Positions 1 to 64,000 of a stretch of DNA of 64,000 bases are shown here, one piece after another (the stretch's first letter is position 1; each line of letters opens with the position of its first letter). This DNA is from Schizochytrium sp. TIO01 (Eukaryota; Protista; Bigyra: Labyrinthulomycetes): positions 6,244,761 to 6,308,760 of the forward strand of contig SMSO01000031.1 in the NCBI GenBank assembly GCA_004764695.1. The letters are read 5' to 3'. Made by a program: the position numbers and the translations under genes. The notes below the pieces were generated by a model, which was not told the DNA's origin, did no database searches, and saw nothing but the letters and a program-made list of their open reading frames with translations.

Positions 1-1459
1 GTAGAAGAGGCGAGCTCAAAATAATACCATTAAAGTTGTTTAGCGCATCATAGTCAGGCCTCCTTGCTGCTTTTCGTGCTCGCGCTTCTCTCCCATATGT
101 TTCAAGAACCGCTTGGTCAACAATTCTTGCTTGACGTACCCGCGTTGAGCTTGGCGTCTTGGCCCGTCGTAATTTCTCGACGCCGTATCGCCTTCTTGGT
201 AATGAACCCATTGCAGGCGCTGACTTAAGCTCTCGTGCCGCCCCTGCTCCATCGGTATATTGACCATCCTCAAGAGATTCAAACATGTTGGTGTGCTGCA
301 ATATTGTGCACAGGTTAGCCAGGAACACCGAAACTGAATCTACCGACTGTAATTTGTAGCAAGGTGACTTCCTTCAGTGTAGCCGCACTAATTTGTCATG
401 TCACAGGGTCTCTGATTCAAGTTCACTGTTTTCTGAACAACAGCCAAGCCAGCATCTACCTACCTATCTACAACTATTTGCGATTAAAAAGGATTTTTCA
501 TAGAGTATCAACAGTCGAATGGTATTACTTTGGTACAATGATATACTTCTTTCACAGAGCGATTCAACTCTGGGTGCGTAAAAATCTGCAGTCCGGACTC
601 CTATACTCTGTCTTTGCTAGGTTCGGTAAGCAGCGCAAAAGTATTCTATAGCAAACTGACTTCCAAAACGTCTCTTCCTGCCGGATACTTTCGCGTTCCT
701 CTCTACTCCTCGCCTCGTACCCACCCTCCCTTCGTTTCTGATGCAACTGCTACCCAACGAGCACTCTATTTAGTCCTTGTACACTAAAACACTTTCTAGG
801 TTACTAGCACCCCTCTAAAACTAACCATCACCAGCTACAATTCCCCATTGAGAATTCTAAAAGCCTTCAGCTCTACAAAGCAACACGCTCAAGGCTCAAT
901 TCATTTAATACAGTATCATGTTTTAGGGAAGCTCCCGACACGTCCTCCTGCGACTACCCACCCGTCTTCAATACATGGCTCGCGTCCTTATCCTAGCACT
1001 TGCATCAAATTCAATCCTCTCAGATGCCGTAACGGCTCTCGTTCGCTCGCGCGCGACCAAGCGCAATATAGGGACCTCGCGGAAGCGTCCCTCGCAGGGA
1101 CTCTTGCTACGAAATAAATGAAAAGGAAACAAACTTTGAAAGGGATAAGATAAGAATGATAGGTAATAAGGGAATAGAGAACTGATAATGAGAAAATAAA
1201 ATTTTCAATGTAAGAGTATGATTTATGGAAATGAAATTTTGTAGGGTAGTACAACTAATTAATCAAAGCCAATTTTGAAGGCTGCAGGGATTTGTGCCAG
1301 TCCTGCTGAGCATTGGCGGCGCAGGGTCGTGTTGCTACGGGAGGTGCTAGTTTCGACGAATCGGTTTTGACGGCTCTACTTTTTGTTGTTAGGGTACTCT
1401 CTTTGCATTGACCGACATCAGACGCCTTCGGACGAGATTAAGAATTCGGGTTGGCTGCC

Positions 1460-2116
1460 ATGGCAGAATCCTCGGACGAAGTCTTCTCTCGAAGTCTCAA
1501 TCTCTGCGAAACGGTTACACGCCGAGCTCGCCGTGGCGAGCTTGTGCTTGAAAAACTCCCTGATGATAACGAGACTCCAATTAAAGCTCCGAAAAAACGC
1601 AAATCCGTATCTTTTAAGATCGAACCTCAGGTCATCCAACTAGTACTCCAAGAGGGTGCCGAAGAACACCTTTCGCGTGTCTTTGGCTTCTCAAGCGAAG
1701 ACCAGCCTCGAGTGAAAACTAGCGAGCTCTTGCCCATGCGCGAGTTCTTGGAACGGAGTGCGAGAGCCATGGGATTTCTCAACATCTACCTGGATGGACG
1801 CCGATTTGGACACGAGGATGCCGATCGTTGGAGAAGGTTTGGCGAGGACGGCTCCATGGCGGTAGACGACGTGAACGAAACGCTTCCACGTTCGCTTGGG
1901 GGCTGGAAGTTTTCTCAGGAACAGATTGATAAACTCGTGCAGGTGCACGAGGCTCTCCCAGGGCATACGTTTGTGGATGATGGCACATCTTGCATGTGCG
2001 CGACATGCCTGAAAACACAATCAGCCTGGTGCGAGTTATGCGAAGCGTGCCCGAACTGCTCTACCTTAACCCTTGATGCAGCAGTATGTGACCTGGCGAT
2101 CGGATATAAGTTGTGA
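1460..2116 (+). CDS. Hypothetical protein with basic NLS-like motif and Cys-rich C-terminus
   Basis: Intact 218-codon ORF from ATG 1460 with coding-like composition. Contains KAPKKRK and a C-terminal CMCATC...WCELCEACPNC...C cluster. No family recognised. Confidence 0.55.
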   Translation: MAESSDEVFSRSLNLCETVTRRARRGELVLEKLPDDNETPIKAPKKRKSVSFKIEPQVIQLVLQEGAEEHLSRVFGFSSEDQPRVKTSELLPMREFLERSARAMGFLNIYLDGRRFGHEDADRWRRFGEDGSMAVDDVNETLPRSLGGWKFSQEQIDKLVQVHEALPGHTFVDDGTSCMCATCLKTQSAWCELCEACPNCSTLTLDAAVCDLAIGYKL

Positions 2117-4609
2117 GCCGTGAGCGAATGCTTCTTTCAAGAACTCATCTGATGACACAATCTTTTGTGCTTGTGGTAATCCCAAGGCTTTTCACCGTTT
2201 TATCCACCTGCTTTATCCTTGGTACCACACTTCTTTGCTCTAAGGTTTTTGAAAACAGATGCGTCAATCTATGCCTTTTGTCTTTCTATTAATGTGTTTC
2301 CCTTTCATCTGTTTGCGTCAAAAGGTGGTGAGTTAGGTTATTCAAATTCAAAGCAAAACTCTAACTTTAAGTCTGCTGGATTGATGCTCTCTGCTGGAAG
2401 CTCCTGTACGCATGATTTGCGAAATATGATATTGTTAGGATTTCTAGTACATAATCTTTTCACTTAAATCAGCACACATATCTTCCTGTTGGTTAATACA
2501 TTTCTGCAGTAATCCTTTAGCGGTATAGAAAGCTTCAGCTGCTGCGAATCAATTATCTCCTTGCGAGGGATCTCTAATGTTTCTCCAAACCCAGTGCCAG
2601 AGGTGTACAATTATTTGTCTTCGATGCAACAAATCCCGGTTTCTGTGATGTGAAAATATATAAAAGATATTGAATCTGATGCGCCCTGTGCATCCAACAA
2701 CCTTTAAATATTAACATATTTAAATATCTCTTTAGTCGACTAGATCTAGACATCCTGGACTGTACTCGAACCAAATCATTCGTCTCTAAGCGTTTTCCAT
2801 ATTTTTTAAAATTAAGTAATTGGTCGTGAGATAAAAAAGAAAGAAAAGTAAAAAAGAACACAAGAAAATGAATGATGTGATATTTTTTCTTGATAAATCG
2901 CCATATGAACAGGAAAACCATTTACCAAGTGGTTCAATTTGCAATGTGAATAACGCTGCCGGCGTGAGATTTGGTTCGCAATACAGTACAATATTTCATT
3001 ATTTTACCGACCACAATTTACATATCTATGAATTAGCCCCTAGATGTACAACTTCATGTCCCGCCGTTGCTGTTGGTGTTAGGTTAGTTCATTTCCATCA
3101 CTCAGAACTGTCCGGTTTCGCTGGAGCGCTAATACGCATCCAAGTAGTATTTGCAGTATCGCCTTGAGCTACATCGTTTCTACCGACCCAGGGGAGCGGC
3201 TACTCGGAGATTTTGTTTTCGGCTGTGATGAATGGACAAAAAAGATGCTGTTGACAAGTCGGATTCAACGTGCTTTTTGTCGTTTCCAAAAGTACCCTTC
3301 ACCTCCCCTCAGAATTCCAGTCTTTAGGGCATTCTCCACTCGTAAACACTAAGTCACTTCGTTCAATATGTCAAGAGTTGATCTCGTTTGGGACAACATT
3401 GGTTTTTATTTTAGTACAAAGAGCTTCCTAGTGGGGCAAAAAATCCGTGAAACTGGCAATCTTGAAACTCTTATCTTCCATTTGTGGCAATGTCCACCAT
3501 CTACAACGTAGGACAACTCTGAGTACTCGAGTGCGCTTAACCCCACCTATTTTATTGCTATTGCTAGCTTTCTCACTTCTGTGATCGGCCCTCCTTGCGG
3601 TCATATCATCACAGGGCTGCTTCACATAAAGTTTCATCTGTCCTCTTTAGTTCCTAGTATCGTTGATAAGAAATAAATGGCAAAACTCTCACAACTTCAA
3701 CACAGAATTGCAACGCTATACCGTTGATCTTGACTTTCTCACTTTGCTCGCCATGGTGTATCTACCTCATTGTTCTATCTAGCATCCAAGATCTCTCAAA
3801 AAGTCATTCTAGATGGAAAACCATCCGATGGTCGCGCGTGACCATTTCTCCCCTTTTCGTTTTTGCCCAACCCAGAACATAATGAGGTTACTCTAGCCTT
3901 GAGAAGGCGATTTGGAATCCAGACTTTTACAGTGGGCTCATGTTTAGCTCAAGCTAATTATGTCTCTCTCTTGCCTCGTCCTCGAGCCAAAGCAAGATTG
4001 TATTTGCTCTCCGCATACCTGAAGGTTTCGTTTCATTGAAAAAAAAAAATCTTAAAGAAATCGACATTTTCTGGAGACAGGCGGACCAAATTAAATTGTT
4101 TGAAGTTTTTTGGAACTGTGAAGGATCCACTCATTAGGTCCTCCAGGCTCGTGGATGGCCAGCATCAGATGGAATTGGATTTTTTTCTAATGTAGGTCTG
4201 AGGAGAGAGCTTGAAAAGTTATTTCGAGTACAAAACATCGTCCGACACGGCCAGAGATGTGGCCCCGCCTCTCGTGAGAGTAACTTCCCACAGAATTGGG
4301 GGAGTTGATTCAAGAATGCTGCACGCGCGAAATGTTATGCAGTATCTACTCTTTTGTACATGCAACATATAAATGGCACAAACGCCACGATGACCTGCGA
4401 AGAGTTTATCGCACCAGAACCGTATTCTCTAATCTCTAGCAGACAACGTCGTGTTTTGCGTTAATCCAAATTAAGTTTCGAAGCCCTTCACAAGCGGTCA
4501 GCAACTAAGTAGTCAAGGAGGTAGGCTCACGTGTCTACCTCCTGGAGATAAAGAAGAACAGAAGACTGGAATTTCGATTGGAACATATATAGCAGATCGA
4601 GCCATCATC

Positions 4610-6130
4610 ATGTCTTTGAGTAATAGCTCGAATTTAACGTATGCGGAAGAGATTTGTGAATATCAATATGAAGTTGGCAGTGAAAGGGTCGCTCCAGAAT
4701 ATGTATTGCCCGTTCGCGTCATAGCGTTGCTACTCTTGGTGATTGTGATGTTATTCTATGTTCTCACTATTGCTTGGTGGTTTGTGGAACGCCGACATGA
4801 CAACATGGTCTACAAGCGTTCATCCCTTTTTATGTTGCTCTGCGCCATTGGTTGTATGTGGGTCACTCTGGTCCTCTATCAGCGTCTCTATATTGGTCCA
4901 GGAAAATACCTTTGTGATGTATACGTGTGGCGTTTCTTAGGCATTCCTGCAATCTGTGGCCCTGTTATCACACGAACGCTTCTTTTCTATGCACGAATGC
5001 GCTTTAACAGACTGATGGTCGAAATTGATGATTCTCAAAGTATGGTGTTAGAGCAATATAAGCACCTGTCCATGGCAAATGCAATGCGTGCTTTCCGAGA
5101 TCGAATGCTTGATAATATTCCTGGAATTCACCGGGAGGTAATAGATGATGACGACGGAGAGAAAAGCAGCGTCAATCGAATGGAGAACCGGTTACTATTT
5201 CTTTTCTTTTTCACAACAAACGCGTACGGAGTAATGATTTGGACTCTTACCTTGATCATTGCCTTCATCTACATTTCTTATCTTTATACGGTGAATGATT
5301 CCCCCCTTGGCTATGGATGTACTGGATGTGGTCCTATGCACAATGAAACAGCGTTTCTTGCAAGTGTGCTTCTAGGCATGTGGGCGATAGGTCTACTTCT
5401 TTTGTTTCACATTCGAAAGGAAGAAGATCCTTTGGGTATCATGTCTGAGTTACGTATGGTTTTGTGGCTATATGTTCCATTTGTCATTACCAGTGTGCTT
5501 GACACAGTCGATCCTGGACACACTGCCAAAGATGGCACGTTCAGTTGGACGTTGATTATGCCTCTTTGGTTTGCTGCTATGCATTTTGTACAATGTCCAA
5601 TGCAGCTTATGAAAAAGTATCAACGCAGAGTCAGCGTCAAAGCAGCCCCTGAAAAGGATACAGAATCAGGAAGCAGGATTCCTCAGACACTGGAAGAGGT
5701 GCTTGCAATACCTTCAGGACGCCACACGTTTGTTCGTTTCCTGGGTAAGGAGTGGTCAGTTGAGAACATGTATTTTCACGACGCAGTTTTGCGTTATCAA
5801 GCTCTTGATGGAAATGGCGTCACGCGCTATGAGCAAGCTCTCAAAGTCTATCGCACGTTTATTCCCGACACAGCTCTTTTTCAAGTTAACATTTCGCATA
5901 CGGTTCGTCACAAGATCGAGCATCAAGTTGCCGAACTTGAGCCGGGAGAAGCACCTGAAGATCTCTTTGATGCTGCGAATGAAGAGATTTTCCACCTCAT
6001 GAAGACAGATTCCTTCGAACGATTTGTTAAATCTCCAATTTTCAAAGAGTGGATCAACAGTGCAAGCACACGGCTTCCACACGTGCCTGTGCCTCTGGAC
6101 ACCTCTCAGCAAGCTGCGGCGCTTGCGTAG
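4610..6130 (+). CDS. 7TM-RGS protein (multi-pass membrane domain fused to a regulator of G-protein signalling domain)
   Basis: About 7 hydrophobic segments in the N-terminal two-thirds. C-terminal RGS signature LEEVL...FVRFLGKEWSVENMYF...VYRTFI...FQVNIS...LFDAANEEIFHLMKTDSFERFVKS. Confidence 0.88.
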   Translation: MSLSNSSNLTYAEEICEYQYEVGSERVAPEYVLPVRVIALLLLVIVMLFYVLTIAWWFVERRHDNMVYKRSSLFMLLCAIGCMWVTLVLYQRLYIGPGKYLCDVYVWRFLGIPAICGPVITRTLLFYARMRFNRLMVEIDDSQSMVLEQYKHLSMANAMRAFRDRMLDNIPGIHREVIDDDDGEKSSVNRMENRLLFLFFFTTNAYGVMIWTLTLIIAFIYISYLYTVNDSPLGYGCTGCGPMHNETAFLASVLLGMWAIGLLLLFHIRKEEDPLGIMSELRMVLWLYVPFVITSVLDTVDPGHTAKDGTFSWTLIMPLWFAAMHFVQCPMQLMKKYQRRVSVKAAPEKDTESGSRIPQTLEEVLAIPSGRHTFVRFLGKEWSVENMYFHDAVLRYQALDGNGVTRYEQALKVYRTFIPDTALFQVNISHTVRHKIEHQVAELEPGEAPEDLFDAANEEIFHLMKTDSFERFVKSPIFKEWINSASTRLPHVPVPLDTSQQAAALA

Positions 6131-6812
6131 TCTTGCTTTGCAATTTAGCTCTTCGCTCTTTCGGTTCAAAGTCCTTTTCCAATACAATTTGAGCACCATC
6201 AATTTCCAAAGGATTGCTTTGCTCCCATCTTACGGTTTTCTTTCGCTGGATCTTTCACCACCTCTCAAAGACCCAGATTTGGCTTCACATCACCAAGAAA
6301 CCGAAGTAGATCCCGTACCCTAGTCCCCACGAGATGAAAAGTCCAGCTGGGCGTGACCAAATCTATCCTAATCTTTTACCATGATCCAGTATGTTCACTT
6401 TGCCTCGTCCCCACTTCCTCAGTACCAAGACCTCATTTTAACCTAAAGTCTTCCACCAATTTTGTTCATTTATTTGCAAACCTATTCATCATACCAATAC
6501 AATTTGGTCAGACCCATCTATAATATTTGTCTCTTCGTTTTTGCCATACTCTGCATTGGTGCTTGAGGTTCTTGACCTTTGCCGCTCTTCCCAAAGTCGT
6601 CAAGTTGCTGTCTTCCCCGAAAATGTCTTTATTGTTCTTTTGTAAATCGATTCTTTGCGCACTTTTTACATTCATCATTTATGGCAAGTTTACATATTTT
6701 CATTTTTTTGACAGAATACCGTAGAAGTTTTCCTTATTTACTACTAGATAAAATAAGCAAGAGTTCTAAAGTGAAATGTACCAGCAATCCCGAAACGGTC
6801 AAAGGGATCGCG

Positions 6813-9800
6813 ATGGAGGCGACCGCGCGGTGGCGCGCGGCGGCCGCTCGCGTGGCAACAGAGCGACCAACCGCTTTGGATGTATCCCCACTGGATCCGT
6901 CGACGCCAGTTCGTACTGTTGAGGCGTCCTTCGGGGCTCATGTGGCTGAGATGGGACGAAATGGGACTCATGCGGCGGTCCTTAGTTCTGTTATAGCCAA
7001 CGCGACCCTTGCACTAAATCCTGCGATCGCAAATACTCTTGCGAGTTGTGAAGCTGTTCCCAAGATACGGAATCATGAAGAAATGTCCAAATCGTACGTG
7101 CCGACTAATATAAGTTTGAGCGTAGCGAGACGAGGCGTGTCTGGTCATGAAGCAGAAAGTGAGATTGTGCTGCCAGAGATCAAAGGTGCGTCAAGAGATG
7201 AGGACTCTCCAGGAACCTCTCAAACTTGTGCGTCAGCTCTTACTCCTGGGAAACCTTTGACACCATCTGTACTCTCAAACCACCCGCGAACCCCATTGTC
7301 AACGATGGTGGCATCTGGTCCGTCTTCGGGTCGTCCTCGACAGCGGCGTGTAAAGAGCGCAAACAATAATCAGCGTCTTGAGATTGAAGTTGGCGCAGGG
7401 TTTTCACCAGGAGATCGCGTTCAACAAGCATATACCTCACTAAACCCTGCAATGTCTTCGAATCCACATGGAAATAACCAAGCATCATCTATGGCAGGAA
7501 CTTCGATAGCATCTACTTCAAAGAACCAACCTTTACATACTCCTACTACTGGAGCAGGCCGAAGAGCTACCTCCGCGCGACTTGTAGACTCACCCTCAAG
7601 GGCAGCTTTCATCACGCAGAGTGGAACTCCTGTACGAGCTGTAGTGGATTCTGGGAGAAGTAGTCAAAGACCAACAAGCTCGCGTCGCACTAAACCCCTC
7701 AGTAATCATCGACCGTCGCATCTTGATGGAGTTGCCAGTATGCTCCCATGGAATAACCCAAAGATGACAAAGAAACGCATTCCGATCGTTTCTGAAATTC
7801 CTTTTCAATTTCGCAAGAAAAAGGTGAGTGTGCGCGACCTTGCAAAAGCACACCAAAGGCAACGGAGAGATCCCCGGCGCCGATCATCATCTGGTGGACA
7901 AAGTGAAGGAGAAACACGCCATGAAGACGATGGTTCAAATGGACCTGTGCCTAAAGATCATACACAAAATCAGAGTGCTGGAGAAAATTCTTTATCCACT
8001 GATTTGCCACAAGGGAAACGCATCAGAAACAGCCAAGTCTAAGGATGAGAGGGTCAAATCTGGGAAATTCCGACCGCCTACACTTGATTTGACAAAACTT
8101 GTTCTCGAAAAGCCGCATGCAGGAACCCAGAGAGATCATATGCATGTTTCGCATGCTTCGAGCAGTGTTTCAATGAGTCTCAAAACATCTAACAATCAGC
8201 CAGCTCCAGCAGAGATTATAGGAGAAGTACCAGAGATATCGAATGTCGTTTCAGAGAATAAACTCAGCGAAGAAGATCAAATGGCTCGTTCATTCCACGT
8301 ATCAGAGACAGGGAGTCTAAAAATTCATGGATTTGAGATCCAAGAATCTGGTATAACCAGAGCACCATCAGGGGTCCTACCCTCTTTAAGTATGCGCGAT
8401 GGCTTGATTAAGCTTTCTCTTCTTGGTCGAGGAGCTAGTGGTGTAGTTCGAGAAATGTTACATGAGCCGTCCCTTAGTTTGGTGGCTGTAAAAAGTATTC
8501 CTTGTTTCGAGCAACGCAAGCGCTTGCAGATGATCAAAGAGCTCAAGGCTCTCTACGCAAATTTAGTTCCTGTTCGGAAAACCCCGTCTAGGAGTTTAGG
8601 CAGACCCTTTTCGGCAGGGAATGCGACTCGAGACCGCCTAGCTGTGTCTGATGTCGGTGGCTCAAATAACACGCAAGGTAATGCAGCGCGCACTAGCGCT
8701 TCGACAGGTACAAGAGATGACGGAGCACTGCAAAATCCTGCTTGCCCTTATATTGTCGCATTTTACGATGCATTTGTAAACCCTCAAGAGGGCAGTGTGA
8801 ACATAGTCATGGAATACATGGACGGAGGAAGTCTTCAAGATGTAGTTGATGCTGGTGGTTGTGATAGCGAGGACGTTTTGTCCGTTGTGGCAGAAAGTGT
8901 TGTACGAGGTCTCATGTTTCTTCACAATCGTAGACAAATTCATCGAGACATCAAGCCAAGCAATCTTCTGTTGAATGGAAAGGGTGAGGTTAAAATAAGT
9001 GATTTTGGGATCATTCGTGACGTCACGGAAGACCAAGCCAACGCCCACACCTTTGTTGGGAACCATGGTATATATGTCTCCAGAGCGGATCAATGGAGAG
9101 GCCTACTCTTTTGCAAGTGATATATGGTCATTCGGACTTACACTCATGACATGTGCTCTAGGTCTCTTTCCTTTTCGTAAGGGGGGTAGCTATTGGGATA
9201 TGTTAAATAGTATTAACAACGATCCAATTCCACAACTGCCTGCTGATCAGTTTTCTGTACAATTTGTTGATTTTGTAAATCGGTGTTTGTGTAAGGACCC
9301 ACTGGACCGGCCTACAGCTGCGGAACTTCTTAAGCATCCGTTCGTGCGCGATCGGCAAACAAATCAACCAAGCCCACAAACTGAGCCAGCAGATATACAG
9401 CCGTTAAGACCATCTCCGGGATCTGCAATAACACCATCACCTCGACCAGAAACCAGCCCACTCCCTCCCAAAACAGCAGTAGATCCTACTCCTCCAGCAG
9501 GAGGTACCAATCCTGACTCGTGTTCCGGCTCAGAAAGCAGGGAAAAGTTAGAGGAAATTTGCACGAAGCTGGTGGACTACCAGCTTAGTAAAATTTTAGA
9601 AGCTGATCAAAAACGCATTAAGGCAAGAGAGTCTTACAACACCCCTGAAGGCGACACAACAATACCTGCTGCAAACGCAACCGCAGCGTCAGCAAATGCA
9701 TCAGTATGCACTGCTCCTTCTACACTTAGTGGCCAAGGCATTCCTTTGGATCCAGAAACCACAGATGATCCAAACGGGGCAGCTGGGTCTGGGGCAAACG

Positions 9801-10141
9801 CAGCGCGACGTCGCAAAAAACTGAATTCGAAGCGACGGAGCGATCCCAACCCCCCAACTTTGACAGAAATGGGCAAATGCTCTTGCAATGTAAAGGGAAG
9901 TAAATGCGCATATTGTATGACCACAACCATTGGTCCGCAATCACACTCTACATCAACTTCCACGGAAAACCAAGTGAGTGTCAATACAGTGCCATTCAAT
10001 CTTCGCAAGTATACTAGAGACGAGTGCGTATTCATCGCAGATCAAATAGGCATAGACGCAGCGATTGTCAAGTCAAGGGTGAATGCACATATTGGCCGTG
10101 CAAATGAATTCCTTCGCCGTTCTAGATTGTACGCTAGTTAA
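6813..10141 (+). CDS. MAP kinase kinase (STE7/MAP2K family), split over three frames in this sequence
   Basis: Kinase motifs LGRGASGVV, VAVK, EYMDGGSL, HRDIKPSN, ISDFG in ORF 7828-9120 continue as TMVYMSPERI, SDIWSFG, RPTAAELLKHPF in ORF 8999-10141. One extra G at 9058-9060 breaks TFVGT. The upstream frame change is either an intron at 7824-8013 (GTGAGT...CTGAT...AAG, phase-compatible) or an extra G at ~8013. Confidence 0.85.
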
Positions 10142-10836
10142 ACCATTTATACGCAGAACCTTTTGTGTTTGCAAAGGGTTGCAGAACACAAAAACTCCGT
10201 AATTATAATAAAAATGTTGCGTATGTGTTTTCTCTAAAGGATATTCTTTTTTGCTTTCAAATCAAGGCTAACAATTGTACTCGAGCCCAATGTCCAAGAC
10301 ATGCAAAGTCGATATTGATGTTGTGAGAAACCAAATATTGGGGGGGGGGGGAATGAAGGAACTTCTGCCTTTGTTTATATTTTGAGCTTTTCTAAAGATA
10401 GAGGGGAGCGAAAAGAATGCACAAAGTGAATTCCTATCTAACACACACGAATATATTTCACCGGATGCACGAGGGAAATTTCTAAACAAACTGCGCACAA
10501 CATACACATAAAGAGTTCTCTTCGACCCAGAGCAAATGCATTGCACTTGATAATTAAAAGATAAGAGCATCAAGCAGTACCTACGCATATATGCGCTAGA
10601 CCTCCTTTGAGTAGTGACAACGCCGTCTGCATTGAAACTAGGGTCTATGGCTCGCAGATCAGGCAGCTTAAAAGTCTCTTTCATTAATTCAATTCAAAGT
10701 CGAGAAACAAATGTGTTGAAGCCCAAATTTGAGTGTACACTTTGTCAGTGGCGGGGAAATAAAAGTGGTGACCTGACTAGCTGCATTTCAAAAAAATATG
10801 CATAACTGAGCGTGAGATCGAACATCAGGATTTTTC

Positions 10837-11928
10837 TTAAGCTGCAGCGTGCTTGTTGAACATGGAAATACCAATGGCCACCATTGCCAAAGCAACGAGG
10901 TGCCACACGGAAAATGGAGCACCATAAATTGTTACATCAAGCATCAAGGTTAAACCGGGTTGAACACACGCAGCCAGGGCAACGACAGAGCTCGGGACTG
11001 TGGCATTGGCATAGGCAATGCACAAAGAGTTGATCAAGGTCAATGCCAAAGCGTTGTACAAGAGAGCACCAAAGAAGGGTGTCGATTTGTTGCACATTTC
11101 AATAAGTGAGAACATGCTGGACAATACTCCATCACCAACAAATGTGAGGTGGAAAATGCATGAGACCAAGCCACTGAGAGAGATCCAGCATGCAAATGGA
11201 AACAACTTGTACTTGGAGACCACGGGCTTCTGCATAATAATGCTAGCACCAAGGGACGACGCCTCAAGGATAAGGCAAATAATTGCAATGTTGAACATAC
11301 CGTTGGAATCATCTGCACCAGTAGATACCTCAACGCTCTCCGTTTCGCTATCACCTCCAGAGACCAGAATCAATGTCGCAGCACCTCCACTTGCCAACGC
11401 CAAGGCAATGGCAACACCGAGACGGTCCTTGGAAAGTTTAGGGAGAACCTCAGCTCCAACGCTGACGGCCATGACGTAGACCACAAGAGGGATGAAGGGC
11501 CCATCAAAGATTGACGCAATGGTGGGTGGCACGAACTGAAGACCATAAAGGTAAAACATCGGAGAGCCATATTGTGCAAGAACTCCTGCGATAGCAATGC
11601 GCCAGCGGTCCTCCTTGCGGGGAATGAGGCTCGAGGGGCCATATTGCCAAATAGAGATTGCAGCAAGCGCAGACGCAGCAAGGCAGTGCCTGCCCAAGAG
11701 GAACACAGACACCGGTACTGTATCCCCCTTGAGTGACTTGGAGCCAATCGCAGCCCAGAGAGCCATCAGCATTTGGTAAAGGCCCAGAGCAGCATATGCA
11801 AGCATGACATTCTTCCCCTGCGATTTATAGGCCTCGTGGGCGACTTTCATGCCCGGAGCCGGGTTCTTGGAGTCCAGGAGCTCACCGTTTTCCATGGCGA
11901 CCTCCGCATCTTCGTCTAGGGACCCCAT
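10837..11928 (-). CDS. EamA/DMT-superfamily transporter (WAT1/nodulin-21-like)
   Basis: About 10 hydrophobic helices in two repeats, with motifs GRHCLA, YLYGLQFVPPTIAS, IIMQKPVV, VPSSVVAL...QPGLT. Confidence 0.8.
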   Translation of the reverse strand: MGSLDEDAEVAMENGELLDSKNPAPGMKVAHEAYKSQGKNVMLAYAALGLYQMLMALWAAIGSKSLKGDTVPVSVFLLGRHCLAASALAAISIWQYGPSSLIPRKEDRWRIAIAGVLAQYGSPMFYLYGLQFVPPTIASIFDGPFIPLVVYVMAVSVGAEVLPKLSKDRLGVAIALALASGGAATLILVSGGDSETESVEVSTGADDSNGMFNIAIICLILEASSLGASIIMQKPVVSKYKLFPFACWISLSGLVSCIFHLTFVGDGVLSSMFSLIEMCNKSTPFFGALLYNALALTLINSLCIAYANATVPSSVVALAACVQPGLTLMLDVTIYGAPFSVWHLVALAMVAIGISMFNKHAAA

Positions 11929-12488
11929 CTTCACGAAGAAACCCGCTTACTTTCAATAAGCTATGTGCAAAGGCCAGACACTAATCCAAACTCGATATCC
12001 GAGTCCGATCCGGTGCCCAATCCGCTGTCAGTGTTTGCTTTCTGGTTCACTTGCAATCTAATCTCCTCTAATTAGCATTGGCCAGGAGCCGACGACTGCC
12101 GCTTCCCATTAGAGCCCCCGCTAGGACCGCAGTAGGACGTGCCTACGTAAAACGGGACCTCCTGGATTACGACCATTCTTCAGCCATCAAAACATCTACG
12201 AAATGTTCTGCTTGGAGCTGATACCCATACTTAGCATAGACTTAGGTCAAGTCGATTGCTTGGTCCAGGTTATTACAGCCTGAAGAAAGTGTTTCAGAAA
12301 GATATTGGTGAACGATCTCGAGCCGCAACGTGTTTGTACGAAATTCAAGTTGGGCGTATTTTATTTGTATTAAGGACACATAGGCAAAGGTGGGTACCAA
12401 GAGCTCGCAAAAACGTGCAAAACAGAACTAAAACGCGAAGAAACTTCAACTGGGCTGGCAAAGGACCGTTTGTGTTGACGCACTCGCC

Positions 12489-13121
12489 ATGGCCTCCGTC
12501 TACGATTCTCAGGGAGAGCCGCTGTCGAAAGAGCTGAGCTGCGCAAAGGATGGGCGCAAGTGCTGGAAATTGAGCTTCAAGTCCGTTGACGACAACGTCT
12601 GTTGCCAGAAAGTCTGTGCTGCACTCCCGGAGCTCGACTGTGAGATACTGGATCTAAGCTGTAATGCGATTGGCCCTGCAGGAACAAAAGCATTGTGCGA
12701 TATATTACAAACACACGAGACTGTGCAGGATATTGATCTTTCTGCGAATTCCGTGAACGATGGAGGGGCTCTTGCTCTGGCTCAACTTCTCGAATGCAAC
12801 TCTAAAATTATTCGCCTTGACGTGCATGCGAGCCAAATACACGATGAAGGAGCACTTGCGCTTGCAGAAGCGCTCAAGTCGAACACAAGTTTGCGAGAAA
12901 TTGACCTTTCGGCCAACTATATCACTGATAAAGGGGCCTTAGCGATTGCAAAGATGCTTGAAGCCAATACAGGTCTTGTGTCGATTTCAATGCGATCCAA
13001 TGATTTCGAAGATGAAGGAAAGACTGCCTTGATCAAAGCGCTTCAGCAAAACCCAAGGATTGAGTCTTTAGAAGGCACTGACAGAATGAGAGCATTCGAG
13101 TCGATTTGCGTCTGTATGTAA
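12489..13121 (+). CDS. Small RNI-like leucine-rich repeat protein with C-terminal CaaX motif
   Basis: 28-aa repeats LDLSCNAIGPAG / IDLSANSVNDGG / IDLSANYITDKG / ISMRSNDFEDEG. Ends in CVCM. Confidence 0.85.
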   Translation: MASVYDSQGEPLSKELSCAKDGRKCWKLSFKSVDDNVCCQKVCAALPELDCEILDLSCNAIGPAGTKALCDILQTHETVQDIDLSANSVNDGGALALAQLLECNSKIIRLDVHASQIHDEGALALAEALKSNTSLREIDLSANYITDKGALAIAKMLEANTGLVSISMRSNDFEDEGKTALIKALQQNPRIESLEGTDRMRAFESICVCM

Positions 13122-13349
13122 ACCAAAGTGAAAAATATTAAATGAAGTGAATTCCAAATCAAAACAATTACTTTCCATTAAAATACCTCTATGTAGAGCT
13201 CAACTATAGTATGGGTGATGTATTGCATGGATAGAATATTATACAAGACGGTTCAAATTTCTTTTTTTCTCTTCGTCCATCCCACTCCAAAATCTCATAA
13301 GTCGTGGTTGAGCTAGAGAGGAGATGGTGATTGTGTAAATTTCATTTTT

Positions 13350-16139
13350 TTATTCCTCGAGCAGTGGAACATGACTTAAATCAGACATTGGGCTCGTCGG
13401 ACTGGCCCCTGATGATGTTGTTGAATCATCAGAATCTCTAGACCCGCGGAGTGCTGTGTTTTGGTAATTAAGACTGTCAATTGCTTCTTGTTCATCTGCA
13501 AAAGAAACGACCGAAGCAGAACTTCGTAGCCCATCCCGGCTGTTGTTACTTTGTCGAAATCCAGAAGGTATACGACATCCACTGGGTGTCCTAGGAGTCT
13601 CATATGGGTCATGGCTGTCCAGATATGGCTGCAATGGAGCCAACTTAGAAGAGGTTTTCTGCAAGTAGATTGGAATGAACATTGCTGCGCTCGCAAATGC
13701 TAGATAGGCTGATTTAAAAAGAGAAAATCCTGTGGAGGAGAGTGCCCTGATGTGAAATCCATAGCGCAATATTATTCCAAAAGTAAGCACCGGTAAACCA
13801 AAGAGGAAGCCAATCCAGAGCGTTGCGACCAAACAGCAGTAGAGGGGGTGCTCAACCTTTCGCAATGGACCTAAGCTAGTATACAACACATCAAAGCGAC
13901 GACGCCCATTCGCATCTGTTGGCACACGTTCTGGGTAGCGAAGACGGGGCCAATAAACAGTAGGGAAAAACCCCATCTCAACAGCATATTTTGCTTCGTG
14001 GAGGGCACCTAAAGTGGAGAGGAACGCATTGACCAAAGAATCAGGAGCAAATGAAGTAAACGCCGAGTATTTCCCTGGTGTAAGTGGTTTAAAGATCCCC
14101 ACCTCTGGACCATAATGATGCAAAAACGACTCTGCACCAATGTTTATGAGGAACCCAATTACAAAGGTAAGAAGAACAGCCTTCTGAAGATGAGGATGGC
14201 GTAAGGCATGATCACGGTCAATCCAAGTGTTGATGTAGTGTTCTTGCAGATCCCCTGACTCAAGCATTAAAACTTGGTATAAACCGCTACGCCGTTTTTT
14301 CAGCTCTATAAGTCTTGTTCGCTTGATGTGAATAAATCCGGATACGAGGCCAATGAGGATGGTTACAATTGCCAATCCAAAACTAGCAAAATGCACAACC
14401 TTTACAGTTTGTTTTGCAAAATCACACTGTGCAAACATCCTTTTGTGCTCAGCGGAGAGCTTTTCGTGAAATTCTGCACGGTAAAGTGGCAAAACCGTAG
14501 TTCGGATATGTGAAAGGACTCCAGTTCCTTGAAGTGGTTGCATCATGGCATTAAACTGAAGTTTTTGAATATAGCTAACTGGGGCACCAGTTGCCGTATG
14601 AAGATAAACATTAAGCAGAGCATCCCGCTCTTCATCTGGCATTGGCAGTCCTACAACACCGTCTCGAAGATTTTGATCTCCCTGTAGAAAATTTGGCTGA
14701 GAAATAAACATGGGAAATCCATGCGTAATTCTTGAGTAATTAAAAAGTCCCGACGAACCAAACATACCATATGCACTGTTGTAGGGATTCATTGTGGCAT
14801 TGTCAAAAGTATCTGAGCGTAGCCTATATTGAACCGTTTCAATATCCTCCATGGTAGCGTCTTTCCATGGGGTAAGATACATTTGCGTCTTTAGTGCCAG
14901 CATCCACACAGGTAATTCTGATCCATGAGCAATGCTAGCGGCCGGGAAAAATCCACCATCGGAACCTCCGACGGCGTTTGCACGAGGGGAATCCCAGAGA
15001 GGGGAACAAATCTTTGCTGGCGAACCCTCCTTCTCTGGGGTGCATATCTCAACGTGGTCTTTACCATCGAAAGCAGCAATTGACCGGATGAGATCCGGGA
15101 TGAATTTTCCAGTATGAATGCTATAGGCATCTGCGTTCTTCTCAAAGTCATCTCGAGTTGTCATATTCGGCATGAGTCCAGGAAAATTAGGTGCGTGACT
15201 GTTTTGATGAAAGAACGAAAGAGCGGAAGCGAGGAACTCGGGAGGTAAGAGCCGAACTAGGTCATTTGTGGTCGCCCCATCAGAGTTAAGCCTATCATCG
15301 TGGTATCCAAAGAGTAGGTCGTGTACACTTCGATTCACAGTGGCCAAATCCGTACTTGCACCGCGATACGCGAGCTCAAAAAGACCAGGATGCAGAAATT
15401 TGGGGTATTTAGCAACAAATGCATAGAAAGCGAAGAGCATAGGGAAATTAAGCATTTCAATATAAGTTTGCTTCGGGTCGCCAAAAGAAAGCTCGGGAAG
15501 AAAAACAAATTTCCTCCAGGTGCGGTAGCTCAACACCTCCCCATTCTGGCTCCAGGTCAAATTGTGATTCTCGAGAACAACTTTATATACAAAGGGCCCA
15601 ACAGTGTCTATTTCTGGTTTGGCGCCATCATACTTGAACTGGGTTGGGTTTGTGATGGTATGTGCATAGAGCTTAAACAGAACCCCATCATCGCTGTTTG
15701 CATTGCTCCGGAACATGGGCATTCCTAGGGCAGATGGGGAGTCCAGCATTAGCGACTCACGAAGTCTCTTTGAGAGCATAGAATCAAAAAGCATCGGTAG
15801 ATATACAGCCATGAGAAAGAGTATCACAGCAGATAAAACCGCAATCATCGCGCAGCACTTTGCTGACCCACAACTCCGTAGCGATATTTCTTTCTTCGCA
15901 GGCTGCCATACCTCAGGACCAGCTGGCATTGTAATGCCAGCAAGGTTTTCTGACCCGCAGGAATTACACCTTGACATCATCGTCGATGAAGGTATTGAGA
16001 TGAGATCTCTTTGAGAGTTTTTAAAGGAGCCATTCGTAACGTTCGTGTTCTGCCTATTAATAATCACCGGTGATAGTCTCGGAGCAGATCTGCGATCATC
16101 TTCGTCTTCGTCTTGTAGGGTTTCACTGCGAAGTGCCAT
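13350..16139 (-). CDS. CD36/scavenger receptor class B (LIMP-2-like) protein with an additional C-terminal multi-TM domain
   Basis: N-terminal TM, then ITNP...GAKP...VGPFVY, SVHDLLFGY, GSDGGFFP, PMFISQPNFLQGD, TGAP...KLQFN, and a second TM. About four more hydrophobic segments and a Ser-rich tail follow. Confidence 0.82.
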   Translation of the reverse strand: MALRSETLQDEDEDDRRSAPRLSPVIINRQNTNVTNGSFKNSQRDLISIPSSTMMSRCNSCGSENLAGITMPAGPEVWQPAKKEISLRSCGSAKCCAMIAVLSAVILFLMAVYLPMLFDSMLSKRLRESLMLDSPSALGMPMFRSNANSDDGVLFKLYAHTITNPTQFKYDGAKPEIDTVGPFVYKVVLENHNLTWSQNGEVLSYRTWRKFVFLPELSFGDPKQTYIEMLNFPMLFAFYAFVAKYPKFLHPGLFELAYRGASTDLATVNRSVHDLLFGYHDDRLNSDGATTNDLVRLLPPEFLASALSFFHQNSHAPNFPGLMPNMTTRDDFEKNADAYSIHTGKFIPDLIRSIAAFDGKDHVEICTPEKEGSPAKICSPLWDSPRANAVGGSDGGFFPAASIAHGSELPVWMLALKTQMYLTPWKDATMEDIETVQYRLRSDTFDNATMNPYNSAYGMFGSSGLFNYSRITHGFPMFISQPNFLQGDQNLRDGVVGLPMPDEERDALLNVYLHTATGAPVSYIQKLQFNAMMQPLQGTGVLSHIRTTVLPLYRAEFHEKLSAEHKRMFAQCDFAKQTVKVVHFASFGLAIVTILIGLVSGFIHIKRTRLIELKKRRSGLYQVLMLESGDLQEHYINTWIDRDHALRHPHLQKAVLLTFVIGFLINIGAESFLHHYGPEVGIFKPLTPGKYSAFTSFAPDSLVNAFLSTLGALHEAKYAVEMGFFPTVYWPRLRYPERVPTDANGRRRFDVLYTSLGPLRKVEHPLYCCLVATLWIGFLFGLPVLTFGIILRYGFHIRALSSTGFSLFKSAYLAFASAAMFIPIYLQKTSSKLAPLQPYLDSHDPYETPRTPSGCRIPSGFRQSNNSRDGLRSSASVVSFADEQEAIDSLNYQNTALRGSRDSDDSTTSSGASPTSPMSDLSHVPLLEE

Positions 16140-17353
16140 CTTGTGTTGAGTCAACAACTAGTTGACCGACCGACCGACCGACTAAGCATTCGGCAGCCAC
16201 TGAGTCCCTATTCGTTCAAGCTTTGCAATACAACGCTCAGGTGGATCCCAATCCACATGCCAGCGCTCCCATTCGGGTTTTGTTAGCTCATTCACGCAAG
16301 ATCGTCCGTCATGCATGATCACCTTCATTTTAATCACAGAGCGAAGAACTACGAAGGCAACAAAGCTCTTTCGTACCTAACTTTTCTTTATGAAGAAATC
16401 ATTGTTCGCCCCATTACTGTATACCTTAAGAGTGCATGACACACAGTAATACTACACTGTGTCTGGTGGGGTCAATAATCTGTGGAGGCATCTTAAGGGA
16501 CCAGGTGAATTGAAAGGAAATTCGTTGAAAAGACTAACACTTAAACAGAGGCTGAGGCACCGTTTGTTTGTGTCATCCGACGACACAGTGCACTCTAATG
16601 TGTTGAATGGGACTCGAGGCTTCACTTAGCCAAGCTGAGGTCGTGATGAGGATTGAGCACTGGCGACCGTCGACAGACACGAGTATTGTTCAGACCCGGT
16701 TTATGTAGGTATCTTCAAGTTAACGTTATTTGCTATTTCCGATTAGGGCTGTTCGCCATGATGGCACAATCCATCACAATGTTACGAATAGCAACAACAG
16801 ACGTAGCATTAGGAAGGTAGTTACCAAACCTTATTGATCAGGTTATTTGATTCATATCTCTATATAGATAGACGCTGCGTGTGGCGATGGCAGGCTTAGG
16901 TGGGAGACTTGCAGAAAATCTATTATCCTCAGGGATCAGTATCTTTCACTACTTCATGGAAACAAACTAGAGAGCCTCCTCAAAGTAGCTTTAGAACCAT
17001 TTGGAGGAAAGGCTCGCGGGTTGCTTAAGCGGATGCTTGTTTGCAACTTTTGTAGCTACTGAATATATAGATAAACGATTAAGGTGGTTTCATAAAGCGA
17101 GTATTTCTAGTACGGACTATAGTTTGAGGGATAGCATGCATATGCTACTTCAGATGCCAGGCTTCATTAACTACACAGCATCATACAGATGCATATATTT
17201 ATTTTATTCTGAATGTCTCTCTTTGAAGGGAACTATGACCCAGAATTATTTTCGATGAACCAGTAAAGGCGCACCTTGCTTCACGATAGTGTCTCGGAAT
17301 AGGTGACTGTAATATCTCGATCTGAGTAAAGAGCATGTTTTTTTTTCATTCTT

Positions 17354-18362
17354 TTAACCTCGGTATGAAACGAGTTGAATCGTCTCTTGCGCACCAAGTT
17401 GGCGTAAAAATTTAGCAATATCTCCAGCTGCTGTGATTTGGGCGACGGTTTTGGCCTCGTCTGCAGCTTGCAGTACACAATTGAGAGGCATGTTATCATT
17501 ATTTGCAACTGCATGGATGTCAGCTCCTAATACAACCAACAACTTAAAAATTGCAAGATTTGTGTGGGCACATGCAATATGGAGAGGGGTGTACCCACTT
17601 CTTGGGTGCATGGAGTTAACATCAAAACCACCCTCTTGAATCTGTATATTTTGAAAATGGGGAAGACATGAAGACGAAAAAGGTCAGGAATTCTTGGTTT
17701 GATGTGAGTGTCTATACTTTGGTCAACTTACTAAAACAGGAAAGATAGACACCAAGGTTGATTCTGAGACATTACTATTCTCCAAGAGGTCAAACAAAAG
17801 AACGCGCAACCCTGGATGGTATTTGTCAACACCATTTTGTAACATAAAACGAACAATACTTAAATGTCCTTTTCGACCTGCCCATCAAAAATTACAAAGC
17901 AATTGGAATAATTTCATGTCAGTGCCAAGTTGTGCTCCAGGATGGCACAATTAATAACTTACATGCGGCAATGAACATCTTGGCTACAGTCCAAGATAAT
18001 AACTCGCCTTCACGGCAAGTCAGCACAAGCTGCACCATCTCCTGCAATGTACCCGCTTCAGCTACTTCGACCAAGGCCTCATTCAGTTTGAGGATCGATG
18101 TTGCGTATTCAGGCTGGTCCCATCGCAGTTGCTTAATACGCTCCAACTCATCAGTAGGACTCGTCTGAATCCGGAAAAGCCCTAGCTGGCCAACGACGTT
18201 AGGGCGAGCGAGAGATTTCCCCGAGTTTTGCGCGGCAGTGACGCCAAATTCGCTGTCTTCAACTTGGCGAGCCTTTGCTATAGCCTCCTTTGGGCCTCCG
18301 TTGTCTTGCTGTACACAGTTCTCATCTTGAGCATCCAAGGGTTCGTCAGCGTTGAAGTCCAT
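17354..18362 (-). CDS. Ankyrin-repeat protein, three exons (18362-17963, 17877-17732, 17641-17354)
   Basis: GTAAGT...CAG introns at 17878-17962 and 17642-17731 splice in frame to give AACRKGHLSIVRFMLQNG and DVNSMHPRSGYTPLHIACAHTNLAIFKLLVVLGADIHA (ankyrin consensus). Confidence 0.8.
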
Positions 18363-19269
18363 CGTCTAAGGTAGGTTCTGGCAGCGTCTGGACTATGCTT
18401 CAATATCCAGATATCACACGCGATGAGCACTCAGCGACTGCTCCTTGACAAGAGCCGTCTTGAAGCAGTAGTTGTTGACCTCTGAGTTGGGCTTTGTCAC
18501 TCTCGATCTAGTTACCTACCGAGGTTGCCGACTTGTTGCTTGTTGATTTGTCAACGGAAGAAGTTAGGGACATATACAAACTGTCACTATGATTTCATTA
18601 ATGGCGCATCGCCAGGTTTTATTATTATGAGACAATAGGAGGAGAATGATGTTGTTTGGCAAGGGGATCTGTACTGATCTAAGATCAAACAGGCATGCTA
18701 AGCTTTCTACATCTGGATTGTTGAAAGCGAAAAAGGTCAATGTGGCGCCTGTGGGCAGTTGTTCTAGGCCTATTTAATATGCGACTATGCATAACATTGC
18801 TTTTGTTCACTACAATTTTGTTCTTTTTTGTTGAAAGAACAAAAACCAGCTTAAACTCAATGGCAATGCAAGCGCTTATCAAAGCTGTTTCAGCTCATGC
18901 GGGCACTCATGGATTTGCTTGACCTGATGTATTCATCCTGCAGGCCTGCAAATAATAAAAATTTTCATTGAAAACACGAAATACGTTTTTCAAAGTGGTA
19001 GACAAGAATTATATCTTAAGGGCATGCGTTTCCTAAATGGGAATATTCATTTCGTGACTCGAGGTCCCTCCTACATGGTCGTATGATGAAGAGAGCAAGC
19101 TAGTAATATTCTAAATTAGATTTTATCAGATTGGAAAATGGGTACATATATCTCTGGTATGGGGGCAACATTTCAGGAATGGCTTTTCACAAGTCAAAAC
19201 AATACAACAAACACGTGCAATCCTGCATGTAGAAATTTGCACTCGGTAAGCAATGCGTGAACACACAGC

Positions 19270-19779
19270 TCACCTTACGCGGCTTGACACTCTTCTCTGC
19301 CGAGCATTTTGACCTTGCAGCTGGGCACACGCGGCATTATTATTTGCACTGGCGGTTGTAGTAGATTGCTGGGACTCGGCGGTTGCACCACCACCATATG
19401 TTGGCAAAGATGACTTGCGCGGCCTCTGTTGTTGCTTCTCCATTTTCATGGCAGCCTCCCAGGAGTCCAGCCATCCTTGTGCCTGTCTCTCTGCAATGTT
19501 CGCGTGGACAAGAACTTCACCAAGGAAGGTCTGCACGTCCTTCAGACGCAGCGTGACTTTCTCCACAAACTCAGCACATTCCTCGATGCGCATCGTCTCT
19601 TCATCCTGTGCTTCCAAGGCACCTTTAGGACTTTCTGAAGTCATACTTTCACAGCCCACGGCTAGTTCAGATCCTATGTCAGCGTCCTGCTCGCCCCTGC
19701 AATCCCGGCACGCGACTTTGGCAAAACTGGCACTGCTTTGACACGAACTGCTTTCCTTCTCATTTCTTTCAATTTTCAT
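19270..19779 (-). CDS. Hypothetical coiled-coil protein
   Basis: 169-aa ATG-initiated ORF with an amphipathic helical centre (FVEKVTLRLKDVQTFLGEVL...). No family recognised. Confidence 0.5.
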   Translation of the reverse strand: MKIERNEKESSSCQSSASFAKVACRDCRGEQDADIGSELAVGCESMTSESPKGALEAQDEETMRIEECAEFVEKVTLRLKDVQTFLGEVLVHANIAERQAQGWLDSWEAAMKMEKQQQRPRKSSLPTYGGGATAESQQSTTTASANNNAACAQLQGQNARQRRVSSRVR

Positions 19780-20290
19780 CTGTCTTTCTCTACGAGTACT
19801 AGTACTAGCAGGCCTAAGACTACAACAATTTCGATTCTTCTCTAGCTAGCCCACTCATGTGAGAAGTAATACGCAATGGCGGTCGCAACAATATTCAATC
19901 GAGGCTGGCCACTCTTCAGAAAGACCTCACTTGCTTGTACAAGTCATTGCTTTTAGCTTGCAAAGGAGTGGAGACCCGACAGGACCGTATAGTCCAAAAG
20001 ACGCATATCGTATTTTACTTCAGTAAAACGAGCATTCGAAGCAGCTCTGACTATCATGACTTGCTTTTCGAGGTGACTTGCATCGTTCATGTTTCTTGGA
20101 ATTAGGCCATCCACAGCCCCATTTGTTTTCGTGCGACATCGTGTCAAAATAGTATCCGGGTGCGCAGAATGAGAACCAGATTGCATCCATCACCTCCTCC
20201 TTACACTGTAGTTTCCTTCTTTAGCGCAGCGATCAAAAACTGAGAACCGGCATCCACGAGCTCTGGGCCTTAAAGCGTTGCGTGATCCCA

Positions 20291-20659
20291 ATGGTTTTCT
20301 CAAACGTTCTACGAGTAGACAGATGCACATCGAAGATGGGTTGGAAGAAACCCGCTGTGCACGCGCCTGGACAAGCAACCAGCTTCATGAACTCCACAGA
20401 AGCAACCAACGAAGGAAGGGATCTAATGCACTGCTTTACATATTCGCATAAAAGTATGAATTTTGTCACTGCAGAAGAAGTTTCACAGATAATAGAAACT
20501 CGATACGAAATCCGCGACGCCATTCATTCAGTGGTAGCCAGAAACGATAGAGACGAACAAAGAAAGGCACATCTGCTGCACATGAAATTAACCTCGCTAG
20601 AAACTCGTATGGAAGCGCAATATGCGGAGAAGGAGATGGTTACTTCCTCTTTCCATTGA
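20291..20659 (+). CDS. Possible short hypothetical protein or exon
   Basis: About 120 codons with a charged helical C-terminal half. Gene structure unresolved. Confidence 0.3.
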   Translation: MVFSNVLRVDRCTSKMGWKKPAVHAPGQATSFMNSTEATNEGRDLMHCFTYSHKSMNFVTAEEVSQIIETRYEIRDAIHSVVARNDRDEQRKAHLLHMKLTSLETRMEAQYAEKEMVTSSFH

Positions 20660-21153
20660 GTATCACGACAATCTCATTAGTTTTGTTTTTACGAGTTTTT
20701 CTTTTCTATTTATGATAATGAAAACTTTGGACTCGAACACAGGAAAAAGGTTCTTGGCAAATCCAAATCAGTCTTCAACCGGTGTGGAGTTCTCGATTCG
20801 CGTCTTCGCGTGAGGCTCTACAAGGATAAGATGATGGGCGACACAGGCGTACAAGACTCCTCCAGTGAGGCCCGAGGTGAGTTAGAGGCACCCTGCACAG
20901 CGTCCGAGGCTTCGGCTTTGAACAGCAGCGCGGCAAGATCGGCATCGGCGCCAGAAACTAGGTTTCCGACTTTTTCCTCTGCTAGAAACGTCATGACCAT
21001 CGATTGACCTGAGGCCTACATTTGGGGCTTTGCATGGCAATGACCTTTGACTAACCTTTCTTGTCTTAAAACGTGGCGTTTGTGATCGGATGCTTTCAAT
21101 GTTTACTTGGCCTATCCCCAATGCCACGACAACTTCAACATGTAGTAGTCCTC

Positions 21154-21903
21154 ATGAATGAGGATGGCTTCTCCCCAAGACAATATGACGAGGCTGAAGC
21201 TTCTCTGGCTAAGACCATGAAGTGGCTCTCGATAACTGTTCACCTCCTATGCACTCTGTGCATGTTGCTTGTTATTTCTTGGTTTGCATCCTCGCAAGCC
21301 GGATACAGTTGGGCTACTGGCAATACTGGAGTCTTTTCATGGCATCCTACCCTCATGGTATTCGGCATGGTATTCTGCTATGCTGAAGCTGTGATTGCTT
21401 GGCGCACATTCTCGTTTTTGTCGCGGCCGATGCGCAAGGTTGCTCATGTGGTGCTTCACACACTTGCATTGGTATGTGTTGTAATTGGTCTTCGTGCAGT
21501 GTTTCGATTCCACAACGAAGCAGCCAAACCGATCCCGAATTTGTACAGCTTTCACTCCTGGCTGGGTCTCTTGACCGCAATTCTCTTTTTCGCTCAGTAC
21601 CTAGTGGGCTTTTGGGCATTTCTTTTCCCCAAAGCCGCAGACGAGACCCGCGCTGCTCTTGTGCCTCTGCATGCTCGTGCCGGACTCCTTATTTTTATTG
21701 TATGCGTGGCAGCCACTGTAACCACTGGAGTTCTGGAGAAGCTCACTTTTCTAAGCAGCTGCAACAGTAAGGTTGATGGTTCCGCTGATTCAACATGCTA
21801 CATGGGCAATTTTCTCGCTCTTGCGGTTGTTATTCTCGCATGTGTTGTGGGAACCGTTGTGTCTCTTCCGCATGGCAAGTCCGTTCTGGTCTCCGCTAAC
21901 TGA
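21154..21903 (+). CDS. Cytochrome b561 family (transmembrane ascorbate-dependent reductase)
   Basis: Six TMs with four heme-ligand His in FSWHPTLM, KVAHVVLH, NLYSFHSWLG and LVPLHARAG. The start could also be ATG 21121. Confidence 0.9.
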   Translation: MNEDGFSPRQYDEAEASLAKTMKWLSITVHLLCTLCMLLVISWFASSQAGYSWATGNTGVFSWHPTLMVFGMVFCYAEAVIAWRTFSFLSRPMRKVAHVVLHTLALVCVVIGLRAVFRFHNEAAKPIPNLYSFHSWLGLLTAILFFAQYLVGFWAFLFPKAADETRAALVPLHARAGLLIFIVCVAATVTTGVLEKLTFLSSCNSKVDGSADSTCYMGNFLALAVVILACVVGTVVSLPHGKSVLVSAN

Positions 21904-22523
21904 GGCCTATATACTTTCCCTTTCTCAGTCCAGTAGTAGTAGCTCGCAAAACTACTTTCATATTTTACTATCCTCACTCTTTTAAGTTTTGATTTTATCT
22001 GACCTAGAATCTTGCTAAGTCCTCCGTGACCCTGGCCTCATTTTGCCATATTTACTTTGTCTCCTCCTGCAACCTACCTCCTGCTACCTACATACCAGGT
22101 TTACTATGCTAAATAATAGCACTCTTCATTGAGAGACAAGTTATTTTACACAAATAAACAAATATCTCATAAATCTTATATCTCAGCGATTACCTACCCG
22201 ATCCTGAAAATTCTAACAATTCCATGATCTCCACATCATGCTAATTTCGGGCAACCCTCTTTTTTAAACCAGCAGTTCGTCTGCGCTCGTAGAGATAGTT
22301 CCAGTCTGGCATGGTAGTGGTCCAGCACCTTTGGATCGTTTAACAGTATTACCTAATATTATATAAAAACAGCACGAGAACACTCTCGATCAGCTATCCT
22401 GATGGCACTTTGCATGCGTCCCAGAACCACAACTCAGGTCAGGTCCTAAGCTTGCAGCGTTGGAGGTGTTCCTCGGGGAGTCTTAGCACGTCTCGCCAGT
22501 TCTAATCTGAGAACTTCGGCAAG

Positions 22524-23957
22524 ATGAGGGCTTCGGCATGGTGCCGAAAGCTTAGTGTTGTGCTCATTCTTGTGTACCTGGTAGTCTCGCTGTCCTGCGA
22601 AGAGGTAGAGGGTGCAAGAAGGGCTCGATCTCCACGGAAAGATCAACAGCAACAGTCGAAGGATTTCTACAAGCTTCTTGGAGTGCGCCGTGGAGCTTCA
22701 GAAAAGGAGATCAAGAAAGCATACCGCGAAGCTGCCAAAAAGTACCACCCAGATCGGGTCCAGGGAGACGATAAGGCCAAGGCAAAAGCGAACAAACGGT
22801 TTGCAGAAATTGGCAAAGCTTACGAAACACTCTCGGACCCAGAAAAACGCCGTATTTATGACCAGGTTGGTGAAGAAGGTCTTAATGGCAACGCTGGACC
22901 ACGAGGCCCGCAACATCAACAGCATCATCAAGGATTCCAACAAGGTGGAGGATTCCAGCAAGGCGGGGGGTTTGGATTTGGCGGTGGAGGCGGTGGTGGA
23001 GGATTTGATTTCGGTAGTATGTTTGGGAATATGTTTGGTGGTGGTGGCGGCGGTGGTCGCCCAGGCGGACCTGGCGGTGCAGGGCCGCAGTTCGGTGGTG
23101 GTGGACCACAACGACCTCCACCACCTGCGAAAGAAATGTTTAAGAATACTCCGGTGACAGTGCTAAATGGTAAGGCAGTGAGTGCTCAGCTAGCTGCGAA
23201 AAACCGCAAGACGAGAATGTGGACAGTTGTGTTCTACGATAAAGAAAATGAAAAATTAGAGTCAATCTTTGTAAAGTTGGCTGAACGGTACCAAGGCACA
23301 GTTCACGTTGGTGCAGTCAACTGCGCAAAGCCTGAAAACAAACGCGGTTGCGATCATTTTGCGGAATCCTCTCGTACGCGCAGGCCATTCGTCAAAGTGT
23401 TATTTCCTGATACTACCAAGACATTCACGGGCAAGAAAATCTCCACGAAGACTATTGCCTCCACTGTAGACAAGCTCCTAGAAAGCTTGGTTATCAAAAT
23501 TAGTTCCACAGATGAGGCGTTGGCGTTTTCAAATAAATGTGTAGCGAATGAACGACGTGCCTGTGTTGTACTGCTCTCTGACTCCAACCGTGTGGAACCA
23601 CCTGTACAATTAGGGGCGATTGCGGCTCACAACTATCAGAAGATAGACTTTGCATATTGGCCTGTGAAGAATGAGGCTGAAAGTACTAATGCCTATTCAT
23701 TCTTAACTCGCGGAGATGCTGTAAGCAGCGAAAGCTTACCATCAGATAAAAAGCTCCCGCTTATGTTCGCATACAAAACGGGCGGCCTTCTAGGCGAGAC
23801 GGAAGTAGAAAGGTACTTGTATGAGTCTGAGGAGGCTAAAAAGGACTTAAAATCTTTAAAACAGTATGCTCGTATGCTTGACGATGCTTACTTTGTAGAT
23901 CGAAGCGCAGCAAAGCGTAAGCAATCTTCTCGCGCTAGCTCCAAAGATGAGCTCTAG
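22524..23957 (+). CDS. ER-luminal DnaJ co-chaperone (signal peptide, J domain, G/F-rich region, thioredoxin-like folds, KDEL); ERdj3A/DNAJC10-16-like
   Basis: Hydrophobic signal peptide, then DFYKLLGV...KYHPD...[15 protein letters not shown] and a Gly/Phe-rich tract. Trx-like WTVVFY...VGAVNC lacks CxxC. Ends in KDEL. Confidence 0.9.
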
Positions 23958-24467
23958 AATAGCTGCGGATTGAAAAGTACAAATCACTGCAGAGTTCCTC
24001 TCATTCAACACATTAAAGTGGAAAGTCAAGATCACCAACGACAAATTGAATCTGTGTTCGGATATATAGAATTTACGAAGGAGTGGAACATGCTACGGTC
24101 TTTATAGAATTAATATTAAAATCTCCACACTATATACATAAAGTAGGATCATCCAAGTTCTTTTGCCAATAAATAAAGAATCATGTTAGCTGCTAACAAT
24201 GTACGACAAATTCTCTGCTCGAAGTAGAAATGTAATGCTACAACACATTTCAAGTAAGAATATAGAAACTAGATTTTCTAGTTTGGTTTGATCTGGTCTT
24301 GCAAGAAGAGACATCATTGCTTGGTTCGTTGTAGGACCAACAGTGAATTGACTGGAAGGAAACAGACTATATAAAGACACAATTTAATCTCATTTTATGT
24401 TGGAAAACAATTATCATCATCAGTTATGCTAAGAAAAGGGGGAGTTTAAGGATTTCCTATTGTTTCG

Positions 24468-24914
24468 TCACGCCGATGGATCACGACCAGCAACCAGCAA
24501 CCGTGTTTTACAAAACTGAATAAACTCTGGCTTGTTTAACGGGGCAGATGGCGCAGTCTGATTTTTAGATTCGACTCGACCATCAATCTGGGCCCCTAGT
24601 GCACGGACAGCGTTTACGCAAGCATCTGGTGCCACCTTTCCAGTCTTTTCAGAATCATACATATCAAAAAGGGTTTCCAGATCCTGATCTGTAAAGATGC
24701 TGCCCTGGACGCCGCTCTTTCTCAGGTTCTGCAGAGTTTGCAGTTTGCGAATCAGAAAGTCATGAATGTCATCTGGCTTCTCATACACAATAGCAGAGCC
24801 GAGTTCATTAAACAACCCTACAATGTTGTGTTCCTTTAGGTACGCCCGCGCGACCTCTCGCGGGTCCTGCCTTCCGGACCTTGCAGGGCTGACTGGACCT
24901 TCTTCGCTGCTCAT
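24468..24914 (-). CDS. EFCAB10-like protein (RIIa/Dpy-30-type docking domain plus EF-hand)
   Basis: AYLKEHNIVGLFNELGSAIVYEKPDDIHDFLI (D/D domain) and LETLFDMYDSEKTGKV (EF-hand). Confidence 0.75.
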   Translation of the reverse strand: MSSEEGPVSPARSGRQDPREVARAYLKEHNIVGLFNELGSAIVYEKPDDIHDFLIRKLQTLQNLRKSGVQGSIFTDQDLETLFDMYDSEKTGKVAPDACVNAVRALGAQIDGRVESKNQTAPSAPLNKPEFIQFCKTRLLVAGRDPSA

Positions 24915-26306
24915 CGTGACTTCCCTAGAAAAGTTTCTGCGCAGCCTCGTTAGTATCCCTTATTCTTATTGAGATCTTCTTTCCCTTCGCGCGTTTTGCT
25001 TGGCCTCTTGTCAGTGCCAGAGTTTCCTTGCTTGTCTGCGCTTTCGCACGTGTACAAAGATTTCTCTTCTCGGCATATCAACAAATGCATAAATGGTGTG
25101 TCAACGGCCAAAAAAGGACAGAACTCAACTATTGAGAAAGATAAATAAAAAAAAATCGCCATGAATGAAGCAACCTAAACCTTGAAGCAATTTCGTACTT
25201 GATGCTCTGCTACTGGCACGAAGCAAACCTGCACGCAACAGGGATCATAGCGTGCTGTTTCTTCAGGGTCAGGATTCACTGCTCTTATGATCCATTGGTG
25301 AAAGCGAAATAGGCAAAGAATCTCTGACTACTAAAACCTTCTACGGATAGTGAGGCCTCAGCTCGACTACTTCGTGAAGAGATAGATAGATAAGTAAAGA
25401 AATGGAAAGCGGAGTCAAAAGTTAATAATGATTCGGTAGTAGTTCCTGCTTATAAGTTATTTCTTTCACTCACATTCTAAATTGAGGGGCGATAAAAGAA
25501 AAGAGAAAAGAGCACCCATGTACATATATATATGTTTACTTTTCTTTCTTTTCTTTTGGAAAACAAAACAACTTGATCTGGAACAGAGTGTAGAAGAATC
25601 GAGGGACAAAAATCAGACCCCTTTTCACGGTGTACGAAGAAAAGTCTGGGCTGCCCCTTAAAGCCATGGAAGGATCGGGCTCATGAGTCTTCAGTCGAGA
25701 GTATCTTAAGTTCATACCAAAAGAAGCATTGAAACGCTACCTGCGACACCTCCACAGCCTGCCTGGTGGTCTCCATGCTCGCACACAAACTTTCATTGAA
25801 CGATCAATTCTAAGGACTCTTTTTAGAGCACTGTTATCATCAACAATAAGAATCTACAGCAAAGTGGCATTTTGCCATCTTTGTACAACAGTATCTTCCC
25901 CTTGAAGAGAGATGCTAGAATGCATAAACACGTCTCTTGAAACATCGCGGTTCTATTGCTGTGTCGTTCTGTTGTTGACTCAAAAGAACCAGGCTCCTGC
26001 GCCAGCTTTCCTTGTATAAACTAATACTAGAAGCTGAGGAATCAAAGTCACCTCGAACGCCTCCAACTGTATGAGTTTGAGCCTGACCCCCGAAAATTAC
26101 AAATAAAAACACCAGTCATACATACTCACATAAATTCATGCACCGATCTCTGGCAGAGGCTCCACTAGCAAGACATCGCCGAGGCTCTGGAGCAAGAACC
26201 GACCTGCACCTGGGCATCATCCCCCTTTGATCCCGGGACATTCTTCTCTTCATTTCACCCCATCACTAACTTTCACTTGCACTGCATTGCATTGCGTTGA
26301 ATTGCA

Positions 26307-26366
26307 TGCATTTGCATTTGCATTTGCATTTGCATTTGCATTTGCATTTGCATTTGCATTTGCATT
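26307..26366. repeat. (TGCATT)10 microsatellite
   Basis: Ten perfect hexamer copies. These create the spurious NANANA/HLHLHL/FAFAFA ORFs. Confidence 0.95.
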
Positions 26367-26921
26367 CACCATCTTCAAAGCAAATTCTCTTGTCGTCAAG
26401 GTCTCTAGCTCGTCATACTCGCAGACGAGATGACCTCTTCGTCTTGACGATTGTGAAGAGAGCTTCGTCTCAGCTTGAGCACTATCTTCATCTTGCACAG
26501 CTCCAAGGCGTGAGCCAAATGAGCTGCTCTCGAGCAGGCCCATCTTGAACGCCTAGCCCACAGCTGACCCATACGGACACCTAAGTGGCGGGCAAACGAG
26601 CGCTGTACCTTTGGCAATAAAATTACAATCTAGCTAGTTTTTTAACTTGCTGCACGAGCTACTCTTGCAGAGCTCGACTCTTCGACTGATATGGCCCATG
26701 ACCATTCCAGGTCGGCGTGTGATGTAGACAACGTGGGGCCATCGAGATCGAGAAAGGTCGCCCCACCGAACGAAGTCTTCACCAATCGATCCTCAATGGA
26801 TGGAAACTCCTGTTTTCATTTCTTCATTTGTGTAGCAAAAAAAACTAAAAAACTTTGAAGAGCCCAAATCAAAAACCAAACAGCTCTTAAATCAAGACTT
26901 CAAGAACTCGATGATCGATTG

Positions 26922-28325
26922 ATGGCTGTTATTCAAGATGGACCGATGTCTGGTAGAGGTCTGCACAGCCTACCCCTGTCGAGGTCGTCTGCTTCGAAGC
27001 GCAGCGATGAGAAGGTTGGTTGCATATCTGACGCTCTCGGTGTTGGTGCTTTCTTTATGCAGTTGAGAAGGTGTCTTTCTTTTTTTCCCTTTCGAACTTT
27101 AGAAATAGAAATAATAATATTGTTTTAAAAATAAAGCCCGAGCAGTGAAAAACAAAAAAAAGTGATAAAGAGATAAAGTTCTTATTTGGGTTTAATGGAG
27201 CTAGCTGCATATCGGAAACTTCTGTGCCTTGCTCGCTGCCAGCGGGGCTGCTAGCTTCTGTTTGCCTGTCTCACGGCGATGAGGAGCTGTCTGGGCGCCA
27301 GCGAGGTGCTCGCAGAAGCTGCTGCGAACCTCGGAGACACCAGCTCTCTCACACAAGAAGACCGCCTCCAGGTACGTTGACGCCGCGATGTCAAAGATGG
27401 GCCGATCTTGAGAGCCCACTTTATTGAACGGACGGCTGAGAGCTCTCGAAGCGATACGGTCAAGGCAACAGTAAGGCGGATCCTGCAAAACCCTCATGCA
27501 TACAGAAGGTACTGACAATCAATTTGAAAACTATGCTTCGTTTCTATACGTTTGTTACAGACATTCATGAACCTTATGAACAACAATTTTTCAGGGTCGG
27601 CGACAGAAAATAATGTGCAAATTGCAGCTGCCTGTGCGTTACTTCTAGGCACAGATGCGCAAATGTTGGTGGCTGCAGCACCTTCTGCAGTAGATAAACT
27701 TTTAGAGCTGTTGGAGAACCATGCTAGTAAGGTGCCAATGCCGATTGCACTTGTAGCAACGTCGTTGGCAACTGTCAACATACAGAACCAAGTAACTCAA
27801 GCTCGCCAAAGGCGAGCCTTGGAGCTTGCTACAAAACTCTGCACTCCCGGCAGTTTACATGAGGACCAACAAATATGGCGTCCGCAGCTAATCGCTGCGA
27901 CCAGGGTCTTGCACGATGAAATGCTACCATCAAGAAAATCTACGTTAATGGGACGCTACTGTTCAAGGATCATGCACGCAGAGAGCACATTGCGACGTGT
28001 AGCGATGATTAGTGCTGTAGTCCTTGGATTTCTTTTGGCTATGTTTGCCATGTGGGTGGTTGTCTCGTCAGTATCTTCGTATGTGTCAAACGAAGGACCT
28101 CGCTCGTTGCGAGATGACGCCCACAAGTTTTTGCCTGTGGTTCTCCTGATCGCCTACGTTTCCGTAGGATATAAATCATCGAACACGATGCCGAAGACAA
28201 CTGCTGATAAGATTATTGCGCCCTTGGCCCGTAATGTGGTAGAGGCTCATGCTATTGGTGAGGCCAAAATGATGCATGACGAGGCATTCTCATCAGGGGC
28301 CTCCACATCTTCAGATACCTTGTGA
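26922..28325 (+). CDS. Multi-exon hypothetical membrane protein; last exon 27561-28325 intact, upstream exons frame-disrupted
   Basis: The last ORF has two TM-like segments and follows a GTACTG...TACAG intron (27509-27560). The 27204-27508 segment needs several frame changes, so it is either a pseudogene or contains sequence errors. Confidence 0.4.
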
Positions 28326-28944
28326 CCCACTGGGGGCAGTGAGTCAACAATCGAAGAGCAAAAGCTAAATTCCCATTCACATTCCTTTTGATTTCTTTGT
28401 TATGTGTGAGAAAACAAAGGATGCCAAACATAAATTGAGACGAAGTGGGAACGCGCTGTGTTGGAGTGCGCACCCTTGTATAGCAGGGACTGCTCTAAGA
28501 AGGCTTGGAGTAGACTAGATATATCAAAACTTTGAAATAAAAGTATTTTACATTTGTGCAATATTTAACGCATCCACAGATGCGGCTTGACAAAAGGCGT
28601 TTCTGTCTTCATCGAAACTTTGATTTGAACTTGGACTTGGTGATGCGAGCATATTTGACTTTACGAGCTCACTTTGGATGAAGTAATCTTGGTTTTCTAC
28701 ATTTTACATCTTTTCTTCTTGCGAAAGTCTAATGCAATACTTCCTGCTATTCCATAAGCTCAATCAAGCATTTGCTAGCCGCGACACTCAACAAGTCGTC
28801 GCATTCTGCAATTTAATGAATAAATGAAGAAGATTAAAGAAAAACAAAGGATCTTTACTATATTTTGGGGCTTATGTACGGAGCAAAGAAACATGTTGGC
28901 TGGTTGATTGCTAATTATTGACAGTTAAAAGAGTGCAAGGCCAC

Positions 28945-30213
28945 TTACTCTTTGGAGCGAAGAAGGCGGCCCATGCGCTCCATAGCTTCGTCCATTTGCT
29001 CGGGGGATGCCAATGAGTACGAAAGACGAACAGCAGGAAGGTCATCATCGATGGGACTGAAAAAATGGCCAGCAACCACAAGCACATCCTTCTCGTGAAC
29101 AAGCTCCTTAGTGAACTCACGCACGCTCTCGACACAATCAATCTTGAGCCACATGAACATGCCAGCATCGGGGACTGACCAGGAGCAGAGACCGTTGAGG
29201 TGGCGCTCTGCGGACTGAATGAGGGCATCGCGCTGATTACGATAGAATGCAACGACGCGGCTAAAGTGGTCTTCCAGGCCTTCGTATCCCCAGTGGTTGA
29301 GCAGAGCCATGACAACACTCTGTGAAAAGCAACTCGTGTTGACCTCGGTAACCTGTTGGTGAAGCTCGCAGCGTTCCACGAGCTCCTTTGGGCCGGTCAT
29401 GAAACCAATGCGAAGACCCGAGGAGAGAATCTTGGAGAAGCTATCAAAGCGCACCACTCGGGCTTCCTCATCCATTGAGTAGAAACTTGGGACGCGTTCT
29501 TCAGCAAACTGTAAGAAGTAGTAAGGATCGTCCTCGAGGATGAGCAGATCGTGCTTGCAGCAGATGCGGTAGATCTCCTGACGGCGATCCAAAGCCAAAG
29601 TCACACCTGTTGGGTTAGAGCCTGAAGGAATCAGGTAGATGGCTTTGGGCTTGGGCTTACCAGGGTGCGTCACATCCCACTCATCAAGAACTTGCTCTAA
29701 GGCGGACGGTACAAGGCCGTGGTCGTCAGTTTTCACTGGCATACTGGTACTGCCCCAAGCGCGGAGAAAACTAAGAGTGCCAGAAAATACGGCCTCCTCC
29801 ATGAGAAGGGTATCTTCGGTTTCCATGATGCACTCCAGGGTCTTTGTGACACTATCCATGCTGCCGGTGGAGACGAAGATGTCGCTGTTTTCGCCACTGG
29901 CGGCACGAGGCGGGTTGTGGAAGTGTTCCTGGAAATCCTTGAGCATCTTGATGAGCGCAGGGATTCCTGCCGATGAGCAGTACTGAAGCATTTCGGACAT
30001 GTTCCCAATCTCCAGGGTTGTTCCTTCCTCAGGTCCGCTCAATGTCAAGGTCATTCCTGCGAGCGGAAATGTGAGATCATTCGGCATGCCTCCTCCAAGG
30101 CTGATCGCTCCCGGTTTGTTCATCAGCGGCAGCAGCGCCCGAATCGGCGAGCATTTCCGCGACTTGCTGCGTTCCGTCATGAACCTCGTGTACCCATCCT
30201 TCCCGGCGCTCAT
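28945..30213 (-). CDS. AADAT: 2-aminoadipate/kynurenine aminotransferase (PLP class I, AADAT/KAT-II/ARO8-like)
   Basis: SPIRAL, ISLGGGMPN, GSNPTG, ILEDDPYYFL, the PLP-lysine motif DSFSKILSSGLRIG, AGMFMW and VRLSYS. Likely ATG is 30213 (MSAGKDGY). Confidence 0.88.
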   Translation of the reverse strand: MSAGKDGYTRFMTERSKSRKCSPIRALLPLMNKPGAISLGGGMPNDLTFPLAGMTLTLSGPEEGTTLEIGNMSEMLQYCSSAGIPALIKMLKDFQEHFHNPPRAASGENSDIFVSTGSMDSVTKTLECIMETEDTLLMEEAVFSGTLSFLRAWGSTSMPVKTDDHGLVPSALEQVLDEWDVTHPGKPKPKAIYLIPSGSNPTGVTLALDRRQEIYRICCKHDLLILEDDPYYFLQFAEERVPSFYSMDEEARVVRFDSFSKILSSGLRIGFMTGPKELVERCELHQQVTEVNTSCFSQSVVMALLNHWGYEGLEDHFSRVVAFYRNQRDALIQSAERHLNGLCSWSVPDAGMFMWLKIDCVESVREFTKELVHEKDVLVVAGHFFSPIDDDLPAVRLSYSLASPEQMDEAMERMGRLLRSKE

Positions 30214-31261
30214 TTCCCCCGACTGAGTTGAGTTCTGCCCTTCCTTCGAGTCCTTCTCTATCCCGCTAACGCAGTTCTGCGATGCGTAAGACCCTTCGTT
30301 TCGGTCAAAAACCAAGACAAAACAAACTAAACCGACCAAACCAAAACAGGGACACCGCCGCACAGATCTGCCTTCCGCCTCGTCTGCCTTCGCGGCCTCT
30401 TCTTCACCCCAGATTCGGATTTGCCGCAGCTTTTCCACGCCTCTTCGACGCCAATCTTTCTCAATCTCCAACGGCGCCGCAAAACATCTTCAAAGCACTA
30501 CCTTTCTCGCCCTCGAAACATTTTGCTCTCCACAGTCTCATACAAGTTCTCCGCCGCCCCTCCTCCTTCCCACTCCCCTCCTGCCCCCCAGAGCGTCGCC
30601 CGGCGCCCACCTCAGGTCCCTCCCCAAAGGGACAGACGCCTGCCGTCTGGGGGGCACAAAGCGAGAGTTCAGGGAGGGCAGATTTTTGTGATAGCGCAAG
30701 GCTTTTCTTCGCATCGCTCTGGCGCCCCAAGTTCCAGACTCGCGGAGGCGCCTCTCTGCGCAAAGGGATTGCGCTGGGCGCCCCGCCGGCAGCGCCGCAG
30801 GGCCCGCCAGGGCCTGGCTCCGCCCCTGCCTGCAGCCGACAGCCTGTTCGCAGACCGTGCGCGGGCTCCTGGGCGCCGCGAGGTTCTGCGCGGGAGACCG
30901 CGACCTGCGCGGGCCTATCGTTTACGGTAGCACCTCTCCTAGCGACAGGGCCACACCTGGTCTTGTGCGCGCGGCTCTGCCTCCTTCGCGCCTCTGAATT
31001 ACATACGAAGTTTGTTAGCGCCGACCCGGCGGCCGCAGAACCGGCGGGTGGGCCCTCCTACCGGACCGCGTGCACGCCAGCCTGGAGACCCCGCGGGCGC
31101 TAGGCAGTGCTACAGAAAGGGGTAGCTGGCCTCGCGTTCCTCGGGTGTTCTGTTCCGCGAGGCGGCGTTCTTTGCGTTCTGTTCTTATCGGTGTTCTGTT
31201 TGGCCGGGAGAACTGAGAAGAGGATTATTGTGATTTGTTTTTAGTTATAATAAAGTTTTAG

Positions 31262-32428
31262 TTTATGATTTATGATTTATGATTTATGATTTGTAACTTT
31301 TGTCGAAGGAAGTAACAAAAAGAGAATGAGATTGTTTTATTGAAGGAATGGAATGGAATGGAATGGAATGGAATGAAATGAAGATCAATCACCGTCGCTG
31401 GAGAAAACTTCTTCGGTTCATGCCAGCTGCGGAATGAGCTGCGATCGACGCCTGGGGTCGTGAGGGCTGAAGGCGGAACAGGGAGGCTCGGGACTCTGCC
31501 AGGCAGCGAAGGTGGCGTGAGTCGAAGTCCATCAAGGCTTATTTATTTGTTTATTTATTTATTTTGCTTTCTTATCGCAATGTACGTTCGTTTCTTTGGG
31601 TGTGCACTGCAATTTAACTCTGTTTCAAGAACGATGATGGCGATGGCGTGGAGAGATCAGGGAAACCTCCCTCTTCGCTGCAACGACCTGCGCACAACCT
31701 GCGGCTGCCGAGGATGACGATGGAGATCCTGTCCACCCTCGCGTGTCGTCGCTTGTTTGCCTGTGCAGAGAACGGCGGCATCCGTGCCTGCATCCTGCAC
31801 GTCTCGGGGATCGTCTCATCAGGATGAGCAGGCAGCATGCATCCATCCATCCATCCATCCATCCATCCATCCATCCATCCATCCATCCATCCATGCGCTG
31901 CCGCCGCAAACGAACTCGAGCTTGCGGTCGTGACCCCAAGGGCCCAGCGCCGGCTGCCTGGCGCTCCCGCTCGCCCGTGAATTTGGGCCGCCGAGCTGTG
32001 TCAAGACTGGGCCAATCTCTCATGGGTACGTGCCCCGTACAGCGGACCCGGCGACGCTTTGCACTCAATGACCAACATTTTGGGAACCTGAGCGTGCGCG
32101 AGCGAGCAAGCAAGCAAGCAAGCAAGCAATTGTGCTTCAGTTGTGGGTGCATCCCAGAGCGAGCGAGCAATCTCCAAGCACATCATCGTCATGCGTGCAA
32201 TGCTCGGCTGCTCGCGTGCAGACGTTGCAGTACATGGCCGCGACTGCGAGTTCCTGGGCTCCGCGGTGGCCTGCTTGCTCGCGATCTCAGCCGCCTGCGA
32301 GCAGCACGTGAAGGACTACCCGGAGGACAGCGAGCGCCTCGTCGAGTCGAGTCGAGTCGAGTCTGCTATGAAGGGCGCACAAGAGCAAAGCTCCAGTTAC
32401 TCAGTCAGTCAGTCAGTCAGTCAGTCAG
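31262..32428. repeat. Cluster of different microsatellites: (TTTATGA)4 31262-31289, (GGAAT)6 31345-31374, (CATC)~13 31840-31894, (GCAA)6 32106-32129, (GTCGA)~4.6 32341-32363, (TCAG)7 32401-32428
   Basis: Directly visible tandem arrays. Confidence 0.92.
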
Positions 32429-32737
32429 CGGTAATGCCAATCGATAATCGTCCTGCAATGCGGGGTGCACAAATTCTCTTGACCACAAAGTCGGCCCATG
32501 CGAACTTTGCGGCGGTGGCGAACCGCTGACGATCGCTTCGAGGCAGGTGCTGTAGTCACAGGTCGCCGCCAGAAGAGCGACTGACTCCTGTGAGCTTTCT
32601 GGCATGGTCTCTGGACCTGAGCAGTCGCGTGCACAGAACTGGGCAGTAGAGGGAGTGCGACAATAGTGACTGCTACGGAGTACGTACCAGAAATATAAGA
32701 GGGATGATCTGCGAACAGCGCACTCCCTCATATCTAA

Positions 32738-32890
32738 TTAGATAGGTAGATAGATTTATACATGTATAGATGGATAGATTTATAGATGGATAGATTTATA
32801 GATGGATAGATTCATAGATATATAGATTTATACATTTATAGATGGATAGATTTATAGATGGATAGATTTATAGATGGATAGATGTATAGT
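32738..32890. repeat. 16-bp minisatellite, consensus ATAGATGGATAGATTT, about 9 degenerate copies
   Basis: Directly visible tandem repeat. Confidence 0.85.
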
Positions 32891-33618
32891 TAGATAGAAA
32901 GCACTCTCACAAGTCACAGATCCCAAGTTAAAACCTCTTGACTTCAAGATAATCGAGCAAGCATGCCGCCTACGAAGTACAGAACGTTATAGATTCAGGA
33001 ATCTAGTTAAGAAAAATGTGTTTATTAGGTTGGATGCCCAAGTGGCCGAAGCGAAAACCCGATGGGCAGTAGAAACTTAAGGTGTAGGAAATTGGTAGCT
33101 ACGAAGATGAGAAGTCACGGTAGCAGTGAATTTGCGGCACTCTTCCGAAACAAAACAAAAAAATAAACTTAGAGTCTGAAAATTAAGTAATCTGCTGGAC
33201 CCGCATGCGAGTGGCAGTACTTGAGGATACAAGTAGTGGTTTCCCCTTGGGTAGCGAGGTATAAGTGAAGCAGTCAGACAATGTTTTTATCAAGGGCGTA
33301 GACTTTAAAGTTGATTGATGCGTTGCCGAAACTCTGCACATTCACTTTGATGAAAGGGGAAGAAAAGCATCTACATTCGCAAGCTCACAAAAGGTCGGCG
33401 CCACAACTTGTAAACAAAATACCTTGCACGGAAAGGACAGCTATGGTAAACCTTGCTCAATCTAAAAGCATGGATTAATTTATTAGTCATACTACATAAA
33501 AGGTGAGAGTTCCTGGCGCAGTTATCAGAAGAACCGTTTGTATCATCTCAAAGAAACTATCAGCAACAAATTTGAGGAGGATTTCGGATGAAATTAACGT
33601 CATCTGACGATGAAGAGC

Positions 33619-35109
33619 TTATACCATCTGCACTGTGCGCTGACCTGTTGTCGGAGCACCCGAGCCCGTGGCGGTGGTCCGAGGAGCTGATGCACGTCCA
33701 GTCGATGCAGAACCAGCAGAACTGAAGTCACGGTTTGTCAAAATTGCTGGTGCCACAACTGTCCAGAGGTACATGAGAATGGTAAGCCATTGAGATGCAA
33801 TGCGGAGCCACATTTGCCCCTTGCCACCTGAGTTCGATGCTTCAGCAGCGCCCCAGTTGGTGAGAACCATGGACAAATAAAAGGTTGTGATAGCCATTAC
33901 GAGGTGAAAGCAAATAACATACGTGCGCTCACCAGGTTTTTCGTTTTCTTCAGGTACCTTGCGGGCTTCAGTTTGCTCACGGCGCATTTCCCCGGCAGTG
34001 CGCCCCTCCCCAACCTCATACAAACCAGCATGAGCATGCGCGGTCTCTTCAGCTGTTGGCGCGTCCTCGGGAATACCCTTGCTACCGTGCATAATTGATG
34101 CCACCGATTGAGAACTCTGGCTCGCGCCCCAAAGCAGACTGATACCCATAATCACAGCACCCAAGGCAATTGAACCATCAATCGAAGACCCGTCGAAAGC
34201 AGAGTTACGGCACTCATCATCTGGGTTCGCATCAAGAGCTGCCCAGGCAAGGTAGGTGATATATGCAGAGATAACACCAGCAGGAAGTGCCGCACCAGGC
34301 TCATCAGAGAAGCGATCACGAAACAAGGTCAAACCAGTAATCAGAATCACTGCCAATAGAGTAATCGTAGTGATGCCGGTGCCAATGCTGCACTGCGAAA
34401 ACTCAATGTAAAGCATCACGATACCCGCCATGGTGGCTGCATAGAGACCAACAACGGAGGCAACAATTAATGTCAACCAGCACTTTTCGTTTCTGTTTTC
34501 GTCTTCAGAGTTGGCTACCCATCGGTCATTCCAATCATATGCAAAACCGATCATCAGAATGATCTGGAGTAGCAAGAACAGAACAGAGCAGACACGCGCA
34601 GTCCAGACGTAGCCATCAGAGTTGAATGTATCCTCAGGCATCAAAATGAATCCGATAATTCCACCAATCTGCAAAATGAGCTTCCACAGCCAAAGACCAC
34701 GATGAAACCAAGTACCACAAAAGCTCAAGAGCACGTGCAGAGCAAAGAAGCATGCAGTTGCTGAACCAACACGATAAACGGCCTCATCACCAGTGCAGTA
34801 GGCATAGATGCCATCGCTATTTGTTGCATTTGTCACGTCTAGGTTGATCTGGTTGGTGGAGTTACTGCACCCAATTTGATATCCTGCAATGTCCCAGTCC
34901 CAATCATCTGCTGAATACCTTAGCACGTAGCACAACACGACTATGCCAAGCATGTCGAGCAAATAAAAGTATTTGGCTGTTCGCGTGGAGATGCCTCCCG
35001 CTGCTGCTGTTGCAGTTGAAATGCAGCATCCGAAAAAAGAACACGCACAGCTCAGTCCTGTGCATGCGCAGCACAGGACTGAAGGCATCAACGACACCAT
35101 GGCCCCCAT
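33619..35109 (-). CDS. SERINC: Serine incorporator (Serinc/TMS1 family) membrane protein
   Basis: MGA start with a Cys-rich N-terminus, CTGDEAVYRVG, HRGLWLWK, FLLLQIILMIGFAYDWNDRW, YITYLAWAAL, FHLVMA...YLSMVLTNW, WLRIASQW...YLWTVVAP...NRDFS. Confidence 0.93.
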   Translation of the reverse strand: MGAMVSLMPSVLCCACTGLSCACSFFGCCISTATAAAGGISTRTAKYFYLLDMLGIVVLCYVLRYSADDWDWDIAGYQIGCSNSTNQINLDVTNATNSDGIYAYCTGDEAVYRVGSATACFFALHVLLSFCGTWFHRGLWLWKLILQIGGIIGFILMPEDTFNSDGYVWTARVCSVLFLLLQIILMIGFAYDWNDRWVANSEDENRNEKCWLTLIVASVVGLYAATMAGIVMLYIEFSQCSIGTGITTITLLAVILITGLTLFRDRFSDEPGAALPAGVISAYITYLAWAALDANPDDECRNSAFDGSSIDGSIALGAVIMGISLLWGASQSSQSVASIMHGSKGIPEDAPTAEETAHAHAGLYEVGEGRTAGEMRREQTEARKVPEENEKPGERTYVICFHLVMAITTFYLSMVLTNWGAAEASNSGGKGQMWLRIASQWLTILMYLWTVVAPAILTNRDFSSAGSASTGRASAPRTTATGSGAPTTGQRTVQMV

Positions 35110-36593
35110 TTTGGCTGACTGCTCTTAGTTCTACTTTCCACCTTCAACTAGTTTCAAGAACCCGCTCTTGAGTTTTTGCAATTAGCGAGTTGACTTCTAT
35201 CTCACTCGAGCAGATCCTTCCACTCTGCCGCAGCTGCTCCTTGGCAGATGATCGGTACAGATACCACTCACAGGTGAGCGCCTCGCTGTCCCGCGTGACT
35301 TCGTTAAGGTTTTGCTGCGTCGAGCGGTTCTGGTTTTGCAGAGCTCTTGAGGACGGTTTCTGGCACTTGGCGACTTGTGTTATTGAGCCGTATTTCTTGG
35401 TCTCCTGCAACGTTAAAATCCTACCGCTGTTTGCACAATTAAGTGTTTGACAGCCCAGAGCAGTCTCTCTGGAGAACCTTCACTTCTCCTTTGGTCCTCA
35501 ACCCAGAGTTTTCTCCCGCCGCTGCCAGCAGTAGAAAGAAGACTGCAGCTGCTGCAAGAGCGAGCGGGTTTTCTCTGGCGACTTGGTATATTGGCAGCAG
35601 ATGCTTTCCCACCAAGAAGTGCTAAAAACCAACAACAACAACAACAAAAAAAAAAAACAAGGTTAACCAAACCCAGATGCACTACCCACCAACCTTCTAG
35701 CGTTTAGCCCAATTGCAGAAATGGTCTGCGAGTAGTAAATCTTGCACAGTCTTGACCTCGACAGCCTTCCCGCGCGATTTCAGGGCATCGACCGCGGCAC
35801 TCGAACCCTCGAAACTCTGCACCTCCGAGTAGCCAGCGAAGGTGCCCAAAGAAGACAAAGAAGAACGTACACCCCTTTTCATTTACTCTCTTTTCTTGTT
35901 ATAAACTGTATGTATGTTAATCATATGGCGATGATTGGATTTTCATCTTTATTTTTGCTGTACAACGTTTCTTTGTTATTTTTAGTATTTTTTACAAATT
36001 AAGAATCCAACTATGAAACAAAATCATCAGAATAAATACATCGCTGGCTAGCATTGGGCTAGTGGACGATAGAACCGAGTGGTCTTGAGAAAGTAAATAA
36101 AAACATGTTATTAACATGAATAATAACTAAATAGAAACTTGGAATAAATCAAACGAATGAAAGTAGTATTGTTTCCTGGTTCCAGGCATTCAGGTTTTAT
36201 GGCAACTTTATAAAGTAGCCACTCGTCATCGTGAAGCGAGAACAGCCTAATCTGGATGCAAGGAAAACACAAAGGTCCAATGTGCTCTCGAAACGCAGCA
36301 GAATATAGTCAGCCAGGCAGCGTGTGAATGAATGAATGGTCGGTCCCTCACAACAATTGAGGTCAGTGCTCCAAGTCCTAATTCGCAATGTTGTGATCAA
36401 CTCGGCCTGAAGGAAGGACATAACAAACAAACGAAAGCTCTCGTTCCAAGTTCTCTTTTTCGAAGTTCTCCGATGCAGCAGCACAGAACAGCTATTTAGC
36501 GATCGATGAACTGCCCCGTGGCATAAGTCGTAGGCGATACTTAATAACTCGATTGCAGCTTCACGGTTGTAGGAGAGTAGTTCTCGCACGGAA

Positions 36594-36649
36594 TGATTGA
36601 TTCATTGATTCATTGATTCACTGATTCATTGATTCATTGATTCATTGAA
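36594..36649. repeat. (GATTCATT)n tandem repeat, about 6-7 copies
   Basis: Directly visible. Confidence 0.85.
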
Positions 36650-39600
36650 GAATTGGTCAACTAATTGTCTGCCCTTCCTTTTCAATGTTTCAATGTTCCG
36701 GTAAACGAGCGCTATCGATTTGCTATCCTATCTTAGAGTTGGCTCTTTCTGATTCTCTTCAGTTGTCCTATTAGTATTACTCTTGTTGAGCTTGAGTAAT
36801 GTTTTATGTTTATGTTTATGTTTATTTTTATCAATTAAATCATATTTTAAATATAAACATTAAATTTAGGTATATAATATTTGTCTAATGTATAAAAACA
36901 TGAAATAAAAAAATTATGGTGACTTGTAAGAACAGTAGAAGAGGAAGAGAAAATGGTGCCAAAAACTTTGGTGTAGTTGGTTTTTTGCCTCAAGACCGTC
37001 TCGATGAGCGCCATTCTGACGGACGGCACACCGCGAGGCCGGATAGCTTGCCGTCGTCGGAGTTGCGATCGCCGGAAAGCTGGGCTTATGCACGACAGCA
37101 TATGCGCGTAGCGTGACCCTCGCGACAGGATGTTTGGAAAGCTGGCAAATATATAGGTAGTCGAATGCCGAGATTTATTGCAAAAGCTGAGCATAGTAAA
37201 ATTGTGGTGTAGGCCTATTACTCTACAGTAATGTTTGAGATGCCGGAGCCAAATGGATGAGGGGCATTCCTCGAGGACTTCAGAGAATCCTGTTAAGGAC
37301 TGGACCTTTGTGATGGCTCGTGAACGGTAAACTTTTAGTGGTTGAAGAGATGATCGTGGGGACCTTCACTTTGAGACTTTTAAGTTGTTGCCAAATAGAG
37401 AACTTCAAGAAGCTGAATCTGTACTATGAAGAAGAACCGGAGAAGGTCTCTAACAATAACGTCGAAACTGCGTCCAAGACAGGAGTTAAGTTTTGATTGA
37501 ACAACAAAGGTTTCCTTGGTTCATTTCATGTATGAACCGAATTATAGATGCACTCGGTGCCTCAAGTAGGACAATTTCTTTGCTTATTGGAACCCTGTCG
37601 TTTATCTTTCATATAATTCTTTCTGAATATCCTTTCAATTCATACTAGCGATAGGACATCAAGTTTGGCACTTGCCTTGACGACGGTCTGATCATACAGC
37701 TTGTCTTTATATATTCAGGGTCAAAACTTATGACACGTAACGCAAACGTTGAATCGAGGGAAAACTACAAAAGATAATCATGAATTTAATCTTTGAGTTT
37801 TCGCAAGCCTTTCTTATAATATAACTTTAATTTAGGCCTTTAGTGACATCTATTGTTGCTGAATTTATTGTTCTCATTGTTTATACGAAGAGTGGCTGTA
37901 CTGGCTGGAAACTATAATATTTTCAAACAAGCAACTGAGAGTTTATATTTGAGAACTGAATACTCAACTTAGAACTATATTGCATCGACTCATGATTCGA
38001 ACATGTTTCCAATCACATTAATTTGATTTAATACTGAAGATATTCCCCTCTACAGCGGAGGGTACGAACATGAGTCTAGCAGCTTAATGTAGGTTCATAC
38101 AGAAGAAGTATAGTGCACTGATGAGCTCAAGAGTATGCTAAGCTAAACCAATTGAGTTGTAAGACATTCTTTAGATTAAAAAGTTGTTTCACATTTTCAT
38201 TTGGTGTCGATAAATGCTATGCAAAGTCAGATAGCGCAATAACTATTGACTAGCTTCGTCTGTCGATTTTTCGCTCAGCGATACAGGTTTCTTATGCACT
38301 AAGTGAATCAGAGAGAAGAACAATCCAGTATAGGATCATGAAGACTAGACCGTGAGTGCTGAAGAAATAATTGAACGTTTTTGAATTTCATAGATTAAAA
38401 TTTTCTGGATAAACTGCTGATTCGTCGAAATCAATAAACATCCATGTTGTTTCGATACCATTTCCGAAACCACAGCAGGAGCGCATCAACTTTTTTTTTT
38501 TTTTGAGAGCAGCCGCCGACTATTTAAAAGCTACAATTATTGAAGTTCACTTCCAGTCCACCCAATTCTAATGCAGGCCATCCCTCTTTTTTAAAGGACA
38601 TTTGAACAAAGAAGACACAACGTAGCTTGTAACTTGATATGAGAAATTGGTTCTTCTGCTGCTCTAACCAGAATCCGTTTGTTGAATTGAGTTACATTTA
38701 TAATTTCCTGTGCAAATATTATCAAGAGATTCTATTTCAAAATAGCAATTTTAGAAGATGCTTTGGCCTCAACCTCAAGGACATGATTGCAACTCCTTGA
38801 TTTTGCTTCGAGCGAAAAGTCAATATCAATAATACATTCTGTCAATTCGATGCTACATTTCAGGTTAATCATCAGGCCCAGTTTCCATTTTAAAAGGCAA
38901 ATCTCAATCAGTTAAAAAAACAAAAAACAAAAAACAACATCGATCATACATTCATTTATCCCAGGGCCTATATCATGAGCTTTACCCTGGACATTCTCTC
39001 CATCTGTTTTTCTGCTATGCCTATGCGTGTTTACCAGAAAACTGTATGCGCATAGCGCCACATTATGTTTCCATCATAACCAACTATGATACCTTCTGCG
39101 CATTGAGCGCAACCACTGATTTGGTTCTGCAAAATTGTTCTTCTGGGTTCCTGAATCTTAAAAGGCATCAGCGAAGAAGGCCTCTCAGGCTGAGAGAACG
39201 CCTGAGAAAACTATGCTGCAAGCATTCGTACTTCCTGCCACAGGCATGGTCGAGTTTCCTGAAGACAGTTGTCTACGACTCGGCAACGTTCGCTGTCAAT
39301 ACCAAGTTCCGCAGAACCAGGTGCTTCTCAATTCTCATCCACGAATGCCATTTTCAAGCCATTTGTTCCTCAAACATCCTTGCGTACTTCTAATGCATCA
39401 CAAACCGCTGCAGCCCCACGGTAGCTTCGCATCCGCCCATTCAAGTGACGTAAATTATAACCACGAGCGCTGCGTCTCGAGGAGCTCGACGCAGTTGCAG
39501 ATTTGCGCAGCGAAGTAGAAATCAAGAAACAACGAGAATAGACGGAAACCTTGTTTTTTTAATTGAAGAATTTTTTAAAAGAGCACTTCTACTGTTTAAC

Positions 39601-39912
39601 ATAGGCTCGTACTTACCAAGCTGAAGCTATGATTGATTACTTTATCCATATTATCTCATAACAGTCGTTAATTATCTCTATTAAAATTAATGGGACAATA
39701 GGGATACCTAATTTTTACTGTAGAAGTAGTTTAGGATCAAAACATGAGTTTTTTTAATTGGAGAAAAAAAAAATTGCTAGAAAAAAGAGAAGAAAAGTAT
39801 GGAGGAAATCAAATTCTATTCCATCCAAAGTCCATCGCACTCTCGCTCGCAGACTCGAGCGGTGTGCGTGTGGACAGTGCTGCGGACCTTGCTGCGGTCC
39901 CAGTCTGGCAAA

Positions 39913-42168
39913 ATGTCTTCGATGATGCTTTCGACGAAACGAGGCCTCCACTGCGGCGGCCTAAACAGCAGGTTCACGAGCATGGTGCATGGCCGCGCTC
40001 TTGGAGGCCGTCTCGGCGAGCTCCAACGTCGTGGCTTCAAGATCGATGCAAAGTTCGTGAAGGGATATGAAGCCAAGAAGGCCAACTTCGGATTTAACGG
40101 CCTTGGAGAACTGGTTTACTACCGCACCTATGCTCGCCTCAAAGCCAATGGTCATAGGGAACGGTGGCACGAAACCGTGGAACGCGTGGTGAATGGCACC
40201 TTTTCGATGCAGGAACGATGGATGCGCGATAATGTGCTGGGCTGGGACGAAGATTGGGCTCAAAAATCAGCGCAAGATATGTATGAGCGAATCTTTGACA
40301 TGAAGTTCTTGCCTCCCGGGCGAGGCTTATGGTGCATGGGCACTTCCGTTACAGAGGAACGAGGACTTTTTGCGGCGTTGAACAATTGCGCATTTGTGAG
40401 TACAACAGAGGTTGATAAGTCTTTTTCAGAGCCTTTTTGCTTCACTATGGACGCATCGATGCTTGGAGTAGGCGTTGGATTCGACACAGCTGGAAGTGGC
40501 AAAGTGACGCTACAGAAGCCTTCAGGAGGAGTTCAGAAGTACGTGGTTCCGGACACTCGCGAAGGCTGGGTGAACTCTCTTGGGGACCTTTTGGAGAGCT
40601 ATGTAACGCCTTGCGCCAAGTCACTTGAGTTTGACTATTCTAGCATTCGCAAGGCAGGTGAACCCATCCGTGGTTTTGGAGGCACCAGTTCTGGCCCAGC
40701 ACCACTCCAACGTCTGCACAAGGCTGTGAAGGATGTCCTTGACAAGGGCGACGGCAAGACTCTAAGTGTTACGAATATTGTGGATATTATGAATCTCGTT
40801 GGGCAATGCGTGGTGGCGGGGAATGTTCGTCGTACCGCAGAGATTGCCTTCGGAGACCCCGACTCGCTCGAATATATCGAGCTCAAGAACTATGAGGTTA
40901 ATCCTCAACGGGCCGAATTCGGGTGGACGAGTAATAACTCAGTCTTTGCCAAACTTGGTATGGACTACACGCAAATTGCAGAGCGCATTCGCAAGAATGG
41001 AGAGCCTGGATTCGCTTGGCTTAACAACATGCAAGATTATGGGCGAATGAATGGGACAAAGGATCACAAGGACTATCGCGCCCGCGGTGGCAACCCTTGT
41101 CTTGAACAAACGCTTGAATCCCACGAGCTTTGCTGCCTTGTAGAAACATTCCCGCACCACCACGAGTCTCTTGAAGACTACAAGGCTACTTTAGCCTCCG
41201 CATTTTTGTACGCCAAGACTGTTACGCTTGGTAAAACTCATTGGCCAAAAAGCAACCGCGTCATGCTGCGCAACCGTCGTATTGGTTGCTCTATGAGTGG
41301 TATTGCTCAATTTGTGGCGGACAAGGGTATGCATACTCTTCAAGAGTGGGCAGAGGAAGGATACGAGAAAGTTCAGGCCTGCGATGAAGAGTATTCTGAA
41401 CTCTTTGCTATCCCACGCTCTATCAAGACTACCTGTGTTAAGCCTTCAGGAACGGTTTCACTTGTAGCTGGAGCGACACCTGGAATTCATGCGCCCGAGT
41501 CTCGCTTCTATTTACGCCGAATTCGTATCAATGCTGATCATGAGCTCTTGGCACCTGTGCGCGAAGCAGGTTACCACATTGAGCCTGCAGAGACTGATCC
41601 GGAAAACACAGTTGTTGTTTCAATCCCGATTGATGCTGGTGAAGGAGTCCGCACAAGCCGTGAGGTAAGCATGTGGGAACAACTCTCGCTTGCCGCGTTC
41701 ATGCAGAAACACTGGGCTGACAACCAGGTTTCTTGCACAGTCACATTTGACGATGCAAAAGAAGGAGCCCAGCTCGTTAATGCGCTCGATGTGTTTCAAT
41801 ACCAACTCAAGGGCATCTCTTTTTTGCCCCGTGTAGAGGCTGGAGCATATGCTCAAATGCCGTACGAGGAGATTTCTGAAGCAGAGTATAACGCTTTATC
41901 AGCAAAGCTCCGGCCACTGGATCTCTCCTCTCTTTCTGGATCTGAAGAAGATGATGATGAAGCCGTAGAAGAAGTCGCAGTAGGCCACCGAGCAGCCAAG
42001 TCTAGAAAGTCAAGCGAGCAACAGCCCAAGATCGTTCCTTTCCAGGTGCCCGACATGGGTGAAGGTGTATCTTTAGGAGCAGGTCTTCCGGACAGTTTTT
42101 GCGACACTTGCAATGTACCTGACGCTGATGCCCCTCCTGATGCAAAAAGAAATAAAAAGTGCAAATAA
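39913..42168 (+). CDS. nrdJ: Class II (adenosylcobalamin-dependent) ribonucleotide reductase, monomeric RTPR/NrdJ type, with N-terminal presequence-like extension
   Basis: YYRTYAR, ERWHETVERVV, FLPPGRGLW, ALNNCAF, VVAGNVRRTAEI, WTSNNS, NGEPG, the active-site finger GGNPCLEQ...ELCCLVE, NRRIG, TCVKPSGTVSL, WADNQVSCTVTF, YAQMPYEEI, and a C-terminal Cys pair FCDTC. The ORF is open from 39799; ATG 39913 is preferred. Confidence 0.93.
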   Translation: MSSMMLSTKRGLHCGGLNSRFTSMVHGRALGGRLGELQRRGFKIDAKFVKGYEAKKANFGFNGLGELVYYRTYARLKANGHRERWHETVERVVNGTFSMQERWMRDNVLGWDEDWAQKSAQDMYERIFDMKFLPPGRGLWCMGTSVTEERGLFAALNNCAFVSTTEVDKSFSEPFCFTMDASMLGVGVGFDTAGSGKVTLQKPSGGVQKYVVPDTREGWVNSLGDLLESYVTPCAKSLEFDYSSIRKAGEPIRGFGGTSSGPAPLQRLHKAVKDVLDKGDGKTLSVTNIVDIMNLVGQCVVAGNVRRTAEIAFGDPDSLEYIELKNYEVNPQRAEFGWTSNNSVFAKLGMDYTQIAERIRKNGEPGFAWLNNMQDYGRMNGTKDHKDYRARGGNPCLEQTLESHELCCLVETFPHHHESLEDYKATLASAFLYAKTVTLGKTHWPKSNRVMLRNRRIGCSMSGIAQFVADKGMHTLQEWAEEGYEKVQACDEEYSELFAIPRSIKTTCVKPSGTVSLVAGATPGIHAPESRFYLRRIRINADHELLAPVREAGYHIEPAETDPENTVVVSIPIDAGEGVRTSREVSMWEQLSLAAFMQKHWADNQVSCTVTFDDAKEGAQLVNALDVFQYQLKGISFLPRVEAGAYAQMPYEEISEAEYNALSAKLRPLDLSSLSGSEEDDDEAVEEVAVGHRAAKSRKSSEQQPKIVPFQVPDMGEGVSLGAGLPDSFCDTCNVPDADAPPDAKRNKKCK

Positions 42169-42384
42169 ATTATGCACAGATTTAATCGTATTTCTAGTAA
42201 GAATATCGCAATCAGTCTTGCAAATTAGGACATAAACTATCACTCGATTTCCTCTTCTATTATTATTTCGTAACGATATTTACTTTCTGTATATCCGACT
42301 ACTTGGTATCCACTTTTAAAAAAATACTCGGAAGAAATAAGATCTGAGTCAAATGTACAGCTACATATGTTTTAGTTAATAAAA

Positions 42385-44393
42385 TTATTGGTCGTCAAGA
42401 GCTTGCTTTACGAGGCCAAGCGCTGGCCAAGACTGAAGTTTTGCTTCGTGTTTCAGAACAAACCGTTCTGTACGAGCTATTAGATCTCGAACCGAAACTC
42501 GGACAGGCTTCATGTAATCCGGATGCGCTCGAAGTACCTGGCACTTCTCAAGCCACGCACTTGAGTTTTTCAGAGTATGCATGATAAGTTGCAGATGTCG
42601 GTCGCAAACCTGAAATGGAAAACCATTTTTATCCTCAAGATGTTCAGCATCTACAAGTGGAAGGCTCATCTTGTTCAAAGTCCTGACCAGTGAGTCAGAA
42701 ATGCCTGCAGCCAAATCTAAAGATGCTGATTCCTTGAATCCTCCCACCTCCTGCGCTGCAAGGTCGCATACTTGCAAAAGAACATTCGAAGCTCGCTCAG
42801 AACATAAGTCAAAGCCACTTTTTAATTCATAACACAGAAACGGAATAATGTCGCGCCCAATACATGCACCGAGCAAACCATCTACTATGCGGAGATCTTT
42901 GATCCATTCAAACCCTCTAACATTGTCTATAACCTCGTCCCAGGAGGAAAAAATGATACTACTTCCTTCTGTATTAGCAAGGTCTTGCTCAATATCCCAT
43001 TGTATTAAATTTGCATTGACGTAGGGCGCCACGAGTTCAGGCAAAGCCAACTGGATATAGGCGGTTTCGAAGTCTTTGGCATCCTCTGCTTGCCAAAGAT
43101 TTACATCCTCAAGCCATTTTAATGAATCAAAGGGGGCGGCAACATCTGTAAAGACAAGTTGAAGTCCACGCAAGACTTCCGTGATACGCAGCGCACGATG
43201 GCCGCTGCCTTCCTCGTCCTGAACAATCGGAGATGCAGACCAGCGTATCAGTGTCTCTTGAATTCTTTGTTCACGGGTCTGTTCGAGCTTAAGAGCCACG
43301 TCGCGACCAAGGTCATCGACTGCTTGGCCGCTCGATTTCGCATCAAGCAAATTTCGAGGAAAATCTGCGCCACAGTTTTCTCTGTCTGATCCCTGTAGCT
43401 GAAGAAGATGAATGAGGTCAGCAATCGATTGCTGTCGAAACTTTCTCTCGATTTAAAGCGCTCACGACGCAATTTACCTAGGCTCATTCGAACTTGCGCA
43501 ATCATAGGAGCCTTATGTTTTAGACACTCACGCAAACCTTCGATAAACTTTCGCCATCTCTGTCTTCGGTCATGCTCATTACAAACCTGCGCGAGGGTTG
43601 TTTTTCGTTCCTCTAGTTCCTTTCGAAGACTCTCAATCTCTGCTTGGCGCGCTGCAGTCCTCTCCGTGGCAACTGTACGTTTTCCTTGCAAATCTTGAGC
43701 TAATCGCCGCACAGAATCGATTATATCACTTCGAGAGATTTGAGACGACTCTTGTTCTCCATCAATACGTCGAATTGGCTCAGCTTGATTATGGGGTCCC
43801 AGATCTTGCGCTCCTGCACGTTTCAGTAAAGCTGCTTCCCATTCCTTTGTGTCATCATCCACTTCATACCGGCCTTCTTCATCCTCATCTTGGAGCCTTT
43901 CTCGCCTGACATCCACATTTGGAGAGAGGGGCTTTGAGACCATTCCATAATCACCTTGCATATGACCTTGTTGTGTTACAGTGTCTTCGTTCTCATCAAT
44001 GTCCATGGCTGTAGAAGTCAATGGTCTCACGATTGTTTTCATGCGGTTAACATTAACTTGCTCATTCCTGCGATCCTTTTTGCGTCTTCTGCTCGTGCCT
44101 AGAACCACCATGTTCTCGTCGTCATCTTCCTCTTCATGGTTAAAGTCATGTGTTTGTTGTTCGAGATTGCGAAGTTCATCGTCTTGAGGGCCTTCGGGGC
44201 CCTTAACTTGGTCTTTGGCGCTCGCCTCAGAGGCCTTTTTCCCGATGTCTGCTTCGATGTCATTTTCGAGCACTGATGCCGACTTCACAACTATTGGCTC
44301 TGCAGCGCCGGCATCAGTGACACCACTTTGTAAAGCGCCCCCATCCCCGTCAGCGGCCTCTGCAGTGCGCTTCCGACGCCGCTTCTTGAACAT
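42385..44393 (-). CDS. GC-rich sequence DNA-binding factor (GCFC2/PAXBP1/Ntr2-like splicing-associated protein), one frameshift
   Basis: N-terminal MFKKRRRKR, DTKEWEAALLKRAG, LRECLKHKAPMI, then DDLGRD and AYIQLALPELVAPYV...LIQWD. Adding one A to the AAA run at 43452-43454 joins both ORFs (RERFKIERKFRQQSIADL). Confidence 0.78.
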
Positions 44394-44920
44394 TCTCGCA
44401 ACACTGGCCTCGAGAACTAATATATAGGTTTGTTGGTCATTGACAATTTTATTGTTTTCAAGAAAGGTGGATCATTGTTTAAAATGATGGAAGCAATGAA
44501 AAAAAGAATGACATAAAACATGGCACGATGTTAATTTATCTCGATAGAACCTAGCAATCGTATTTGTGTTTTTTCATATCATGATCACAAAGCGTAACTT
44601 GAGAGCGGGTAAGCCCCTGGAATGGAACTGTTTTGATTATAAGCCTGAATCACGATCGCAAATTTTATTGAGATTAACCTATGGACAGAGCAATGAAGAT
44701 CAAAATATTAAACATGAGCAATACAGCAATAGCAGATCCACTTGGGGATTTCGTACTCGAGAACTAAGAGTTGTCCTGGTTTAGGACAAAATGAAGGACA
44801 AAATTAAGAGTTTGAATCAGAAAAGAGATGGCGAAGACACATCCAAATTTCACGAAAGTTTGTAATAATAGCATATTTTTAAAATGAAGTTATCGAGATC
44901 ATCGAGAAATTATTGAAGCA

Positions 44921-46732
44921 TCAATGTTCGCAGAGCTCTACAGCACGGATGTTCCAGTCCTGCTTATGCATCTTGCGCTCCTTCATGAGTTCTAGGCGGT
45001 GAGCCTTAGCCTCATCTAGACTTAACACAGATGACTGATCGGGCACCTCTTGGGTTGACACAATACGATGCTCAGGGTCCACGATAAAGAAGACAGCAAT
45101 GCGGCGACGTGCAGGCTTGTCAGAAGTGTTGGTCATCTTGCGGACTTTGTGGACGTGACTATTTGGGAACACAATTGTGCGTCCTTCAGGTGTGGCTACC
45201 ATACCCAGGGGAGCCAGGGCGTCCTCCATGATCTTGTCAAATGCAGGGTTCCGACACTGGGCAACGCCATAAAGCAAACGACCACGTTCCTCTGTCGTGA
45301 ATCCGCGCCGGTACATGAGCTCGCCGCCAACAATCCCTTCGCCGCGCTCAATCACATTCACGCAAGTACCAACAATACGCTCGTGCGACATTCCCTCAAC
45401 ATGCCAGACACCTTCATAAGATTCCCCAGGCTGAAGTTCGTAGTCCACAATCTTTGTGATCACTTGTAAAGATTTACCAGCGAGATTAATTTTCTCCAAT
45501 GGTCTGCCTTCATCGACCTCCCAATCCGTCTCTTCAGGTTCGTCGTCTTCGTCGTCTTCGCCCCCAGAGTTGGCTACTCGAACCCACTTTCCATAAGCAA
45601 TAATTGCCTCAATACGCGGGACCATGACACGGAATAGACGCGAAATAGTGTCGTACAGCTCGGGGTAGTCCGAGGCAGGGCGAAGGCCGTTAATGTCGTT
45701 TCGGATGCTCACACTTTTGTCTTTGGAAATGTCAAAATATGTTGGCATCCATTGATACTTGGATGCTTCAAAAGGCCGTCCCCATCGATCAGTCACAATC
45801 TTACCATCCCCATCCTTAAACTTTGGCGGGCTCTCAAGATCTGAAGATGGCGTGAAAGGGGATACATCACGAATGTACGAGTACAGTGCAGGGTGAACAT
45901 GATCAAGGACAACATCCTTGCTGTGAGGATGATAGTCTTTGGTACGCTTGCTTGCGAGTTCATCAACCTGCCTGTTAAGAGTCTTTACAAGCTCATCTGG
46001 GATAAGTTTATCAGCCCATGAAACACCTTCGCGAATATCCTGCGTCTGATACTTGGCCCAAATATCACCAAGAGGGAAGTTTGCCCTGCCCTTATAATTC
46101 CAGGATCCAACATCATTCAGATCAGCCTCGGCTAAAACACCAACCTTGAGAACTCCTTGTGTGACCTCCGAGTGAACAATTGCTTCGTCAAGTTTCCACA
46201 AAAGCTTCATCTTGGCTTCACACTCAAGAGGCTTGAGACCAGGAAGAGCAACAATATCTTTAGATTTTGCGCTCTTCATCTGATCCTTTGAGACCCCTGC
46301 AGCGAGACACTGCTCTTCAGTAAGAGGAATGAGCACAATGACACGTCCAGCACTGTCATCCACGCCAGTCTTAATAGCCTTTCCGGCATTCTCGAATGGC
46401 TGCCAAGGCGTCGAGGATGGCACAAACACCATCTCAGCGCCAGTACCAGGGAAGGTTTCAAGTTCCCAATATTCATCGCTATCCTCATCATCCGAAGGGT
46501 AATCTTGTTCGCTATGCACCATGATATCCTCGACGAAGCCTGGCTCATTAGTGTCAACAGTAATCGTCTCAGAACGAGCTGTGGCTTCTTGAGCAGCTTT
46601 TGAGACAGGCGCAAGACGCGCTTTGGCCTCAGACTCACGTAAGTACCCTGCAACAACCGGCAGTGCTACATCCACCGCAGCAGAGGAGCTCGAGGCCCCA
46701 GACTTTTTCTGAGAAGAAGAGCTATCCTCCAT
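44921..46732 (-). CDS. DUF4246-family protein (2OG-Fe(II) dioxygenase-like fold), copy 1, catalytic motifs intact; N-terminal F-box-like motif
   Basis: DYHPHSKDVVLDHVHPALY, SKYQWMP, INGL, LQVITKIVDYEL, WHVEGMSHERIV, FPNSHVHKV, RRIAVFFIVDP...IVST, LELMKER and C-terminal LCEH. The ORF is open from 47077; ATG 46732 or 46759 is likely. Confidence 0.85.
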   Translation of the reverse strand: MEDSSSSQKKSGASSSSAAVDVALPVVAGYLRESEAKARLAPVSKAAQEATARSETITVDTNEPGFVEDIMVHSEQDYPSDDEDSDEYWELETFPGTGAEMVFVPSSTPWQPFENAGKAIKTGVDDSAGRVIVLIPLTEEQCLAAGVSKDQMKSAKSKDIVALPGLKPLECEAKMKLLWKLDEAIVHSEVTQGVLKVGVLAEADLNDVGSWNYKGRANFPLGDIWAKYQTQDIREGVSWADKLIPDELVKTLNRQVDELASKRTKDYHPHSKDVVLDHVHPALYSYIRDVSPFTPSSDLESPPKFKDGDGKIVTDRWGRPFEASKYQWMPTYFDISKDKSVSIRNDINGLRPASDYPELYDTISRLFRVMVPRIEAIIAYGKWVRVANSGGEDDEDDEPEETDWEVDEGRPLEKINLAGKSLQVITKIVDYELQPGESYEGVWHVEGMSHERIVGTCVNVIERGEGIVGGELMYRRGFTTEERGRLLYGVAQCRNPAFDKIMEDALAPLGMVATPEGRTIVFPNSHVHKVRKMTNTSDKPARRRIAVFFIVDPEHRIVSTQEVPDQSSVLSLDEAKAHRLELMKERKMHKQDWNIRAVELCEH

Positions 46733-47997
46733 TTTCCGGCCCTTGCTTGCTTTTTCCATACCCTGGTGAAATGCTCGAACGGTGTTCTTGAATTCCAGTT
46801 CTGCATGCTTTGCGCGCGTGAAGATTGCCGACCCTGATGCTCTGCGCAAGCGAAGAGGACCATAACGTGTCCTATATTCTAGTACCAAAGTGTGCTTCAC
46901 AAAGTTGCAGAATGAGGCAGTTTCAGATACGCTATTACTAATACTCGTGACCGCTTTAGAAAACGAAAGCATTTTACGTGGATCAACAGCTACTGCTCTC
47001 GCAGGGATTAATATGTGTGGTGGACAAGAATGTAGTGCAGACAAAGAGGTCAAAGTAGCGGTTTTGCAGACTGGCATGCAACGTCACTCGCTCGTGCTGG
47101 AAACTTTGCAGTGAGTGATTCCATTTTAGTCAAAGCTTACAATTAATGGCAGTGTCAGATGTGCCATTTTACTAAATGGATTCGCATCATCTTTTGACGA
47201 CAGGCAGCTTGGTAGAGTCCATGTGAGCATTCATAGTGCGCGAATGCTCTGAAGCGTGGGCAATATCATCATGAACCGATGCTGGATAATTTGCGAAGGT
47301 TTGCTTGCATTCCCACAAACCAGAGATAATAGTGTGTAACCTTTTTACCTCGGTATGACAAATCTGCTGCACCTCCCTTGGTGAGACCACTGCCATGATT
47401 TCAATTCTAGACGTTTCACCAGTGTACTAGTAGGATATGCAAGAGATCACCTTACAAGTGCAATAGTAAAAGCTGGATTGAAGGTGCTGTACCTAGTACT
47501 AACTTGAGGTCGCCTTGCGCAGACTCCAAAGTAGGTTTCTTTGATGCATTTATGATTATGGGCTTGATCCTAGTCGGGCTGAGGGCTGTTGCAATGTGTA
47601 ATTGATCGAGATCTTCCCAGAACCACACAAATGGTCCGCCACCGTTTAGTTGATTCCTGCGATGCTACTACTACCTACCAATTTCTGTGCGGTCTAAGCA
47701 TTTGACTAAAAAACTTTCATGGCGGATATTATGGTATTACGATAATGGTATGGCATAATCCACAGAAATTGTGTGACCACCATACCTGGTATTAAATTAG
47801 AAGGCACCTACGCTGTGTTAATTCAAGGATTCATTATAACATTCACTTTTTAAATAGTGAGGAATTAAGTAAGTGAACTCGTAGGAAGCCAAAGGTCTTC
47901 ATCATATAGGAAAAAAGTCACAGTGTATAGAACTTTTTCATAAACTGACTTTGAAAGGGAAACTATCATGGTACTACAATTAAATTCGAGGCAAGCT

Positions 47998-49866
47998 CTA
48001 AACAAAGCTATATATGCTCGCGTTAAGAGCCCAATCTTGATGATACATGCGACGCTCTTTGAAGCATTCTTGGCAATGCCTGTGAGTCTCTTCTTGTGAA
48101 AACATGCTAGCTTGATCAGGAACCTCCTGGGTTGATACAATTCGGTGTTCTGGATCGACAACAAAAAACGCCAGCATTCGTGATCTACAATGCCGATCAA
48201 GGGGGTTCCGCACGGTCGAAAGGTTGACGATATGGCTTGATGGATATATTATTACTCGGCCTGCAGCAGTGTTTGAGCAACCTAGTGGAAGAAGCTCGTT
48301 TCTTCTTGAATTGCGGAACGCTTCATCATAGTTTTGAAACTCTTGTTCTAGATAGTCACGTTCACACGGCAGGTAGTTCCTGCGCACCAAACTTTCTCCT
48401 CCTTCGAGCTCTTCATCGAGGTCGATACAAAGAACGCAAGTGGCAATGATATGTTCATGAAAGACCCCCCCGACGTGCCATATATTTCCATCAGCATATC
48501 CTGGGGGCATGTCATGTTCTAAGATCTTGACAACAACCTGAAGCGAAGTTCCAGCAAGATTAACTCGCTCCAGCAAGTTGGGATCTAGAGCGCGCTTGCT
48601 GAAGGGCTTTGGGTTTTGAAAACGTTTCTTGTATAATTTTTCGTACGATAAAACTGACTCCAAGCGCGGAATCATTCTCGTGAAAATCCGACCAAGAACT
48701 TCATAGATTTGTGGGTGAGCTGAGGCTGGCCTGAGATCATTGATATCGTTTCGAATTGTCACGAATTTGTGGCAATCAATGTCAAAATAGGTCGGGAGCC
48801 ACTGGTAGGTAGGCATAAGTATCGGGTTTCCATTTCGATCCTCAATGTTGGAATAGTCTGGCGGCTGTGATAGATCAGAAGATGGTACGAATGGGGATAT
48901 GCCGCGAATGTAAAGATTCATGGCAGGATTGATCAGACCACGCATTCGCCCATCGTGGCCAATAACCTTGAGATCCGGGTAATGACCAGGAGGGCGGGAC
49001 TTGTCTAAATCATCGAGCAAATTATTCAAGGTCTTTCGAAGTTCATCAGACACCAAATCGTCAGCCCAGCAGACCCCCTCCCTGATGGGCCCCATCTGAT
49101 ATTTTGCCCAAATTTCACCTAAGTCAAAGTGCCCTTTAGCTTTAAATTTCCATGAATTTACGTTCATCAAATCTGCTGGGCTTGTGACAGCCACAAAGAT
49201 ACAGTCATTCTGGAAGGGTAAGACTATATGCACGCTTCCGAGGTCCCAAGTAAGTTTCTCGAATCTACCATGCGCCTGAGCTTTCAAGTGTGGCATTGCA
49301 ACGGTCTGACGCCAGCGGGCAGCCTTCATGATCGATTTTTCCAGACCTGCGTCTTGACATTGTGCAGAATCCATCTTCACTAACACAACGACACGTGCAA
49401 ACTGCTCCGAAATGCCTATTTTTAGCACCTTCCCAGCATTTGCAAATGGTTTCCAGGGTTTACGATCCGGGAAGTTGCTTAGAATGCTTGAAATATCAAA
49501 ACTCCCAATACCTCTTTGTTGTTCGTAAAGCCGCTTGAATATTACAATGTCATCGTCATCGTCTATGCTATTTGCATTATTATTGTCTTCTTCGTCACAA
49601 TCGGCCTCCAATTTATCCTTCAGAGTCTTGGCGACCTTGCCCTTTTGGGTAAATTCGAGCAGAAATTCGCTGGACCCTACATCCACATTGACAAGCTGCG
49701 CTCTGGCTTCTGCTCTTCGCATGCTTTTAGAGACCGGAGCCAACAAAGCTTTGGCTTCGCCCTGTGTAAAGAAGGTCGCTACTAGTGACATAACCTCCAC
49801 CACAGCCTCCGCGGACCTCGCCGAAGGTGCCTCCGACCGCCTGCGTTTTGTGCTAGGCTCATCCAT
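47998..49866 (-). CDS. DUF4246-family paralog copy 2 (metal triad degenerate: WHVGG / SHIVNL)
   Basis: Colinear with copy 1 (YQWLPTYFDI, INDLRP, LQVVVKI, FFVVDPEHRIVSTQEVPDQ). Starts MDEPSTKRRR. Confidence 0.85.
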   Translation of the reverse strand: MDEPSTKRRRSEAPSARSAEAVVEVMSLVATFFTQGEAKALLAPVSKSMRRAEARAQLVNVDVGSSEFLLEFTQKGKVAKTLKDKLEADCDEEDNNNANSIDDDDDIVIFKRLYEQQRGIGSFDISSILSNFPDRKPWKPFANAGKVLKIGISEQFARVVVLVKMDSAQCQDAGLEKSIMKAARWRQTVAMPHLKAQAHGRFEKLTWDLGSVHIVLPFQNDCIFVAVTSPADLMNVNSWKFKAKGHFDLGEIWAKYQMGPIREGVCWADDLVSDELRKTLNNLLDDLDKSRPPGHYPDLKVIGHDGRMRGLINPAMNLYIRGISPFVPSSDLSQPPDYSNIEDRNGNPILMPTYQWLPTYFDIDCHKFVTIRNDINDLRPASAHPQIYEVLGRIFTRMIPRLESVLSYEKLYKKRFQNPKPFSKRALDPNLLERVNLAGTSLQVVVKILEHDMPPGYADGNIWHVGGVFHEHIIATCVLCIDLDEELEGGESLVRRNYLPCERDYLEQEFQNYDEAFRNSRRNELLPLGCSNTAAGRVIIYPSSHIVNLSTVRNPLDRHCRSRMLAFFVVDPEHRIVSTQEVPDQASMFSQEETHRHCQECFKERRMYHQDWALNASIYSFV

Positions 49867-51120
49867 CGCTGCTGGGCAGTAACAGCCGGCACTGGCAACC
49901 TCAGCAGGGACTATATTCAAGACTCCCGCGATCAGCTATGGTGACCGAGCAACAAGTCAAGCAGTCTGCAGGCCTTAGAACAGCAAAGCTTGCTGAGTTA
50001 TGAAGTGCAACATAACAATCAATTGCCCCATTTTTTTGTTCTGTCAACTTTTGTCAATTTTTGTCCGTCCAAAGAGTTCTTTTCGTCATTTGTTTTCATT
50101 TAATTACTAGTAAAAAAAAGAAAAGAAAAAAAGAAAGGAATGTGCTTTGTGTCCAAATGTATAAATGGGCGACCACGAAATTCTTCAGATAGGCTTCAGC
50201 TTATTCTGGTGTATGTTTGTGATGTTGCTGATGCTTTGCGCTTAGCTTTTGTGTCTTGATATTGTACTTTTCTATTCTTGTTGCTGATGATGATTACATT
50301 CTTCTTTCCGTCCATTCTTGATATGTCTGTGATTGTTCCTGTGAAAGAATACTACAAAAAACACTTCGCTGGTTATTTTTGTTTTACAGATTAAAAAACA
50401 AACTTTATCCTTGTTGAGTCGAAGGCGTTGACCGCAAATCTCTATCTGAAGGCTGCTTCGTGCACAGAACCTTTGCGCTGGCGGTGAGGGGGCGCAAGAA
50501 CCTGGTAGGGCCTCGTCGGACACAGGTTTATGTTTAAAGAAGTCTCCTCACGACAAACTTTGCATATGTATATTCAGATCTTCGGGCGAGGGAGAATCTG
50601 AGGCACGTTCTCTAGAATACGGGAGCGTCTGTAGCGCGAGCTTTGCACTTGAGGACTGGAAATCGGAGCTGCTAGAGCTGGTGTTCCAGGTGTGAGGATA
50701 CTGCGTGGAACCTAAGAAGCCTATAGATCGGTTGGATCTAAGACTGCGAGATCTTGGCGTGCACTTAGGCTTGTGCAGAACTTTTGGGGAGCAAATCTGC
50801 ATAGATACCGGCCTTGGAATTCAAGAAGAGCGTTCCTTGCCCAGCAGACGAGAGGAATTGCTTCGTCTGGCTTTTAGAATCGTGTTGAGGTGTCGAACTG
50901 GCATGAAAGTCGTTGTGACCAGTCACTAGATGAGCTTGCAAGTTTCCAACAACTGAATAAATAGAACCTGTAAAGTGCCAAGATAGAGGTACTAGAACAA
51001 TTGTTCTTCTGGAGATAAAATATTTGTGATCTTTTCGTCAGCAAACCTTGAAAAATACTGTTGCGGGCTTCAAGTAATTATTTTGCTGACGAAATCACTT
51101 TATCGTATCAAAGACACCCA

Positions 51121-52935
51121 ATGAAAAATTCACAGCGTCCAGCTAAACGGGCCCGGCGAACACACGATGCAGCCATTTCACGCGAGATGGCAATAGACAT
51201 TATTATGCCAAGTGTTGCAAGTTTTTTCACTCAAGCTGAAGTGCGATCGTTATTGGTCCCGGTTTCCAAGTCCGTGCAAAGAGCAGCGGCGCGAGCCCCA
51301 GTTATTACTGTCAATACTGGGTCGCAGCGGTTTCTCTATGAAATCACCAAATCCGAACTGACCTCAAGGGTACGCCACCGCACGAATGATCGTACAAGCC
51401 TAGATGTTGACGAGGATGATGATAGTGACGAAGAAGGGTTTAACATCGCAAGAATTCTTGCTCCGTTTCCGAACAATGTGACATGGTCACCTTTTGAAAA
51501 TGCTGGCCCAGTTCTAAAAATGGGTGTCTACGATCAATACTCGCGTCTTGTTGTTCTGGTAGCACTCACTGAAGAGCAAATTCTTCGTGCAGGGCTAGGA
51601 CTCGAAGAAGCCCAGACTGCCAAACGTAGAGAAAATGTAAACCTGTCACGACTTAGCCCCAGGGCAGATGGAGAAAAATTTGAGGAGCTCACTTGGGATC
51701 TTGACAAAGTCACCGTTATTGCGCCATTTGAAAATGGCGTGCTCAAGGTCGCAGTAATGAGTCCTGCCGACTTGAACGGGGTAGGATCATGGACCTTCAA
51801 ATCGCGAGGACTTTTTGAGCTTGGTGACGTTTGGGCAAAGCATCAGCTGCAGAATGTCTCAGAAGGCGTCTCATGGACGGATTGCACAGCAACGCAAGAG
51901 CTTTTTGCTGAAATAAATGAAGCTGTTGAAAATTATGGACGTGAGCACTCTCCTCTTGTCCCTCCAGGAGCAAACAAGGTTGTTCATATCTATGTGACAC
52001 CCACTTTACTTCCTTTTATTAGAGGTGTTTCTAAATTTGTTCCTTCTGCTGACTTAGCTGATCCTCCCGTATTCGGAGGTCGTACGAGTCAGCTTGACGA
52101 TGATGACATGAGCATTCCACTCGAGATGCCAAAGTACCAATGGCTTCCTGCATACTTTGATCTCGATGCCAATAAGAATGCTACCATTCGTACGGATATC
52201 TCTGGTTTACGCCCGGCTTCTGCCTTTCCTGAATTGTATGATTGTTTCGCGCGCCTATTCAGTCTCGCAGTACCAAGAATTGAAGGGGTTTTGGCTTACA
52301 ATCGGTGGTTTCGAAGACGGTTACAGGCAAGGAAAGAAACGAACATTATGCCTGAGCTAGAGCGAATTGACTTATCAGGGACATCATTACAAGTGATGAT
52401 AGTACTAGCAGATTACGTTCTCCAGCCAGGAGAGTCCTTCAATTCGAAATGGTTCTTGCGTGGGATGTTTCATGAGCATATTGAAGTCACATGTTTGTAT
52501 ATCCTAAGTCGGGACGAAGAGATTGAAGGGGCCGATATTCTCTTTCGACGATGGTTTTTTCAAGAGGAAAGAGATTACTTGAGAGAACAATTTTCCGATT
52601 GCGACCCCGCATTTCGCCAAACCTGGACTACAGCTTTTAAGCCTCTTGGTTCGATAGCTACTCCAGCACATCGTAGTATTGTAGTTCCAGCAACGCATTT
52701 GATTAATCTTCATGAAATGAAAAACACATCAAATAAAACTGCTCGCTGTCGCACACTTGTGTTTTTTGTCGTCGATCCAGAAAAACGCATCGTCTCAACT
52801 CAAGAGGTTCCCGACCAGAAGGACTTATTCACATCAGATGAAGTCCTTCACCATGCCACCGAAATGATGAGGGAGCGGCATAGATCGCAACAAGATTTGG
52901 CAGTCTATTTAGATTACATTAGCGGAATAATTTGA
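51121..52935 (+). CDS. DUF4246-family paralog copy 3 (metal triad absent: WFLRG / THLINL)
   Basis: Colinear with copy 1 (KYQWLPAYFD, ISGLRP, SLQVM, FFVVDPEKRIVSTQEVPDQ). Starts MKNSQRPAKRARR. Confidence 0.85.
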   Translation: MKNSQRPAKRARRTHDAAISREMAIDIIMPSVASFFTQAEVRSLLVPVSKSVQRAAARAPVITVNTGSQRFLYEITKSELTSRVRHRTNDRTSLDVDEDDDSDEEGFNIARILAPFPNNVTWSPFENAGPVLKMGVYDQYSRLVVLVALTEEQILRAGLGLEEAQTAKRRENVNLSRLSPRADGEKFEELTWDLDKVTVIAPFENGVLKVAVMSPADLNGVGSWTFKSRGLFELGDVWAKHQLQNVSEGVSWTDCTATQELFAEINEAVENYGREHSPLVPPGANKVVHIYVTPTLLPFIRGVSKFVPSADLADPPVFGGRTSQLDDDDMSIPLEMPKYQWLPAYFDLDANKNATIRTDISGLRPASAFPELYDCFARLFSLAVPRIEGVLAYNRWFRRRLQARKETNIMPELERIDLSGTSLQVMIVLADYVLQPGESFNSKWFLRGMFHEHIEVTCLYILSRDEEIEGADILFRRWFFQEERDYLREQFSDCDPAFRQTWTTAFKPLGSIATPAHRSIVVPATHLINLHEMKNTSNKTARCRTLVFFVVDPEKRIVSTQEVPDQKDLFTSDEVLHHATEMMRERHRSQQDLAVYLDYISGII

Positions 52936-53910
52936 TTCTTTTATCTGAAGTGCATACTCAACTATCTCTTTCGCCATACTCGCACCTACCTAATGATTAC
53001 CATCCATTACAAATAAATTAATAATTTTAATTTTAATTGTTAAATAAATAACTTTTTTTTAATAAAATTATCATAATAAGTCAACCCAGCCTACCAATCG
53101 AATATTTTTATTTATTTAAAAAAAATCGTTTAAAAGGAAGAAACGAAAACGAAAAATGAAAGAAACAAAGGTAAAGTAAAATTAAATCATAGGTACAGTG
53201 CATGATTTACAGCTTCATGAGCTCAAGTAGTTTACAAAAAACTTGGGTTCCCTAGGCACCAGTGCTCGATCGTATCAGGAAGTGCTTGAAAGCTTTCATT
53301 ACCTTGAAGTCCGTCTTGACAAATCACAATCTTTATTGCAGTAAATCAGAGACTATTATTTCCTCGTATATTGATCATGAGATCTTCGGCAGAACGAGGC
53401 AGGTCAAACATTGATTCTTCTCCAAGACTCAGGGAGAATTAAAAATCGTAATCCTGCATTACTCATTAAAACTTCAATACACGCTACTTAAGTCTTTTCC
53501 TGGTTCACTGATTCCAGTTTACGACTGATTTTCATCCTAGTATAGGAATTGAAGGGAATCGATAGCCTTGGAGACCATGTCTTGATAAAATTTGGGCTAC
53601 AACAAGAAACTCATCCTGAGGAGAGGGATCAGTCGAGTGCTCAAACAAACTACGCTCGCGGACGTGCGTAGACATGATGGGAAGTGGTGTGTCATAAGCC
53701 CATGTGCATTCTCAAATTAAAGCGCTTTTGTGCCGTACATTAACTTTAGCATTTTCCTTCTTCAAGTTACTTTTTCTTTTCTAAAGCAAAGTAGATATCA
53801 CAATTGGGCCAGTTCGCCGTGCACTAGGAAATTCGAGACCAAACAAGCTAGCTAGCTTGCTACGGTCTTCACGGGTTAGGTGTACTGGAGAGCCCAAAGT
53901 AGCTGCAGCC

Positions 53911-55770
53911 ATGAACCATGCTTCCAAGCGCGCGAGGTCGGAGTCAAGTCTAACTAAGCCAGACGAAGCATCTGCGGTCATGGAGTTCGTCCTGCCCTTG
54001 GTGGCCACTTTTTTCACACAAAGCGAAGCCAGGGCTCTCCTCGCACCACTATCCAAAGGCGCCAGAAGAGCTGTTGCAAGAGCACAGATTGTAACCATGG
54101 AGACCCATACACGTGGCTTTCTTGAGGATGTTCTCTCAATGATTACACCTAAGAGCGTTCCAACTGATGAGAAGACCAACAACACAGAAATCAATACTAA
54201 TGATGATGAGGATATTTTGGGCCTTGAGTCCGATGAGGATAACAGTCGCGGCTTTGATATCTCCAGCATCCTTCACCGCATGCCTGCGGGTCATATCTGG
54301 AGACCATTCTCAAATGCAGGGCAAGTTTTACGAATGGGTATTTCCGAGCAGTATGATCGAGTTGTGATCCTTCTTGCGATGTCACAGAACGAATGCGCAG
54401 CAGCAGGACTTGACGTAGAGAAGCTGCACTCACTCAAGCGCAGAGATATTGTGGCGTTACCGGGCCTTCAGAGTCAATCTCACGGTGATATAGAGGAACT
54501 AGAGTGGGAGCTGAATTCGGTCCATGTCGTGAAGCGATGCCAAGATGGCAGCTTGTTGGTTGCCCTATTAAGTCCTGCAGATTTGGGGAATGTGGGATCT
54601 TGGAAAATCAAAGCAAGAGGGCATTTTGCTCTTGGCAAGCTGTGGGCGAAACATCAAACAAAGAACATCATTGAAGGTGTTACATACGGCGATGATCTGA
54701 TGCCACAGGATCTTCTTGCAGATGTAAACCAAGAAATCGACAATTTAAAGACTGGCAATATGCTTGTTGGAATCGACTACTATGGAGACCACATGTCTGT
54801 TTATGTCGCACCAGACCATCCTCCCTTTGTTCGTGGGGTAACGCCATTCGTTCCATCAAAAGATCTCGCGAGTGTTCCTGAGCTGCTTGATGAAGATGGA
54901 AATCCAATAGAAGATCGAAATGGAATGCCCATCGTCATGCCGACGTACCAATGGCTCCCCGCGTACTTTGACATTGATGAACATAAGAATGTGTCAATTC
55001 GTACCGATATCAATGGACTACGGCCTGGATCAAATTACCCCAAGCTTTATGATGGCATCGCACGGTTGTTTAAGATTGCCATTCCTCGTCTTGAGGCTGT
55101 GATGGCTTACTCAAATCAATTTCGGAATTGCTTAAGAAGTGCAGAAAATCGAGGTATTGGTGGTGCTTCACGTGGTCCTGTAAATTTTCAACTGGGGTGT
55201 ATCAACCTCGCAGGACAGTCTCTTCAAGTTATGACGAAAATTGTGGACTATGTCCTCGAGCCAGGTGAATCGTATGGAACTGAGTGGCACGTCGGTTGTA
55301 TGTGTCATGAGCGAGCTATAGCTGCATGCTTCTTTATTTTAGATCGTGACGAAGGTATTGATGGCGGCGATGTTCTTTTCCGACGTTGGTTCCTGGAAAC
55401 TGAGCGACAAATGCTCATGCAACATTTCAAAGATAGTGACTCGCAGCTCCGAGACATGTGGAAGTGCGCCTTTTGCCCTCTAGGCAAAGTTGCAACTCCA
55501 GATGGCCGGGTTTTCGTTCTTCCAATGAGTCACCCGCTTAATGTACAGCCCATGATAAACACGACGAATCGCACGTTGCGTTGTCGTACTATGGCACTAT
55601 TTGTAGTTGATCCTGCACACCGTATTGTATCAACCCAAGAGGTCCCTGATCAATCATTGACTATGAGCGAAGAGGAGTGTCAAGAGCACGCAAGGAAACT
55701 TTATAATGAACGTCGTATGTATCAGCGAGACTTGGCTGTCTATCAAGATTACCTAAGTGGATTTATTTGA
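53911..55770 (+). CDS. DUF4246-family paralog copy 4 (WHVGC / SHPLNV)
   Basis: Intact 619-aa ORF colinear with the other copies. Starts MNHASKRAR. Confidence 0.87.
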   Translation: MNHASKRARSESSLTKPDEASAVMEFVLPLVATFFTQSEARALLAPLSKGARRAVARAQIVTMETHTRGFLEDVLSMITPKSVPTDEKTNNTEINTNDDEDILGLESDEDNSRGFDISSILHRMPAGHIWRPFSNAGQVLRMGISEQYDRVVILLAMSQNECAAAGLDVEKLHSLKRRDIVALPGLQSQSHGDIEELEWELNSVHVVKRCQDGSLLVALLSPADLGNVGSWKIKARGHFALGKLWAKHQTKNIIEGVTYGDDLMPQDLLADVNQEIDNLKTGNMLVGIDYYGDHMSVYVAPDHPPFVRGVTPFVPSKDLASVPELLDEDGNPIEDRNGMPIVMPTYQWLPAYFDIDEHKNVSIRTDINGLRPGSNYPKLYDGIARLFKIAIPRLEAVMAYSNQFRNCLRSAENRGIGGASRGPVNFQLGCINLAGQSLQVMTKIVDYVLEPGESYGTEWHVGCMCHERAIAACFFILDRDEGIDGGDVLFRRWFLETERQMLMQHFKDSDSQLRDMWKCAFCPLGKVATPDGRVFVLPMSHPLNVQPMINTTNRTLRCRTMALFVVDPAHRIVSTQEVPDQSLTMSEEECQEHARKLYNERRMYQRDLAVYQDYLSGFI

Positions 55771-57292
55771 GTGAGAATGTGGATGATCTTCAATTTGATT
55801 AGCTTTGAATCTGTTACCGTTTTCTAATGGAAGAGATGAATGAGGGCGGTTTTCAGTAGTTTGCTAATTTGTTCATCCGTTTTAATCAAAGGCGAATGAA
55901 TATAACGAGGAGACCGCGACACATGAAACACCTTCTCTTCTAAGTTTCCAGTCCCATGCATGTTTAAGGAGATGAAGATACTTTTGTACCAAAGCCCTTA
56001 TTTCAAGCGATTTGACAAGCATTAGCAGGTGGCATAATGTAACCAAACACATTACGCTTACTGTGACCTTGCACAAGGATGATTTGAAGCAAGGAGACCA
56101 AAACGCAGCTAGAATCGAGCGTCCGCTTCTTGATGTTTTTTCTAGAACATCGATTCCAAAGTCTTACACTGGTTCCTCGAGAAATCTTTCTGTGCATCCT
56201 TCACCTATTGTTACTCTCGTAAATTCTCTCCAGAATTGCCGATCTTGATCGGCGAAACCATTTGATTCTTTCATTATTAATTTTACACCAGCACCTTTAA
56301 TATTTATCATCTACGCACCTATAGAGTATTTTATGAAAAAAACAAAAACAAAACCAAAACACTTCTATTTATTTTTAAAAATGAATTAAAAAAATTACAT
56401 GTTGATTTTTGTTTCTGTCATTGTATATGTGATAAACTAAATTAGTCCCCTGCATTCTGATATAATAAATCAATAACTTTGTGCAGAGGTTCATGGCACA
56501 CATGATTCCCCCAAAAACGAAGCTTCCTCGGCGTCTGTGGTCGCTTAGGGATCGTGTGGAAACTTTCGTCATGATCTTGTAATTAAAGTCCGTGTTCGTT
56601 TTATTATTATTATTTTATTTTTTTATTTTTATTTTTTTGTTTAAAAGTAATACATAAACAAATAATTGTCATTACTGATATTATTGTGATGATTAAAAAT
56701 TTAATTACCACTGGCAGTCATTCTTTTTCTATTATAACTGTTCAATGACTGATTTATTGTGACTAAAAAAGAGTGTTGTTACAATGCGTCACCCATCAGA
56801 TACTGGATACCTTGAAGACTACAGACTACGTAGTATATAGATTGGACATGAGTTGGGAGCGCGAGTCCTTTTAAAACTTCCAGCAGAACGAGGAAGACTT
56901 CGCGGATCAAATGCGGAACCTTGGAACCAAGGGGTTAAAAAATCTCGGGAGCCTGATCCGCTTAGCGAGCTTGAGGTTTCAAGGAAAGTTACTCGCGACG
57001 TCCATTCATGAAAGAGTTTAAGATGTCGTTTGGATATGGCCATCAGTGGTGAAAGGGACTCAGCAAGATAGCAATCTTCAGTTGAACATGGGGTTCTGTA
57101 TGGAACTCATAGCTATAGACAGCATTGCTATTAATCCTGTGCACCTTTAGTGAATTAAGGTTTTTGAGTCATCTTTTCGCATACTACCCAAGACCATTTT
57201 CAACAACGTGAGACCTTGTCTGCCGAGTCGCGAGTCGCCTGTTGATGCATACGCGGGTCAGGTGTACTGGAGATCTCAAAGCAGCTGCAGCC

Positions 57293-59152
57293 ATGAACCA
57301 TGCTTCCAAGCGCGCGAGGTCGGAGTCAAGTCTAACTAAGCCAGACGAAGCATCTGCGGTCATGGAGTTCGTCCTGCCCCTGGTGGCCACCTTTTTCACA
57401 CAAAGCGAAGCCAGGGCTCTCCTCGCACCACTATCCAAAGGCGCCAGAAGAGCTGTTGCAAGAGCACAGATTGTAACCATGGAGACCCATACACGTGGCT
57501 TTCTTGAGGATGTTCTCTCAATGATTACACCTAAGAGCATTCCAACTGATGAGAAGACCAACAACACAGAAATCAATACTAATGATGATGAGGATATTTT
57601 GGGCCTTGAATCCGATGAGGATAACAGTCGCGGCTTTGATATCTCCAGCATCCTTCACCGCATGCCTGCGGGTCATATCTGGAGACCATTCTCAAATGCA
57701 GGGCAAGTTTTACGAATGGGTATTTCCGAGCAGTATGATCGAGTTGTGATCCTTCTTGCGATGTCACAGAACGAATGCGCAGCAGCAGGACTTGACGTAG
57801 AGAAGCTGGACTCACTCAAGCGCAGAGATATCGTGGCGTTACCGGGCCTTCAGAGTCAATCTCACGGTGATATAGAGGAACTAGAGTGGGAGCTGAATTC
57901 GGTCCATGTCGTGAAGCGATGCCAAGATGGCAGCTTGTTGGTTGCCCTATTAAGTCCTGCAGATTTGGGGAATGTGGGATCTTGGAAAATCAAAGCAAGA
58001 GGGCATTTTGCTCTTGGCAAGCTGTGGGCGAAACATCAAACAAAGAACATCATTGAAGGTGTTACATACGGCGATGATCTGATGCCACAGGATCTTCTTG
58101 CAGATGTAAACCAAGAAATCGACAACCTGAGGACCGGCAACAGACCTATTCGTATTGATCGCTATGGAGCCAATGTGTCTGTTTATATCGCACCGCACCT
58201 ACCTCCCTTTGTTCGTGGGGTAACGCCATTCGTTCCATCAAAAGATCTCGCGAGTGTTCCTGAGCTGCTTGATGAAGATGGAAATCCAATAGAAGATCGA
58301 AATGGAATGCCCATCGTCATGCCGACGTACCAATGGCTCCCCGCGTACTTTGACATTGATGAACATAAGAATGTGTCAATTCGTACTGACATTACTGGGC
58401 TGCGGCCTGCATCAAATTACCCCAAGCTTTATGATGGCATCGCACGGTTGTTTAAGATTGCCATTCCTCGTCTCGAAGCTGTGATGGCTTACTCAAATCA
58501 TTTCAGGAACTGCCTAGGGGCAGCAGAGAATCGAGGTATTGGTGGTGCTTCCATCAGTCCTGTAACCTCTCAACTAGACCGCATCAACCTCGCAGGACAG
58601 TCTCTTCAAGTTATGACGAAAATTGTGGACTACACGTTAGAGCCGGGTGAATTTTATGGAACGGAGTGGCACGTCGGTTGTATGTTCCATGAGCGAACAG
58701 TTGCTACATGCTTCTTTATTTTGGATCGTGACGAAGGTATTGATGGCGGCGATGTTCTTTTCCGACGTTGGTTCCTGGAAACTGAGCGACAAATGCTCAT
58801 GCAACATTTCAAAGATAGTGACTCGCAGCTCCGAGACATGTGGAAGTGCGCCTTTTGCCCTCTGGGCAAAGTTGCAACTTCAGATGGCCGAGTTTTCGTT
58901 CTTCCGACGAGTCACCCTCTCAATGTGCGGCCCATGGTAAACACGACGAATCGCACGTTGCGTTGTCGTACTATGGCACTATTTGTAGTTGATCCTGCAC
59001 ACCGTATCGTATCAACCCAAGAGGTCCCTGATGAATCATTGACTATGAGCGAAGAGGAATGTCAAGAGCACGCAAGGAAACTTCATAATGAACGTCGTAT
59101 GTATCAGCGAGACTTGGCTGTCTATCAAGATTACCTAAGTGGATTTATTTGA
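57293..59152 (+). CDS. DUF4246-family paralog copy 5, near-duplicate of copy 4
   Basis: Same length as copy 4 (1860 nt, offset 3382). Near-identical except in discrete patches. Confidence 0.87.
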   Translation: MNHASKRARSESSLTKPDEASAVMEFVLPLVATFFTQSEARALLAPLSKGARRAVARAQIVTMETHTRGFLEDVLSMITPKSIPTDEKTNNTEINTNDDEDILGLESDEDNSRGFDISSILHRMPAGHIWRPFSNAGQVLRMGISEQYDRVVILLAMSQNECAAAGLDVEKLDSLKRRDIVALPGLQSQSHGDIEELEWELNSVHVVKRCQDGSLLVALLSPADLGNVGSWKIKARGHFALGKLWAKHQTKNIIEGVTYGDDLMPQDLLADVNQEIDNLRTGNRPIRIDRYGANVSVYIAPHLPPFVRGVTPFVPSKDLASVPELLDEDGNPIEDRNGMPIVMPTYQWLPAYFDIDEHKNVSIRTDITGLRPASNYPKLYDGIARLFKIAIPRLEAVMAYSNHFRNCLGAAENRGIGGASISPVTSQLDRINLAGQSLQVMTKIVDYTLEPGEFYGTEWHVGCMFHERTVATCFFILDRDEGIDGGDVLFRRWFLETERQMLMQHFKDSDSQLRDMWKCAFCPLGKVATSDGRVFVLPTSHPLNVRPMVNTTNRTLRCRTMALFVVDPAHRIVSTQEVPDESLTMSEEECQEHARKLHNERRMYQRDLAVYQDYLSGFI

Positions 59153-60850
59153 GTGATCGTCAGTTTAATTGTCTTAAAGTCCGTCCAAGCCCTGCATAGA
59201 AAGAGATGAGCAGAGTCTTAGTAGTTTGCTGGTTTGTAAAAAATATTTCCGTTTTTTGTATCATTTTTAATTGCTTGTCTACCTTGTCTTTTGGGGCATC
59301 GTTTCTAGTTCATATTCTGAGCTTCAACGCAGTGTTCCCACGGTTGTCTCTGTCTTGGGCAGATGTTGTGACAAACTAAGGAATAAGGCAATCAATCTCC
59401 TTGCTTTAGAGAATTTGCTCGCAAGAGTGTTCCTGGAACGAAGCCTTCAAGTCCTGTCTTTTCGACGTGCCCAACGCCACTGCTTCGACCCCTAATTTCA
59501 CAATCCCGACTGAGCCCTCCGCAACCAGTGCAGGTTCCACCGCACCTGCCTTCTATCAATCCACATGAACCCAAGGAACCCAAAACGCTCCTGCTCTCGT
59601 TCCAGGGCACTCGCGATAACCCCTCAAATGCATGCTGACTTTCCATCTCCGTGCATGCACATCTCACTACTTCGAAGAATCGTTAAGCACCAAAGCCAAA
59701 GCCGGCTCCCGGGATCCTGCAAAACATTGGGGACCCTCCCACGAGCGGCATCATCCTGAAGGTATTCGTCCACCGCCTTGTACAGCGGCGTATCTTGGTT
59801 TCTTGTAACCAGAGAACGTGCCTTAAGTTCGTGGCCAAGGCGGTCAGGGATGCCACAGCTTTTCCACTGCTACCACCCGCGCAGGCCAAAACCAAAATAA
59901 AGTCAACCTCCCCGCTGCCCGTGCTGTCTCCGCTGCAAATCTGCTTTCATTCGAGGCGCCGTGCGTCGCAGAGGATTCCACGCTGCGCAAGTCCATTCCG
60001 AGCGGTTCTGGAGACCAATGTGCCAAGTTCTTTCCTTTTACAGGTGAGCGTGGCCAAACCATAATTGAGCGAGAACTCAGCTCTCTCAACACAGCCGTGC
60101 ATCCGTCCAAGTGCAGTCTCAGTCTCCGCTCAAACTGTCCTGCTCAGGGCTGCAGATTCAGGGTTTCTCAGCTGCTGTTGCCTCGCTTGCGAAACCATTT
60201 CACAGTCTAAGATCAAATCACATCAGATTTGATCAGTTCTTTCATTTGCATTGAAGAGTCGAAAACCGAACAGGTAATACGGAATTTGCAAAGCCAAGAC
60301 CGAGATAACTAACTGACTTTCAGGCAACCAAAAGCTGTGCGTAGCGCTATTGAGGCAAAGGAAGAGACCTTGAAAGCGTCGCGCATTGCTATCTCGATCG
60401 AATCAGCTTTGGCCACCAGATAGATGCACACGTGACATACGTGCTGTACAATCTCGGTTAAAATTATATCTCTGAGAGAAGTTTTGTTATTTGAGTGAGA
60501 ACAAAAAGTTCTCAACGAAAGCTGAAACCAAGGTCGGCGAATCATTGTGCACATCAATAATTTGACTCGGCAAGCGAATCGCGTGGGCACTGAGCGTTTG
60601 CCCAGCAGCGCCGCTGCTTGAATGTACTGCCCTTGACTGTTTGGCTATGCTTGAGCTCTTTCAACGAAGTTTTGTTTGACTTTGGACGCCAAAAAGACTA
60701 AAAAGAGAAGAACGAAGCATTTATTTATAAATTGAAAAAAAAAAAAAAAACAGGAAAGAAAAAAAAAAAAAAAAAAAAAAAAAGCGCAAGAGAATGGACA
60801 TCTTTCTGATGCTACTCTTCAGACCCAGAACTACTTCACGCGGGACCACC

Positions 60851-62956
60851 ATGGAGGATGCCCTCGTTGGTGATCGCCATGCTACGGGAATAGACACACG
60901 CAACCCTAAGCGTCCCCGATCCCAGGCGAGCTCGGCGTCAGGTACTGTGGAGAGGGCCATGAGCACTGTCATGCCGCTAGTCGCCAGCTTCTTCTCACAG
61001 GCGGAGGCGCGCGAGCTCTTATCTCCTGTATCAAGAGGCGTGCGTCGTGCAGTTTCGCGAGCGCAGGTTGTGACTCCTGACGTCGGAGCTTGGGACTTTT
61101 TGCACGAAATGGCCTCCCAGGGAGCCAGGAGCTGCGAGATCAAAAGAACCTATCATGAGGCTCGCAAGAACGCCAAACAGAACTTCAATAACAGTAGCAG
61201 CAGCAGCAGCAGCAGTAGCAGTAGCAGCAGCAGTAGCAGTAGCAGCAGCAGCAACCATGTTAGCACGCCAAAGGAAGTTCCTTTTTCCTCCAATTCAAGT
61301 TCAAGTGCTGCTGAAAGCCTTAATGACCAAAGCGGAACAAATGATCAAAAAGTTTTGGACCATGCTGCTGATCTGAAGCACAATAAGATGGAGAATAACG
61401 AAGACGATGAAGACGATGAAGACGACTACGATGACGACGATGACGGATTCAATATTGCAAGCATTCTCTCACCGTTTCCACCAAGCACTGTGTGGATGCC
61501 TTTCAAGAATGCTGGGAAGGTGAAAAAGATGGCAATATATGCACAGCTTGGGCGCTTGGTGGTGCTAGTAAACCTTACCAAAGATCAATGTCTGGAAGCT
61601 GGCCTTGATGAGAAAACCCTTCAAACTGTAAAACCTAGGGATGTGATTCATTTACCAAACCTTAAGTCGCAGCGGTACGAAGGTTTCGAGGAACTTGCGT
61701 GGGATCTTGATCAAGTTCGAGTGGTTAAATCTTTCCAAAATCACAAACTAGTGATCGCAGTTATGAGCCCGGCAGACCTGGGAGGTATAAACTCATGGAA
61801 GTTCAAGGCTCGTGGCCAATTTGAGCTGGGGAATATCTGGCACAAGCATCAAACAAAGAATGCCAGGGAGGGTGCCACATGGGCAGACGACATTGCACCT
61901 CCAGAAGTTTGCGATGCTTTGAATGATGCGCTTAACAAAAACGCTCCACCAAACCCTGTAAGAAAACATAAAGTCTTCCCAGACTTTTTGCGTGAGCATA
62001 TGTCCCACGGTGCATATCCATTCATCAGGGATGTCTCTCCATTTGTACCCTCAAAGGACCTCGCCCAACCTCCAGACTTCACTGACGCGGAAGGCAACAT
62101 TAAGGAAGACCGGTTCGGACGACCAATCGTATTGCCTAAGTATCAACTTCTTCCGACTTATTTTGATATTGATAAATCACGCGGGGTGACGATTCGAAAC
62201 GACATTGATGGTTTGCGCCCAGCCTCGCGCTTCCCAGAGCTTTATGATTCTATCGCACGTCTTTTTCGGGTAATGCTACCCCGAATTGAGGCAACTCTCT
62301 CGTATGTACGTTGGTTTCAGGCAGCAACTAAAAATGATTCTGATTTTGATCCTGCAACGGGCGCAAATATCCCCCTTGAACGAATTGATCTTACAGGGCG
62401 TTCTCTTCAAGTCATTACCAAGATAGTGGATTATGAGCTGCAACCTGGGCAGTTCTATGACACTCAGTGGAGCGTCAAGGCTATGTTTCACGAGAGAGTT
62501 GCTGTTCGTTGCTTCTTTGTACTGGACCGAGACGAAGCTTTGACAGGCGCAAATGTTCTTTTTCGCCGCTGGTACTTGCCCAAAGAAATGGACTTCTTAG
62601 CTCAACACTTTGGGTTTATGCAGGGTAAGGGCTCGTTGGGTTTGATCAACAGCAAATTTATCCCGTTGGGACGTGTATCGACTCCGGCTGGCCGGGCCAT
62701 TGTGTTCCCTGCTACGCACATGATGACCGTGGATCGTCTTAAAAATACCTCTGACAAGGTCGCCAGATGTCGAATGGTGGCGTTTTTCATTGTAGATCCA
62801 GACCATCGCATTGTATCTACGCAGGAGGTACCAGATCAAAGCTCGATGCTATCCGAGGAAGACACTATGGAACATCTTAATGCTCTTTTTAAAGAACGTA
62901 AGATGTACCAAGAGGACCCGGGGATCTTCTTGGACTACCTTAGTGGTGTTATTTAA
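60851..62956 (+). CDS. DUF4246-family paralog copy 6 (WSVKA / THMMTV) with poly-Ser and acidic expansion
   Basis: Colinear with the other copies. ATG 60851 sits in an ACCACCATGG context, though the ORF is open from 60794. Basic motif NPKRPR. Confidence 0.85.
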   Translation: MEDALVGDRHATGIDTRNPKRPRSQASSASGTVERAMSTVMPLVASFFSQAEARELLSPVSRGVRRAVSRAQVVTPDVGAWDFLHEMASQGARSCEIKRTYHEARKNAKQNFNNSSSSSSSSSSSSSSSSSSSSNHVSTPKEVPFSSNSSSSAAESLNDQSGTNDQKVLDHAADLKHNKMENNEDDEDDEDDYDDDDDGFNIASILSPFPPSTVWMPFKNAGKVKKMAIYAQLGRLVVLVNLTKDQCLEAGLDEKTLQTVKPRDVIHLPNLKSQRYEGFEELAWDLDQVRVVKSFQNHKLVIAVMSPADLGGINSWKFKARGQFELGNIWHKHQTKNAREGATWADDIAPPEVCDALNDALNKNAPPNPVRKHKVFPDFLREHMSHGAYPFIRDVSPFVPSKDLAQPPDFTDAEGNIKEDRFGRPIVLPKYQLLPTYFDIDKSRGVTIRNDIDGLRPASRFPELYDSIARLFRVMLPRIEATLSYVRWFQAATKNDSDFDPATGANIPLERIDLTGRSLQVITKIVDYELQPGQFYDTQWSVKAMFHERVAVRCFFVLDRDEALTGANVLFRRWYLPKEMDFLAQHFGFMQGKGSLGLINSKFIPLGRVSTPAGRAIVFPATHMMTVDRLKNTSDKVARCRMVAFFIVDPDHRIVSTQEVPDQSSMLSEEDTMEHLNALFKERKMYQEDPGIFLDYLSGVI
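61192..61253 (+). repeat. Coding (AGC/AGT)n trinucleotide repeat encoding about 20 Ser
   Basis: Directly visible within copy 6. Confidence 0.9.
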
Positions 62957-64000
62957 CTATAATTTATCCTGCTTGAACGCCGTGAAGCACTTTTTATATG
63001 TTGGTCGGTCTACATTTCCTCAAAGGTGTTCTCTTCCCCGCATTAAAGAATAAAAAAAATTAAATTATTAATACTACCACTCATTTTGAGATTACTCCTT
63101 CTGTCTTTTTCTATAAGAGGTGGTCAGGCAATCAATTAAATTCCGGGGCCTTCTGTTCTGCTTGCAAAGTATCTCATTTTTGTCTGGGTCATCATGGCCA
63201 TATAACAATTCAACCACGTATTACTTAGCGATTGAAAATAAAGTGATTGGTAGATCAGATAATTTGTCTGTGCTTTTGCTGCGCCGACATTTGCAACACA
63301 ACTATGTCATTATTAAATGGAGTGTAACTTACAATCGCTCATTGCAGCATACAGCATGAAACAAACGCTCATAGTTCACAGGAATGTTTCAGCATCAGCA
63401 TTAGACTTGGCGACAGTCCGGCGAATTAAGAGGGACTACAGAAGATCTCTCCACTGTGTTTCGACGCTTCTTCTTTTCCTTAACTCCCAAAGATCTGCTC
63501 AAGTTCTCTTGTTCAGTCTTCTTATTCAGTCTTTTATTGTCTAGTCTCAGCCTGCTCTCTACAGGTCTAAAACTACTACCGCGTGGGCTCTATTTCCATA
63601 GCACCGAAATCATAGTTCTCTGAGACTATCCAGATTAAAGGAGCCCCAGTAGATTGAACTACAGATTTGCCAAGTCCAGGCACAGGAAAACCACAGCTGA
63701 ATAAACAAAGATGGACTCGCCTTCAAAGCACTAGTATATTTCAGATCACCTTGTGCTTCGAGATAGCTTCTTATCGGGTCACACGGAGTCCGCCTTTTAT
63801 ACTGCGTATTTCAGAGCAGCCTCTCTTTCTTTGTTCTCCTGCGCCTCGAAAGCTCGCACTTCCCCTTCTCTGTACGACCTTGAACACCGCTGACGCTGCC
63901 CAGCTCGCTTCATAATTACTCACTATTATTCCTTGTACTTGATCATCTCCAGGTCGAAAGTCTCCACAATTGACACTTCAAGCAACAGCTTGACCTCGAT

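What the first reader, a model, noticed from the sequence alone, without database searches (positions are those of the whole stretch)
44921..62956. Six-gene DUF4246 array: one intact 2OG-Fe(II)-type enzyme plus five preserved pseudoenzymes
Seen: six colinear, uninterrupted ORFs of ~600-700 aa. Copy 1 has W-H-V-E-G (45392-45406) and FPNSHV-H-KV (distal His at 45149-45151). In copies 2-6 these read WHVGG/SHIVNL, WFLRG/THLINL, WHVGC/SHPLNV (twice) and WSVKA/THMMTV. So the carboxylate and distal His are lost in all five, and the first His in two. The Arg on the final strand (RRIAVFF, SRMLAFF, CRTLVFF, CRTMALF, CRMVAFF) and the scaffold motifs (YQWxP, VDPxxRIVSTQEVPD) are kept. Copy 1's terminal LCEH is replaced by DYLSGxI-like tails. 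Established: H-x-D/E...H is the Fe(II) facial triad of double-stranded beta-helix 2OG oxygenases. From recollection, DUF4246 proteins conserve WHVEG, DxHP..VLDLVHP and a terminal LCEH. Inference: a lineage-specific expansion converted an enzyme fold into non-catalytic binding proteins that remain under selection.
Basis: partly seen in the sequence, partly recalled or inferred. Interest (0 to 1): 0.88.

Follow-up and report, generated by a model that had tools for sequence, protein, structure and literature searches.

The report
One live oxygenase, seven dead copies
A marine protist genome carries one normal-looking DUF4246 iron/2-oxoglutarate oxygenase gene followed by a row of expressed, selectively maintained copies that have lost every residue needed for that chemistry. 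They are therefore pseudoenzymes of unknown, probably binding or adaptor, function.

Summary
All six ORFs are DUF4246 (PF14033) genes. They lie in two orientations (c1, c2 minus; c3-c6 plus). A seventh copy lies about 1.2 kb past the window end and an eighth is unlinked.

- **Copy 1:** it keeps 41 of 41 positions that are at least 95% conserved in 235 outside family members. Its model is a PHD2/P4H-like double-stranded beta-helix (Z 12-14.6).
- **The other seven:** they keep 18-24 of the 41 positions. All have lost the Glu of HxE, the distal His, the DYHP/VHP histidines (c7 keeps the VHP one) and the C-terminal CEH.
the array copies have also lost the family-invariant Arg, which is now Cys or Ser. 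This Arg aligns with the 2OG-binding Arg/Lys of prolyl hydroxylases.
- **Not decaying:** transcript-like contigs or MMETSP transcripts exist for c1-c5, c7 and c8. c4/c5 dN/dS is 0.24. Neutral drift would have introduced about 13 stops.
- **Origin:** the eight form one clade (support 100). No full-length relative was found among 1.84 billion representatives.

Function is inferred, not shown. An N-terminal F-box-like motif has only weak support. The result is a new variant of a known kind (dead 2OG-oxygenase paralogues), of moderate interest.

The parts
44921..46759 (-). c1: the canonical, presumably active DUF4246 2OG/Fe(II) oxygenase. It is 612 aa from Met107 of the ORF; the ORF itself runs on to 47077.
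   Evidence: PF14033 at 176 bits. Keeps 41/41 family-conserved positions. AF2 model is a DSBH. RNA-like contigs end at 46730-46790, and polymorphism and indels pile up in 46850-47046.
45392..45406 (-). c1 W558-H559-V-E561-G: the HxE metal ligands.
   Evidence: H and E are 97% conserved in 235 outside members. They fall on PF13640 profile positions 15 and 17, where genuine P4Hs of this genome have HxD.
45149..45163 (-). c1 N639-S-H641-V-H643. H643 is the likely distal ligand. H641 is kept in all eight paralogues.
   Evidence: Both His are invariant in the family. hhalign pairs H643 with the P4H distal His (probability 25%).
45101..45109 (-). c1 R657-R658-R659. R658 is the likely 2OG C5-carboxylate binder.
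   Evidence: R658 is 96% conserved. It falls on PF13640 profile position 90, the Arg/Lys of genuine P4Hs, and hhalign gives the same pairing.
44924..44935 (-). c1 C-terminal L-C-E-H.
   Evidence: C, E and H are 100% conserved at the very C-terminus of outside members. The tail is lost together with the catalytic core in other lineages.
47998..49866 (-). c2: dead paralogue (WHVGG; core states H-G-V-S), 622 aa.
   Evidence: MMETSP transcript P0087 is 99% identical and starts at this Met. RNA-like contigs cover only the gene body.
51121..52935 (+). c3: dead paralogue (WFLRG; core F-R-I-C), 604 aa.
   Evidence: MMETSP transcript P0250 (604 aa) is in the same 90% cluster.
53911..55770 (+). c4: dead paralogue (WHVGC; core H-G-L-C), 619 aa.
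   Evidence: c4-like and c5-like JGI/MMETSP proteins exist. dN/dS against c5 is 0.24.
57293..59152 (+). c5: near-twin of c4. The two are 94.9% identical over the CDS only, in a mosaic pattern.
   Evidence: blastn; the flanks are unrelated; dS is 0.024 in codons 1-250 and 0.26 in codons 251-550.
60851..62956 (+). c6: dead paralogue (WSVKA; core S-K-M-C). The ORF opens at 60794. It carries a poly-Ser/acidic insert.
   Evidence: No transcript evidence was obtained for this copy.
53980..54078 (+). F-box-like three-helix motif of c4. The equivalent motif is present in all eight paralogues, c1 included.
   Evidence: Alignment A6. AF2 helices at residues 19-56. 10 of the top 50 structural neighbours are Skp1-bound F-boxes, but at Z 3-4 only. 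The Pfam and hhalign tests were not met.
55579..55587 (+). c4 R-C-R: the family-invariant Arg is replaced by Cys.
   Evidence: The derived state is shared by c3-c7; c2 has Ser.

Best explanation
The locus is a lineage-specific tandem family in a thraustochytrid. I infer Aurantiochytrium limacinum or a near relative.

**c1.** It is a canonical DUF4246 protein, a PHD2/prolyl-hydroxylase-like 2OG/Fe(II) oxygenase with the complete family signature. It is presumably active and probably nuclear.

**c2-c7 in the array, plus an unlinked c8.** They descend from a c1-like ancestor. They kept the N-terminal module and the beta-helix scaffold. They lost the Fe(II) carboxylate and the distal His in all seven. 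Three also lost the first His. The array copies lost the 2OG-binding Arg. All lost the co-conserved DYHP/VHP (c7 keeps the second His) and the C-terminal CEH. They therefore cannot carry out 2OG-dependent oxidation.

**Maintenance.** They are transcribed and under purifying selection, so they are functional pseudoenzymes.

**Most likely mode of action (inferred).** They bind non-catalytically through the former substrate cleft. The pocket segments have diverged between copies. They may act as adaptors or competitors in the pathway served by c1, possibly through the shared F-box-like N-terminus.

**Shown versus inferred.** Shown: fold, residue losses, monophyly, transcription, constraint. Inferred: lack of activity, nuclear location, binding or adaptor role.
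For: - **Family and fold:** PF14033 hits for all copies. The c1 model has pLDDT 88 and pTM 0.90. It matches 2OG oxygenases at Z 12-14.6. PF13640 is reached by homologues.
- **Ligand register:**
- **Residue losses:** c1 keeps 41/41 positions and c2-c8 keep 18-24/41. The four core residues (H559, E561, H643, R658) read HEHR in 210 of 249 sampled sequences (14 of them this genome's own). The dead copies read HGVS, FRIC, HGLC, SKMC, HGMC and QAYR. Of 95 columns that are at least 80% conserved in the family, 44 are kept, 45 are freed and 6 are replaced by a new shared residue. The freed columns cluster in active-site segments.
- **Co-loss elsewhere:** in other taxa the core, DYHP/VHP and the CEH tail are lost together (9 of 10 cases, Fisher p = 7e-11).
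- **Origin:** the eight paralogues form one clade (support 100). c1 branches first with a short branch (0.33). The dead copies have branches of 0.7-1.4. Full-length matches in 1.84 billion representatives are this genome's own genes only.
- **Selection:** for c4/c5, pN is 0.031, pS 0.122 and omega 0.24 (Fisher p = 6e-12). Omega is 0.23 in the unconverted tract. Simulated neutral drift gives about 13 stops, and 0 of 2000 simulations stay open. Between strains there are 4 replacements in 622 aa (c2) and 2 in 635 aa (c7).
- **Transcription:** MMETSP transcripts exist for c2, c3, c4/c5, c7 and c8. In two runs, gene-body-only contigs of differing depth cover c1 and c2, against uniform coverage in a DNA run.
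Against: - No biochemistry exists: lack of activity is inferred from residues.
- No model coordinates were available, so the pocket could not be inspected. H641, H565/E566 and the new Cys658 might form some other site in c4, c5 and c7.
- The distal-His assignment rests on a low-probability hhalign match (25%). H641 is retained everywhere.
- The runs used for transcription are only guessed to be RNA. c6 has no transcript evidence.
- dS is saturated for all pairs except c4/c5, which are also affected by gene conversion.
- Nothing identifies a ligand or partner. The F-box reading fails the Pfam and hhalign tests.
Confidence: 0.75

Rival explanations
1. Prozyme-type regulators. The dead copies form heteromers with the single active c1 and tune its activity, stability or targeting, as dead paralogues do for trypanosomatid AdoMetDC. 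This is a special case of the pseudoenzyme reading.
For: One active gene sits next to its dead paralogues and shares the same N-terminal module. Contig depths of c1 and c2 differ between runs, so stoichiometry could be regulated (depth is a poor measure).
Against: PHD/P4H-like domains are often monomeric (my own knowledge). No evidence of contact was obtained. Seven diverged regulators for one enzyme is more than the model needs.
Confidence: 0.12
2. The altered pocket still binds a metal or performs another reaction. Either H559/H641/Cys658 form a new site in c4, c5 and c7, or the HxG...H arrangement works as in 2OG-dependent halogenases.
For: H641 is invariant in all eight copies. H565/E566 are kept in seven. 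Cys658 is a shared derived residue in c3-c7. c2, c4, c5 and c7 read H-x-G.
Against: No candidate ligand set is common to all copies: c3 and c6 lack H559 and c2 lacks Cys658. Halogenases keep the distal His and the 2OG-binding Arg, and both are gone here. 45 of 95 family-conserved columns, concentrated in active-site segments, are now variable.
Confidence: 0.08
3. Decaying pseudogenes that merely happen to be open.
For: Branches are three to four times longer than that of c1, and about half of the family-conserved positions are lost.
Against: The frames stay open over 600+ codons, where neutral drift predicts about 13 stops. Omega is 0.24. Transcripts exist. 44 scaffold positions are still conserved.
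Confidence: 0.02

Closest known systems
HIF prolyl hydroxylase PHD2/EGLN1 and prolyl 4-hydroxylases (PF13640, 2OG-FeII_Oxy_3)
   Same: Same double-stranded beta-helix (Z about 12, roughly 180 residues aligned). c1 has HxE, a distal His and the Arg in the same registers.
   Different: Sequence identity is only 12-17%. DUF4246 adds DYHP/VHP motifs, an insert between strands VII and VIII, and an invariant C-terminal CEH. No substrate is known. c2-c8 lack the ligands.
BelL / HrmJ (bacterial 2OG-dependent enzymes; best structural matches)
   Same: Highest Z (14-14.6, rmsd 2.9-4.0).
   Different: They are small-molecule biosynthetic enzymes of Streptomyces at 12-14% identity. There is no evidence of shared chemistry.
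JARID2 and fission-yeast Epe1 (JmjC proteins acting without demethylase activity)
   Same: A 2OG-oxygenase fold is used for non-enzymatic nuclear roles. The non-enzymatic function of Epe1 is described in PMC7192584. JARID2's lack of Fe-binding residues is from my own knowledge.
   Different: They belong to a different branch of the superfamily (JmjC, not PHD-like). They are single genes, not a tandem family beside the active parent. Epe1 keeps its metal ligands.
KDM2A/KDM2B (FBXL11/FBXL10): F-box plus 2OG oxygenase in one protein
   Same: They possibly share the combination of an F-box-type motif with a 2OG-oxygenase domain (my own knowledge for KDM2; for the motif here). The Fbl10 F-box is among the structural neighbours (6bva_E, Z 3.1).
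   Different: The F-box here is unproven and N-terminal. There is no CXXC, PHD or LRR domain. The oxygenase domain is PHD-like and, in seven copies, dead.
Trypanosomatid prozymes (dead paralogues that activate AdoMetDC or deoxyhypusine synthase)
   Same: A dead paralogue is retained next to an active enzyme (my own knowledge).
   Different: No heteromer has been shown here. The enzyme class differs and there are seven dead copies.

Membership tests
DUF4246 (Pfam PF14033) | Match to the family HMM above the gathering score (26.7 bits) | tested here: met
   c1 scores 176 bits and c2-c6 score 97-111 bits. c7 and c8 are also over the cut-off.
DUF4246 (Pfam PF14033) | Family signature residues (DYHP, VHP, WHVEG, NSHxH, the invariant Arg, terminal CEH) | tested here: not met
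   Met by c1 only (41/41). c2-c8 keep 18-24 of the 41 positions that are at least 95% conserved outside this genome.
2OG/Fe(II) oxygenases (double-stranded beta-helix, PHD/P4H-like) | DSBH fold | tested here: met
   c1 model: Foldseek E = 1e-7 and VIA Z 12-14.6 to solved 2OG oxygenases. c2-c8 are about 40% identical to c1 over the domain. No dead copy's domain was modelled.
2OG/Fe(II) oxygenases (double-stranded beta-helix, PHD/P4H-like) | HxD/E...H facial triad | tested here: not met
   c1 has H559, E561 and H643. In c2-c8 E561 is G, R, G, G, K, G, A and H643 is V, I, L, L, M, M, Y. H559 is lost in c3, c6 and c8.
2OG/Fe(II) oxygenases (double-stranded beta-helix, PHD/P4H-like) | Basic residue on strand VIII that binds the 2OG C5 carboxylate | tested here: not met
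   R658 sits at PF13640 position 90. It is kept in c1 and c8 and is Ser or Cys in c2-c7.
2OG/Fe(II) oxygenases (double-stranded beta-helix, PHD/P4H-like) | 2OG-dependent turnover | not testable with these tools
   Needs recombinant protein assays.
F-box proteins (SCF substrate receptors) | Match to the F-box or F-box-like HMMs (PF00646, PF12937) | tested here: not met
   No hit at E up to 10 on the N-termini. The array was not among the 12 genome-wide PF12937 matches. hhalign against this genome's F-boxes gives probability 2%. Diatom homologues are sub-threshold only, at E 0.011-0.09.
F-box proteins (SCF substrate receptors) | Three-helix F-box fold | tested here: inconclusive
   The model has helices at residues 19-56 with pLDDT about 70. 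10 of the top 50 of 48,161 chains are Skp1-bound F-boxes aligned to residues 17-62, but at Z 3.0-4.0, below the tool's trust level.
F-box proteins (SCF substrate receptors) | Binding to Skp1 | not tested
2OG-dependent halogenases (HxG/A...H) | Carboxylate replaced by Gly/Ala, with both His and the 2OG-binding Arg retained | tested here: not met
   c2, c4, c5 and c7 read HxG but lack H643 and R658.
Pseudoenzymes | Homologue of an enzyme that lacks catalytic residues yet is expressed and constrained | tested here: met
   residue losses; transcripts; omega 0.24; open frames. Absence of activity itself is untested.

The most novel reading that the evidence does not exclude
The dead copies are a family of F-box-type SCF substrate receptors. 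They would use a disarmed oxygenase pocket, diversified between copies, to recognise the unmodified or hydroxylated targets of the one live enzyme c1. That would make an enzyme-plus-readers module built from a single fold, in a nuclear, possibly DNA-damage or ADP-ribose-linked, pathway.
Probability: 0.1. Interest if true: 0.8.

Novelty: new variant of a known kind. Interest (0 to 1): 0.52.

Why it matters
DUF4246 is a widespread eukaryotic family. The profile of the dead copies alone found 1,923 representatives. No paper in the searchable library mentions the family.

- **What the family is.** This locus shows it is a PHD/P4H-like 2OG oxygenase with extra invariant elements (DYHP/VHP and the C-terminal CEH). 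These elements are lost together with the catalytic core wherever the core is lost.
- **A natural contrast.** One intact enzyme sits beside seven expressed, constrained, catalytically disarmed paralogues in a thraustochytrid that can be grown in the laboratory.
- **Two questions become testable.** What does the family do, and what do dead oxygenase folds do once freed from catalysis?

If the F-box-like N-terminus is real, the family would link oxygenase-type recognition to ubiquitin ligases. Otherwise the finding is a clean but not unprecedented example of pseudoenzyme birth by tandem duplication.

Tried and rejected
- **Sequence search of solved structures** with the family profile: no hit even at E = 10. 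The fold was therefore assigned from a model.
- **Papers:** none mention DUF4246, PF14033 or IPR025340 in this sense. The supplements of an A. limacinum proteome paper (PMC12221091) do not mention it either.
- **Word-indexed homologue search** with the dead-copy alignment returned only this organism's own proteins, because of candidate capping. The exhaustive search replaced it.
- **N-terminal region:** no Pfam family, no ESM Atlas look-alike, no Foldseek match. The beta domain gives only Z of 4.7 or less, to PilZ and split-barrel folds.
- **F-box:** hhalign against this genome's own F-boxes gives probability 2%, so it is not claimed.
- **Complex prediction** of the c1 domain with the c4 domain returned no answer (score 0.00). 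This is no evidence for or against binding.
- **dN/dS for deep pairs:** dS is saturated, so NG86 and YN00 fail.
- **Model coordinates** are not exposed by the tools, so metal-site geometry, the placement of DYHP/VHP/CEH and the choice between H641 and H643 could not be settled structurally.
- **Halogenase reading:** rejected on the missing distal His and Arg.
- **Decay reading:** rejected on open frames, omega and transcripts.


Full report
**What is there.** The region holds six long ORFs. They are c1 44921-47077 (-), c2 47998-49920 (-), c3 51061-52935 (+), c4 53857-55770 (+), c5 57242-59152 (+) and c6 60794-62956 (+). They lie in two orientations, diverging between c2 and c3, so they are not colinear. 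All six match Pfam DUF4246: c1 at 176 bits in one stretch, c2-c6 at 97-111 bits in two stretches. They are 39-41% identical to c1. A six-frame scan of the whole 64-Mb, 37-contig assembly found two more members. c7 begins about 1.2 kb past the window end (L008 166-2073, 635 aa, WHVGG). c8 is on another contig (L002 673-2784, 703 aa, WQVAG). The neighbours are ordinary eukaryotic genes: a class II ribonucleotide reductase, Serinc, an aminotransferase, DnaJ, CD36 and RGS.

**Organism.** MMETSP0959-0961 transcripts are 99% identical to c2 and c7. MMETSP transcripts also share 90%-identity clusters with c3, c4/c5 and c8. I recall these MMETSP samples as Aurantiochytrium limacinum ATCC MYA-1381. A roughly 62-Mb telomere-to-telomere assembly of that strain is described in bioRxiv 10.1101/2023.06.15.545109. 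The taxon id in the MMETSP header, 87120, resolves to a fungus, while A. limacinum is 87102. I take this to be a digit slip. The organism call is therefore an inference.

**Gene models.**
- The MMETSP transcripts start c2 at Met19 of its ORF (622 aa) and c3 at Met21 (604 aa).
- For c1, RNA-like contigs end at 46730-46790. One strain has 12 differences within 46850-47046, against 10 in the 1.84-kb CDS. A DNA run has three 1-nt deletions at 46941-46948.
- c1 therefore most likely starts at Met107 (46759) and is 612 aa long. That start aligns with the paralogues' N-termini.

**The family signature and the fold.**
- In 45 diverse homologues the invariant residues are DYHP, VHP, W-H-V-E-G-M-S-H-E, P-N-S-H-x-H, the middle Arg of K/R-R-R, and a terminal L-C-E-H.
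- No solved structure is detectable by sequence.
- An AF2 model of c1 residues 330-718 is confident (pLDDT 88, pTM 0.90).
- It matches 2OG/Fe(II) oxygenases only. Foldseek top hits are HrmJ, PHD2 and BelL at E about 1e-7. VIA-align gives Z 14.6 for BelL, 13-14 for HrmJ and about 12 for PHD2, with roughly 180 aligned residues.
- Several homologues also reach PF13640 (2OG-FeII_Oxy_3). One passes its cut-off.

**Which residues are the ligands.** I compared the PF13640 match registers of DUF4246 proteins with those of nine or ten genuine P4H-like genes of this same genome.
- H559 and E561 fall on profile positions 15 and 17, which is the HxD of the P4Hs.
- R658, the middle Arg, falls on position 90, which is the 2OG-binding Arg/Lys six residues before the conserved Trp.
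- hhalign of the family against the P4H alignment gives the same Arg pairing. It pairs H643 with the distal His. Its probability is only 25%, so this last assignment is the weakest link.
- H641, two residues earlier on the same strand, is also invariant and could not be excluded without coordinates.

**State of the eight copies.** 41 positions are at least 95% conserved in 235 family members from other organisms. c1 keeps all 41. c2-c8 keep 18-24. The four core residues read H-E-H-R in 210 of 249 sampled sequences (14 of which are this genome's own). The states here are as follows.

| Copy | H559 | E561 | H643 | R658 |
|---|---|---|---|---|
| c1 | H | E | H | R |
| c2 | H | G | V | S |
| c3 | F | R | I | C |
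| c4, c5 | H | G | L | C |
| c6 | S | K | M | C |
| c7 | H | G | M | C |
| c8 | Q | A | Y | R |

The invariant 2OG-binding Arg is gone in every array copy.
- DYHP/VHP, WGR and the CEH tail are gone as well, except that c7 keeps the VHP histidine.
- Of 95 columns that are at least 80% conserved in the family, the dead copies keep 44 (scaffold). They replace 6 with a new shared residue, including R658 to Cys. They let 45 vary, and these cluster in 381-398, 432-437, 556-571, 637-643 and 690-698.
- Outside this genome, 190 of 207 complete members have the core, DYHP/VHP and the CEH tail together. 9 of the 10 with a damaged core lack both other features (Fisher p = 7e-11, not corrected for relatedness).
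- The extra motifs therefore belong to the catalytic apparatus. Dead DUF4246 lineages have arisen elsewhere too, in about 5% of members.

**Origin.** A maximum-likelihood tree of 82 domains puts the eight paralogues in one clade (SH-aLRT 100).
- c1 branches first on a short branch (0.33).
- c8 comes next.
- c2-c7 form a clade (support 97) with long branches of 0.7-1.4.

An exhaustive profile search of 1.84 billion representatives with the dead-copy alignment gave full-length matches only to this organism's own genes (843-1085 bits). The next hit scores 385 bits and covers the DUF4246 domain only. The expansion and the dead clade therefore appear lineage-specific. The most parsimonious history is loss of E561, H643 and the tail before the c8 split, then loss of R658 in the array ancestor.

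**Are they alive?**
- *Constraint.* c4 and c5 differ at 96 sites, with pN 0.031, pS 0.122 and omega 0.24-0.30 (Fisher p = 6e-12). Their similarity stops at the CDS borders and is mosaic. dS is 0.024 in codons 1-250 and 0.26 in codons 251-550, where omega is still 0.23. This looks like gene conversion over an older duplicate. It is not positive selection on the pocket.
- *Deep pairs.* All deeper pairs have saturated dS with dN 0.5-0.7. A neutral simulation at 0.25 substitutions per site gives about 13 stops, and no open frame in 2000 trials. Between strains there are 4 replacements in c2 and 2 in c7. In the partial variant list, silent changes outnumber replacements.
- *Transcription.* MMETSP transcripts are listed above. 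In two runs the contigs cover only the gene bodies of c1 and c2, at different depths, with nothing in the 1-kb spacer. A genome run covers everything evenly at 19x in one contig. The runs are only guessed to be RNA. c6 has no evidence either way.

**The N-terminal module.** All eight copies, c1 included, share three elements:
- a K-R-x-R motif, which looks like a nuclear localisation signal (my inference);
- a conserved stretch of the form hydrophobic-P-x-V-A-x-F-F-x-Q-x-E-A-R-x-L-L-x-P-V-S-K, which aligns with an ILSYV...LR.VSKxW motif of diatom homologues;
- an acidic linker followed by a small beta domain.

The F-box tests gave mixed results.
- Pfam sees no F-box here.
- hhalign against this genome's F-boxes is insignificant, although in the expected register.
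- Three of ten diatom homologues give sub-threshold F-box-like hits at that motif (E 0.011-0.09).
- The AF2 model (pLDDT 68) has three helices at residues 19-56. In an all-against-48,161-chains comparison, 10 of the top 50 neighbours are Skp1-bound F-boxes aligned to exactly that part, including Skp2, FBXL17, FBXL5, FBXL2, Fbl10, FBH1 and AnkB. They score only Z 3-4.

I treat the F-box as a lead, not a finding. Other first-stage notes of the scan raise the same lead, the c4/c5 mosaic and the variable DxHP segment. I reached these independently and tested them as stated above.

**Context for function.** In other taxa DUF4246 is fused to WGR, zf-PARP, PBZ, WWE or DEK_C modules. This points to a nuclear, DNA-damage or ADP-ribose-linked role for the active enzymes. 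That is inference from domain association only.

**Verdict.** The locus holds one canonical enzyme plus seven expressed, constrained paralogues with the cofactor and metal apparatus removed. What they bind and whether they act with c1 is unknown.

Noticed in passing
window 39799-42168 (+): A 789-aa ORF with RNR_Alpha, the B12-dependent RNR insertion domain and the RNR barrel. This is a class II (B12-dependent) ribonucleotide reductase in a eukaryote. Another first-stage note (s1-821959) flags the same gene.
   Followed up: partly
window 49249-49426: One low-depth contig (depth 4, against about 15 for the unjoined form) in run X6 skips 176 nt with GT..AG on the plus strand. That is antisense to c2 and the length is not a multiple of 3. 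It may be an antisense spliced transcript or an assembly artefact.
   Followed up: no
window 46850-47046: Strain differences and three 1-nt deletions (46941, 46944, 46948 in DNA run X19) are concentrated in the in-frame upstream extension of the c1 ORF. This argues that the first 106 codons are not coding.
   Followed up: partly
window about 61180-61450: c6 carries a long poly-Ser run followed by an acidic Asp/Glu run that is absent from the other copies. It is a low-complexity insert, possibly microsatellite-driven.
   Followed up: no
L002 673-2784 (other contig, C24): The unlinked dead copy c8 keeps the RRR triplet and N639. It reads WQVAG and SHEY, and it ends in a His/Cys-rich extension (HHCPICDCN) not seen in any other copy.
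   Followed up: no
homologues P0045, P0053, P0077, P0091, P0093, P0094, P0103, P0104, P0107, P0118: Canonical DUF4246 domains are fused to WGR, zf-PARP, PBZ (zf-CCHH), WWE or DEK_C modules in other organisms. This hints that the family works in poly-ADP-ribose or DNA-damage signalling.
   Followed up: no
family-wide (P0133, P0137-P0139, P0160, P0168, P0179, P0186, P0199): Other organisms also have DUF4246 members with a damaged core, and those have lost DYHP/VHP and the CEH tail too. Two of them (P0133, P0186) carry the same Arg-to-Cys change at the 2OG-binding position.
   Followed up: partly
window 30001-32000: A GC spike (0.574 against about 0.45) lies over the 5' end of an aminotransferase gene (28945-30471, -) and an overlapping 273-aa ORF without a Pfam match.
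   Followed up: no
window 42385-44393 (-): Two overlapping ORFs (321 and 381 aa) directly upstream of the array have no Pfam family. They may be one gene with an intron or frame change.
   Followed up: no
MMETSP headers of P0122, P0126, P0251: The headers give TAXON_ID=87120, which NCBI taxonomy resolves to the fungus Rhizopogon burlinghamii. Aurantiochytrium limacinum is 87102, so this is probably a transposed digit in the source metadata.
   Followed up: partly
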